Source: Narcine bancroftii
Taxonomy: Eukaryota
Direction of reading: 5' to 3'
Assembly (NCBI RefSeq): GCF_036971445.1
Contig: NC_091470.1
Coordinates: forward strand, 190,340,001 to 190,404,000
Length of the DNA stretch: 64,000 nucleotides
Position numbers and translations under genes: made by a program. The notes beneath the pieces were generated by a model, which saw only the letters and a list, made by a program, of their open reading frames with translations, did no database searches and had not been told where the DNA came from. Positions 1 through 64,000 of this stretch are shown in pieces; position 1 is the stretch's first letter, and each line of letters begins with the position of its first letter.

Positions 1-385
1 GAGAAAATTCAAGAGAAATTCTTCCTTTCATTTGGCATATACAGATGTCATGTTGAATATGATAAACAAGGGTATAAGGATTATGTGGAAAAGGTATCTG
101 AAGATATCTTGAAATATAAAGATGACAGAAAATGGTATTTACCTCATCATGGAGTTATACATCCAAAAAAGGAGAAACTGTGTGTTGTATTTGATTGTGG
201 AACATCATTTCAAGGAGTTTCATAAATTCTCACCTTTTACAAGGTCCAGACTTAACCACTACTTAAAGAGATGCTCTGATAAGATTTTGTAAAGGACCTA
301 TGGTGATTGCTGCAGATATTGAAGGGTTGTTTCAAGTGGAAGTACCATCAGAAGATTATGTGGTTTTGCAAGCAGAGAGAGTCAA
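1..385 (+). mobile_element. BEL/Pao LTR retrotransposon pol (RT) fragment, degraded
   Basis: Translates KWYLPHHGVIHPKKEKLCVVFDCG...LLQGPDL...IAADIEGLF, the BEL/Pao RT signature; has stops and frameshifts. Confidence 0.8.
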
Positions 386-523
386 NNNNNNNNNNNNNNN
401 NNNNNNNNNNNNNNNNNNNNNNNNNNNNNNNNNNNNNNNNNNNNNNNNNNNNNNNNNNNNNNNNNNNNNNNNNNNNNNNNNNNNNNNNNNNNNNNNNNNN
501 NNNNNNNNNNNNNNNNNNNNNNN
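386..523. other. Assembly gap (138 N)
   Basis: Run of N. Confidence 1.
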
Positions 524-1161
524 AACAGCCAGCAGAAGCAGCTGGGACTGAAACAGGACAAGCTGGCAAGTTTATGAAAAATCATCTACTTGGAAGACAG
601 CCTGGTCAAAGCCCTTGTGGTTCATGCAAGAGGAGAGGACAGACTGTCTAATGTTTCACTTGGAATAAGGGAAACAGAAAGGAACTCTGTGGTGAACTGA
701 AAGAAAGAGGTAATCATCTGGAGAACCTGAAGGGGCAAGTTTTATCAGCAAGATACTAAAGTGGGTGATTAAAAACAAACAACAAATCTCTCTCTGAAAA
801 TTGACAAGATCCTTCCTGAGTGGTAACCATTTACCTTTCAAACACCAAAGTCTGATGAACTTTACATATGTTAAATTCTGTGCACAGTATAAGATTTGCC
901 TGCAACCAGTGAACTTGGAGGAATGAGAAGTGAGATTGGACTGTGAACCAAAGAACTTTTCTAAACTTACACACACATTACATACACATGCACTTAGATT
1001 GAGAAGAGGGTTAATTTAGGCTGTCAATCAATAGAGATAAGTTAAAGTTTGATTATATATTCACGTTTAAAGATAATTAAAAGCAACTTTTGTTTAAGTA
1101 ACCATTTGTCATGGTGATAATCTATTGCTGCTGGGTTTTCAGGTCCTCTGGGCTCGTAACA
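524..1161 (+). mobile_element. LTR, 5' end lost in the gap; same family as 21021-21787
   Basis: Ends ...GGGCTCGTAACA with ATTAAA ~85 bp upstream; long similarity to 21021-21787. Confidence 0.7.
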
Positions 1162-1355
1162 ACCACTCTAGGTAAATAGGAGTCTGAAAGGATTAGGGGT
1201 TCTGTGGATAAATGTGAGTTGGGGTCTGCATGGGCAGAACAGGTAAAATTAGAGTCAATTGGACAATTTAAAACCACAATTGTTAGGGAAAAAATAGAAG
1301 TAGCATTGAAAATAACATAGTAACTGCAAAGAGTGGACATGTCAGAAATAAAGAC

Positions 1356-1790
1356 CATGGACTGGACTGAATGACGAAGTGTGCTAAACAAAATAGCACG
1401 ATGAGTAAAGCGACTGTAGTTGAATTTGAAAAATGGGAGAAAAGAACAAAAAAAGCTGTCAACCCAGTGGCCAAGGGAAGGCACCTTTGACATAAACGTG
1501 TAATGAAATGGAATGGAATTACTGATCAAAAATCATGTCCAAAGATAAATCTGAAATATGAGAAGGAAAGAGAGAGCAGGAGATAGAGATAGTGAAGCTT
1601 TTCAGGACAGGAGAGAAACTGGGGAAGGTGTGTCAGGCGGTGAGAGTAACTAAAGAAGAAAGTAAAAATAACTACAGAAACAGCCTGAACAGGAGGAGAA
1701 TCAGGAAAAGAGACCAACATTATGTGGAGTAAATGGAACTCAGTGCACTTATTATTCAACCTTGATACAGGGATATAGGGGAGGGGGCTA
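1356..1790 (+). mobile_element. ERV gag (matrix-region) remnant
   Basis: Degraded frame containing QWPREGTFD, a WP.xG.F motif typical of gamma/epsilon-like matrix. Confidence 0.4.
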
Positions 1791-1799
1791 CAAGGGGTC

Positions 1800-2066
1800 T
1801 GATTTACCTTGTACGTAATGGTCATTTACCTTGTATGTGGAATAATGATGTAATCTTTTATTTCAACTTGTTTTCTCGAGTGTATAAAAGTTGATGCATC
1901 CCCTTGTTGAGCCGATACCCCGGAGACTGCTTTCAAGGCTGAAAGCAGTAAGGGTTCTCTCAGGTTAACTTGGTGTCCAATAAAGAGTTAGCTGGACCAG
2001 TTCTGTGTGCTGTGTTCTTTGCATTGGGAAGTGGTAGTTTCAATACATTTGGCAAACCAGGAGTCC
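1800..2066 (+). mobile_element. ERV 'C' 5' LTR (to 2047) plus degenerate tRNA-Arg-like PBS
   Basis: TATAAAA ~1883, AATAAA ~1979, ends ...CAATACA at 2047, then TT-TGGCAAACCAGGAGTC, resembling TGGCGAGCCAGCCAGGAGTC. 5' boundary approximate. Confidence 0.55.
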
Positions 2067-3085
2067 AGGATTAAGGAACGTTTACTGGATGGTGTCAGTG
2101 ACCAGCTGGACTAGTCTCTAAAGACTAAAATACAGGCCCATAGGACTCTTTCCTGGTTCTTCTCTTAAGGTGTTAGATCAATTGATCTCTCCCTCCCTAT
2201 AGCATAACTCTGATGGACTCAAGATGAACTAAGAGTGTCAAATCCCGAGCACACAGAGGATAAGGGCTTGAGGATTTGCCCAATGAGGGGATAAAAGTAC
2301 TGTCCAATATAACATGTTGTCCTAGTTCTGATGCCCTGCCTTAGACTGGTTGTTAAGAGGGGAAATCCCCCACGCGAAGGTCAGGACCCTGAAGTAGCGC
2401 AGAGGAACAAAAGAACAACATGGGACAAGTGTGTGATCAATTAGGAATAAACAGTGACGTGAGGTCCCTGGAACAGCCAATGTGTTATTTATATCTGAAA
2501 TATGGTAGAAATTTAAATTGGGCAGTGAGTTGCACAACTCAGAAAAAGGAAAGAATGGAGCAGAAGGCTAGAAAAGGGCTGGCCAAGTAAATTTATGATA
2601 GAGTTAAAAATATATCAGAAAAGGGACTGGTCCCACCCATGTTCCAATTACACGGAGCAGGAGGAAGAATTTATAATGGTAGTAATTCAGCGGTGGCAAA
2701 GTAACATATGTGGAAACAAAAATAAGAGTTGGAGAGATAATGGGAGCCACAGGGGAGGAAATTTTGGGGATCTCCATTGCATGTCTGGAATATTGCTTGG
2801 TAATTAAAGTCAATAATGATTGGCCGCTCCCACTCTGAATGCGCAGTTTTTTAAGGCTGAAATTAAACATTTCTCCACGTAAGATGTGTAATAAAAATTA
2901 AATTTAAATAAGGAACAGACCAGCACCAACTACAGACTATGAAACGGATTTAGCATTTTAGATTAAAGAGATGATAATTATGATTAAAATGGTAACACTT
3001 TCTCTCAGGCACCAAAAGGTTAACAAGCAAAAGGTGGAAAAAATTAAACCCCGGGGACCTGGTCAGGCAGGGCGACCTTATTCTT

Positions 3086-4174
3086 TTTTTTTTAAACTTT
3101 ATTTAAGATTTTATAACATGAATAACATATAGGATTACATTTAAAAAAAATTAAGAATAAAATAATAAAATTACAATACAGTATCAGTAATCTAAATAAA
3201 CTATACCCTCCCCAATAATTATTACACATTAATAACCCAACTCAAATTAGTCCAACCCCCCCTTTCCCCCAAAAAATAGAGTGAAGAATTAATAAAGTTA
3301 ATAATATATGTGAGAAAAAAAACACACTTACAAAAAAAAAACAAAAACATAACCGATTAAAATACTAACAAAAAGAAAAGTAATTAATACTAAGATATCA
3401 GACTTAAAAAACATATTTAAATCAAACTTAAATGCATATATTTAACAAACGGAGTTAAGATGAAACATATATTTAACTCAAACTTAATAAAAAAAATTAG
3501 TAAAGTAACATTATCTATCAAAAATTCTTAAACAATAATCAATTCTTAAAAAAAATTGTAGCATGAAAAAAAAATGAAAAAAAAACTTTCTCTGTAGAGA
3601 TAAACCTTCACCAAATATCAACTAACTTCACATCTATCATCATATTAGTCACATAAACCACCATCTTAAAACAAAATTCAAACCTCATTAAGCATTGTAC
3701 AATTCAATTTTAGTACTCTTCCACCATTTTTCCCTTTTACTCTTGAATAGTTATCCAATAAAAGCTCCAATACCACATTTAAATATCCCCAATCATTACG
3801 TTAAAATTCAGATATCCAAATAATAAAAACACATCTTCAACGAAATCTATATCTTCAACAAATGGAGCATAAACCATAAACAAAATTCAAGCCTCATTAA
3901 GAATTGTACAATTCAATTTATAACTTTCACCATTATTCCCTTCATTCTATAACTAAAATAGCAAAATAATATACACCAAAATTACCACTCCTTTCACTTT
4001 AAAGTTAAAGAAAAAATTTAAAAAAACTTATCCATCCCATTCACATTTAAATTTCCGATATTCCTTATCTACTGAATAAACTTTACAAAAAAAACCACAT
4101 CAATTTTTAGTTTTTTAAACAATCAAATACTTTCTTATGCTTTTTTTATATATTTAAACAAAAGAAGACCCCTT
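3086..4174 (-). mobile_element. 5'-truncated L1-type LINE 3' end with 17-bp TSD
   Basis: Poly(T) plus reverse AATAAA at the left end; TSD AGGGCGACCTTATTCTT at 3069-3085 and 4175-4191; very AT-rich. Confidence 0.75.
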
Positions 4175-6201
4175 AGGGCGACCTTATTCTTGCAGAGCGA
4201 TGAGATTCCTTGTAGGTAAGGCCATCCCCATATGTACCCCAGCAGCCACCGTGACCAGACCTGTGTCTCACTAGTTACGATAAAGAAGAAGGTTTCAGAC
4301 TTAGCTTTGATGTAAAATTGTTGCTCATTTTGGAAAAACAAATTTGAAAGTTTGCCTCGTAATTTCATTGACAGGAGAAAGACTGTGCATGAGTGAGGAA
4401 GAAGGGGTTAAAGAGCTTGAACTGAAAGTTATCTGCAGTAATTTGAAACCTGCCTTCCAGAGAGCTTCACCATGCAGCAATTTCACAAGTTGATGGACTT
4501 TAAAAAGTAACAATAAAGAAATGGTGTTCTACTTCTGCAGTGTTTCCTGGTTCTAATTTGTACAGAGGGAGTAAAAACAAATCACACCGAAGAAAGAATT
4601 TTTTTTTTTTAAACTGCAAATTGTTTAAACTGGTCTAATACCAATAACAACCTAGAGAAGTGGTGATGACTCCTGGGCCGAGTATTAAAGAGTAAGAGCT
4701 GAGATACCTTTGAAACCCAGAGTAAAATACATCCAACATTTAGGAGAAGCTCTCCTGACTCAAGCACTTTTGAGCTACTATTAACGTTTCCCTTAGTGAA
4801 TTCATCTGACCTTCTATGAGTGTATTACTGTTAACTCGATGGCCTTTTTAAAACTGCCTTGTGAAAAATAGAGAAATGAAATAATGAAGATGGCTGCCTT
4901 CTATCATCCAGTTTTCCATGAATTTTAATTGTTTGGCCTTGTTGGAGCCTACAGGATAGGGAAATAAATACTTATGCCCATACCAGAACCTTTTACCCCT
5001 TGGGAGTGATTACACAGGTGCTCCTGCAAAAGCTGCTGTTATAAACGGTCCCTTCACCGTTTATTCAGAAAGCGATGAACTGCTTGAATAGACTGGTCTT
5101 GCCTGATTTGGTGTTGAAGCATAAGTTCGGGATCACTCCTACCATTTCGTTAAGCTCTGTAAACAGTAGGGGGTGTGCCAGAGATCAAAATATGAACCAC
5201 CCCCACTGAACAATTTCTGAACTAAATGTAATTTCTTTTACTTAAACTACTTAATTGTATATATGCAATAATGTAGATTGGCTAAGGAGGAGTGGCATAG
5301 GAGGGACACGTCACTAATTTAACAATGTAGGACATTCCTGCCTACAGCATAATCCTGGTAAAAAAATTGAATGCCGACCATTTGAGTGTCTATGGATTGA
5401 TTTTATAGAATTAAGTACATAACTACAAGTATTGTCTTGTTGTTATTGATTTGCCTGGGACCTTAAAGAATAAATTGACCAAGTTGTGAGCAGAAACTGG
5501 GTTGGATTGGATGAAGGAATTGGAGACTATAGTGACTCCACTACTCCCATTAACCCCAGCCAGGAGGAATAGTGGAATGTGCAAATTAAAAAAAAACTAA
5601 ACTGGCCAAATTGACTGAGGAAACAGGGCTAAATATGGCTAAAAAGTGCTACTCCCGCATTGTTTTAAATGCAGATGACACCGCAGGCTAAGTTAGGGCT
5701 ATCTGCTGCAGAGATGGTTCACGGACAGCCAATACTGACATCTTGGGGAGCAAAGCCCGCCAGTAGGGATGGCTATATTATCATTAGGTGAGGACATAAG
5801 CAAATGTTCAAGTAATCTAACTAAAACTTTTTTGATAGATGTGTTCACAGGTACAACAAGCACACCTAAAGGAGGCTGATCCAACAACAGATCAAAGTGG
5901 TGAATATCCTGATATCAAACCTGAGAATTATGTTCTGGGAAAGAATTGGATCGGAAGAAATTGGAAACTCGCTGAAAAGGAGACAGAATGGAGAAGGAGA
6001 TAAACAAGTGGAAGACAGCAGGAGATAACATGACACCTTTTATTAAATAGTATATCCAGTCATAGCCATACTAAACCTGGGAGAAAGTTGATGCAAATCT
6101 CTTAGTGTAGACAATGAGACATTTATTTTGACATAAAGCATATCCGTGGCTCACTACTAATTGGATGGGGTCCTGTTAATTGAAATATGTGGTTCCTTCT
6201 A

Positions 6202-6517
6202 TGTGGTGGTATACCATCAGCCTACTGCAGGGAGCAACCTCTGTACCTGCAGGAGTGTACTGCCGGCCTACTGCAGGGGGCAACCTCTGTACCTGCAGGA
6301 GTGTAAGGGGACAGGACAACACCTGGCCAGCTGTCAATCAGTCGGCCTGAAGGGATCAAGCCCCACCCGGTCGGGTGTCAATCACCCTCCGGGATATAAG
6401 CCTGCGCCAGCCTCCCAAGGCCTCACACAGAGTTACCGCAGCTACTGCTTGTGGATTAAAGCCTGTTGTACAGTCTTTACCTTGTGTGTGTCTGATTCTG
6501 GCTAACAGTGCACCACA
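6202..6517 (+). mobile_element. Solo LTR (Gypsy-type), related to 23127-23602
   Basis: TGTGGTG...CACCACA termini, TATAA and ATTAAA inside; shares GCCTACTGCAG...CTCTGTACCTGCAGG and GGCTGTCAATCA blocks with 23127-23602. Confidence 0.7.
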
Positions 6518-7785
6518 ATTTACACATCATGTACAAGAGTTACACTAGTCAGAAGTTAGGGCTATTGGGTAATGAATCGTTTAAGTGGTTCCAAGCAGCT
6601 AAAGGAAGGTGTATAGAAAGCCAGCCACACTTGTTTGATGAGATAGATAGTATGACTAGAGGAGGTTGCTAGGGTACTTGCTTTTACAACACAACCACTC
6701 CTGAATTAGCACAGTCAGTATATTTCTTAAATAACAGTTACCCCATGTGTTTTGATGGCCTGGGATGGGGCTGTAGGATGGTAACATTAAACGATGATTT
6801 ACCCTTGTATAGAAGAACACTGCTGGGAGCACGATTGTAGGATTAAGGAAGGTCACTTCTCATGCACTTGTTTAAGGAAAGAATGTTTGAATTTAACTCG
6901 AGGATAGTTTGTGGGGATGCTGCTGGGAAAAAAAAATAGGAAAAATATAAAGTAAGAATAGGAAAAATCACCCTTGATTTTGCTAAATAGAGATCCCAGA
7001 CATTGTACCAATAAATGTACCAAGACTCCACCACGTGTTATCAGTTAAAGAAACCCTATGTATTACAGGAAACAGCCTCCCTGCCTTGTTTGCCATTGGA
7101 ACGTTAGGACCTCTTGTCACCCCATGCCCAGAAAACGCTAGAGTCAAATGACAGATCATCACCGAGGAATGTCAAAGGACCATAACAATCCTGTTACCCT
7201 AGGATCTGACATTGGAAGGGGAGTCCTCAGCTTCTTGTCCCTCAGCCAAGAATCATCATAATTATCTCATCTGTGGTTTAACAGCATTGTGGAATGAGAT
7301 AGTAGCAGGGTTGGAGGCTGTAAATTGTGAATTGGTAGAATCGAGGCTTTTCTCACAACAAACAAGATATGCGGTGGATTATCAGTTTGCTACCCAGGGT
7401 GGGGTATACTCGATTAGAGGGGATACAAAGGTTGCAGATGAATCCTTCAATATCTCTAAGGCAATACAAGATATGTATAATCAGTTAGACTGTTTTAGAC
7501 AGGGAGCAAGGGAACAGAATGGATGGCTTGCTTGGTTAACCTGAATATTTGGAGAGTCATGGGGGTGTCATATATCTTACATGCAATTCTGATATTAGCT
7601 CATTAAAAATTACAAACCAAAAGACAAATCTAGGAAAACAAATATAGTATTAAAGTGAATTAAAACACAAAATGGAATCCAGAATGAGGTTACAGATTGG
7701 TATAACCTTCATAAGACACCAACAGATGGCCTTGGAATGCAGGTAGTGCAGATAAGAAATATATTTTGGGGATAATGACTCTTTG

Positions 7786-7788
<3 letters not shown>

Positions 7789-7828
<40 letters not shown>

Positions 7829-7860
7829 CCCCCCCCCCCCCCCTCTCTCTCTCTCTCTCT
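7789..7860. repeat. (CT)n-(C)n-(CT)n microsatellite
   Basis: Directly visible. Confidence 0.95.
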
Positions 7861-7894
7861 CAATGTCAGACCATTTAGGACTTAAAGGGGGCAA

Positions 7895-8314
7895 TATATG
7901 GAAAATAAACCACAGGAACTACCATCCATTTCTTGGTAACAATTTACACACACTATGTTACAAAAGTAATAATCCATTATGTATTTACTACACAAGGCTA
8001 CAGTAATGAATAGAAGGCAGCAGGTGGCAGGAGATGATGAAACACGTGGTTCAAAACATGATTAGATTACTGGGTGGAAAATAATGAAAATAGTTGTGGT
8101 GAGACAAGGGATGGTGTCCTGTTAAGGAATGGGGTTATGAATGATTGGGTGCAGAAATGTGAATGTCAGGACTATTTTATATAAAAAAAGGGCAGTGTTT
8201 CATAGCAACAGGCATTTCAGAGTCCAGGCTTTGCTTTGTCTCAGTTTTTGTTTGCAAATAAAGGCTTAAACTTTTCTTAAGAATTCTCTGCATTTCCTGA
8301 CTCATTTTTGGACA
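7895..8314 (+). mobile_element. ERV 3' LTR
   Basis: Follows the PPT and env relic; TATA-like ~8176, AATAAA ~8257, ends ...TTGGACA. Confidence 0.6.
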
Positions 8315-8800
8315 TCAAAACACCGTCACAAGTTCAATATATGATCCTTTGGGAATATTGGCATCAGTAGAATTAATAGCCAAGAAAATTCTGCAAGAAT
8401 TGTGCAGAAGAAAATTTGGATGGGCTGAAACGATACCAGATTCCATCGCATAAGATTGGATTGAAAGTCTTAAAATGTTAGAAAATGTTGACATCAACGA
8501 ATGCTTTAAATCAACAGATTTTGGAATTGCTACATTTGCTCAGTTATGCAATTTTGCTGACACAAGGGAAGGTGGTTTTGGTCCTGTCAGCTATTTAGTA
8601 TTGCAAAATAACCAAGAGGAAGTACATTGTGGGTTTGTAATGGAAAAAGCCAGAGTTGTTCCATTAAAGCCAGTCACCAGACCTCGTATGGAATTGACTG
8701 GCGCTACTATGGCGAGTAAAATGGACACTGTGTTAAGAAAAGAATTACAGAGAGAGTTAGCTGATTCTATGTTTGGACTGATAGTACATCAGTATTCAAA
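8315..8800 (+). mobile_element. BEL/Pao pol fragment (RNase H / peptidase A17 region), collinear with 1-385
   Basis: SSIYDPLGILAS...KKILQELCRRKFGW and FVMEKARVVPLKPVTRPRMELTGA. Confidence 0.85.
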
Positions 8801-9380
8801 TACAGGAGAGACCACCCTCCTCCATGTAAACAACTCTGGTAGAGAGAGTGGAGAGCACCAAGTTCCTGGGAGTCCACTTAACTAGTGACCTATCATGGAC
8901 CCACAACATCTCCTTACTTGTCAGGAAGCTGCAACAGTGACTGAGAAGACTGAAGCGGGCAAGGCTACTGGCCACCAATGTGTCAACCCTCTACAGGAGA
9001 TCTATCGAGAGCATCCTGGCCGGCTGCATCATTGAATGGTACAGTTGCTGTCGAGAAATGGATCCGAGGTCAATCCCCAGAACCGTGAGTGGCAGAGAGG
9101 ATCTCTGAAGTCTCCCTCCCACCCATCGATGTGATCAACCAAGATCGTTTTCTGAAGAGGGCGTGCAAGATTATTGAGGACCTCTTCCACCCTGACAACA
9201 GCATCTTCCCCGTTGGGGAAGAGATACAGGATGATCAGAGCCAGCACCACCAGGGCTGTGGAACAGCTTCTTCCCACGGGCAGTGAGAAGGCGGAACGAC
9301 CAAAGGAACTGGTCTCAATAACCCTCCGAGACTTTAATATTCAGGAATCAATACTTTTTATTTGTATATATGAATACTCC
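8801..9380 (+). mobile_element. Rex1/Babar-type LINE 3' fragment
   Basis: ERVESTKFLGVHLTSDLSWTHNISLLVRK motif. Confidence 0.65.
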
Positions 9381-9386
9381 TCCTGG

Positions 9387-9590
9387 ATAGAACATTACAG
9401 CACAGTACAGGCCCTTGGCCCTTGATGTTGTGCTAAGAAAAGTACTAAACCCTCCATACCCCATAACCCTCTATTTCCACCCATGTGCCTGTCTGAGAGT
9501 CTCTTAAGGGACCCTAACGTTCCAGGCTCTACCACCATCCCTGGCAAGGCATTCCAGACCTTCACCCCTAAGCTTCCCTCCCTTCACTTT
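9387..9590 (-). mobile_element. CR1 LINE 3' end
   Basis: ATAGAACATTACAGCACAG...CAGGCCCTT terminal pattern, also seen at ~48870-49060. Confidence 0.6.
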
Positions 9591-9699
9591 ATACAGAGGT
9601 GCACTGTTTGAACGTGGGAGTGTTATGTGTCTGCGTGTTTTTGCACGGAGCACCGGAGAACTTGTACAATAAGATATGTGCTATGGCTGGTGAAGGAGA

Positions 9700-10242
9700 G
9701 GACTGAGGTGCAGGGGATGGGTGTGCCTGTCGATAGGGCGGGCGGGTTGGAAGGGAGCGGGCTGGAGGCGCAGGTTGCATGGCGAGGTAGGGGCAGGTTT
9801 GCTGTGAACCTGCGGGGAGCGCGGACTGGATGTGGAGCCTATTCCCGGGGTGAGCGGGGCGAGGGGATTGGAACGGTGGTTAGTCCCCGAACACTGTCCC
9901 CCGCGCCGTGACAGCGCAAGCTGCCTTCCACTTCCTTCTCCTGACTTGTGGATAGGACGACTCCAACGCCCATCCCTTCTCCCTTCCTCGTCGCTTCCAG
10001 CAGAGCAGAGCGTGTCACTCCGGACGGAGCTGGTTCCGTGATCAGTCGCCGGGATGGAGAGTTGGAACGGACGCTTGTCGCTCCTCGCCCTGTCCGCTCT
10101 CTATTCTGTCTCGGGGAGCCTCTCAGGTAAGTCCGGGGGTAAATGCTTTTGGCGGAATTCCGCTACCATCTTCTTAAAATCCCACAGAAGCAGGATTTTT
10201 TTTCATGGACAAGTGGGGAAATGCGGGGTTTTGCAACAGCGC
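9700..10242 (+). promoter_or_regulatory. CpG-rich promoter / first-exon region of the MHC class I-like gene
   Basis: Local CpG enrichment, GC-box-like motifs, inverted CCAAT (ATTGG ~9867), directly upstream of the leader exon. Confidence 0.6.
10054..10126 (+). CDS. MHC class I-like heavy chain, exon 1 (signal peptide)
   Basis: MESWNGRLSLLALSALYSVSGSLS plus CAG|GTAAGT phase-1 donor; splices in frame to the alpha1 exon. Confidence 0.8.
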
Positions 10243-11567
10243 TGTGAGAAACAGAAGTACCTTCACAGAAATTGCTGGAGACAAAAATTGAGAACAAAGA
10301 ACATTTATGATACAACAATGCAAAGTTGGGTGCTTCCCCTCACCCTGGGAATACACACACACTCTGGGGTTCACCCAACTTTTATACAGTTCATTTCAGT
10401 GTAGAGGTACCCTCCCCCCCCACCCCCCCCCCTAACATTCTTCTGCCTTCTGGATAAGTTTGGCATTAGGCAATCCTGTCTGCCTACCTGCTGTTTCTGT
10501 GAACTTGGAGGACCAGGAGGTATCCTATCTCATCATGTCATTGTCCTTATTGTCCTTGTCCTTATTCACAAACCTGCCTTTGTCCTTATTCACACCTTCC
10601 CGAACCTCAGGGCTACAACCTTCTTATGCAGAACTTGCTAATTCTGTCTAAAAGGCAAGAAGACCCTTATCTTATTCAGACTAACTTCCTACATTCTATT
10701 ATCTATTATCTATCCTTTCATACTGGCTTTATTCATCTCTCATATTTTCATATTAGTTTTACTCATCTCTCACAATCCTCACTTATCTTTTAGCTACGCT
10801 TCGTGAATTCTCAACTGGAATGTAACTTGGTCTTTTCCCCAGCGAGTCAGTAAACGAACTGCAGTCTCAACATCATCAGACAATTTGGGAAACATACATC
10901 CTTTGGGTTATAGTGATCTGACGAGGGGTCCGTTGAATTAAATACTGCACACGTCTTTAGGCAGGGGAGCACCATAATGGCCAGAATAGCGAGTCCAGCT
11001 GCTTAGTTATCTGATTGTCCCGTGCTTCCTTATCAGACTCCAGTTACCAATAAAAAGTCTAGTCCATCCTGTGAGAGATAGGTAAAACTAATATGAAAAT
11101 ATGAAAGATGAAGAAAACTAGTATGGATATATGTAATGAATAAAGCCAGTATGAATAAGATAAGGATAGATAATAGAATGTAGGAAGTAAAGTTAGTCTT
11201 TTAGACCGAATTAACAAGTTCTGCATATAAGAAGTTAGTAAGCCCTGAGAGTCGGGAAGGTGTGGATGAGGACAATGACATGATGGGACATCAACAGGAT
11301 ACCCCCTGGTCCTCCAAGTTCACAGAAACAGCACGTAGGCAGACAGGATTACCTAATGCCAAACTCATCCAGGAGGCAGAAGAATGTAAGGGGGAGGGTA
11401 CCTCTACACTGAAATGAACTGTATAAAAGTTGGGTGAGCCCCAGTGTGTGTGTGTATTCCCAGGGTAAGGGGAAGCACCCAACTTTGCATTGTTGTATAA
11501 TAAATGTTCTTTGTTCTCAATTTTTGTCTCGAGCAAATTTTGTGAAGGTACTTCTGTTTTTCACAAG

Positions 11568-11585
11568 TGGGGGCTCGTCCGGGAT
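11568..11585 (+). promoter_or_regulatory. Primer-binding site, tRNA-Pro
   Basis: TGGGGGCTCGTCCGGGAT 2 nt after the LTR end, the MLV-type PBS-Pro; also at 20160-20177 (-) and ~55362 (+, one G short). Confidence 0.95.
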
Positions 11586-12918
11586 CCCTCTCCCTCCACT
11601 GACAGAGTGCCCGATGACGAGGGTAGGTGCACCCCGGCTGATTCAGCTGGACTCACGGACGGCGGGTGACTGGTCAGTGGATGAAGCGAGTGATATCCGA
11701 GAAGAGGCATTGAGAACAAACGACGGGAGGACTTTAAGGAAGCGCGCTAGGAATAGCTACTGGATCCCGATAAGAGGAATTTTACTTACCTGTTAGTATG
11801 GGAGGTGTGAGTGGCAAGGGAAATAGTCCTAAAGAAGGACGGGACAATCAGATAACTAAGCAAAGTCCGTTAGGATTAATGCTATCTGATTGGGCTGCGG
11901 GGAAAACCCGTGGGAAAGACAAACAGACCATGGTCAGGTATTGCTGTCTGGAATGGGTTAAAAAACCCGATAAAAGGGAATTCGGTATATTGGCCAAAGT
12001 TCGGATCCGATGAGGACTGGATGTGTCAGGCATTGAACATCTGGCTCTATCAAAATCAAAGAAATAATATTGAGAGCAGAGAATATGCAGCCTAGCCTGC
12101 TGGCTCAGTGGATCGGTTGATCAACTGGTTTTGAATGAAAAGGAATGTAAGGACAAGAAGGATGAGGAACCTTTTGTCCCTGAAACACAAGGATGGGATG
12201 TGTTACATTCCCTTCCTCCACCTTATGCTCCTCCTATGCCAGCTCCTATTTTTCCCCTCTCTCCTATGCTCTATCCTTCTTCACCTTCCCCTCCTCCCCC
12301 ACAGCTAAAGAAAGGAGTAGGGGTGGTATGATGACCTGTTCACAAAGTACTAGATTACCACCTCAATTGACAAGAGAGGGAGGAGACTTTGATTCAAAAC
12401 AAGTGTGAGACCCTCCGGGAGGGAAGGGCAGAACCCTTTGATTCATTTCCCGGAGAGCAGGAATTTAGACATTATAAAGGAGAGGATAAGCCAGAAATTA
12501 ACTGGATGAGACCTTTATGGGAAGTTCCCATGGGAGGGGGTCTCGGTTTCGTAAATGTGCCCCTGACTAGTACGGAGGTGCGTAATTTTAAGAGAGAATG
12601 CCCAATAAACAGAAAGGAAAGGCTAAGATTTTGATGCAGGCAGTCAAGGAAGTCGTGGAGGGACAGCAAGGAAAGGGTAGGGACTGTGTGCCAGCTCCTG
12701 GACATTAGGATGAGCTCCGGGAGTGGGAGAGTATATACCAGAGGAGGGGCAAGGGTAGAGGGGAATTCCAGGGACGACGACCGTTCCCGGGACCTCATGG
12801 TAATCCTGGTAGGAATTGGGAAACAGGAGCATTAGTTTGCTACCATTGTAAAAAGGAGGGACATTTTAAGAGAGAATGCCCAATGTGATCCAGGGAGACA
12901 CGATCTTACGCACTGATG

Positions 12919-13814
12919 TGTTGGAATATAGGGGTTAAGTAATCATAGAAAATATGTTGAATATATGCTTATGTACTATTCAGTTTGTATACATGAATCC
13001 AGTACTATGTAACAATTTAATATTTACCTCATGGTGAAGGGAAAGAGTAATGTAAGTAAGGGGCAGCCACAGTATGTAGCAAAGTTGGCTGATTACAGTA
13101 GGTTTAGAATTGCCTGCTCCCAAAATACAAGAGAGGATATGTATGAAACAATTTAGTAGGAATGTTAAGGCAAAAGGAGGTGTTGATTAGCACAAACAAA
13201 AAGAATCCTGACAGAGACTGTCAGAAACAAAGAGAATGGAATCAGTAAGAAGGCTATAAGACAGAAGGAGGTGTTGAGTAGAACAGAAGAATATGGCCAG
13301 ATGAGAACAAAGAAATAATTAGAAATATCTGGGGTATGAATTGATTTCTGATCAAAACAACAGGATATTGTGAACTTGAGGATTAAGATGGGAGCTCTTC
13401 ACACCAGATAACTGCAGAGCAGGAAATTACTCGTTATAAATCTTATGCAAGAAATCTAGCAAAGAAACCCAACTTTTGTTCTGTATGATAATGAAATCTA
13501 GCAAAGGAAGCCAACTTTTGTTCTGTATGATAATGAAATCTAGCAAAGGAAGCCAACTTTTGTTCTGTATGATAAGGTTGAGCTATATAAATTGTAGAGA
13601 CTGGACAATAGAGGTCAGTCTTGGGGAATATCTCACTGTGCAGGTGACCTATGAACTAACGACTGAACCAGAGCTCTATTAAGCTTTATTCTTGTGCTTG
13701 TAATAAACTGATTGTTGAACCGAATACCTTCTCCTATCACTTCATTTAACGAACACGCTGGACTCAGACGACACATAGACTAAATTAAGGGTAGGGTAAA
13801 GCCAGAGTCCGACA
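12919..13814 (+). mobile_element. Solo LTR of ERV family B with 4-bp TSD
   Basis: TGTTGG...CCGACA; TSD GATG (12915-12918 / 13815-13818); TATA ~13584, AATAAA ~13702; homologous to LTR 55504-56170. Confidence 0.92.
13451..13574 (+). repeat. Three 42-bp tandem repeats in LTR-B U3
   Basis: GAAATCTAGCAAAGGAAGCCAACTTTTGTTCTGTATGATAAT starting at 13451, 13493 and 13535. Confidence 0.9.
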
Positions 13815-13836
13815 GATGGAAGCAGATTATGAATAG

Positions 13837-14829
13837 GTTGGGGAGGGGGGGGGTCACGGTTCTCAGTCAATACACACCGTGGGGCTGCACGGAGAACCAT
13901 TGATAAATTTAAGCATAGGACCCCACAGTGACAAGATGACCTTTTTAGTAGATTCTGGGGCAGCCCGGACTAGTATTTTACAACCACCCGAGGATGTTAA
14001 GATAGAGGGGACAGTGATGATTTCGGAAGTAGGAGGAAGAGATTTTATGGTCCCTGTATTAAGGGATGTAAGAATACAAATGGGAGAGAAGATAGTAACG
14101 GAGGACATTCTACTAGTTCCCCAAGCTGGAGTTTGTTTGTTAGGACGAGATTTACAGGACCAATTGGCTATCGGCACCAGACCACAGGAATCAGGTATCG
14201 GGGTTCAATTGTATGTATTAACTGAGGAGGATCGGGAACTAATAAATCCTGGAGTATGGGCAAAAAGAGGCAATAGAGGAGTGTTAGATATTCCTCCCCT
14301 GCAAGTTACTTTAAAAGATCCTGAGCAAGTAATTAGACGAAAGCAGTATCCAATTCCGATGGCTGGCCGAAAGGGGCTGCAGCCAGTAATTGACTAGTTG
14401 GTGAAAGATGGTATACTCGAACCTTGTATGTCAGCTTTTAATACCCTTACCCTTGAAGCGAACAACCAGTACATATCCAAATATTTAAAGGGACTTTCTG
14501 CCTCTCTATACGAATTAAAACGGAAGGGTTTATTAGCTCAAAACCCACCCCTGGAGTATCCTATTCATTCTATTAAATCTGGTGATTGGGTATATGTAAA
14601 AGCATGGCAAGATCACCAACTAAAACCTGTCTGGGATGGCCCCTATTGTGTACTTTTGATTATAGACACTGCAGTGCGAACGAAAGAAAAGGGGTGGACT
14701 CACATAGAACGAATTAAACAAGCTGCAGATCCACGGACTAACGACATTGATAATCTACCCTCCACCTGGCGTGCAGTCCTTCATCCTTCTGATCTGAAAG
14801 TTATACGAGGCCGGGAAAAAGTGCTGTAA
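13837..14829 (+). pseudogene. pol: ERV-A pro plus internally deleted pol (RT N-terminus fused to IN C-terminus)
   Basis: FLVDSGA and LLGRD protease motifs; RKQYPI...ILEPCMSAFNT joined in frame at ~14445 to GDWVYVK...WDGPY. Confidence 0.88.
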
Positions 14830-15961
14830 TGTTGTTTTTACCATTTGCTGTTTTGTTTACTTGTTATTTCCCAATTTTTGGGAAATCACCAAATTGCTCA
14901 CAATGTATTAAGTCCTCCTGGAATAGGGGCAGCAGAGGTGACAATTATTTACCTTTAGAATGCAGACAGGGCCAGGGCGCAGGTATAGAGTATAGTCATA
15001 GTGGGGTACTTTATTTAGTATGGGTTAATATAGGATCCCAACATGGACCAGGGGAACAGAATGCCCCTAGGGGAGTAGAATTGGTTTGTATTCCGGCCTC
15101 TACAGATATTAAAAAGAGGAGTTTTAAAGAGATAGCACAAAGAAAATGGTGGGACAATGACAGACAGAATGTTAGTCAGGATTGTACATGTAGCAGAGAT
15201 AGAGTGAATACATATGCTAATGTCACAGACAGGCTGCAACTCACAGGTTCAGTGATACTTATGCTAATGTTCGCAGACAAGCTGTAACTCACAGGTTAAG
15301 TGACAAGAAACACCCCTCCCCAACTTGGTCTCCTGTAAATCATCCTTTGGGTCACACAGACATTCGGAATGTTAAGAACCACCACTGTAAGGGGAGTTCC
15401 AGTTGTAAACGACGTAAGCTGCTCCAGAACACCACAGCTGCTTGGCATTTAAATCATTTAATCAGACTCCAGGCAGCCTTGGAGATCATCACCGAACAGA
15501 CAGTGATGGCCCTGAATTTTTGGGCTGAAGAAAGACGACAGATACAAGCCACAGTTCAACAAAACCGCCTGGCTCTCGATTACTCGTTGGATGCTGAAGG
15601 CAGCGTTTGTGAAAGACTGGTTAATGACAATGATCACAAAGGTCAGGCGGATAAAGACACTTCTTCAGGAGTTCGAAAATCTTCCCATGCCCAGGTTCAG
15701 ACTCGGCAACCTTGGACCAGTGTGGAATGGACTAGACTTTTTATTGGTAACTGGAGTCTGATACCCACAGCCCTTATAGCAGCTGAACTCGGTATTCTGG
15801 CCATTATGGTGCTCCCCTGCCTAAAGACGTGTGTGCAGTATTTAATTCAACGGACCCCTCATCAGAACCAAAGGATGTATGTTTCCCAAATTCTGTCTGA
15901 TGATGCTGAGACTGCAGTTCGTTTACTGACTCGCTGGGAAAAAGACCAAGTTTACAAGTAA
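14829..15961 (+). pseudogene. env: ERV-A env relic (ERV3-type, multiply deleted)
   Basis: Signal peptide; LNHLIRLQAALEIIT; QQNRLALDY immunosuppressive domain; hydrophobic anchor. Confidence 0.85.
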
Positions 15962-16536
15962 TACATTACAGTTGAGAATTCACGAAGCCTAGCTATAAGA
16001 AAAGTGAGGATTGTGAGAGATGAGTAAAACTAATATGAAAGATGAAGAAAACTAGTATAGATATATGTGTAATGAATAAAGCCAGTATGAATAAGATAAG
16101 GATAGATAATAGATAATAGAATGTAGGAAGTAAAGTTAGTCTGAATAAGATGTCTTCTAGCCTTTTAGACAGAATTAGCAAGTTCTGCATATAAGAAGTT
16201 AGTAATGAGAGTCAGGAAGGTGTGAATAAGGACAATAAAGGACAATGACATGATGGGACAAACACAGGATTCCCCCTGGTCCTCCAAGTTCACAGAAACA
16301 GCACGTAGGCAGACAGGATTGCCTAATGCCACACTCATCCAGGAGGCAGAAGAATGTAAGGGGGAGGGTACTTCTATATTGAAATAAACTGTATAAAAGT
16401 TGGTTGAGCCCCAGTGTATGTGTGTATTCCCAGGGTAAGGGGAAGCACCCAACTTTGCATTGTTGTTATAATAAATGTTCTTTGTTCTCAATTTTTGTCT
16501 CAAGCAAATTTTGTGAAGGTACTTCTGTTTCTCACA

Positions 16537-17318
16537 AAGTCTGAACCTGGGCATGGGAAGATTTTCGAACTCCTGAAGAAGTGTCTTTAACCGCCTGACC
16601 GTTGTGAGCATTGTCATTAACCAGTCTTTCACAAACGCTGCCTTCAGCAGCCAACGAGAGCCAGGCGGTTTTGTTGAACTGTGGATCGTATCTGTTGTCT
16701 TTCTTCAGCCCATAAATTCAGGGCAATAGCTGTCTGTTCGGTGATGATCTCCAAGGCTGCCTGGAGTCTGATTAAATGATTTAAATGCCAAGCAGCTGTG
16801 GTGTTCTGGAGCAGCTTTTCAACTGGAACTGCAACTGGAACATTCCGAATGTCTGTGTGACCCAAAGGATGATTTACAGGAGACCAAGTTGGGGAGGGGG
16901 GTTTCTTGTCACTTAACCTGTGAGTTGCAGCCTGTCTGTGAACATTAGCATATGTATTCACTCTATCTCTGCTACATGTACAATCCTGACTAACATTCTG
17001 TCTGTCATTGTCCCACCATTTTCTTTGTGCTATCTCTTTAAAACTCCTCTTTTTAATATCTGTAGAGGCCGAAATACAAATCAAATCTTCTCCCCTAGGG
17101 CCGTTCTGTTCCCCTGGTCCATGTTGGGATCCTATATTAACCCATACCCCACTATGACTATACTCTATATCTGCACCCGGTCTGCATTCTAAAGTTAAAT
17201 AATTGTCACCTCTGCTGCCCCTGTTCCAGGAGGACTTAATACATCGTGAGCAATTTGGTGATTTCCCAAAAATTGGGAACCAACAAGTGAACATAACAAC
17301 AAATCGTAAAAACAGCAT
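16537..17318 (-). pseudogene. env: ERV-A env relic, outer copy (continues at 11069-10775)
   Basis: 224-aa ORF 16644-17318 closely similar to the inner copy's env. Confidence 0.85.
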
Positions 17319-17675
17319 TACAGCACTTTTTCCCGGTGTAGTGTAACTTTTAGATCCGAAGGATGAGGGACTGCACGCCAGGTGGAGGGTAGATTATCAA
17401 TGTCTTTAGTCCATGGATCAGCAGCTTGTTTAATTCGTTCTATGTGAGTCCACCCCTTTTCTTTCGTTCGCACTGCAGTGTCTGTAATCAAAAGTACACA
17501 ATAGGGGCCGTCCCAGACAGGTTTTAGTTGGTGATCTTGCCATGCTTTTACATATACCCAATCACCAGGTTTAATAGAATGAATAGGATACTCCAGGGGT
17601 GGGTTTTGAACTAATAAACCCTTCTGTCTTAATTAATTACCAATGTATTCCCAGGATTTATTAGTTCACGATCCT

Positions 17676-18797
17676 GTTTACTTGGTGAAATGCTAATTAA
17701 AAGTGAATAGCTGCAATTTAATGCCTTATCTGTTTTTACAATAGTTTCCAAAATCGTTGTGGGGCAAGACACCGTTTACCATAACAATCTGACATTTCTT
17801 TGTGTTAGTGTAAATGTTATATTTAGAATTATTGTAAAAAGAAACACAAACCATATTTCCATGGGTTTTGAATATATGAGACCTTATTAAAATGCAGTTG
17901 AAGCTGCTTGTCTGTATGGGGCAACCAACCTGCAATTTGTTAGAGTGAGTACATAACAGACATTGCAGCACTCAAGCATGTTTGAGCCTCCCTGAACTCT
18001 ATTAGCGAACCCGTATTTGACCTTCACAACTGCAGTACTATTAACCCAGCAGTCTTTTAGACACCACTTCCAGATGAATTTGAAAAACGAGATCATGATT
18101 ATTTACAATGTAACTTCCGCACGACCAGATTTAAATATAAACCTGATGAATGGGGGAAGTTATCACAAACTAAATTACAGCGGCAATACAGAGAAATTGT
18201 GCTGAGGCATGAATTTCACTCCGGAGGAAAATGCACCAGAGAAATCAATCATTAAACTTATTGGCTTCCCCAGAGGTTTCTTTATTCTCCAAAGGTGGGC
18301 GATCTTTAAGCTCACGGACCTTGACTGCTGAATGTGTAGAAGAAATGTACTAAATCTATTGAGAGGGCTCCATACCGCTAACTGCAAGACAGGAGCCTGA
18401 AGCCTCAGTTTCAAGTGAACAGAATACAATTCATTAGTGCCACACGTGCTTAAAGGGACATGCACACTCCCCCTTCAACTGGTTGATCCAGCCACTTTAC
18501 ACATCGGATCCTTTCTTTATCTTACATACACTTAAAAAAAGTAAGACGTATAGAACTCACCCTACTTGCGCAAACATTTCTCCCTGCAAATGTTATAACA
18601 TCGCTCAACTCTCACGTACTCCCTGTGCAAAATCACGTTTGAATACAATTTATTTCATAAAATGAAATTAACTGGTAGTTAAATTCGCTCATTCTAGAGT
18701 ATTGATAAACGATCATTTATGACATTTACATTTTAGCATGAATTTTAATTAATATTGGTCAGTGACTGAAGTGAGAAGTCGTGATTTATGAAATTAT
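17676..18797. other. Non-retroviral ~1.1-kb insert replacing the gag 3' end and protease of the outer ERV-A
   Basis: Flanks are collinear with inner-copy positions ~12743 and ~14228; no TSD, TIR, poly(A) or recognisable ORF. Confidence 0.6.
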
Positions 18798-19947
18798 CTC
18801 TGGTCTCTACTCTCCCACTCCCAGCACTTCTCCCAACATCCAGAAGCTGGCACACAGTCCCTAACATTTCCCTGCTGTCCCTCCACAACTTCCTTGACTA
18901 CCTGCATCAAAATCTTAGCCTTTCCTTTCTGTTTATCCTCAGAACTCTGGACATATACCCTTTGTGCGATCTGCAAAAGCTGTGTTATTCCCTGTTCATG
19001 CCAATTCTCAGTCTTCTGCAATTTTCTCCTGATGTCTGGGGCTGAATTAGTAATGAAGCCCGTTAATACCCATGTATATATATTTGGTCCCAAAAATTGA
19101 TCTAATTGTTTGGAACATCCCTAGGATCCTCTATCAGGGAGGTCATTTCTCTCTTAAAGTTATGCACCTCCGTAATAGTCAGGGGCACATTTTCGAAACC
19201 GAGACCCCCTCCCACGGGAACTTCCCGTAAAGGTCTCATCCAGTTAATTTCTGGCTTATCCTCTCCTTTATAGTGTCTAGGTTCCTGTTCTCCGGGAAAT
19301 GAATCAAAGGGTTCTGCCCTTCCCTCCCGGAGGGTCTCACACTGTTCTGAATCAAAGTCTCCTCCCTCTCTTGTCAATTGAGGTGGTAACCTAGTACTTT
19401 GTGAACAGGTCATCATACCACCCCTACTTTCTTCTCCTTTCTTTAGCTGTGGGGGAGGAGGGGAAGGTGAAGAAGGGTAAAGCATAGGAGAGAGGGGAAA
19501 GATAGGAGCCGGCATAGGAGGAGCATAAGGTGGAGGAAGAGAATGTAACACATCACATCCTTGTGTTTCAGGGACAAAAGGTTCCTCATCCTTCTTGTCC
19601 TTACATTCCTTTTCATTCAAAACCAGTTGATCAACCGATCCACTGAGCCAGCAGGCTGCATATTCTCTGCTCTCAATATTTTCTCTTTGATTTTGATAGA
19701 GCCAGATGTTCAATGCCTGACACATCCAGTCCTCATCGGATCCGAACTTTGGCCAATATACCGAATTCCCTTTTATCGGGTTTTTAACCCATTCCAGACA
19801 GCAATACCTGACCATGGTCTGTTTGTCTTTCCCACGGGTATTCCCCGCAGCCCAATCAGATAGCATTAATCCTAACGGACTTTGCTTAGTTATCTGATTG
19901 TCCCGTCCTTCTTTAGGACTATTTCCCTTGCCACTCACACCTCCCAT
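18798..19947 (-). pseudogene. gag: ERV-A gag, outer copy
   Basis: 281-aa ORF 19102-19947 (matrix, PPPY, capsid start), then a frameshifted capsid remnant. Confidence 0.85.
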
Positions 19948-20679
19948 ACTAACAGGTAAGTAAAATTCCTCTTATCGGGATCCAGTAGCTATTCCTAGCA
20001 TGCTTCCTTAACGTCCTCCTGTTGTTTGTTCTCAATGCCTCTTCTCGGATATCACTCGCTTCATCCACTGACAAGTCACCCGCCGTCCGTGAGTCCAGCT
20101 GAATCAGCCGGGGTGCACCTACCCTCGTCGTCGGGCACTCTGTCAGTGGAGGGAGTGGGATCCCGGACGAGCCCCCATTTGTGAGAAACAGAAGTACCTT
20201 CACAGAATTTGCTCGAGACAAAAATTGAGAACAAAGAACATTTATTATACAACAATGCAAAGTTGGGTGTTTCCCCTTGCCCTGGGAATACACACATACA
20301 CTGGGGCTCACCCAACTTTTATACAGTTCATTTCAGTGTAGAGGTACCCTCCCCCCCTAACATTCTTCTGCCTCCTGGATAAGTTTGGCATTAGGCAATC
20401 CTGTCTGCCTACGTGCTGTTTCTGTGAACTTGGAGGACCAGGGGGTATCCTGTCGGTGTCCCATCATGTCATTGTCCTTATTCACACCTTCCTGACTCTC
20501 AGGGCTGTAACCTTATATGCAGAACTTGCTAATTCTGTCTAAGGCTAGAAGACCCTTATCTTATTCAAACTAACTTTACTTCCTACATTCTATTATCTAT
20601 TATCTATCCTTAATCCTACTCATACTGGCGAACTCAAAAAGGTAAGATGGGTTGTTTTCATTGGCCGGTGAAACTCGAG

Positions 20680-20935
20680 CCAAGGGATTCAGGGAAGTAG
20701 GTTTAGGGCAGAGATGAGGAGGAACTGCTTTTCCCAGAGGGTGGGGAATCTGTGGAATTTGCTGCTCTTTGAAGCAGAGGAGGTGACCTCAGTAAATACA
20801 TTGAAGATGAGATAGGATAAATTTTTATATAGTAGGGGGAATTAAGGGATATGGGTGGAGATGAGCCATGATCAGACATGATCTCATTTAATGGCGGAGC
20901 AGGCTAGATGGGGCCTCTCCTGCTCCTATTTCTTT
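20680..20935 (+). mobile_element. CR1 LINE 3' fragment
   Basis: EMRRNCFSQRVGNLWNLL motif. Confidence 0.7.
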
Positions 20936-20938
20936 TTG

Positions 20939-20977
<39 letters not shown>

Positions 20978-21020
20978 TTTATATATATATATATATATAT
21001 ATTTATGTGTGTATATATAT
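20939..21020. repeat. (TA)n/(CA)n microsatellite
   Basis: Directly visible. Confidence 0.95.
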
Positions 21021-21787
21021 TAAAGCAATAAGCAAGAAACACTCTGGCTGTTTAAAAACTCTGCAAGGGTTTTGACAGAGTCCACAGAAAGGTCACTCCT
21101 GGGTTTCATTTACCTAAAGACAACAGCTTGTCCAAGAAGACTAATTTGCTGGAGAAGGCCAGGGGTTTTGCAAGTGAGAGAGTCACATGATCTTTCTGGC
21201 AGTTGCAGAGACAGCTGAACAGAGCAAGCCAAGAAGCTTGTGGGAACTGAAACAGAAAGCTGTTTGATGTTTCTCTTGGAATAAGTGGAACAGAAAGGAA
21301 CTCTGTGATAGCTTGAAAGAAAGAGGTTCTCACCTGGAGAACCCTGATGGGGCAACTTTCAACTAACGGTGGTACCTCAGTTGTGGGCATCCTGGAACAA
21401 CAAATCTCTCTCTGCAAACCCTACGAGAACCTTCCTGAGCGGTAAACATTTACCTTTCAGGCACCAAAGCCTGGTGAACTTTATACATGTTAAATTCTGT
21501 GCACGGTATAAGAATTGCGTGCAACCAGAGAACTTGGAGGAATGGGAAGTGTGATTGAACTGTGAACTGTGAACCAAGTGAGATTGAACTGTAAATTTAC
21601 ACACACATTACATACACGTGTGCTTAGAATTAGAAGGGGGTTAAGTTGGGTTTAGTTACGTTAATAGAGATAAGTTAAAGTTTGATCCTGTTTTAAAGAT
21701 GATTAAAAACAACTTTTGTTTAAGTAACTACTTGTCTTGGTGAATGTCTATTGCTGCTGGGTTTTGGGGTCCTTTGGGCTCGTAACA
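21021..21787 (+). mobile_element. LTR, same family as 524-1161
   Basis: Long similarity to 524-1161; ends GGGCTCGTAACA; 5' boundary approximate. Confidence 0.7.
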
Positions 21788-22214
21788 GTTTCCGTGTGTC
21801 GGGCACTACCACAAAGACAAGCTGAGGGAATGATAGGCTTTAATACACAGAAGAACCTTGCTGGTCCGAATCCCAGGATAGGAATGGCGGCAAGGTAAAG
21901 GTGACTTGATCTTTATGGACCAGGTCCACGGGGGAGGAGTCATAGGGTTATGAGTTGTCCATGGGTGGGCCAGCTCCATATATATACAACCGACAATGAT
22001 AACTATATACAATGAAAGAAACATATCACCACAACGTATTAACGCTGTGTACAGTTTATTTTTTGCACTGCCAGTTAGTGGTAATTCTGCCACACCCGCA
22101 GGAAAAAGGAATCTCAGGGTTGTATGTACTCTGACAATAAATCTGAAAAATGGACTGTGGAATAAATGTCTGTGGCTACGTTTGCGGGTGATACAAAAGG
22201 CAGGTGGAGGAGCA

Positions 22215-23010
22215 GGTAGCGAGGAGGAACTGGAGAGGCTGCAGAGAGAATTGGATCGATTAGGAGATGGGGCAAAGACGTGGTAACTGAAATACAATGT
22301 TGGAAAGTGTTCAGTCATGCACTTTGTTGGGAGGGATAGAAGGGCAGGCTATTGTTTGGATGGGGAGAAAATTCAAAATTAGGAGGTGCAAGGTGACTTG
22401 GGAGTCAAAAGATTAACCTCCATGTTGAGTTGGTGGCAATTACAATTCCGGAGGACAGGATACAAGAGCAAGGATACAATGTTGTTGCTTTATAAGGCAC
22501 TTTTGAGGCCTCGCTTAGAAATCGGGGTTCAGTTTTAGGGACCTTATTAAAGAAAGGGTGTGCTGTCATTGGAAAGGGTTCAGAGCAGATTTGCAGGAAT
22601 GATTCCTGGAATTAAGGTATTAGCATATGAGGAATGTCTGATGGCTCTTGGGCTGTATTCCTTGGAGTTCAGAAGGATGAGAGAGGGGCCTCATAGAACC
22701 ATTTTGAATGTCAAAAGGCCTGGACAGAGTAGATGTGGCAAAGTTGTTTCCCTTGGAGGGGGTAGTCAGAGAGGGAGTCAGCATTGAAGGGTGCCCATTC
22801 AAAACAGAGATACGGAGGGATTTCTTCAGCCAGAGAGTAGTGAACCTCTGGAATTTGCTGGCATGCGCAGCTGTGGAGTCCAGATCATTAAGACAAGGAT
22901 TAATAGTAATCTGATTAGTCAGGGTTTCAAAGGTTATGGGGATGAGAATGGATCAGCTTATGATCCATTCCCTGTTGAATGCCCTGTTCTGCTCCGATAT
23001 CTTATGGCCT
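22215..23010 (+). mobile_element. CR1 LINE RT 3' region
   Basis: LERVQSRFAGMIPG, LGLYSLEFRRMR, FFSQRVVNLWN. Confidence 0.85.
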
Positions 23011-23126
23011 TATGGATACGTGCTGGAATTTAGAAGAATTTAGAGTGGATTTGATGAAAACTTTTTTTTCTCTAAAAAATAAACTTTATTCACAGTAACA
23101 TTATATACAAAAAATCCATGTTAGGT

Positions 23127-23602
23127 TCTGGTGATGCACCACTAGCCTACTGCAGTGGGCAATCTCTGTACCTGCAGGAAGTGTGGTGATCTGTAATTAC
23201 ACCACTAGGTCACCAGGGGGCATCCCGGTGACCTTGTATAGAATTCAGTCCAGAACCACAGTTTAGCCTTCCAGGTTTGTCTTGCAGAGAGACAAGACCT
23301 CGTAGTGTACATGTTAGTTTATTAAAGCTGTCTTATACCCGCACTGCTGGTGTGGTTATTGTCAGTACAGGAAGATCACTGGAGGACAGACCACACCTAG
23401 CCGGCTGTCAATCAGCCAACCTGAATAGACCTAACTGTACCCAGCCGGCTGTCAATCAACTGCCCAGGATAGAATCCCGAGCCAGTCACTCAGGAGTCAT
23501 TAGTATAGCTGCCGCTGTAGCAGAGACTTTTAACTGAATAAAATCTGTTGTACAGTCTTTCTCGAGTTTTGTATCTGCTTGCTGCTGCAGCCATGCATCA
23601 CA
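23127..23602 (+). mobile_element. Solo LTR (TSD TAGGT) containing a second solo LTR 23182-23369 (TSD GGAAG)
   Basis: Both 5-bp TSDs are perfect; inner element is TG...CA and recurs at 49811-49989. Confidence 0.85.
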
Positions 23603-24404
23603 TAGGTCTCTTTGCATCCTTAGTGTTATATTCATACATTCCTTTACTGTACATTGTTGCATTAATCCATCAATTTTATATTTTGCACTGTTCCAACTCC
23701 CGTGGACCCTTGTAGTTAACCCCCCTCCATTGTTTGTGGGGCTTTCCCTCGATTTCAATCCTGTAACGGAAGGGCCCTAGATTGTGCCCCCCCCCCCCCC
23801 CCCATCACCCTCTCGTTGGCTGCACCAAGCCTCAGCACGTATTCCTGCAGCCTGGAATGTCCCATTTGGCAGCATTCCCACTCCGACATCTCTGTGTTGT
23901 GAAGGACCAACAGGTTTCGGGTGGACTAATCTAAGCCTTTCACCAAGTTGATGGTCTTCCGGCAGTTCTGGATGACTGATTCTGTGTGTGCCTCCGGGAA
24001 CAGCCCGTAGATCAGAGAGTCCTCTGTCACACTGCCGCTGGAGATGAAATGTGACAAGTACCCTTGCATCCTTCTCCACACGCTCTTAGCGAATTCACAG
24101 TTTGAGCAACATATAAAATGATTGAAAAAAAGTAGGATGGATGTAGGCAGTTACTAGGCGAGTCCAGAACTAGGGGACATTGCCTCGAGGTCCAGGGGAG
24201 TAGATTTAAGACTGAGATGAGGCGGAACTGCTTTTCCCAAAGTGGAGTCAATCTATGGAATTCTCTGCCCGAGAAAGCAGCAGAAGCTGTTGAACAAGAA
24301 AGGCTGCAGATGCAGGGGTTGAGGGCAATAGATAAACGTGCTGGAGAAACTCCGTAGGTCACGAAGCATCCATAGGAATTAAAGGCTTCAGACAGAAGAA
24401 GCTT

Positions 24405-25745
24405 CCCCATTAGATATATTGTGTATCAAGAATGTTTGGTTTGGGAATCCATGGGAAGTCAAGGGATCTGAGATTGAACAAAATATCTAACATGTAAATA
24501 TCTTAAAAAAAAGGAGTGTTTGGTAAGTTAAATTTTACCACCAATTATTCAAAGGAAGCAAAATTGTTTTGTATAAAAAGATCTTTAAAACATTTAATAC
24601 CCAACCTATACCAGTCATTAAAGACAGTGTCTTGCAAAGAAGATTGAAAGAGGTTATTAGATATAACAGGACTAGCAAGAGGAAAAACTCTGAAATCCAA
24701 AAAAACATAAATGTGCCTATATTCTCAAATGATGTCTAATTATTGGATTATCAGTTAATTTATATATAGAAGAGGATTAAAAAAAGACCCTAGAGTTGCT
24801 AACATAGAAGTACTTTTAGTAAAATTAAATTCCATTTCTACCCATGTAGGGCGGCCAAGTAGATTATCGAAGTGTAATAAAAGAAGCAAATTCTGTATAT
24901 TGACCGCCCAGTAATAAAATCCAAAATTAGGTAATGCCAATCCCCCATTCCTTTTTGAAGATGAGTTTTATTTAAACATTTTCTTTGCCATGTGTAGGAA
25001 GATATGAGCGAATTAAGTGAGTCAAAAAAAATTTGGAAATAAAAATTGGTGTAGATTGGAAAAAATACAAAAATTTAGGGAAAATGTTAATTTTAATGGA
25101 ATTGATGTGACCAATCATGGAAATAGATAAAGGCGACCATCTCTTTTTTAAAATTTTATTTATTAATCAAAATAAGTCAAACAATCAAAATCAAAATGCA
25201 AGTAAATACATAATATTTGTACATATAATCCCCCACCCCCAACCCTAACACCCCCACCCCTTCCAACCCCCCTCTAATCTACCCCAAAAGAAAAAAAAAT
25301 ATAGAAGATAGAAGAGATCAACTTATGTAAAAATCATCAATTATTGCCATGGTTTGGTGCATCCCCAACAACCATGGGAAAAAATAACTATTACAAATTC
25401 AAACCCATATATCTCATATACGGGCTCTGAACTTTAACAAAGAAAGGATAATTATTATGTAAATTGTACATAATCTTTTCCAATGGGATACAAGACTTCA
25501 CTTCCAAATGCCAACATTGAATACTCAAATCAGTCTAATTTCTCCAAGTAATTGCAAAAAGTTTTCTTGCCACAGCTAGGGCCAGTCTCAGAAAAGCAAT
25601 TTGAGAATTATCTAATTTTAGTTCCAAACTCAAACCCACTAAAAATACCATAGGATCAAGCAAAATTTTAAATTTAAATAAAACTTCTAAAAGTTCCTTA
25701 ATTCTATTCCAAAAAGGCCTCACCTGATTTAATAAAGGAATTGTA
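24405..25745 (-). mobile_element. L1-type LINE ORF2 fragments (two pieces)
   Basis: GLALPNFGFYYWA and FWNRIKELL...LALAVARKLFAITW motifs; poly(T) at ~25145. Confidence 0.7.
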
Positions 25746-25748
25746 ATA

Positions 25749-26008
25749 CAGGTACACAATCCTTTATCTGGAACCCTTAGGGGGCAGTGTGTTCCAAATT
25801 TTGGATTTTTCTGGATCTCGGAAAGCCCACCCGAATTGTGCTGCCGTATCCACCCCACCCCCTTCCAGTCGCCCACTGTCTCCCCCAAACGTCGGTCCCT
25901 CGGCCGCCTCCCCCAAGTGCCAGTCCCTCGGCCGCCTCCCCCAAGCGCTGGCCACCTCTCTCCCCATTTACCGGGTTTTAGATGTCCGGATAAAGGATCG
26001 AGTACCTG
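25749..26008. mobile_element. Tc1/pogo (Tigger-type) MITE
   Basis: 24-bp imperfect TIR (CAGGTACACAATCCTTTATCTGGA / TCCGGATAAAGGATCGAGTACCTG) and TA TSD. Confidence 0.8.
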
Positions 26009-26124
26009 TACCAAGATAGGTAAATTGATTCTTCACAATCTTAAAAGGAAAATTAGATACATTGTGGACAAAAGTAAAATACAAAAGTCTGCAGACCCTG
26101 TGGTTGAAGTAAAAACATAAGGCC

Positions 26125-26500
26125 TAAACATGTTTGTACTCGGCATCTGATGCCTCTTGTGTCAGTGACTGGAATAGTCAGGCTATTCCTGTTGTCCTGA
26201 TACCATGTTTCCACGGTCACAATATCCTGGTGAATCCTTTCACCGTGTTCGTCACTGACTGCACCAAGACCAGCAGGGAAGACATTCAAGTGCGAATGCA
26301 GAAAATGAATTTTCGATGACATGTTGAACTTCATGGTTTTGTCTGCTTGAAGAAGATGACAGGAAATCACAGAAATAAGTTTTATCTAAAAAAATGGTAT
26401 GTGATAGGAAAATTTTATCCTTGTTTTTCATGATCAGCAGCCCAAAATCCAAATGAAATACACCCAAAGGTGTTCAGGAAGCAAAATCTTCATTGTTCTG
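26125..26500 (-). mobile_element. Chapaev-type DNA transposon fragment
   Basis: MSSKIHFLHSHLNVFPAGLGAVSDEHGERIHQDI; same family as 42342-43190. Confidence 0.6.
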
Positions 26501-26509
26501 TAGAATTGA

Positions 26510-27095
26510 ATATGAATATGAGGACAGGAGAGGGAAGGCGAGAATTGATCAGGGAGAGGGGTGGGTCTGTGAATACAGAGCTGGAAGAAAGGAAACAGAG
26601 GGAATGGGAAAGGGGGGGAGAGAGAGAGGAGAGAGGGGGGGAGGAAAGGAGACATGGGTATAGGGGAAGGGGGCGAGACAAGGGTAAGTGGGAGGATATT
26701 GGAAACCAGAGAAGTTGACGTAAATGTCATCTGGTTGGAGGGTGCCCAGACACAATATGTGATGCTGATCTTTCTATTTGCAGGTGGTCTCAGCCTGGTT
26801 GTGCAAGAGACATGTCAGCAAGGGAATGGGATGGGGAATTGAAATGCTTGACCTCTGGGAGATCCCCACCATTACAGCAGACAGAGCAATCATTCTCAGT
26901 GAAGCAATCTCACAATCTGCGTCCAGTCTCTCCGATATAGCGGAGACCTCCACGGGAGCACCGGATGCAGTACGGGAGCACCGGATGCAGTAGATGACCC
27001 CTGCAGATTCATGAGTGAAGTATGGCTTCACTTGGACCGGCGGGGGCCCCAAATAGCAGTGAGGGAGGAGGTGTGGGCGATGCCAGACAAGCGGC
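26510..27095 (-). mobile_element. Penelope-like element (GIY-YIG endonuclease relic)
   Basis: FTHESAGVIYCIRCSR motif with purine/pyrimidine-biased tail. Confidence 0.65.
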
Positions 27096-27178
27096 TTGAA
27101 TAAGGCGGGCATTCTTCAGAGAGGATGGACCTCCCCTCGGCTGCTCTCTCACCTTCCTCTCTTGTTTCTTTGCCTCAG

Positions 27179-27427
27179 CCTCACACAGCCTGAAGTATTT
27201 GTTCAACTTTTCCTTCAACGTTCCCCAACAGCCGACTTTCTCCAGGGTGGGGATGCTGGATGACCTGCAGATAGATTACTACAACAGCTCCTTGATGCAG
27301 GTTGAACCCAGGAAGCCATGGATGAAAGGCAGCCTCCTGACTAAGTACTGGAATCAGCAAAAAGAAATCTCACGCTCAGTCGAAAAGCTTTTATCTGAAG
27401 AACTGAGAATATACGCCTCATTTTTCA
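27179..27427 (+). CDS. MHC class I-like heavy chain, exon 2 (alpha1)
   Basis: Polypyrimidine-CAG acceptor and GTATGT donor, phase 1-1; ASHSLKYLF...VGMLDDLQIDYYNS...EPRKPWM...YWNQQ. Confidence 0.92.
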
Positions 27428-27459
27428 GTATGTATTTTGAACCTTTACTGAAGCTCACA

Positions 27460-28810
27460 TTAAATTTTAGGTGCAAGTCAAACAAATGCTGGAGAAACTC
27501 AGCAAGTCACGCAGTGTCTCGAAGAAGCAGAGGATAACCAACGTTTTGAGTATGATCAAAACCAGGGACCGAAATTAAAATGTGGGGGAGGAGAGGAAGG
27601 GACAGGGGGAGGAGCACTGGCAAGAGGTCAATAGGTGGATGCAGTGAGAGTGTAGAAGAGAAAACAATCTGAGTAGTGATGGGGGAGGGGTTTGCTGGGT
27701 GACTGGGGTGGGAGCTGGAGGAAGGGAGACAGAGAGTGAGGGAAATAGAAAGACTCGGTGGAGGGGTTCAACGGAAACCAGAGGTCGATTATAATCTGGT
27801 GGAGTGTGTCCAGACAAAATGGGTAGAGTTGCAAGCACCACAGGTTTGGCAGTACTGGAGGTCCTGGATTGACATGTTGGTGTGGGAATGGGGCATGGAA
27901 TTAAAATGGATGGCCACCGGGCAGTCCCTGCTAGTGCAGCAGTCAGAGAAAAGATGCTTGACGAAACAATCTTCTTGTCTGCGCTCAGTCTCCCTGATGT
28001 AGAGGAGGCCACAATGGGAGCACTGGGTGCAGGAAATGACCTCCACAGATCTCTCCATAGCCATAGGCACTGCCAAACCTACAAATTGGTCAAACAATGC
28101 CTAATATTCCATCTGGGCACTCTCCAACCAGAGAGTAACATCAACGTCTCCTGTTTCTGTTAAATCTCTCTCTCTCTCTCTCTCTCCCCCTCCCCCATTG
28201 TCCCATCTCTTTTCCTCCAGTTCCCCCTGCTTTCCCCTCCCTCTCCATTCAGTTCCCCACCCACTTTCTTTCCCTCTCCATTCAGTTCTCTCCTCCCCTC
28301 TTTCCTTCCCCATCACCTCAGCTTTTCTCCCCTGCCTCCCACCCATATCCACCGAGGAACTGGTTGCCTGAACTCCTACCTGTGTCTTCCTCCCCCCTCG
28401 CCTCCCACACCTTCTTATTCAGGCACCTGCCTGCCTGCTTTTTGCTCATCCCTAGACAAAGAGCCCAGGCTCTAAGTGGTGGCTTCCTTTTACTTCCTGT
28501 TGGGCACTACCAGTTGCCCCAATAATTACAGAGACTGTGGGGAACAATGGGCTTTATTACACACGAGACTGCTGGACCGGGTCCAAGCTAGGGAAATGAG
28601 GGGAGGGAGAGGAGTCTCGACCTTTATGGCCTGGGTCACAGGGGAGGAGACCAGGAGAGGATGTCATCGGGAAGGCAGACCAGCCTGTGCCTATAGTACA
28701 TATAACCATATCATTACATTTCCTATGGATGGTGAATGGCTTGCTGAGTTTCTCCAGCATTGATGTGCGTTGTTCTCGACTCCAGCATCTGCACACTTTC
28801 CTTTTTAACT
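27460..28810. mobile_element. Penelope-like fragments in inverted arrangement, with a solo LTR at 28498-28718
   Basis: QCSHCGLLYIRETERR on the minus strand, LIFHLGTLQP on the plus strand; LTR TG...CA with CTTCC/TTTCC flanks. Confidence 0.6.
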
Positions 28811-28894
28811 ACATTGAATCGTGTGGCTAGCAGTTAACAGTTCAGTTTTTAAATTTTAAAATTCCAATCCCCCCTTTCGATTTCTTTCAAAATT

Positions 28895-29130
28895 TTCAAT
28901 TTCAATAAGAGACACAGTACAGTAACAAACCCTTCTAACCCACGAGACCGCGGTGCCCAAATAAACCCATGTGACTAATTAACAGACTACCTGCATATCT
29001 TTGGAACATAGGGAGAAACCGAAGCACCCGGAGGAAACCCACTCATGACATTGGGAGAACATACAAACTCCATACAGACAGCGCTGAATTCGAACCCGGT
29101 CACTGGCGCTGCGTTAACTATGTCACCCTG
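28895..29130 (-). mobile_element. V-SINE/HE1-type SINE (others at ~34365-34590, ~42460-42700, ~44250-44450, ~45315-45430)
   Basis: GAAACCGAAGCACCCGGAGGAAACCCAC...ACAAACTCCATACAGACAG plus a B-box-like TTCGAACC. Confidence 0.6.
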
Positions 29131-29159
29131 ATCTCTTAAGGTTCACAATCTATTCCATA

Positions 29160-29600
29160 CTGTAGAACCATAGAACGATAGCATAGAAACAAGCCCAGGG
29201 CATGCTGGACCATTTTTCTGCCTCAACCCACTGACCTGCACTCAGTCCATAGCCCTCCGTACCTCTCCTATCCAGGTACCTGACCGAATTCTTCTTAAAT
29301 GTTAAAATTGAGCCCAAATTCACCACTTCAGCTGGCAGCTCGTTCCACACTCCCACCGCTCTCTTTGTGAAGAAGTTGCCTTTCATATTCCCCCTAAACT
29401 TTTCCCTTTTATCCTTAACCCATGTCCTCTGGTTTGTATCTCTCCTGTCCTCAGTGGAAAAAACTGACGTACATTCACTCTCATAATTTTAAATGCCTCT
29501 ATCAAATCTTCTCTCATTCTTCTGTGCTCCGGGGAATAAAGTCCTAACCTGCTTAACCTATTCCTATAACTCACTTCCTGGAGTCTGGGCCACACCTGCA
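29160..29600 (-). mobile_element. CR1 LINE 3' end
   Basis: RRMREDLIEAFKIM, TRGHGL, FFTKRAVGVWNELP. Confidence 0.85.
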
Positions 29601-29994
29601 ATTAGAAACAGATTCCCAATTATCCTGGGGAAGTTGCAGCCTTTCAGAATCCTATCCCTGGAGACCCCTCCTGCCTCCCTCCGACAGGTAGAAACACTGC
29701 GGAGACCATCAGGCTCACTGACCATGCTGGCTTTTCATGTGGCTGTCAGGGCAGAGGGTATGGTGAGCTCCCCATCCTCGACACATGGTGAACTTTTCTG
29801 TCGGTGATGGGTGTCCTCATCTCTCCTGCTACTGCCATGGTCCCTGGATATGATCCCCAGATGGGAGTCCCTGGGTCATATTCAACATTCAGTGCTAGGA
29901 TTCAAACTGCAGTTTGCTGGTTCTACACACAACCCCTTCCTCCTCCCACTGCGTGTGCCTTCTCTGTACATAGTGCACATAGTACACGACACCT

Positions 29995-32900
29995 CATTGT
30001 GACCCCTTCTCTGAACACGCACCTACACACAGATCACAGTCCCTCTCTGTGACCCCTTCTCTGTACACACACCCACACAGTACACAGTCCCTTCCTATGA
30101 CCCATTCTCTGTATACACACCCACACACAGTACAGAGTCCCTCCCTGTGACCCTTTCTCTGTACACACACCCACACAGTACGCAGTCCCTCACTGTGACC
30201 CCTTCCCTGTACACACACCCACACAGTACGCAGTCCCTCCCTGCGACTCCCTTCTCTCTACATGCACCCACACAGTGCACAATCCCACATTGTGACCCCT
30301 TCTCTGTACACACACCCACACACAGTACACAGTCCCTCCCTGTGACCCCTTCTCTGTACACACACCTACACAGTACACAGTCCCTCACTGTGACCCCTTC
30401 TCTGCACACACACCCACTCAGTACGCAGTCCCTCCATGACCCCTTCCCTGTACACACACCCACACAGTACGCAGTCCCTCCATGACCCCTTCTCTGTACA
30501 CACACCCACACAGTGCAGTCCCTCCCTGCGACTCCCTTCTCTCTACATGCACCCACACAGTGCACAATTCCACATTGTGACCCCTTCTCTGTACACACAC
30601 CCACACACAGTACACAGTCCCTCCCTGTGACCCCTTCTCTGTACACACACCCACACAGTACGCAGTCCCTCCCTGTGACCCCTTCTCTGTACATGCACCC
30701 ACACAGTGCACAATCCCACATTGTGACCCCTTCTCTGTACATGCACCCACACAGTGCACAATCCCACATTGTGACCCCTTCTCTGTACACACACTCACAC
30801 AGTACGCAGTCCCTCACTGCAACTCCCTCCTCTGTACATGCACCCACACAGTGCACAATCCCACATTGTGACCCCTTCTCTGTACACACACTCACACAGT
30901 ACGCAGTCCCTCACTGCAACTCCCTCCTCTGTACATGCACCACACAGTGCACAATCCCACATTGTGACCCCCTTTTCTGTACACACACCCACACAGTACG
31001 CAGTCCCTCACTGTGACTCCCTTCTCTGTACATGCACCCACACTCTGCACAATCCCACATTGTGACCCCTTCTCTGTACACACACCCACACAGTGCAGTC
31101 CCTCCCTGTGACCCCTTCTCTGTACATGCACCCACACAGTGAACAATCCCACATTGTGACCCCTTCTCTGTACACACACTCACACAGTACGCAGTCCCTC
31201 ACTGCAACTCCCTCCTCTGTACATGCACCACACAGTGCACAGTCCCTCACTGTGACCCCTTCTCTGTACACACACCCACACAGTATACAGTCCCTCACTG
31301 TGACCCCTTCTTTGTACACACACCCACACAGTACGCAGTCCCTCACTGCGACCCCTTCTCTGTACACACACCCACACAGTACACAGTCCCTTCCTATGAC
31401 CCATTCTCTGTATACACACCCACACACAGTACAGAGTCCCTCCCTGTGACCCCTTCTCTGTACACACACCCACACAGTACGCAGTCCCTCACTGTGACCC
31501 CTTCCCTGTACACACACCCACACAGTACGCAGTCCCTCCCTGCGACTCCCTTCTCTCTACATGCACCCACACAGTGCACAATCCCACATTGTGACCCCTT
31601 CTCTGTACACACACCCACACACAGTACACAGTCCCTCCCTGTGACCCCTTCTCTGTACACACACCTACACAGTACACAGTCCCTCACTGTGACCCCTTCT
31701 CTGCACACACACCCACTCAGTACGCAGTCCCTCCATGACCCCTTCCCTGTACACACACCCACACAGTACGCAGTCCCTCCATAACCCCTTCTCTGTACAC
31801 ACACCCACACAGTGCAGTCCCTCCCTGTGACCCCTTCTCTGTACATGCACCCACACAGTGCACAATCCCACATTGTGACCCCTTCTCTGTACATGCACCC
31901 ACACAGTGCACAATCCCACATTGTGACCCCTTCTCTGTACACACACCCACACACAGTACACAGTCCCTCCCTGTGACCCCTTCTCTGTACACACACCTAC
32001 ACAGTACACAGTCCCTCCCTGTGACCCCTTCTCTGTACACATACCCACACAGTACGCAGTCCCTCACTGTGACCCCTTCTCTGTACACACACCCACTCAG
32101 TACGCAGTCCCTCCATGACCCCTTCTCTGTACACACACCCACACAGTGCAGTCCCTCCCTGTGACCCCTTCTCTGTACATGCACCCACACAGTGCACAAT
32201 CCCACATTGTGACCCCTTCTCTGTACATGCACCCACACAGTGCACAATCCCACATTGTGACCCCTTCTCTGTACACACACTCACACAGTACGCAGTCCCT
32301 CACTGCAACTCCCTCCTCTGTACATGCACCCACACAGTGCACAATCCCACATTGTGACCCCTTCTCTGTACACACACTCACACAGTACGCAGTCCCTCAC
32401 TGCAACTCCCTCCTCTGTACATGCACCACACAGTGCACAATCCCACATTGTGACCCCCTTTTCTGTACACACACCCACACAGTACGCAGTCCCTCACTGT
32501 GACTCCCTTCTCTGTACATGCACCCACACTCTGCACAATCCCACATTGTGACCCCTTCTCTGTACACACACCCACACAGTGCAGTCCCTCCCTGTGACCC
32601 CTTCTCTGTACATGCACCCACACAGTGAACAATCCCACATTGTGACCCCTTATCTGTACACACACTCACACAGTACGCAGTCCCTCACTGCAACTCCCTC
32701 CTCTGTACATGCACCACACAGTGCACAATCCCACATTGTGACCCCCTTTTCTGTACACACACCCACACAGTACGCAGTCCCTCACTGCAACTCCCTCCTC
32801 TGTACATGCACCACACAGTGCACAATCCCACATTGTGACCCCCTTTTCTGTACACACACCCACACAGTACGCAGTCCCTCACTGTGACTCCCTTCTCTGT

Positions 32901-33625
32901 ACATGCACCCACACTCTGCACAATCCCACATTGTGACCCCTTCTCTGTACACACACCCACACAGTGCAGTCCCTCCCTGTGACCCCTTCTCTGTACATGC
33001 ACCCACACAGTGAACAATCCCACATTGTGACCCCTTCTCTGTACACACACCCACACACAGTATACAGTCCCTCACTGTGGCCCCTTCTCTGCACACAGAC
33101 CCACACAGTGCACAGTCCCTCACTGTGACCCCTTCTCTGTACACACACCCACACAGTATACAGTCCCTCACTGTGACCCCTTCTTTGTACACACACCCAC
33201 ACAGTACGCAGTCCCTCCATGACCCCTTCTCTGTACACACACCCACACAGTGCAGTCCCTCCCTGTGACCCCTTCTCTGTACACAGACTCACACAGTGCA
33301 CAGTCCCTCACTGTGACCCCTTCTTTGTACACACACCCACACAGTACACAGTCCTTCCCTGTAATCCTGCGCTCTGTACACACACTCACACTCAGTATAC
33401 AATCCCTCACTGCGACTCCCTCCTCTGTACACACACCTACACACAGTACCTTATAGTAATGCCAGGCTCTATGCACACATTGCAACCTTACATGGTCCCT
33501 CACTATGATCCCACGCTCTGCACTCACACTGATGCCACTGTACAATGTACCCCACTATGATCTTGCGCTCTGTGCACAAACTGATATAACTACACCATCC
33601 ATCACTGTGATCCTGTGGTCTGTAC
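29995..33625. repeat. ~3.6-kb minisatellite, ~48-bp unit
   Basis: TGTGACCCCTTCTCTGTACACACACCCACACAGTACGCAGTCCCTCAC and variants; edges degenerate. Confidence 0.97.
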
Positions 33626-33859
33626 ACATAGAAACATAGAAGATAGGAGCAGGAGTAGGTCATTTGGCCCTTCGAGCCTGCTCCGCCATTCAATGAGATC
33701 ATGGCTGATCTTAAGTTCAGTACCCTGTCCCCGCCTTCTCACCCCAGCACACACTATAACAGTCCTACGATGAGTCAGTATGTGCATAGGTAATATCCAT
33801 AGGGGTCTGGGTTGAAGCACTGAAAATTAATGATGATTTAATTGATATGTTTGTCCATG

Positions 33860-34360
33860 GTTATATCTCCCAGTGGCCACCCATTTCAATTTTACATCCC
33901 ATTCCCTTGTTGACATGGGTCCCTTGCCCTTGGTCTCATACATAGACAGACTGAGTCCACCTACAAACTGGAAGAACACCACCTCATCGTCCATCTGGGC
34001 ACCTTCCAACCGGACGACATTTACATCTTTGGTTTCTGTTAGCCCTCTACTTCTCTTTTCCTTTAGCTCTGTCTCTCTCTCTCCTTGTTGCTCTCTCTCC
34101 TTTCCTGCAGCTCTCTATTCTCAGAGCCAGCCCCTGCCCCAATTGATTCACACCTTTCTTCTGCTGTCCTCCTATCTGTGCCCAATTATCACCTTTTGGC
34201 AGTTGGACTGTGGTTCTCCCCCTGCCCTTTCTTTCGTTCTCCCCAGTCCATTAATTTTGACACCTTCCTGCTTTGCACTCGTACCTTGAAGAAGGGCTCA
34301 GGCCTGAAACATCGGTTATATATATCCTTACTTTCTATGACTCTGCGAGACCTGTTGAGA
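33860..34360 (+). mobile_element. Penelope-like 3' fragment
   Basis: VATHFN...KLEEHHLIVHLGTFQP. Confidence 0.6.
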
Positions 34361-34646
34361 TTCAATTTATATTTAAATTAAATTTAGACACACAGCATGG
34401 TAACAGTCCTTCCGGCGCACAAGCCAGTGTCACCCAATCACACCAATTAACCTACAAGACCCATATGTTTTTGAAGTTTTGGATAGGGGAGAGCATACAA
34501 ACTCCTTAAAGACTGCGCGGGATTCGAACCAGGGACGCTGGCTCTGTACAACGTTGTGCTTACTGGCTACATTAATTCTGCCACCCTCCCTCCAACATCT
34601 CTGATTTTTTTTTTACTATGAAGATTAACCTGTTCATCCTTCACAG

Positions 34647-34913
34647 GCATCCACTACTTGGAGGGGATGTGGGGCTGTACACAATCTGAATCTACAACCA
34701 ATGTTTTTGTAAATTTAAAGACGGAAACTGCTGGAGAGATTGACTGTGATATTATCATAATGAAGTGTTCTGCCACCGGTATCTTTGCTGCCACAAATGA
34801 CCCTCTAAGCATATTGGATGAAGAATCCTCGCCTATCCGTGCAGTGAATGCCAGCTGCATTTCCGACTTGCAGAATATCCTCAAGCTTGGTAAAGCGGCC
34901 CTGGAAAGAAAAG
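34647..34913 (+). CDS. MHC class I-like heavy chain, exon 3 (alpha2)
   Basis: CACAG acceptor, AAG|GCAAGT donor, phase 1-1; IHYLEGMWGC (C101)...SCISDLQNILKLGKAALERK (C164). Confidence 0.88.
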
Positions 34914-35231
34914 GCAAGTTGGAGCATCTCAGTGTGCATCCTCTGGCTGGGAGGGTGGCGGAGTTCCCTATCTGGAGTCAACCGATCCGGGTTGGTGAAA
35001 GCTCTCCCAATCTGGGATGGTGACAGATCTCCTGATCTGGAAACTGAGGGAGCTCTGGATCCAGGGCAGCGTGGGGGTTCCCAATCCAGGATTCTCCTGG
35101 CCCACGATGGTGAGGGAGCTCCCGATCAATGATGTTCCTGATACGAGCTTTAATTTTAGCCAATGAGACCATCCTGCATCTGAGAGTTTGGGGATGATCT
35201 CATCTTGGGCATCCGAGGATTCCCTGAATTG

Positions 35232-35592
35232 GGAACATAAGAAATAGGATCAGGATTCGGCCATCTGGCCTGTCAAGCCTGCTTTGCAATTCAATGAGAT
35301 CATGGCTGATCTGATAGGCTCATCTCCACCTACTTGCCTTTTCCCCATATCCCTTAATCCCCCTACCATGTAAAAATCTATCCAACCTTGTCTTAAATTT
35401 GCTGTTCAAAGGGCAGCAATTTCCACAGATTCACCCCCTCATCTCCATTCAAAATCTTCTACCCTGGATCCTAAGGCTATGTCCCCTAGTTCTAGTCTCC
35501 CCCACCAATGGAAACAACTTGCTTAATTCTATCTGATCTACGCCTTTCATAATTTTATACATTTCTATCAGATCCCCTCTCACTCTTCTAAC
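35232..35592 (-). mobile_element. CR1 LINE 3' end
   Basis: AACATAAGAAATAGGA...AATGAGATCATGGCTGATC terminal pattern; similar copy at 53358-53833. Confidence 0.7.
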
Positions 35593-35770
35593 AGGGCGTG
35601 GAGCCTTGACCTGTGACTAATCTTAAGCTGGAGACTTAAATCCTGGGTTGCTGGAGGGGATGGTTGTGTAGGTGGCTGTTGGAGGTGGCAGGGTTAGACA
35701 GCCATGATTCCAGCCCTCAGACTGGCAGGTCTGTGTTGGGAAAGTGATGTGATTTACCATTCTTCCCCAG

Positions 35771-36046
35771 TTGCTCCAGAGCTGGTGCTGTTCATCAGGA
35801 GCCTGTCTCCTGAAGAGGGCGATACTCTTGTGTGCCTCATCACTCCCTTTTACCCCCGTGCCATCAACGCCACTTGGCTGAGGAATGGGCAGGCCGTCTC
35901 AGCTGGCAGCAACGCGACTGTTCTACAAAACCAAGACGGGACGTACTGGATGGAACTGCTCATTGAGCTGCAAGGTCGTGATCCACGGACCTTCTCCTGT
36001 CAGGTTCAGCACAGCAGCCTGTCGGAGACACTGACCGTGAGGGCAG
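35771..36046 (+). CDS. MHC class I-like heavy chain, exon 4 (alpha3, C1-set Ig)
   Basis: TLVCLITPFYPRAINATWLRNG...NQDGTY...FSCQVQHSSL; CCCCAG acceptor, CAG|GTAGGT donor. Confidence 0.95.
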
Positions 36047-36084
36047 GTAGGTCACTTTACAGGACACAATGTGCTCTGTGGAGA

Positions 36085-37095
36085 GGAACACAAAAGGTTG
36101 CAGACGCTGCGACTGCGGTTAGAAGGCTGGGATGTTGGAGGAACTCAGCAGGTCCATCAGCGTCCAGAGGAGGGAAAGATATTTCACCGACATTTAGGAC
36201 CCAAGCCGCCCTTTGTCAAGGCATGAGCAAAAAGCAAGCAGGCACCTGAATTAAAAGGCTGTGGTTGGAGGGAAGATGGAGGAGCACGGGCAGAAGGATA
36301 GGAAAAGTGAGAAATAATTTGTTGGGTGGGGGGGGGGGTGAGGGTGGATCTGTGAATGCAGAACTGGAGGAAAGGAAACATAGGGAAAGGGGAAGAGAGA
36401 GAGATGGAAACCGAAGAAGTTGGAGGGGGCCCAATCGGAAGATGAGGTGATGTTCCTCCAATTTGCGGGTGGTCCCATTTCTAGTCCATGGACAGACATG
36501 TCGGAAAGGGAAATGGGGTGGCGAATTGAAATGGGTGGCCACTGGGAAGTCCATGCTATTGTGGCTGACAGAGCTGAGGTGCTCAGTGAAGCGATCTCCC
36601 AGTTTGCATCCAGCCTCCCCCAATGTAGAGGAGACCATAGCAGGAGCTCCGCATGCAGTGGATGACCCCTGCATCAATGAAGCGATCTCCCAGTCTGTGC
36701 CCAGCCTCCTAACGTAGAGAAGACCACAGCAGGAGCTCTGCATGCAGTGGATGACCCCTGCATCAATGAAGCGATCTCCCAGTCTGTGCCCAGCCTCCTA
36801 ACGTAGAGAAGACCACAGCAGGAGCTCCGCATGCAGTGGATGACCCCTGCATCAATGAAGCGATCTCCCAGTCTGTGCCCAGCCTCCTAATATAGAGAAG
36901 ACCACAGCAGGAGCTCCGCATGCAGTAGGTGACCCCTGTAGATGCACAAGGGAACTGTTGCTTCAGTTGGAAGGTGTGAGTGAAGGACTTGAGGAAAGGG
37001 TCAGGCCTGAAACGTCAGTTCCATATCTTTACCTCCTATGGTCGCCGCGAGGCCAGCTGAGATCCTCCAGCATTCCTGTGTTTTGGCTAATTACG
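36085..37095 (-). mobile_element. Penelope-like element with a four-copy ~89-bp internal tandem repeat (36588-36940)
   Basis: GEAGCKLGDRFTEHL...PVATHFNS...KLEEHHLIFRLG; repeat units start at 36588, 36679, 36768, 36857. Confidence 0.7.
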
Positions 37096-37349
37096 ATGAG
37101 ATTAGGCTGGAATTTGAGCAAATATATTGGGGCTAGATGTTCTCAGGAAAAAGTGGAGATGTGAAGAATGTTTAGGGATCATTTGCAATGGATTCTGGAA
37201 AGGCTTGTCCCACTTAGACAGAAAGAAAGTGGTAGGATAAGGGAACAGTGGTTGACAAAAGAGGTGAGACGGCTCGTTAAGAGGAAGAAGGAAGCACACA
37301 TTAGCTTTAGGAAGCAAAAGTCAGGAAGGGCTCAAGAGAATTATATGGT

Positions 37350-40300
37350 TGTGGTGAACAGCTGAACTGCTGTATCCCTGATTACCTGCTTCCACCCCAT
37401 CCTGTGACTGCACCTGCACCTGTGGCCCCTCCTTCCTTGACCTTGTATAAAAGCCTCTAACACCTTGACCCTTCCCCAGAAAGCCCAGGTCTCAGCCTCT
37501 CGAGATATTTACTGGGCATCAATTATATTCACCATTTTTTTTTGTTTTCATCACCAATAATGGACCAACTCCTGAAACCCGACAAGCTGAAGATCGATCT
37601 GCCTCAGACAGCTTCGAACTCTGGCTTCGCTGTTTCGACGTCTTCCTACAGAACTCAGCCGGCACCATGGCCACTGAAACAAACAGATGGCATCTTCTCT
37701 TCTCCCAGTTCGGACCCGGAGTGTTCCCAATGATCAGGGGCGCCACCACATACTCAAGGGACAATACAGGGAGAACATTAACAAGGAATACGCCAGATAT
37801 GCTGGCTACCCGCAGACAGCGATCGGGTGAATTGGGCAATGGGTTTCTCCAGGCCCTGTGGGGACTCGTGTGGGCATACAACTTCCAGGCAGTATCAGCC
37901 ACCCAAAATATGGAGGTCATGATCCAGGACACTTATGTTACAGGAATCAGGTCTGACTACGTGTGCCAGAGGTTACTCGAGAAGAGTAAGTTTAGACTTG
38001 AAAGGGGTGATTGATTTTGAAAAATCGCTGGAGACAGCCCTCTGCAATGCAGAGACATACTCTGCGAATGGGCCACCCAATGGTCACCATCCTGGGTTGT
38101 GGGCCTACAGGCCATTGGTCCGCTACCACGGTTGATTAATGAGCCCACCGTCTCCCAGGAGCACCCTAAGTGCTACTTCTTCGGCCAGGCAAAACACCCC
38201 CGAAGCCACTGCCACGCTGGAGACGCGATGTGCTCCAAGTGCAAGAAGAAAGGCCACTATGCAAGAGTATGCTGATCACAGCCTTCCAGTCCCAGTGCCA
38301 CCGCTTGCGCAGCATGGCAGCCACCATATTCTGCAGACGACCACGTCGCGATGTGGAGGCCGCTATCTTGGATGCCACCAACTTCTGGGGAGACCTACGC
38401 TGTTGCGTCGGCATCACCATCAGAGATGGCGAGTCAGCGCAGGTCTGACCACAGACCAACCCTGGCCTCAGCGGTGCTGGACCAGAACTTCTCCATCAAC
38501 AACCAGGTGACTGAATTCCTTTTCAATAGCAGGAGAACCGAGAGCTTTATTCATCCTGTCCAGCGTTACTCCCTTGAGGCTAAACCGGTCACCTACAAAG
38601 TCACACTAGCCTCAAAGTCTCATTCCACAGAAATCCACAGTTACACTCCAGTAATTCCGACCGTACGGGGCACGACATATAGAGACTTTAAACTCCTCGT
38701 TATGCCGCAGCTCTGCACACCAGTACAGTTGGAGCTTGACTTCCAGTGCCACTTAAAGGGTCTCACAATGCAATATGACAGCCCTCTCCCACCCGTTATG
38801 GTCAGTGCACTTCCTCAATGAACCACTCTGCCCTCCCCTCACCCCATCCCTCACCCACTGGTCCAACCGACCCTCTGCCTCGACCTTCCCCGTCACTGTT
38901 CGCCAACCTCATCCCCAACTGTAAGCAAGTCGCCACAAAAATCAGGCGATACAGTGAGGAGGACAAGGTGTTTATAAAGGCGGAGATATGACGACTCTTG
39001 GACAAGGGAATTATTGAGGCCAGCACCAGTCCCTGTAGAGCTCAGGTAGTGGTTGTCAAGACAACAAGTAAACACAGATTGGAGATAAGCCATAATCAAA
39101 ATATTAGCTGCTAGATGCAGCTGGATGCGTACCCCCTCCCTCGCATCATGGATATGGTTAACCAAATCGCCCAGTATCGTGTGTTCTCCACAATATACCT
39201 GAAATCCATCTATCACTCCCCATCTGCCCTGAGGATCATCAGTACACAGCTTTTGAGGAAGACAGTCGGCTTTACCAGTTTCTCAGCATCCCCTTCAGTG
39301 TCACCAATGGCGTTTCCATCTTCCAATGGGAGACGAACCGGACGATAGACCAAAATAACCTGCACATCACCTTTCCATATCTGGATAATGTCATGATCTG
39401 TGGCCATGACTTGCCATGATGCGGACCTCCAGAAATTCCTCATCACTGCCAAATGCCTGAACCTGACCTAGAATGTGTTTTCCGCCCTACATGACTGGTG
39501 ATCCTTGGGTGCGTCGTGTAGAATGGGGTCATTGGCCTCTGCTAGACCCCCCCCCTTCCCCACTCCCTCAAGGCCTTGAAAAGGTGCCTGGGGTTCTTAA
39601 CCCCAGTGGGTTCTAAATTATGCAGATAAAGCCCATCCCCTTATCAGGTCCACTTCCTTCCCCTTTACAAATTAACCACAGGCAGCCTTCTGCCGCATAA
39701 AGGAGGACAAAAATGGATGAATCTGCCCCCTTCCAGGTGGAGAACGATGCATCCGATTTCACCCTGGCCTCCACCCTCAATCAGACAGGCCGCCCTATTG
39801 TCTTTTACTCCCACACCATCCAGGGCCCTGAAGTCCGATACTCCTCTATCGGAGAAGGAGGCTCAGGTGATAGTTGAGGCAGTATGAAACTGGAGGCACT
39901 ACCTGGTCGGCAGTAGTTTTTCCCTGCTCACGGACCAATGGGCTGTGGCATTCATGTTCAACAATAAACAGTGGGGTAAGATAAAAAATGATAAAATTTT
40001 GAGGTGGAGGATCGAACTCTCCCAGCTCGAATGATGACATTCTGTATTGGCTGGTGAGGTTAAACAAGTTCTCACATGCCCTGTTACAAGGGACATGTGC
40101 CAGCACACAGGTGGATCACCTGAAAGCCCTTCACAAGGACCTCTTCCGCCCCAGTGTCACGAGAACTTTTCACTTTATCAAATCTCGAAATCTGCTATAC
40201 TTCACTGGGGATGTCAGAGACATGGCCAGCGACTGCAAGGTCTGTGTGGAGTGCAAGCTGCACATCTACCAACTGGACAGGGAGCACCTGATAAAAGCTC

Positions 40301-41423
40301 CTTTGAGTACCTGAGCATGAACTTCAAGGGCCCCCTTCCTTCCACCAACCGCAATATATACTTCCTCAAGGTCATGAATGAGTATTCGTGGTTCCCCTTT
40401 GCCAGCCCCTGCCCTGACATGACAACCGTCACAGTCATTGAGGCCCCGCACAACCTGTTCATCCCGTTTGGGTACCCGTCGTACATCCACAATGACCGGG
40501 AGGCCCTCGTTTATGAGTGATGAGCTGCGCCATTTCCTGCTGGCTAGGTGTATTGCCACCAGCAGAACCACGAGTTATAACCCCGGGGGAATGGTCAGGT
40601 AGAGAGAAAGAATGGCACCGTGTGGAAGGCCATCCTCCTTGCCCTAAAGTCCAGGGGACCACCTGTCTTTCACTGGCAGGAGGTCCTTCCAGAGGCGCTC
40701 CACGCCACTCAAATTATTCTGTGTACCGGCACTAACACTACCCCTCACAAAAGAATTTTTTCCTTCCCCAGGAAGTCCGCGTCAGGGACCACCGTACCCT
40801 CCTGGCTCCAGGGCCAGTCCTGCTATCAAAACACATGAAGGGCCATAAAACCAACCCCTGTTCGAATGGGTTCAGCTCCTCCACGCGAATCCCCAGTATC
40901 CCCAGCCTCCATCTGGGACCTCACGCACGCAGGGACCCCAGAGGAACATACTCATCAAGCAGCACCCCCCCCCTTATTCCACAGATATGCAATATGCACC
41001 CTTGTACTCTCTCCCCCCCATCCTAGACCAGAGCCATCATGCCCCCAGCAGGTCAACACAGGGCTAGAGGTCCGGGATGAAACAGCGGCCCTGGCTGCAA
41101 CCCAACAACCGGTGCTCCGCCGGTCGGTATGGAAGATCAAGCCACTGTACCGGCTTTGTGACCACGTCATCCCATAGACAATAAAAAAAAGTACAAGGGG
41201 TGAATGTGGTGAACTTCTGTATTCCTGATGACCTGATTCCACCCCGACCTGTGATTTGACCTGTGGCCCCTCCCTCTTTTAACCTTCTATAAAGCCTCTA
41301 ACACCCCGGCCCTTCCCCAGAAAGCCCGGGTCACGGCACAGGATGAGGTCCTTGTCCATTGTGAACAAAAGCCTGTAGATCAGTGACTCAATCTTAGCCT
41401 CTCGAGTTATTTACTGTGCGTTA
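37350..41423 (+). mobile_element. Near-full-length but degraded Gypsy/Ty3 LTR retrotransposon inserted in a CR1 (~37120-37349 / 41424-41830)
   Basis: LTRs 37350-37521 and 41205-41423; ATGGT/ATGGA flanks; CSKCKKKGHYARVC knuckle; LDAYPLPRI and FPYLDNV (RT); FQVENDASD (RNase H); MNFKGPLP (IN); PPT AAGGGGTGAA. Confidence 0.9.
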
Positions 41424-42341
41424 ATGGAAGAAAGGACAAGAGAGCAAGAGGGGTTCAGTAAAACCCCAAAGCATTCTATGAAGGATGACTAGAGTGAAGG
41501 TAGGGCTACTTAAGAATAAAGGAGACAATCTGTGCCTGGAGGTAGGGGAGGTTCTAAATCAATACTTTGCTTCATCAGGGAGAGGTCAATGTGAGGTCAG
41601 TTTAGAACAGGCTTGTGTGTTGGAGCATGTTGAGGTTAAGAAAGAAGAAGCACTGGATCTTCTTCAAGACATTCAGACTGAATACTTCCCAGGATCTGGC
41701 AATGATCATTGTCTCCTCCCTGGCTACAGGGGAGGTACCGGAGGATTGGAGAATGGCAAATGCAGTCCCGGTATTTAAAACAAATGTAATAAGGAGAATC
41801 CTGGGAATGATAGGCCCGTGAGTCTCAAGTTTAAATCAAGATCAAGTTCAAATTATTGTCAGAATATATACATGATATCACATACAGCCCTGAGATTCTT
41901 TTACTGTGGGCCAAGCAGTTATTGGTCATGTAAACTGTACTCAATAGCAAGACATGTGCACAAAAGTTAGAGATGTGAACAAACTGATGGTGCAATCCAG
42001 AAAAAAATATATTTGGTAATAAATATTGTGCAAAGTAGAGTCTCTAATTGAGCTTGTTGTTTAAGAGTCTGATGGTGGACAGGTAGGAACTATTCTTTAT
42101 TCAATTCTGGAAGTGGGGTAATCCAGCATCCAATTATCCAGTGGGGTGTTGTGGGTCACTGTGACCAGATCCCTATTGACTGTGGAACAGAAAACAGAAC
42201 ATCTTAAAGGCAAGCAGTATACCCTGTGGTGCCGGGATTTTCTGCAATGTAAACTCCCTGCGGGGATCCACCTAATCGACGTGGTGGCTCCAAAGGGAAA
42301 AAAAATAAGGTGCTGAAGGAGTCACAGAGCTTCAGAAAATA

Positions 42342-43190
42342 CACTGGACAACAAACTTTTTCAAAAGGTTTGCTTCCTGAAAATAAATTGGGTATTATGA
42401 TGGACAACTTAGAGCTGAACACAAAGATAATTTCAGATTTGCCGTATCACATAGGAAATTTTTTTATATTAGCATACATGACGGTAACAGGCCATTTTGG
42501 TCCACAGGTCTGTGCCACCCAATTTACACCCAATTAACCTACACCCCCCAGTACATTTCAAACAGTGGGAGGAAACCAGAGGTCCCAGGGAAAATCCATG
42601 CAGTCACAATAAGAATGCACAAACTCCATACAGACAGCACGGGATTCGAACCCAAGTCCTGAAGGCTGACCTATAAAGGCAATGCACTATTCACTGACAA
42701 TTCTTGCCGGAAGTTGGAGAAACTTTAAATGAACCTTTATTGAATTTAGCATATTCAGTCTCATAATAATCACGTTAATTCAACTGACACAAAAATGCTT
42801 TGCAGCTGATTTTTGTTTGTACTCAGCATCTGATGCTTCTCATGTCAGTGTCCAACAATAATCGGCCAGCACTGATGGATTCCAGTTGCCCTGATACCAC
42901 TTTTCCTTGGTCGCAATATCCTGGTGAAACCTTTCGCCATGTTAGTCACTGAAAGCAGGGAAGACGTCCAAGTGCAAAAGCAGAAAATGAATTTTCAATG
43001 ACGTGTTGCACTTTATGGTTTTGTATGCTTGAAGTAGATTTAAAATATGACAGGAAATCCCAAAAGTTGGTTATATCTAAACAACAATGCTTGATAGGAA
43101 ATTTTTAAGGTGATTTTTGTGATCAGCAACCCAAAAATCCATAAAATACACCCAAAAGTATTCAGGAAACAAAATCTTAGTTGTCCAGTG
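42342..43190 (-). mobile_element. Nonautonomous Chapaev-type DNA transposon (contains a SINE)
   Basis: 11-bp perfect TIR CACTGGACAAC/GTTGTCCAGTG, ATA/TTA flanks, transposase relic HGERFHQDI...KWYQGNWN. Confidence 0.7.
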
Positions 43191-43569
43191 TTATTCATTT
43201 ATTCGATATGAATGATGTTGATCTTCACAGTTCTGCACCCAAGGTTGTTCAACAAGAAACTCCAGAGGTAGGGAATGTTGACTGAGACCCAGAGGACTGT
43301 TTGCTTTACCCTATCCATTGCACACTGCTTTTTCCGCCTGTTCCGCAGATCCAGGCAAGGCGGGGTGTCTTGAGGGGGAAATGGTGTCGCGTAGAGAAGC
43401 TTGATATGGAAAGGGAAGGGGAATGGAGAGCAACACATAGGGAATTGAACGATGGGCTTGGGAGTGAAACCTGTGGTGAAATCGTAGTTAGACTGTGTTG
43501 AAAGGTCTGCCATTCAGCAGGTGTTTGTCTGGACAGAAGAATCTCAATCATAAGGTTGGCACGACACTA

Positions 43570-44235
43570 GGCGCTTTCAAACTGCCTTGTAAAATGGGGT
43601 TAACTGGGCAATTTGCCCAGATAGTGCCCCACTCACAAGGCAGCTTGAAAGGATCCGACCCAGTCAACTAGCTCCATAATCAACCAGGTCCCTGCCCTAC
43701 CTCGGAGGTAGTCAGCGAACCCAGTTACACTTACCTAGGTCTCGCCCACCGGCGGCTTGAAAACAAAAATGGCCGACCCAGTTACTCCTGTGATGTCACA
43801 GGAAAACCCCAGCTGAAGTGTCTGTCATAATCAGAGGGGAGAGAGGAGTCGCTGCCACGTTGGGGGGAGCACAATTGGGGGTAGTGAGATCGGTGACTTG
43901 AGGAGGAGAGGTCACTGCCATGGTGGGGGAAGGAGGGAGAACCATGCTACAATCGATGGGGGGGGGGGGTCGGAGGGATCAGCTGCTGCGGGGGGAGAGG
44001 AGTGGGGTTGGGGGGCGACTGACTGCCGTTGTGGGGGGCGGAGAGATTTACCAATAGTTCCCCTGAGTGTGTGACGTGGCACTTACTGTGCCATCATGGG
44101 GATGGGATCCCCCTTAAATTGCCGGGTTGGCGATTTAATGAGTCCATCCCCCTGCAGCTTAAAAGGTGCTGGAAGCACCTTTGCCCCACTAATTGCAGCA
44201 GGAGGGTTACCCAGATACTGCAACTTAAAAACACC
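43570..44235. mobile_element. Possible PIF/Harbinger-like MITE
   Basis: Imperfect TIR GGCGCTTTCAAACTGC / GCAACTTAAAAACACC with internal CAGCTTGAAA-like repeats. Confidence 0.35.
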
Positions 44236-45649
44236 TATTATTACAGTGCCAGTGACCCAGATTGGAATCCAGCACTGTCTGTAAGGACTCTGTATGTTCT
44301 CCCTGTGACCTACGTGGGTTTCCGCTGGTTTGTTCTGGTTTCCTTCCTTCCTTCCTTCAAACTGTACAGGGGCTGTAAATTCATTGGGATATTTGAGCAG
44401 CATGGAAGGGCCTGTTATGGTGCTGCACATCTACATTTAAATTAAATACATTTAAATAAATGTGAGGTGTTTTGCTGTGTGAAACAAAACTGTGCATTGT
44501 TGATCAGGAATGTGTTCATCAGCCTGGGGCTATCATGACTGGGGAGGGGCAGAATTCCATTTACATGACAGCTTTGCAATAAAATATCTCCTTTCCCAGC
44601 ATTAGGGTTCCTCGTGATACAAATACACAGCTCTGAAATAATTTCAAACAGGAATCAAACATAATTTTATTTTGAAACAATCTCCCCTGGAGGCTTTCTC
44701 CACCGAGAGATTAAAAACTCAAGGGGGAGGGTTAAGGGTGAAAGGGAAAATGTTTAAAAGGAACATTTAGCGGGAGTGGTATGGGATGTGGAATGAGCTG
44801 CCAGCTGAAGTGGTGAATGCAGGCTCAATTTTAATTTTTTAAAATTTAGACATACAGCACGGTAACAGGCCCTTCTGGTCCACGAGCCCAATTACACCAA
44901 TTAACCGGTAACCCTCATACATTTTGAAGGGTGCGAGGAACTGCTCACGCACTCAGGAGAACTATCGGTAAGTCTTCCCCACCCTCGCCCCCCCCAACCA
45001 GCTGTCAGTCGTCCCGACCCCACTCCTCTCCCTCCCGCTGCAGTCAACCCCTCCGCCCCCATGGCAGCCGACCCCTCCGCCCCATGGCAGCTGACCCACG
45101 CCCCCCCCCCCCCCGATAACCATTCAAGACTCTCAGATTCATGAAACAAAATTGATTGGTTTATTTGTAGAGATGAAATACTTGTCCTGAATGTATATCG
45201 TTTGTCTGTCTATACATGTGTTATATCTGGTTGTGTGTCGGCATGTTTTGCACCGAGGACCAGAGAACGTTGTTTTTTAGGGTTGTGCAATCAAATGACA
45301 ATAAACTTTACTTGATTTGAAACCAGAGCACCCGAAGGAAACCCACACATACATAAGGAGAACGTACAAATTCCTTACAGTGCTGGATACGAACCTGGGT
45401 CACTGGTGCTGTAATAGCGCTGCACTAAGTTTAGACATGAAAGAAAAGTTTGGACAGGTACATGGATGGGGGGAATGGTGGCTGAGGTATAAAGGGTGAT
45501 AGTCTGGGTACAGGTTGGTGGAACTAGTTCAACACAGACCAGCTGGGTCTGTTTCTGTGCTGTAGTGTTCTACAATTCTATGCACCTTATCCGGTGCCAT
45601 CATTTCTCCGTATTTCACCTAATGTGCTCCGTCTTTACTTGGTGGGCAG

Positions 45650-45735
45650 GAGTTAGTCGGCCTTATGAGGTGTTTCGAGCTGATCCCATTATGGGCCTGA
45701 TGGTGGTGCTGGCAGTGGTGATTGGAGCAGCGTAG
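45650..45735 (+). CDS. MHC class I-like heavy chain, exon 5 (connecting peptide plus hydrophobic segment, ends TAG)
   Basis: GGCAG acceptor, phase 1; GVSRPYEVFRADPIMGLMVVLAVVIGAA*; the only TM-like non-repeat segment I found downstream of alpha3. Confidence 0.65.
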
Positions 45736-46948
45736 AGGACAGGAGAGGCAAGGTGGGTAAGCAGGTGACTCCCTGTGCTGAAACCACTTGATGTGACAAC
45801 ACAGCTCTTCCCTTTTCCCCTTCCCAGCTGAGCATTCGGTCCAAACCCCAAGCTCTCTATCCTCTGCCTGCTGTGGTAGTGATGAGTGGCTGTGTCCCTT
45901 AGTATTGCCCCCAGCACAGTAACGGGTTGAATGAATCTTTGCTGTATTATCTCTTCCCATTGCTTTAACTTCCTGACACATTTCACTCAGGATTTAGGTT
46001 CCCATCCCACGTTCGCCTATCAATTGCCAGCCTGTGCTCCCTTAATTCCCCGTCCTTTCTTTCAGACATCTGCTATTCCTGTTGAAACATCGACTGTCTT
46101 TCACCTTCCCCGGGTGTTGCCTTGAGCCACTTTGAGTTCCCCCAGCACTTTGTGTTTTCTCCAGTTTTCCAAAATCAGCCGCCTCTCTCATTTACCTACA
46201 TTTTAGTGTGGTGGAATGTTCTAGTCCCTTATCTTTACTTCAGATGAGTGGCTCTACCCAATCCTCATTGGAAATTGAACTCTATGCATGGTGTGGTGTG
46301 ATCATGGAGTAGGTTTTATAGGAGGGGTGGCCAGGGTGGGAGAGCTGAGGACGAGAGGGCACAACATTCAGGATCCAAAGGCATCCACTTAGAACAGAGA
46401 CGTGGAGGATTTTCTTCAGCCAGAGGGTGGTGAATCCATGGAATCAGTTGCCACAGGCAAGTTGTGGAGGTCAGGTCATTGGATGCATTTAGGGGAGAGA
46501 TCGATGGGTTCTCGAATAGTCGGGGTATCAAAGGTTATGGAGAAAAGGCCGGGCAGTGGGGCTGTGGGAAAATAGATCAGCTCATGATTAAAATGGTGGG
46601 GCATGCTCGATGGACTGAATGGCCTATTTCTACTTCTATGCCTTGTGGCCTTTGGAAGTGCTGAGGAAGCACTGAGTCTGCAGAAGGACCGAGAGAGGTT
46701 TGCAGCATGGCCAAGGAAATGGCAGATGGGGCGCAGTGCAGACAAGTGTATGATCGTGCTCTTTGGTGCTGGAGAAACTCAGCGGGTGGCGCAGCATCTA
46801 CAGGACGAGGTTCTGGGCCTGAGCCCTTCATCCAGGTATGAGCAGAAAGTGGGCAGTCACCCGGATTTAAAAAAAGTGAGGAGGAGAGGAGAGGAGGGAG
46901 GAAGGGTGGAGGGAAGAGGACAGGTGTGGGTGAATACAGGGTGGGAGG

Positions 46949-48395
46949 CATTGCTCCCACTAAGCTGTGTGTATGTGCACGCAACCAGCGCACAAAGGAA
47001 ATTAAGGTGAGCACAAAAGGTTCGGTTTTTTTGGAAAATTTTATTTATCATTCGTATCGATACAAAATAAAAGTTCAATAATATAGTAACTTAATAAACC
47101 ACACAAAATGATACAATAATTTTTAAATTTTCTCCCCAACTCCTCTCCCCAACAAAAGGAAGAAAAAAAGAAGAGAACACCTACTTCTACATATATATTC
47201 ATTGACTTTTTTTTAATAATTACTTGGTGAGAAGGGTGGGCAAAGTGGAGGGTGTGGATGGACTTTTATTCATAAAATGCATCTATCGTTCCCAAATTTT
47301 ATAAAAATTTCCAATTCGATTCCTTAAACTATATGTAAAGGGGTATGATTTTGCATTTCAATCTGCCATCTGTCTATTTTTACCAAATTCTCCATTTTCC
47401 ACGTTACTGCTATACATTTCTTTGCTGCCACTATGGCTATATTTAACATTTTTTCTTGATATTTATCCAATTTCAATTTTATATCTTCTTCATATATATT
47501 CCCAAGCAAAAATATTCTTGGATCTTTTTGTATATTTATCTTCATAATTTGTCCTAACAATACACTCAAATCTTTCCAAATTTGTTCCACTTTCACACAG
47601 GACCATCCCAAATGTAAAACAGTCCTTGTTACATCGGAAACACTTATCCAGATAATTAGAAGCAAGTCCATTAAATTTATGTGGAGTATAATATAATTGA
47701 GGGAGAAAATTATCTTGAACCATTTGAAATCTAGCATTAACTGTGTTTGTAACACACTTTTGACACAATTTTGACCATATTTCCTCTTGGATTTGTATAT
47801 TTAAATCTTTCTCCCATCGCAATTTTTATTTATATAAATCTTCTTTTAGTTTCTGGTCATTTTATATACATATTGGCAATAAATTTCTTGATAATATTAT
47901 ACCTTTTATACCTTCAAATTTACTTTGTTCCGGGAGTCTGTTCTTAATTTCTTTTTTAAATATAATTTTAATTGATATATGCAAAAATTGTATTATTTTG
48001 TATATTAGATTTATCTTTTAATTGCTCAAAAGTTTTAAAAAATTCCCAAAAAACAATCTTTTATCCTCTGTATACCTTTCCTATCTTACAAAAGGTTAGT
48101 GACCTAAAATAATGTCATAATTAATAATTACACTTATTGAAAATAATCTCTGAGCTGTTTCTGTCAATTAGTTTGTCGGTTAGACAAGTAGTTCATCATA
48201 CTTGTGTGATATTAAAACATGCCAATACAGTTTGGTTAGCTATGAGAAATGGGCTGGGCCAAAATGATCTTGAAACAATTCCAAGTTTACATTTGCCCAA
48301 GCATTCAGTGTGCACATGCTTTCGACACAGGAAAGAAATGTGCACAACATAAGATTTTCATGCACACCAACCACTAAAAATTAGAGGGAATATTG
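46949..48395. mobile_element. hAT-type MITE with 8-bp TSD, split by an L1
   Basis: TSD GTGGGAGG (46941-46948 / 48396-48403); ends CATTGCTCCCACTAA / TTAGAGGGAATATTG. Confidence 0.75.
47023..48087 (-). mobile_element. 5'-truncated L1 (ORF2 C-terminus plus 3' UTR)
   Basis: RWEKDLNIQI...LYYTP...CFRC; TSD ACAAAAGGTT (47013-47022 / 48088-48097). Confidence 0.85.
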
Positions 48396-49084
48396 GTGGG
48401 AGGGTAGAAGAGAAAAAGGCTGAGAAGTGATAGGGAGAGGGGGTAGCTCTCTGAGTGGAGGAGTGGGGGCGGGTGGGGAGCTGGAGTAAAAGAGACGGAG
48501 GAGTAGGGAAAAAGAGAGACACAGGGGACGGGTTACAGCATGTTTAACTCCATAAAGGTGCAGACTATTAACTAAATGAGTAAGGAGTTCAGAAATCAAA
48601 GGAGCAGAGAAACTTGCGTATGATTCCCTCTAGGTTAACCCAGGTAGAGTTGGTAGTAAGGAAGGCAATGCAATGCTGGTATTAATTTCACAAAGGATAG
48701 AATACACAACCAGAGATGAGCTGTTGAGGCTTGATAAGGCATTGGTCAGACTGCATTTGGTGTACTGTGAGCAGTCCTGGGATAAGGAAGGATGTGTCCG
48801 CATTAAAGAGAATCCAGAGGAGGTTCACCGGAATGATTCCCGGATGGATAAACTTTAGCAGATAGATCATAGAACAGAGAACATTACAGGCCCTTTAGCC
48901 CACAATGTTGTGCTGGCCTATAAATATCAACCAAAAAAAAAACCCAAAGCATTCCCTCCCTCATAACCCTCTATTTTTTTCCATCCACATGCCTGTCCAA
49001 GAGTCTCTGAAATGCCCCTCATATTGCAGCCTCCACCACCACCCCTGGCAAGGCATTCCAGACACTTTCTGAATTTCAGTTAGA

Positions 49085-49395
49085 TTTTTATCATGCTTCA
49101 AGCAGACAAAACCATGAAGGGCAACATGTCATTGAATGATTCATTTTCTGCATCCGCACTTCTTCCCTGCTGATCTTGGTGCAGTCAGTGTTGAACACGG
49201 TGAAAGGTTTCACCAGGACATTGTGACCATGGAAAAGCGGTATCAGGGCAACGGGAATCCAACGCTGCCCGACTATTGTCGGACACTGATACAAGGGGCA
49301 ACAGATGCTGAGTACAAAGGAAAATCAGTGGCAAAACATTTTGAGGTCAGTCGAACTAACGCAACGTGTCAGCATCATTATGCAATTAAACATGC
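49085..49395 (+). mobile_element. Chapaev-type transposase relic (end piece at ~50000-50165)
   Basis: IHFLHPHFFPADLGAVSVEHGERFHQDIVTMEKRYQG. Confidence 0.6.
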
Positions 49396-49810
49396 TAGAA
49401 CCATAGGAAACTACAGCATAGAAAACATTTGGCCCTTCCAGTCTGTGCCAAAACATCACTCCTCTAGTCGCATTGACCTGCACCCAGTCCATAACCCTCC
49501 ATATCCCTCCCAACCAATTTATTCTTAAAACTCAAGAGTGAGCCTGCATTTACCTCATCAGATGGTAGGATGTTCCACACTCCCACCACTCCCTGACTGA
49601 AGAAATTCCCCCTAAACCTTTCCCCCTTCATCCTAAAGCCATGTCCTCTCTCCTAATCTAACTGGAAAGAGCCAACTCACATTTACTCTGTCTATACCCC
49701 TCGTAATTTTTTAAACCTCTATCAAATCTCCCCTCATCCTTCTTCACTCCAAGGAATAAAATTCTAATCTGTTTAATATTTCCCTGTAACTCAACTCCTG
49801 AAGACCCGGC

Positions 49811-49989
49811 TGTACTGACAATAACCACGAAAGTAGTGCGAGTATAAGACAGCTTTAATAAACTAATATGTACACTAAGAATTCTGCAAGACAAACCTGG
49901 AAGGCTAGACTGTTGCTCGGGACTGCTTTATAAACAAGGTCACTGGGATGACCCCTGGTGACCTAGTGGTGTAATTACATATCACCACA
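49811..49989 (-). mobile_element. Short solo LTR with TSD CCGGC inside a CR1
   Basis: TG...CA termini; reverse-complement homolog of 23182-23369. Confidence 0.85.
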
Positions 49990-51250
49990 CCGGCAACATC
50001 CTTGTAAATCACACTAAATTCAATAAAAGTTAATTTAGTGTTGCTCCAACTTCCTCCGTGATACAGCAAATCTGAAATTATCTTTGCGTTCAGCTTGAAG
50101 TTGCCTATCAAAATCACCATTTTTTTCAGGAAGCAAACCTTTTGAAAAAAATTAATGTCCAGGGTAATTATAAGAGACGGCTAGGAAGAACTGAGGAACC
50201 TTGTGATCCAAATCCATAGACCTTTCAAGATTGTCACGCAGGTTGATTGGATATTTAAGAAGGCCATATGAAATCCTGGGCTTCATTAGTCGGGGGATTG
50301 AGTTCAGGAATGGTGATGTAAAAGGGCAGCTCTATAAATCCCTGATGAAACCACACTTAGAAAAAAAATGTTGCCCAGTGTAATTGTTTCCAATAAAATA
50401 TTATTCTTGTACCAAATGGACTCACTTCAGTCAATCATTTCACAAAACCTCCACTCTGAACTCAAACTCCAATACTCAAACGTGTTGGAGAAACTCAGCA
50501 TGTTATGGAATCGAAGGGGTATGACCAATGTTTCCGGCTGAGCCCTTCGTCAAGGGGTGAGTAGAAAGGAGGCTGGCGTCTGAATAAAAAGGTGGGGGGA
50601 GGAGGAGGGGAGAGAGGAAGAGGCAGGGGGATGAGGAGCACAAGCCAACAGGTAATGTGGGTGGGTGGGCAAAAGAAATAAAAGAGGAGGTGATTGGGGG
50701 GGAGGGGGAAATGATGCAGCTCTCCGAACGGAGAGGGAAGGGCAGCTGGAGGAAAGGAGACTGAGGAATTTGGAGGAGGGGGTGGGGTGGGGAGAGAGAC
50801 AGACAGACAGAGAAACAGACAGACAGACTCAGGAGACAGGCCTAACTGAAACCAGAGGTCAATCTTAATGCTGTCTGCTTGGAGGGTGCCCAGACAGGAT
50901 GTGATATGTTGTTCCTCTTGACCTGTCCCTTTTTCCCTCTGTGGTAAACCACTGTTATGTATAATTGTCTGGGGAAGCCCAAAGCCTATGTGGGTTCCTC
51001 TCCTCGAGTCGCCAGCAGCCCACCACCTGTGTGTTCTTCAGCCTAGAACCCCTCACTGGTCCACTGTCGTGGGTCATCTTTGCTTTTCCTTCTCAAAGTG
51101 GGGGGTAATTTTAGTGTCGGGCACTAGTCCTCTGCTTCCCTGGATACTGCAACACCTTGAGGTCACTGCCGAATACAGGCACCCCCATCTTGGGCCTAGA
51201 TATCACGTATGGAGCAGTTGGTAGTATGACTGCGCATTAGGACCCTGTAG

Positions 51251-51960
51251 GTTTGGAAGACTACACAAAAGAGTCTGGAAAAACAACCAACTGAAAAACC
51301 TCACAAAGATAAGCGTATACAGAGCCGTTGTCATACCCGCACTCCTGTTCGGCTCCGAGTCATGGGTCCTCTACCGGCATCACCTATGGCTCCTAGAACG
51401 CTTCCACCAGCGTTGTCTCCGCTCCATCCTCAACATTCATTGGAGCGCTTTCATCCCTAACGTCGAAGTACTCGAGATGGCAGAGGTCGACAGCATCGAG
51501 TCCACGCTGCTGAAGATCCAGCTGCGCTGGGTGGGTCACGTCTCCAGAATAGAGGACCATCGCGTTCCCAAGATCGTGTTATATGGCGAGCTCTCCACTG
51601 GCCACCGTGACAGAGGTGCACCAAAGAAAAGGTACAAGGACTGCCTAAAGAAATCTCTTGGTGCCTGCCACATTGACCACCGCCAGTGGGCTGATATCGC
51701 CTCAAACCGTGCATCTTGGCGCCTCACAGTTTGGCGGGCAGCAACCTCCTTTGAAGAAGACCGCAGAGCCCACCTCACTGACAAAAGGCAAAGGAGGAAA
51801 AACCCAACACCCAACCCCAACCAACCAATTTTCCCCTGCAACCGCTGCAACCGTGTCTGCCTGTCCCGCATCGGACTTGTCAGCCACAAACGAGCCTGCA
51901 GCTGACGTGGACATTTACCCCCTCCATAAATCTTCGTCCACGAAGCCAAGCCAAAGAAAG
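51251..51960 (+). mobile_element. 5'-truncated RTE/BovB-type LINE
   Basis: LLFGSESW...LERFHQRCLRSIL...QLRWVGHV...LYGEL...CNRVCLSRIGLVSH; TSD AGGACCCTGTAG (51239-51250 / 51961-51972). Confidence 0.9.
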
Positions 51961-52044
51961 AGGACCCTGTAGAGGAGCGCTTTGTCTCCGCTCCCAGCTC
52001 TCCCTGGATCTGCACCAACGGCAGTGATGTCATTTTTATTTGAA

Positions 52045-52785
52045 GACTGGGCTCTGGTGGATGGGAGAGAGTGAGGTCCCAATGGGTGGGAGGGAGCGGG
52101 AACCCAGTGGGTGGGAGGGAGTGGAGCCCTGATGGGTGGAAGGGAGTGGGACCCTGGTAGGTGGGAGGGAGTGGGGCCCAGAGGTCGTTAGGAGGGAGTG
52201 GGGCCCTAGTGGATGGGTGAGAGTGGGGCTCTGGTGGGTGGGAGGGAGTGGGGCCCTGGTGAATGGGAGAGAGTGGGGCTCTGATAGGTGAGTGGGAGTG
52301 GGGCCCAGCAGTGGGGAGGGAGTGGAGCCCTAGTGGATGTGTAGGAGTGGGGCCTTGGTGGGTGGGAGCGAGTGGGTCCTGATGGGTGGGAGGAAGTGGA
52401 GCCCTCATGGGTGGGAAAGGGGCCTTGGTGAGTGTGAGGGAGTGAGGCTCTGGAGATAGGCAGGGAATGGGGACCAGCAGCAGGGATGGAGTGAGTCCCT
52501 GATGGTTGGGAGTGAGGTGGGGAGGGAGTGGAGCTCTGGTGGGTGGGAGGGAGTGGAGACCTGGTGCATGGGAGGGAGTGGGAACCTTATGGGTGGGGTC
52601 GGAGTGGGGGCCTGGTAGGTGGGAGGAAATGAGGCCCCGATGGAGGGAGCAGTGGGAGCCAATGGTGGGGAGGGAGTGAGGCCCTGATGGTTGGGAGTGA
52701 GTTGGGCCCTGGTTGGGGGAGGGGGGGGAGTGGAGCTCTGGTGGGTGTGAGGGAGTAGGGCCCAGAGTTGGGGAGTGAGTGTGTG
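52045..52785. repeat. Degenerate G-rich tandem repeat (~25-27-bp unit)
   Basis: GTGGGGCCCTGGTGGGTGGGAGGGA-like units. Confidence 0.85.
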
Positions 52786-52809
52786 GCAAATATTACCTGC
52801 TGAGCCAGA

Positions 52810-53355
52810 TCAAGTCAAGTCAAGTTTCTTGTCATCTGATTGTACAGGTACAACCCGACGAAACAGTGTTCTCTGATCCTCGGTGCAAAGCACGCAGACA
52901 CACAACCAGACATAGCACACGTACAGACAGACAATACATTTGCAGGATAAGTATGTCATCTATTCAAATAAATGAACAAATATTGTTTCATAAATATGAG
53001 AGTCTCGGTTGGTCAGTGGGAGTGGTTCCTTTGGTACTTTAGCATTTTTACTGCCCATGGGAAGAAGCTGTTCCTCAGCCTGTTGGCATCAGCTCTGATA
53101 CACCTGTATCTCTTACCCGACGTGAGCAGCTGAAAGATGCTGTGTGCAGGGTGGAAGGGGACCTCAGTGATTCGGTGCTTCCTCTTTAGACCATGATCAC
53201 ATCGATGAGGGGTCGAGGGAGACTCCAGTGATCCTCTCAGTCACTCTTATGGTCCTATGGAATGACCTCTGATCCATTTCTCTACATTAACCGTAGCACA
53301 AGGTGATGAAGCCAATCAGGACGCTCTCAATAGAGCTCCTGTGGAAGGTTGACAT
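52810..53355 (-). mobile_element. Rex1/Babar-type LINE 3' end
   Basis: Reverse complement resembles 9000-9300 (TTCCCATGGGCAGT); TCAAG tail repeats. Confidence 0.55.
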
Positions 53356-53833
53356 GGTAAGAACACAAGAAATAGAAGCAGGAGTCGGCCATCCAGCACA
53401 TCAAGCCTGCTCCACCATTCAATAAGATCATGGCTGATCTGATCATTGAATGAACTCCATTGACGTACCTTTTCCCCAGATCCCTTAATTCCTTTTTTAA
53501 GTAAAAATCTATCTAACTGAACCTTAAATATGTTTAATAAAGTAGCTTCAACTGCTTCCCTGGGAATTCCACAGATTCATTACTCTCTGGGAAAAACAGT
53601 TCTTCCTCACGTCCGTCTTAAATCTACTCACCTGAATCTTGAGGCTGTGTCCCATAGATCCGGTCTCACGTATCAGTGAAAACAATTTTCCTGCCTCTAT
53701 CTTATCTCTCCTTTTCATAATTTTATGTTTCTATAAGATCTCCTCTCATTCTTCTGAATTCGAGTGACTATAATCCCAGATGATTTAGTCACTCCTCGTA
53801 GGTCAACCCCCCTCATCTCCGGGATCAACCTGG

Positions 53834-55050
53834 TGATTGATATGCTCTATCAATGTCTCCAAGCCGTAGAGTGAGGAACGCTCGGCTTTATTATACTTTA
53901 GATGTAGCTGGCCTAATTCCAAGTGCTCGACTGAGGACAGGGAGAGGGAGGTCAATCTTTATTCCAGGGTCACAAGGGGAGGAGTTACCAGGGAGTGAGT
54001 TGCCAGTGGGGCACGGGCCAGCTAGTCACACTTACCTATATTTGCATCACCACATTCACCCCTCCTTCCTTTTAAAACGCAACCTTACTGGGTTAAAAGT
54101 ACCAGAGGCTCAGCTGGTCGGATGGTCTCCTTTGCTTCTGTGACCAGCGCAGTTCTGTCGGTGGTACAATGACCGGCTCTTTTGCCAGTCATGTGTTTTG
54201 AGGCTGGGGAGGGAGGGCTGGCTCCGTAGGAGGTGGGGACAGGATCCAGGGTTTATGGTGTGGTGGGTCAGGGTGAGTCACTAACCTGCACTAAGTCCCT
54301 GACGGGGGCAGTATGAGTGTAGGTAGGAGGAGGTGGGGAGTGGGCAGGGACATGGCATTGTGGCCTCATAGCCATCTGGGTACACCACGTAGGCTACTGA
54401 GGGTTGGTGTGCAGGAGTTGCAGCTCTTCAGGTCAATGGGTCAGATTTAAGACCCCTCGCATGTTTCTGCAACAGGACGGGTCCTGGGGATGAGAGCTCG
54501 GTTGGCGACTTCCTGGAGAAGGAAAGCATGCGTTTATGTGGGGTTGCATTGGGAGCGGTGCATAGCAGAGATCGGAAGGCATGGAGTGCTTCTGCCAGGA
54601 CTTCCTGCCAATGGGATACCGCCAGGCATTTTGATTTAAGAGACCAGGAGGAAAGCTTTCCAAACTGGGGCATTTTCTCTCTCTACCTGGCCGTTCCACC
54701 AGGGGTTGTACTACTGGCAATGCCTCTAGCCAACAGGTACTGCCCTAATCACAGTGGATGTAATTTAGGTACCCGAGGAGGGTAAATATACCATGGTGTG
54801 CCTTTATGATGGTGGCTGAGGTCATGTCGGGACAGGGGATGACAAAAGGGAACCTGGAATACTCGTCAATGATGTTCAGGAAATAAATGTTCCTGTTGGA
54901 CGAGGGCAGGGACCCCTTGAAATCAATACTGAGTCGATCAAAGGGGCACATAGCTTGTCAGGCCAGAAGAACTGTGGTTTGCATTCTGCGCAGACCCGAC
55001 AGTGTCCGGTCAATGACCTGACATCCTCAATGGAGTAGGGAAGGTTAGTA
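53834..55050 (-). mobile_element. Gypsy 3' fragment (integrase, PPT, LTR)
   Basis: PFDRLSIDFKGSLP...NIIDEYSRFPF; LTR boundary CACCACA ~54053 next to the PPT; related to 37350-41423. Confidence 0.8.
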
Positions 55051-55124
55051 AATGCAAGATCATCCACTTTGACAGGAAAATCAGATGAGCAGATTATTAT
55101 TTAAATGGTGAAAGGCTGCAGCGT

Positions 55125-55503
55125 GCACGTAGGCAGACAGGATTGCCTAATACCAAACTCATCCAGGAGGCAGAAGAATGTAAGGGGGAGGGTATTTCTA
55201 TACTAAAAACAAATGTATAAAAGTTGGGTGAGCCCCAGTGTATGTGTGTATTCCCAGGGTAAGGGGAAGCACCCAACTTTGCATTGTGGTATAATAAATG
55301 TTCTTTGTTCTCAATTTTTGTCTCGAGCAATTTCTGTGAAGGTACTTCTGCTTCTCACAAATGGGGCTCGTCCGGGATCGCACTCCCTCCACTGACAGAG
55401 TGCCCGACGACGAGGGTAGGTGCACCCCGGCTGATTCAGCTGGACTCACGGACGGCGGGTGACTTGTCAGTGGATGAAGCGAGTGATATCCGAGAAGAGG
55501 CAT
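55125..55503 (+). mobile_element. ERV-A third copy: partial LTR, PBS-Pro and leader, interrupted by ERV-B
   Basis: Near-identical to 11331-11710. Confidence 0.92.
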
Positions 55504-56135
55504 TGTCGGACTCTGGCTTTACCTTACTCTTAAATTAGTCTATGTGTAGTCTGAGTCCAGCGTGTTCTTTGAATGAAGTGATAGGAGAAGGTATTCGGTT
55601 CAACAGTCAATTTATTACACAGCACAAGAATAAAACTTAACAGAGCTCTGGGTCAATCATTAGTTCATAGGTCACCTGCACAGTGAGCTACTCCCCAAGA
55701 CTGACCCCTATTGTCCAGTTGGCTCAGTTTATATAGATCAACCTTATCATACAGAACAAAAGTTGGCTTCCTTTGCTAGATTTCATTATCATACAGAACA
55801 AAAGTTGTCTTCCTTTGCTAGATCTTTTTGCATGAGGGTTATCACAAGTCATCTCCTGTTTTGCAGATATCTGGGGTGTAGCACTCCCATCTTAATCCTC
55901 CAGGCCAGACTATCCTGTTGTGTTGATCAGAAATTAATTCATCCCCAGATATTTCTAATCACCATTCTGTTCTTGTCTGGCCAATTTCTGCTGTTCTCTT
56001 TAACACCTCCTCCTGCCTTAATCTTCCTCCTAGACTGGTTTTCCATTCCCTTTGTTTCTTGCAGGCCATTCTTTGTTCTGATCTGGCCTGTGTCTCCTGT
56101 GCTACTCACCACCTCCTTTAGTTTGAGCATTCCTC

Positions 56136-57428
56136 CTAAATCGTTTTATGCATTTCCTCTCCCTGTATATTGGTGATAATTTCCAAAATAGCTTGTAAAC
56201 AAATCAGACGGTTTAACATGTAAATTGGGGTTCGATATCCCCAGGACCCATCCTGGGCCCAAGTGGCAGGTCCATAATAAGAAATAATGCGCTCTGGAGG
56301 CCAGTCCTCTCCCCACTCACCGATCTTTAAATCCCTCTTCTGGCGGAGCCCCTGATATACACGCGCTGCTAACTGATGGGAGTCGTTCTGTGGTAACAGC
56401 ACAAATTGTGGTTGAATGATACCTATACAGCAAGTTCCCCTCCAGTCTGTCTCCAAAAAAGTGTAAGCCGTATTCCCACAAATCCAATATAAACCCTCTG
56501 GGGCAAATCCGTGTGGATAGGGATGAGCCCAAAATTGTCTGAGTGAGGGAACCCCTTCATATGGATTAACGCCCGTGCAATTCCATACCACTTACCCACG
56601 GGAGTTATCTGTTATAGGTCTGCAATGTGTTACCTTCTGTGGGGACAGGAACCACCGGGGTCGCTGAGGATGCCATCGAGGGAACTTCCCCAAGATTTTA
56701 ACCCTTGTGCACCTCGAATCTCCTTTATAATGCTTGCCTTGCTCCTTCCTGATACATTCCTCTCCTAATGGGTGATTAGCTAGATGCCATGTCTGGCGGG
56801 GGCGCGTCTCATCTGCCGATCCGTGAAAACTCATCAACTCCCACACTTCCAGGGGCTCCCCGCTCCATGGCCATGATCCATCTCTTGTGGGTCCCCCACA
56901 TACCCAACAGTTTTTAACCCCCAAGAGTTCTGCCGTAGTTTGGCAAAGGTCTACCCATCTATTGTCACCTTCTCTGTGAGTGGCAGCCTGGCGTTTAGTG
57001 TTGTCATAGATATCCCCCTTATCTCTGTCCCATACGTATGGTTGTTTTCCTTTTTGCCACATGGGGTCCCACTGTATCCTCTGAATGGGAATTGAGCCCC
57101 CTTTCTCCTTATCTTGGTCTCCCTCCGGGGCACAAAACCATGTTACTCCTTGGGGACAGCGGTCTCGATTTGGCGTGAACTGTAAAGAGCCCTTATTGAA
57201 TTTAACATCATACACTTGTCCATTATGCAGACACTTACGTCCCGTGTGAGTCCCCACACAGTGTTCAGGAAAGTTAGTCCAATCAGCAAAGTACTGTTCT
57301 TTTTCGTTGTGCGACCCCCAGGCCGAGTGCACACACTTTGTACAGTGGTTTTCTACTCCAGCCCCTTCAAGGGCTCGGAATACCAGTACCCATAGTCCCC
57401 ACATAGTATTCATCCCAGCTCCTTTCAT
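56136..57428 (-). pseudogene. env: ERV-B env, ERV3/HERV-R-type; one in-frame stop; TM C-terminus deleted
   Basis: Signal peptide, NCWVCGG, GLYWICG, RQKR furin site, WPPERIISYYGPATWAQDGSWGYRTPIYMLNRLICLQAILEIITN; TAA at 56592-56594. Confidence 0.9.
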
Positions 57429-57536
57429 TGTTTTGATGCCAATAAATTGATTATCCTGTCAACCACTGATATACAGTCACCGTAGTCCAATAGTCTCTTT
57501 AAAAAGGGATGTTAAGTGTTCTTAGTCTGTGGTTGC

Positions 57537-60500
57537 TTCACAGGTTCTCAGTCACCTCCGTTCGAATCTGTTCCAGTGTCCGTGTCGGTGGGTCCGTTGC
57601 TGCACACTGACTCCAATGATACCACGTCTCGCCTTTTCCTTGTAGTCGAACCGCGTGGGACGTCCTCTCCACCACTCTGTAGGGTCCTGTCCACCTGGGC
57701 TCCGACCACTTTCTTTTGATGACCTTTAGCAGAACCCACTCCGCGACTGAAGGTATCGGTGTTTCCCCTTCTCTGTTGGGACTTGTGACCTGTTATGAAA
57801 AATCTGACACCAGAGCCGTTAGTTTTTCATAATAAAGCTTGCATCCCATTGAACTTACCTCATTCTTCGTAGTCTGAATTCCGGCTCCTGGTCCTGGAAA
57901 CTGGTGCCCTGTTTGTAGTTCATATGGAGTAAATCCTGTCACAGAACTTACCGAACTCCTTATTGACATTAATGCCAGGGGCAATGCATCCACCCAATTT
58001 AGTTTGGTCCGTGCCTGTACTTTCCCGATCTTACCTTTTATTGTTTGGTTCATCCTCTCCACTTTCCCTTGGGATTGTGGATGGTACACCGTTCCAAACG
58101 CATGTTTCAATCCCAACATTGCTTCTACCTCCTGAAGATCGTTATTCTTAAAATGACTTCCATTATCGGACCTAATTTTTCTAGGAACTCCGTGTCTCGG
58201 AATATACTGGTTGATCAGGAATTTACATACTGTCCTTGCATCTTCTCTTTTGGCAGGGATTGCCTCCGGCCACCCTGTGAACACATCTACTGCTACTAAG
58301 AGGTATCGATAGCCACTTACCCTTTCAATCATTTCCGTATAATCAAGTACGATTTCCTGCCCTGGTAACCTAGGTAACGGGAATCGTCCTTCATGTGGCT
58401 TTACAGTCACCTTGACATTGAAAGTTATACATACCTCACACTCTCTAATATGGTTCTCCACCATCGCCGGCAGGAAGGGGTGCCACCAATGGATCAAGTA
58501 CCTTATCATCTGCTTCTTTCCACAGTGTGTTAGCCCATGCGCCTCCTCGAGGAGGGGTTTCATGAGTCCAGATGGTAAAACTGGCCTCCCGTCTATCGAT
58601 CTCCATATTCCTTGATCCTTGGTTGCCCCCCTTTCCTCCCATACCATCCTTTCCTGAGGTGATGCCTTTGCTTGTTCCTGTACTATTACTTCTACCCTAC
58701 ACGGTGGTAATAAGTCATGTGCTGTTCTGTCTGCCTGTATCATAATAAACTGAGGGCCGTATCCTGCTGCCCTTTTAGCGGCCATGTCCACTTCCTGATT
58801 TCCCCGAGCCACCATCATATCTGTTCTATCATGTCCTTTACATTTAAGAACTGCTAATGCCCTTGGTTTCAGGAGGGCCTCAGCCAGTTTTCTAACGTCC
58901 TTCTCGTGTTTAATTGGGGTCATTGCTGCTGTTAAAAACCCACTTCTAATCCATTGACTAAGTTCAACCTGTATTGTCCCTACCACGTATGCCGTCTGTA
59001 TATATATTGACCTCCTTCCCTTCTGCCCATTCTAATGCTGCTATCATTCCCTGTAGTTCTGTGAGTTGTGCTGACTCCTTTCCTCTCACTGTCCCTGTAA
59101 TGATTTCTTCAAATCCTCCTGTAGTTTTTCATACCACCGCATAGGCAGCTTTCAATCCATCTGTGGGGTGTCTGTAACAACACCCATCTGTAAACAAGGT
59201 TTCATCTGGTTCTCTTAAGGGTGTAGCCTGTAAGTCAGGTCTTATTTTAATATCCTTCACTACCCTCTTCTCACAACAGTGTGGTTCTCCCTCTCCCATA
59301 TTGTCTGCCATGTTAATGCCTTCATGGGTAAATGTAACATTCGGAGCATTCAGGATCTTTTCTAGTCTCATCTGCCTTAGCGAAGTCATTGTAAATGCTG
59401 TCGAGCTCACAAATGCTACAATGCTATGTGTTGTTAATACCGTCAGGCCATGTCCCATTACTATGTGTGCCACCTTTTGTAAAATCTTTGCTACTCCCGC
59501 TGCATGTCTCGTACATGGTGGGTGTCTGTCTTCCGTCGGGTCTAGTGTGATACTCACATACATGAGCACATATCTTCCACCCCCTTTTTTCTGAAAAAGA
59601 ACACCATCAATTGTGTGTGCTTTTTCAGAAACATCCAAAAAGAAAGGCAGTTTATAATTTGGAATCGCCAAATCTGTAGCTGTTGTAAGAGCTTGCTTCA
59701 ATAGAGTAAAACTCATCTCAGCCTGTGCAGTCCAATCAAGTGTAGCTCCCAGATTCCTCATTCCCTGCTCATTCACCAAAGTTCGCAGTGGATGTGTCAA
59801 CTCGCCATACAATGGGATAAACTGCCTACTATAACCTGACAAACCCAAAAACGAAAGCATCTCTTTTACTGTCTTTGGTTTTGGATGATGTAGTATCGCT
59901 GTTCGATGTGTAGGGGAAATCCCTGTGCCTTTCGCTGAGACCATTCTCCCTAAAAAGGTGACCACCTGTCTGCAGCATTGCAGCTTTGAGCGAGAGACTT
60001 TAAAGCCTGCCTTGAACAGCTGCACTAGCAGGAGACAGGTGGCCTCCAAACAGGAAGTATGATCAGGTGCTGCTAATAGGATGTCATCTACATACTGGAT
60101 CAGAACTACCCCACCTGGCAGTGCTAGCCCCCCCAGCTGTTCTTTCAACACCTGATTGAAAATCCCTGGAGATAAGATAAAGCCCTGCGGAAGCCTAGTA
60201 TACCGCAACTTTCTACCTCTATACGTGAACGAAAACACATCTCTTAATGGTTCTGCCAGCGGCAAGCAAAAGAAAGCATTCGCTAAATCTAAGCAAGAGA
60301 ACCACTTGTGGTTGGGGGTTAAAGCAGTCATGGCAGTATATGGGTTTGGTACTGGAACTGTGGGTGTTCTCACAATACCATTGATGCGCCTTAAGTTATG
60401 GGCCATCCGATATTTGCCCGTGTCTTGTTTAGGAACAGGTAAGATGGGTGTATTCCAACTAGAACGCGAATGTTCCAATACCCCTGAATACATAAGGCCA

Positions 60501-61667
60501 TCAATGGTCTCGGCCAAACCTTCCTCAGCTTCAGATTTGTGGGGATACTGCATCTGCCAAATAGGGGTGTAATCTGGCAGTTCGAAGGTTATGGGATCAA
60601 CCTGCTGACAACAACCCACATCTGCTGATCCCACTGACCACAGGTTCTCAGGGAGAGAATCTAGCATAGGGGCCGAGTCGGGGTGATGCATCTTCTCTCT
60701 ACCATGAAAGCGTTCAATCTGTCTATGCTCAAGGAGGACTTGATCATATGTCGGAGACAAAATTCTGTATGCCTGACCAGATGAGGAGAACTGCACTGTC
60801 GGTATTTGGGTGTCAGACCAGTCACTAAAGGACATCAAGTTCCGACACATCGGTCCCAAATCTTTTGCCTGGTGAGTAGTGCCAATTGCAAGGATGACAT
60901 GAGGAATGGCCTCACCTGCCATCTCATACCATTCCAGCTGTTCAGATGTCAGTGCCACCGTAGTGGCCACTCCCTCCTTTCCTACCACTATGTAGTCCGA
61001 ATTAATTTCCTATAGCATGCCCTCTACTTCTTCATAAAAGGCATGCTGATACATTTCATCCCCATCCCTATCATAACAGAGGGTCATATGGGGGGGGGTC
61101 CGAGGGAGGGGTATACGGGTGTAACGTCTGGATCCACGGCTTCCATTGATTATAAAGCTTTAGCAGCCCTCCCTTCTGTGGGTCCTCTGGTTGCAACAGC
61201 CCCCAGTAAATGTCAGTCCATTGTCCCTCAGACGCGGATCCTCCAGCTGCCGCCAACAACATCTGAGAACTGGAATGCAGTGTAGTTACTGAACAGTTCA
61301 TAGAATATCCATTTGGAAAGGTGACCTTTATTCCGCTGGGTCCACAAAGGATCGATGCTCCGCACTTGACCAACAGGTCTCTGCCCAAGAGATTGGTAGG
61401 GCACTTGGCTGACAAAATGTATTGATGTGTAAAAGTCTGTCCCGCCACAGAAGTGACTAGTGGTGTAGAAAACGGCAGATTTTCTGGTGTACACGAGAAC
61501 CCTATTAGCTGGACACAAGAGGATGATGTTTTATCTTGAAACTCAGCGCCAGTGAGTGTTGAAAATCTGGCTCCCGTATCCACTAAAAAGGATACTTCCA
61601 TGTCCATTACTTTAATCTGCAGGAAAGGATCTGCCAACCTAGCCTGCTCGTGGGTGCTCGGGCTCCG
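57537..61667 (-). pseudogene. pol: ERV-B pro-pol (PR, 2H domain, RT, RNase H, IN) with a few stops and frameshifts
   Basis: FLVDTGA, LDLANAFF, RLPQGF, QYVDD, LFTDG, HGLTH...CEVC, SDNGSHF, GKVERMN, WTGPY. Confidence 0.93.
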
Positions 61668-63820
61668 TCACTGTGGGCAATATTGTTCCTCCTCTGTCAG
61701 CAAAGGGAATTGCCTCTTCGGAGCTAGAGCCGCATGGGGTGCCTGATGTACTGGGGGTGGCACTGACAATCTCTGGGGCTGGACCCAATGCTCATTTTGT
61801 GGTGGTCCATATCCTCTTCCCCCAGTGTCCCGAGGATCCCAAGCTAGGGGGCAGTCTCTCTTCCAGTGTCCTGGCTGACCGCATACAAAACATACGGCTG
61901 GTTGCATTCGTGGAGCACCCCGACCTCTCCCTCTTACTCGGAATCCCCCCATTGGACCTCCCGTTCTGCCCACATAGGTGGGACCCGGTGCCCAATATGG
62001 GGCCGGGTGCCAACTCATATTATTCCCTTGTGGTGGCTGCGGTGGATGCTGAATCATCTGGTTCGCACCCTTTGAGGGATTCTTTTTTGCCTCGTTTGCC
62101 TTTTTCCTAGCCTCTTCCAATTGAAGCTTAAGGAGTTGCACTTGTGCCGACTCCGTAGTTTGTTTGTCCTCCTTTTGCTTAGCCCTGTAACGTTTCATGT
62201 GATGGGTCAAATGTTTTTCCCATTGCTCACTCGAGCAGCCAGGAATATCAGGGTTATTCTCTAATGCCTCCCTAACTACAGCTGGCAGTCCGCTCGTTAC
62301 TGCAGCCCTAAAGAGTGTAGTCTGCAAGGGATCTGTGGCTGGGTGTACTCCTGCTTTATCCGTCCAACTCTCCCTACACTGACTCAAAAAGGTCAAGATC
62401 TCCTCATCCTCCTTTATGGAAAAGGTCAGGGACTGCATGACACCGGGGGGAACGGGAAACTTATCCCGCATTGCCCCTCCTACTGCCGTAGCATGGTTGG
62501 CAAATGGCTCGGCATCGAGGCACCTAGTGATTCCTGCGATCATTTCTACCTGCTGTATCTCCCACAGCCCAAGCTGTTTACCCAATAATGCTCTCCAATC
62601 CCCTATGGCTATCTTATGTCCCATCGTATATTGGCAGAACTTTCCCATCCACGCTCCACCTCCCTCAGTCGGAGGTGGCATTTTGTCCAAAATACAATTC
62701 ATGTCGGTGAATGAGAAGGGTTGATACCTTTCCCCAATTTGCGGACCCTCATAAATTAGCGGCATCTGTCTATACCTTTCTGGAAGCCGTACTTCCTCCC
62801 TGTCCCGCAACGCATATCCCAAAGGGGAACGAGGGTTATCCTGACTCTATCTTCTGTGTATGATCATGCTTCCCCTGAACGTGACTGGCTGTTCCTCCTC
62901 TTCATTCTCAACACTCACACTAGCTAGATCAGTATCCTCGTTCTGCTCTCTCTCCCGTTCCCATCTGACACTCGCTGGGTCATTTCCCTTCCTATTCTCC
63001 TCTTGTCCCAGCTCTCTCTCATCTGTATTTTCCAAGCCCCTACTATTTTTCCTTACTGCACATCTATCGTTCTGTACTTCGTGCACCCACTCTTTTGTTT
63101 CCTCCACTCTCTCCTGCGCAACTCTCTTCAGTCTCTCCTTTGCCTCATGTAGTTCTGGACCTGTTAACTCAGTGACATTCATTATTCCCTCACTTATCTG
63201 CATCGCTGGCATTTGGGGAATAGGATAAGGTGGTGGCAATGTCTTCGGTAACTCTGGATATAACAGGGCTGACGGCTTCACCTCCCCCGTATTCTCCTTA
63301 GTGATATGGGATCCCTTTTTAATATCATGTTGAAGGTTCGCTTCCACAGCCATGCAAGCCAATGTCATAATGTGTAAATCTGCCCTTCTCTGTTCCTTCA
63401 CTTCTCTCTTGTTTAAACCTTCTTCTATTCCATATAGATCCTTGTCCTTTTGCCTCATGTTCCTGTACCTCCTTGGCTGCTTCCCTCTCTGCTTCTCCTA
63501 AGTACAGTACCAGCCGGATTTTTTCAAATCCTCGTGGTACCTTCCCCTGACTCTGCAGCTCTCTCCATATCTATTCGCACCGTGCCATAGCCTGCACCTC
63601 CTCTCCCTTCGGTAATCCTCCCAGTAATTGATTCCTTGTTTTTTCCCACTGTCGGTTTACAGATGGGGGAACCCCTCTGTCTCCCCCGAGCTCTTGCCCT
63701 ACATCCCTATTTACTCCTTCCATCTCCGTTCCGATCTTTAACCCTTTAGACCGTACTTCACTGGGTCTCTCCCCTGGTAGGATTTTGACACCCTGCAATT
63801 TACTTCGTCCCTTCCCACAT
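61668..63820 (-). pseudogene. gag: ERV-B gag (frameshifted/stopped)
   Basis: Reconstructed start M-GKGRSK at 63820 (needs a 1-nt correction); LYPEL and PPPY late domains; CFVCGQPGHWKRDC knuckle; ends TGA in frame with protease. Confidence 0.88.
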
Positions 63821-64000
63821 TATTATGAACACCAGCGGCACACTGTACACAATCCTTAAACAAATACTTATTATAAACTATTATGATACACTAGACGATT
63901 CCTAAACAGATACTTATACACTATAGAAGCAAATAACTATAAAACAATACACCTTATACAGATACTGATTATACACTACTATGGTATACGATCCTTAATC

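What the first reader, a model, noticed from the sequence alone, without database searches (positions are those of the whole stretch)
10054..45735. Open, highly divergent nonclassical MHC class I-like gene hidden among transposons
Seen: five exons (73+249+267+276+86 nt = 951 nt), all introns phase 1, giving an uninterrupted 316-aa leader-alpha1-alpha2-alpha3-hydrophobic tail protein, while most surrounding elements are decayed. Known: classical class I keeps Y7, Y59, R/Y84, T143, K146, W147, Y159, Y171 and the N86 glycan. By-eye alignment here keeps only Y7 and Y59. Alpha1 ends about 6 residues early with no N86, the 143-147 stretch aligns as NDPLS (a proline in the helix), and Y159->A, Y171->I. 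Inference: a molecule that does not present peptides classically, possibly a new or very derived member of the chondrichthyan nonclassical lineages (UBA/UCA/UDA/UEA).
Basis: partly seen in the sequence, partly recalled or inferred. Interest (0 to 1): 0.8.

Follow-up and report, generated by a model that had tools for sequence, protein, structure and literature searches.

The report
Electric-ray ortholog of shark UFA gene
The five-exon gene is real, intact and transcribed, but it is the lesser electric ray's copy of UFA, an already named nonclassical MHC class I lineage of sharks and rays with a solved structure, and RefSeq already holds exactly this protein.

Summary
Exons 10054-10126, 27179-27427, 34647-34913, 35771-36046 and 45650-45735 (+) give an open 951-nt, 316-aa frame with all introns in phase 1. 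Assembled RNA contigs from four runs join exons 3 and 4 exactly there, and carry exon 2 sequence before exon 3 and exon 5 sequence after exon 4.

The protein is nonclassical: it keeps only Y7 and Y59 of the eight residues that hold peptide ends. It is not a new lineage.
- The genome is Narcine bancroftii, and RefSeq isoform X1 (XP_069775823.1) is identical to the model.
- All three ectodomains best match PDB 8gm8, "shark nonclassical MHC class I, UFA" (230 bits; UGA 98, classical 97, CD1 83).
- 25 proteins from other sharks and rays form the family, and their tree follows the species tree.

Groove-facing residues are hydrophobic. This fits the reported, still unpublished, CD1-like lipid binding of UFA. 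Lipid binding and GPI anchoring are inferred, not shown.

Interest is low.

The parts
10054..10126 (+). Exon 1, coding part: start codon and signal peptide (MESWNGRLSLLALSALYSVSGSLS), donor gtaagt. The 5' UTR lies upstream; its extent is not determined.
   Evidence: Identical to the start of RefSeq P0033/P0001. Leader conserved in orthologs.
27179..27427 (+). Exon 2, alpha1 domain (249 nt, phase 1). It is short, with no N86 sequon.
   Evidence: Pfam MHC_I 1.3e-10. 8gm8 UFA 2.1e-15. An RNA contig loose end before exon 3 equals the last 30 nt of this exon.
34647..34913 (+). Exon 3, alpha2 domain (267 nt). It carries the canonical C101/C164 pair and an extra cysteine pair (precursor C141/C148). 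It is followed by a GC donor (gcaagt).
   Evidence: The only significant PDB hit is 8gm8 UFA, 2.8e-13. Contigs in 4 runs join 34913->35771. Cysteines.
35771..36046 (+). Exon 4, alpha3 C1-set Ig domain (276 nt).
   Evidence: Pfam C1-set 2.3e-15. 8gm8 1.5e-24. Covered without differences by contigs of 4 runs.
45650..45735 (+). Exon 5: connecting peptide, a 15-residue hydrophobic C-terminus (IMGLMVVLAVVIGAA), then the stop codon. There is no cytoplasmic tail, and the end resembles a GPI signal. The 3' UTR continues downstream.
   Evidence: The loose end after exon 4 in run X3 equals the start of this exon. The same tail-less ending occurs in all 26 family members.
47159..47205 (+). Alternative terminal exon of RefSeq isoform X3 (tail RKKEENTYFYIYIH, then stop). 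It gives a form without the hydrophobic end.
   Evidence: The tail of P0032 was located in the window with an AG acceptor at 47157-47158. No read evidence was looked at.
11269..20355 (.). Intron 1 content: two copies of an internally deleted gammaretrovirus-like element in inverted orientation, with arms 94-97% complementary.
   Evidence: Inverted repeats I1-I4 and direct repeat D3. Pfam RVP and MLV integrase C-terminal domain.
29958..33449 (.). Intron 2 content: 48-nt minisatellite, 72.6 copies, with strong strand skew.
   Evidence: Tandem Repeats Finder. GC skew down to -0.59.

Best explanation
This is the Narcine bancroftii ortholog of UFA, a nonclassical MHC class I lineage found in both sharks and rays. 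Shown: it is a single, intact, five-exon gene. Its mRNA is spliced as predicted. It encodes a signal peptide, alpha1, alpha2, an alpha3 C1-set domain and a short hydrophobic C-terminus. It has lost six of the eight residues that classical class I uses to clamp peptide ends. Inferred from the family: like shark UFA, it probably folds into a class I platform with a hydrophobic groove that holds lipids rather than peptides (CD1-like in function, not in descent), pairs with beta2-microglobulin, and shows its cargo to innate-like T cells or a similar receptor. Because the protein ends right after about 15 hydrophobic residues, preceded by a small-residue cluster, it is probably GPI-anchored or at least tail-less. 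It would then lack the tyrosine-based endosomal recycling that CD1 uses. Alternative terminal exons would give soluble forms.
For: Identity:
- All three domains best hit 8gm8_A.
- The whole protein scores 230 bits against 8gm8, versus 98 for 9ch4 (UGA), 97 for classical, 95 for MR1 and 83 for CD1.
- Foldseek of the AF2 model (pLDDT 80.5) ranks 8gm8 first. Its title is 'shark nonclassical MHC class I, UFA'; E 3e-26, TM 0.83.
- 25 proteins from other elasmobranchs, 304-321 aa, score 221-305 bits. The next hit scores 83 bits.
- The tree follows the species tree: batoid clade 100/100, with Narcine inside it.

Functional state:
- The frame is open.
- Spliced contigs occur in four runs.
- Narcine keeps 60 of 66 near-invariant family sites in exons 1-4, like other members, which keep 88-95%.

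Non-peptide, hydrophobic groove:
- Only 2 of 8 anchor residues are kept.
- The groove face of the alpha1 helix has mean hydropathy +1.2, against -1.6 in a classical fish class I. The floor is +1.4 against -0.1.

Literature:
- UFA is 'very similar to CD1' in its binding region and MHC-linked (PMC10751288).
- Crystal structure and mass spectrometry suggest lipid binding, reported as a personal communication (PMC12562908).

Tail:
- The same tail-less hydrophobic end occurs in all 26 members.
Against: - Lipid binding is known only from a review's personal communication and from a structure whose ligand I could not inspect. Nothing was measured for the ray protein.
- The hydropathy comparison rests on an alignment register and on a single classical outgroup.
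- GPI anchoring is a rule-of-thumb reading; no predictor or assay was run.
- By sequence and fold, UFA is no closer to CD1 than to classical class I, MR1, FcRn or ZAG. The CD1-family Pfam model stays below its cutoff (24.2 bits against 35).
- Batoid UFAs carry an arginine at floor position 24, where sharks have Val or Met, so cargo may differ between rays and sharks.
- Narcine's end branch is about 1.3 times longer than those of other batoids.
- The tree holds no named UAA, UBA, UDA, UEA or UGA sequences.
Confidence: 0.8

Rival explanations
1. It is a UFA ortholog, but not an antigen-presenting molecule. It would act as a GPI-linked or secreted ligand for NK-type or gamma-delta receptors, or as a lipid carrier, in the manner of ULBP/RAE-1 or zinc-alpha2-glycoprotein.
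For: The end is tail-less and GPI-like in all members. RefSeq holds two isoforms without the hydrophobic end. ZAG and FcRn score as well as CD1 against it. There is no acidic CD8-loop equivalent in alpha3 (by eye).
Against: The alpha3 C1-set domain and the platform disulfide are fully conserved, as in beta2m-associated presenting molecules. The review reports CD1d-like lipids bound (PMC12562908). Neither point excludes this reading.
Confidence: 0.15
2. It is a new or very derived nonclassical lineage, distinct from all described ones.
For: It shares only about 24% identity with a classical fish class I. The alpha2 exon matches no Pfam family. Narcine has a long end branch.
Against: It scores 230 bits against solved UFA, versus 98 or less for anything else. 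It sits inside a 26-member family whose tree follows the species tree. All flagged features are shared by the family.
Confidence: 0.03
3. It is a decaying or non-functional gene that happens still to be open.
For: It lies among decayed retroelements, with 17-kb and 9.6-kb introns, a non-canonical GC donor, a faster branch, and a unique P->Q change at the otherwise near-invariant 'VLPN' site of alpha3.
Against: The 316-aa frame is open. The mRNA is precisely spliced in four runs, and the GC donor is used. Conserved sites are retained at 91%, as in other members. All six structural cysteines and the conserved INATW sequon are present.
Confidence: 0.02

Closest known systems
Shark UFA (PDB 8gm8, 'Crystal structure of shark nonclassical MHC class I, UFA')
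   Same: The domain order and lengths are the same, and identity is about 40-55% across alpha1-alpha3. Shared features are the MLDDLQI(D/E)YY motif, the short alpha1 end, the extra cysteine pair in alpha2, the INATW sequon and the loss of peptide-end anchors.
   Different: This is the ray ortholog. It has Arg rather than Met at floor position 24 and Tyr at position 7, where most other sharks have His, Asn, Gln or Ser. Its alpha2 helix region is divergent and its rate somewhat faster. The solved construct is the ectodomain only, so the anchor cannot be compared.
Shark UGA (PDB 9ch4)
   Same: It is the other elasmobranch class I lineage said to be CD1-like. It has the same three-domain architecture (PMC12562908).
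   Different: It scores only 98 bits and about 25% identity, no closer than classical class I. It is a clearly different lineage.
CD1 (mammals, birds, reptiles)
   Same: The proposed function is the same: a class I-like platform with a hydrophobic groove for lipids. Groove-face hydropathy is shifted in the same direction (PMC10751288).
   Different: There is no specific sequence or fold affinity: CD1 scores 83 bits, below classical and MR1, and the CD1-family Pfam model is below its cutoff. UFA has no cytoplasmic tail, hence no YXXZ endosomal sorting motif. It is MHC-linked according to PMC10751288.
Classical MHC class I (for example shark UAA 6lup, HLA-A2)
   Same: The exon-per-domain layout with phase-1 introns, the C101-C164 and alpha3 disulfides, and Y7 and Y59 are all shared.
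   Different: It lacks Y/R84, T143, K146, W147, Y159, Y171 and the N86 glycan. It has no cytoplasmic exons and a more hydrophobic groove face.
GPI-anchored class I-like molecules (Qa-2, ULBP1-3, RAE-1)
   Same: The C-terminus ends in a short hydrophobic stretch with small residues about 10 positions upstream and nothing after it. The comparison itself rests on my own knowledge.
   Different: These are unrelated lineages. The GPI link of UFA has not been tested.

Membership tests
Elasmobranch UFA lineage | Closest similarity to the solved, named UFA protein, well above every other class I lineage | tested here: met
   8gm8 scores 230 bits, against 98 (UGA), 97 (classical), 95 (MR1) and 83 (CD1). 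The alpha2 exon has no other significant PDB hit. Foldseek ranks it first with the title naming UFA.
Elasmobranch UFA lineage | Monophyly with UFA-type genes of other sharks and rays, consistent with orthology | tested here: met
   In the 26-member family tree rooted on a catfish class I, the batoid clade has 100/100 support and contains Narcine, and sharks fall outside it. Caveat: no named UAA, UBA, UDA, UEA or UGA sequences were in the tree.
Elasmobranch UFA lineage | Single or low copy number | tested here: inconclusive
   There is only one locus in the window, and only this gene's three isoforms appear among Narcine proteins found. The whole genome was not searched. Stingrays and mantas have about 5 copies.
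Elasmobranch UFA lineage | Linkage to the MHC (class Ib cluster) | not tested
   There are only unchecked notes of this scan: class II genes about 1 Mb downstream, and class I genes 578 kb upstream and 672 kb downstream, on the same piece. This agrees with PMC10751288.
Elasmobranch UFA lineage | Lipid cargo in a hydrophobic groove | not testable with these tools
   The only evidence is a proxy: groove-face hydropathy is +1.2 on the alpha1 helix and +1.4 on the floor, against -1.6 and -0.1 in a classical fish class I.
Classical (peptide-presenting) MHC class I | Eight conserved residues binding peptide termini (Y7, Y59, Y/R84, T143, K146, W147, Y159, Y171) | tested here: not met
   Only Y7 and Y59 are kept.
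Classical (peptide-presenting) MHC class I | Transmembrane segment followed by cytoplasmic exons | tested here: not met
   The stop codon comes directly after 15 hydrophobic residues, in exon 5.
CD1 family | Match to the CD1-type platform model (Pfam PF16497) above its threshold, or a specific sequence affinity to CD1 | tested here: not met
   PF16497 scores 24.2 bits against a cutoff of 35, and only 3 of 27 members match it at all. CD1 chains score below classical and MR1 chains.
CD1 family | Cytoplasmic tyrosine-based endosomal sorting motif | tested here: not met
   No cytoplasmic residues exist in any family member.
GPI-anchored proteins | N-terminal signal peptide, C-terminal hydrophobic stretch with nothing after it, and small residues at and near a cleavage site about 10 residues upstream | tested here: inconclusive
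   The pattern is present (G-V-S, a 10-residue spacer, then 15 hydrophobic residues) and is conserved in the family. No predictor or assay was available.

The most novel reading that the evidence does not exclude
UFA may be, across all sharks and rays, a GPI-anchored lipid-binding class I molecule: a CD1-like function without CD1's endosomal recycling tail, stabilised by an extra hairpin disulfide. In the electric ray it would also be released in soluble forms through alternative terminal exons, one of them derived from a transposon. If the still unpublished UFA work does not cover the anchor, this would be a new point about how the oldest lipid-presenting system traffics.
Probability: 0.2. 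Interest if true: 0.45.

Novelty: already known. Interest (0 to 1): 0.2.

Why it matters
For this scan the result closes the finding. The gene is real and working, but it belongs to a named lineage with a deposited structure, and the exact protein is in RefSeq under a generic, misleading name ('Gogo-A*0501 alpha chain-like').

Its modest value is as annotation. It gives the torpediniform UFA ortholog with junctions 2-3, 3-4 and 4-5 checked against RNA. It shows that the peptide-anchor losses, the short alpha1, the extra cysteine pair and the tail-less end are lineage traits. It also shows that UFA is single-copy in sharks, skates and Narcine but multiplied in stingrays and mantas.

UFA itself matters for the question of whether lipid presentation is as old as peptide presentation. 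That question is already being addressed by the groups that solved 8gm8.

Tried and rejected
- Paper searches for '8GM8', for a primary UFA/UGA paper and for CD1-like molecules in cartilaginous fish found only two secondary mentions.
- The two Almeida et al. J Immunol papers are not held.
- The supplements of PMC10751288 hold no UFA coordinates.
- The terminal exon of isoform X2 (DSNSIEIKQREDVKEAR) is not in the window. Only a similar peptide on the minus strand, inside the retroviral copy at 20001-20018, was found.
- There is no AATAAA or ATTAAA within 565 nt after the stop codon.
- The findings search for 'microglobulin' gave nothing.
- dN/dS was not computed. No close (torpediniform) ortholog was found, and at about 50% protein identity synonymous sites are saturated. 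Retention of family-conserved sites was used instead.
The joined model was only translated and compared inside local scripts. Whole-protein searches and the fold used the database proteins P0001 and P0033, which equal the spliced product.
- The idea that the prolines break the alpha2 helix was rejected. In the model, P160 and P170 sit at the starts of helical segments.
Full report
**Observation.** The five proposed exons are at 10054-10126, 27179-27427, 34647-34913, 35771-36046 and 45650-45735 on the + strand. Joined in a local script, they give 951 nt and one open frame of 316 codons, with every intron in phase 1. Introns 1, 2 and 4 have GT-AG ends. Searched exon by exon by reference, exon 2 matches Pfam MHC_I (1.3e-10), exon 4 matches C1-set (2.3e-15), and exon 3 matches no Pfam family. 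A tblastn of family proteins finds no second copy or stray class I exon in the window.

**Transcription.** One search for sequencing runs found four runs of one study and one organism. Three hold about the exon share of the words of the exon 3 to exon 4 stretch and one holds more. I laid their contigs on window 34300-36500.
- All four runs show a joint that skips 857 nt. With the stated 2-nt ambiguity, this equals 34913->35771, so the GC-AG intron is used.
- There are no differences from the window in either exon.
- In two runs, the contig sequence before 34647 is the last 30 nt of exon 2.
- In one run, the contig sequence after exon 4 is the start of exon 5.
- The runs are labelled RNA only as a guess, but contigs that lack the introns at exact splice sites are spliced RNA.
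- The exon 1-2 junction was not seen directly.

**Identity.** A word search with the open frame around exon 4, scoring only the exon part, returned a 100% identical RefSeq protein of Narcine bancroftii.
- The cluster holds three isoforms.
- Isoforms X2 (P0001) and X3 (P0032) share exons 1-4 and end in other terminal exons. The X3 exon lies at 47159-47205 in the window. The X2 exon is not in the window.
- So the gene is already annotated, under a generic name.

**Lineage.** Each ectodomain exon has the same best solved relative, chain 8gm8_A (2e-15, 2.8e-13, 1.5e-24). For alpha2 it is the only significant hit.
- The whole protein P0001 scores 230 bits against 8gm8. It scores 98 against 9ch4, 97 against the best classical chain, 95 against MR1 and 83 against CD1.
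- An AlphaFold2 model built on a 27-sequence alignment (mean pLDDT 80.5) finds 8gm8 first by Foldseek (E 3e-26, TM 0.83).
- The library gives the entry titles. 8gm8 is 'Crystal structure of shark nonclassical MHC class I, UFA' (released 2024-11-27). 9ch4 is the same for UGA.
- The word search with P0001 found 25 proteins of other species, 304-321 aa, from skates, sawfish, stingrays, mantas and eight shark species at 221-305 bits. Next came three shorter ray fragments (170-187 bits), and then a catfish class I at 83 bits.
- A maximum-likelihood tree of the family follows the species tree. Batoids form a 100/100 clade that contains Narcine, and sharks lie outside it.
- Narcine's end branch (0.61) is about 1.3 times the path length of other batoids from the same node.
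- The tree contains no named UAA, UBA, UDA, UEA or UGA sequences, because I could not fetch them as ids. The PDB scores stand in for that comparison.

I checked them against a classical catfish class I sequence that carries all eight peptide-end anchors.
- Narcine keeps Y7 and Y59.
- It lacks the 84 position and the N86 sequon, because alpha1 ends four residues early.
- It has D, S and I at 143, 146 and 147, A at 159 and I at 171.
- These are traits of the whole family, not of this gene. Y7 is even replaced by H, N, Q or S in most sharks.

**Signs of constraint.** Narcine keeps 60 of the 66 near-invariant family positions that fall in exons 1-4 (91%). Other members keep 88-95%. All six structural cysteines are present. 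Where the extra alpha2 pair (precursor C141/C148, about positions 126/133 in HLA numbering) is missing in relatives, both members are missing together in five proteins, with one possible exception. This pattern fits a disulfide.

**Mechanism (inferred).**
- Mapped through the gap-free alpha1-helix alignment, the eleven groove-facing helix positions read YQISVLLEIYF in Narcine and YEKSTNFNTAR in the classical catfish protein. Mean hydropathy is +1.2 against -1.6.
- Ten floor positions give +1.4 against -0.1. The whole family behaves alike.
- This fits the two literature statements I could find. UFA is 'very similar to CD1' in its binding region and maps in an MHC class Ib cluster (PMC10751288, unpublished data cited there). 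Crystal structure and mass spectrometry suggest lipids like those of human CD1d (PMC12562908, personal communication).
- By sequence and fold, UFA is not closer to CD1 than to other class I-like molecules. The likeness is functional and does not establish membership in the CD1 family.

**Anchor (inferred).** All 26 family members stop directly after, or at most three residues beyond, a hydrophobic stretch of about 15-20 residues. A small-residue cluster sits about 8-11 positions upstream. The classical outgroup instead has a long transmembrane segment and a tail. This pattern fits a GPI attachment signal, or at least a tail-less anchor. Either way it excludes CD1-type tyrosine sorting. No predictor was available.

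**Surroundings.**
- Intron 1 (17 kb) holds two inverted copies of an internally deleted gammaretrovirus-like element.
- Intron 2 holds a 3.5-kb minisatellite of 48-nt units.
- Intron 4 (9.6 kb) holds retroelement debris and an 89-nt tandem repeat.
- Upstream lies a Pao-type peptidase fragment. Downstream, on the minus strand, lies a retroviral element with long open pol frames, which other notes of the scan cover.
- Unchecked notes of the scan place class II genes about 1 Mb away and class I genes 0.6-0.7 Mb away on the same piece. This agrees with MHC linkage, but I did not test it.

- Read laying was given 2201 letters.
- No N stretch was touched.
The joined step was left out, and database ids that equal the spliced product were used in its place.

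**Verdict.** The gene is real and expressed, and it is correctly called nonclassical. It is the electric-ray UFA ortholog, so it is already known in kind and already annotated as a gene.

Noticed in passing
window 47159-47205 (+): Alternative terminal exon used by RefSeq isoform X3 (…G RKKEENTYFYIYIH stop). It has a pyrimidine tract and an AG acceptor, and would give a UFA form without the hydrophobic end.
   Followed up: partly
outside the window; a look-alike at window 20001-20018 (-): The terminal peptide of isoform X2 (DSNSIEIKQREDVKEAR) is not encoded in the window. It resembles a peptide (…ENKQQEDVKEAC) read from the retroviral copy in intron 1, so that isoform probably ends in an exonised copy of the same element elsewhere.
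   Followed up: partly
window 34914-34919: The intron 3 donor is GC (gcaagt), and spliced contigs of four runs use it. Whether the GC donor is conserved in other UFA genes was not checked.
   Followed up: partly
window 11269-20355: Two copies of one internally deleted gammaretrovirus-like element (protease directly followed by the integrase C-terminal domain) lie head to head inside intron 1. Their arms are 94-97% complementary, so the pre-mRNA could form a very long hairpin.
   Followed up: partly
window 29958-33449: A 48-nt minisatellite with 72.6 copies and 82% matches, with extreme strand skew (GC skew to -0.59), sits in intron 2. It produces many long spurious ORFs on both strands.
   Followed up: no
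window 36583-36938: An 89-nt tandem repeat with 4 copies and 93% matches lies in intron 4, just after exon 4.
   Followed up: no
family alignment A2, position 24 (HLA numbering); P0001 residue 47: Nearly all ray and skate UFAs have Arg (or Lys) at groove-floor position 24, where all shark UFAs have Val or Met. One stingray/manta paralog pair has Met, like the sharks. The cargo may differ between the two groups.
   Followed up: no
P0018 (Heptranchias), P0020, P0024, P0025, P0027 (stingray paralogs): The extra alpha2 cysteine pair is lost as a pair (Y/W, N/gap or L/gap) in these members. Two of the stingray paralogs also lack C164.
   Followed up: partly
P0010-P0020, P0024-P0027: UFA is single-copy in the eight sharks, the skate and Narcine. 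There are about five copies in Mobula birostris and in Hemitrygon akajei, two in Pristis and at least two in Hypanus. This is a stingray/manta expansion of a 'single-copy' lineage.
   Followed up: partly
window about 9733-10053: One RNA contig (run X2, 1290 nt) extends 394 nt beyond the 5' end of exon 2. Exon 1 therefore either has a 5' UTR of at least 321 nt or is preceded by a further exon. An ATTGG box at about 9866 and an ISRE-like TTCCACTTCC at about 9926 were seen by eye only.
   Followed up: no
window 56592-63458 (-) and 8475-8885 (+): Downstream there is a retroviral element with long open RT, RNase H, integrase and zinc-knuckle Gag frames. Upstream there is a Pao/BEL peptidase fragment. 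No cellular neighbour gene was found in the window.
   Followed up: partly
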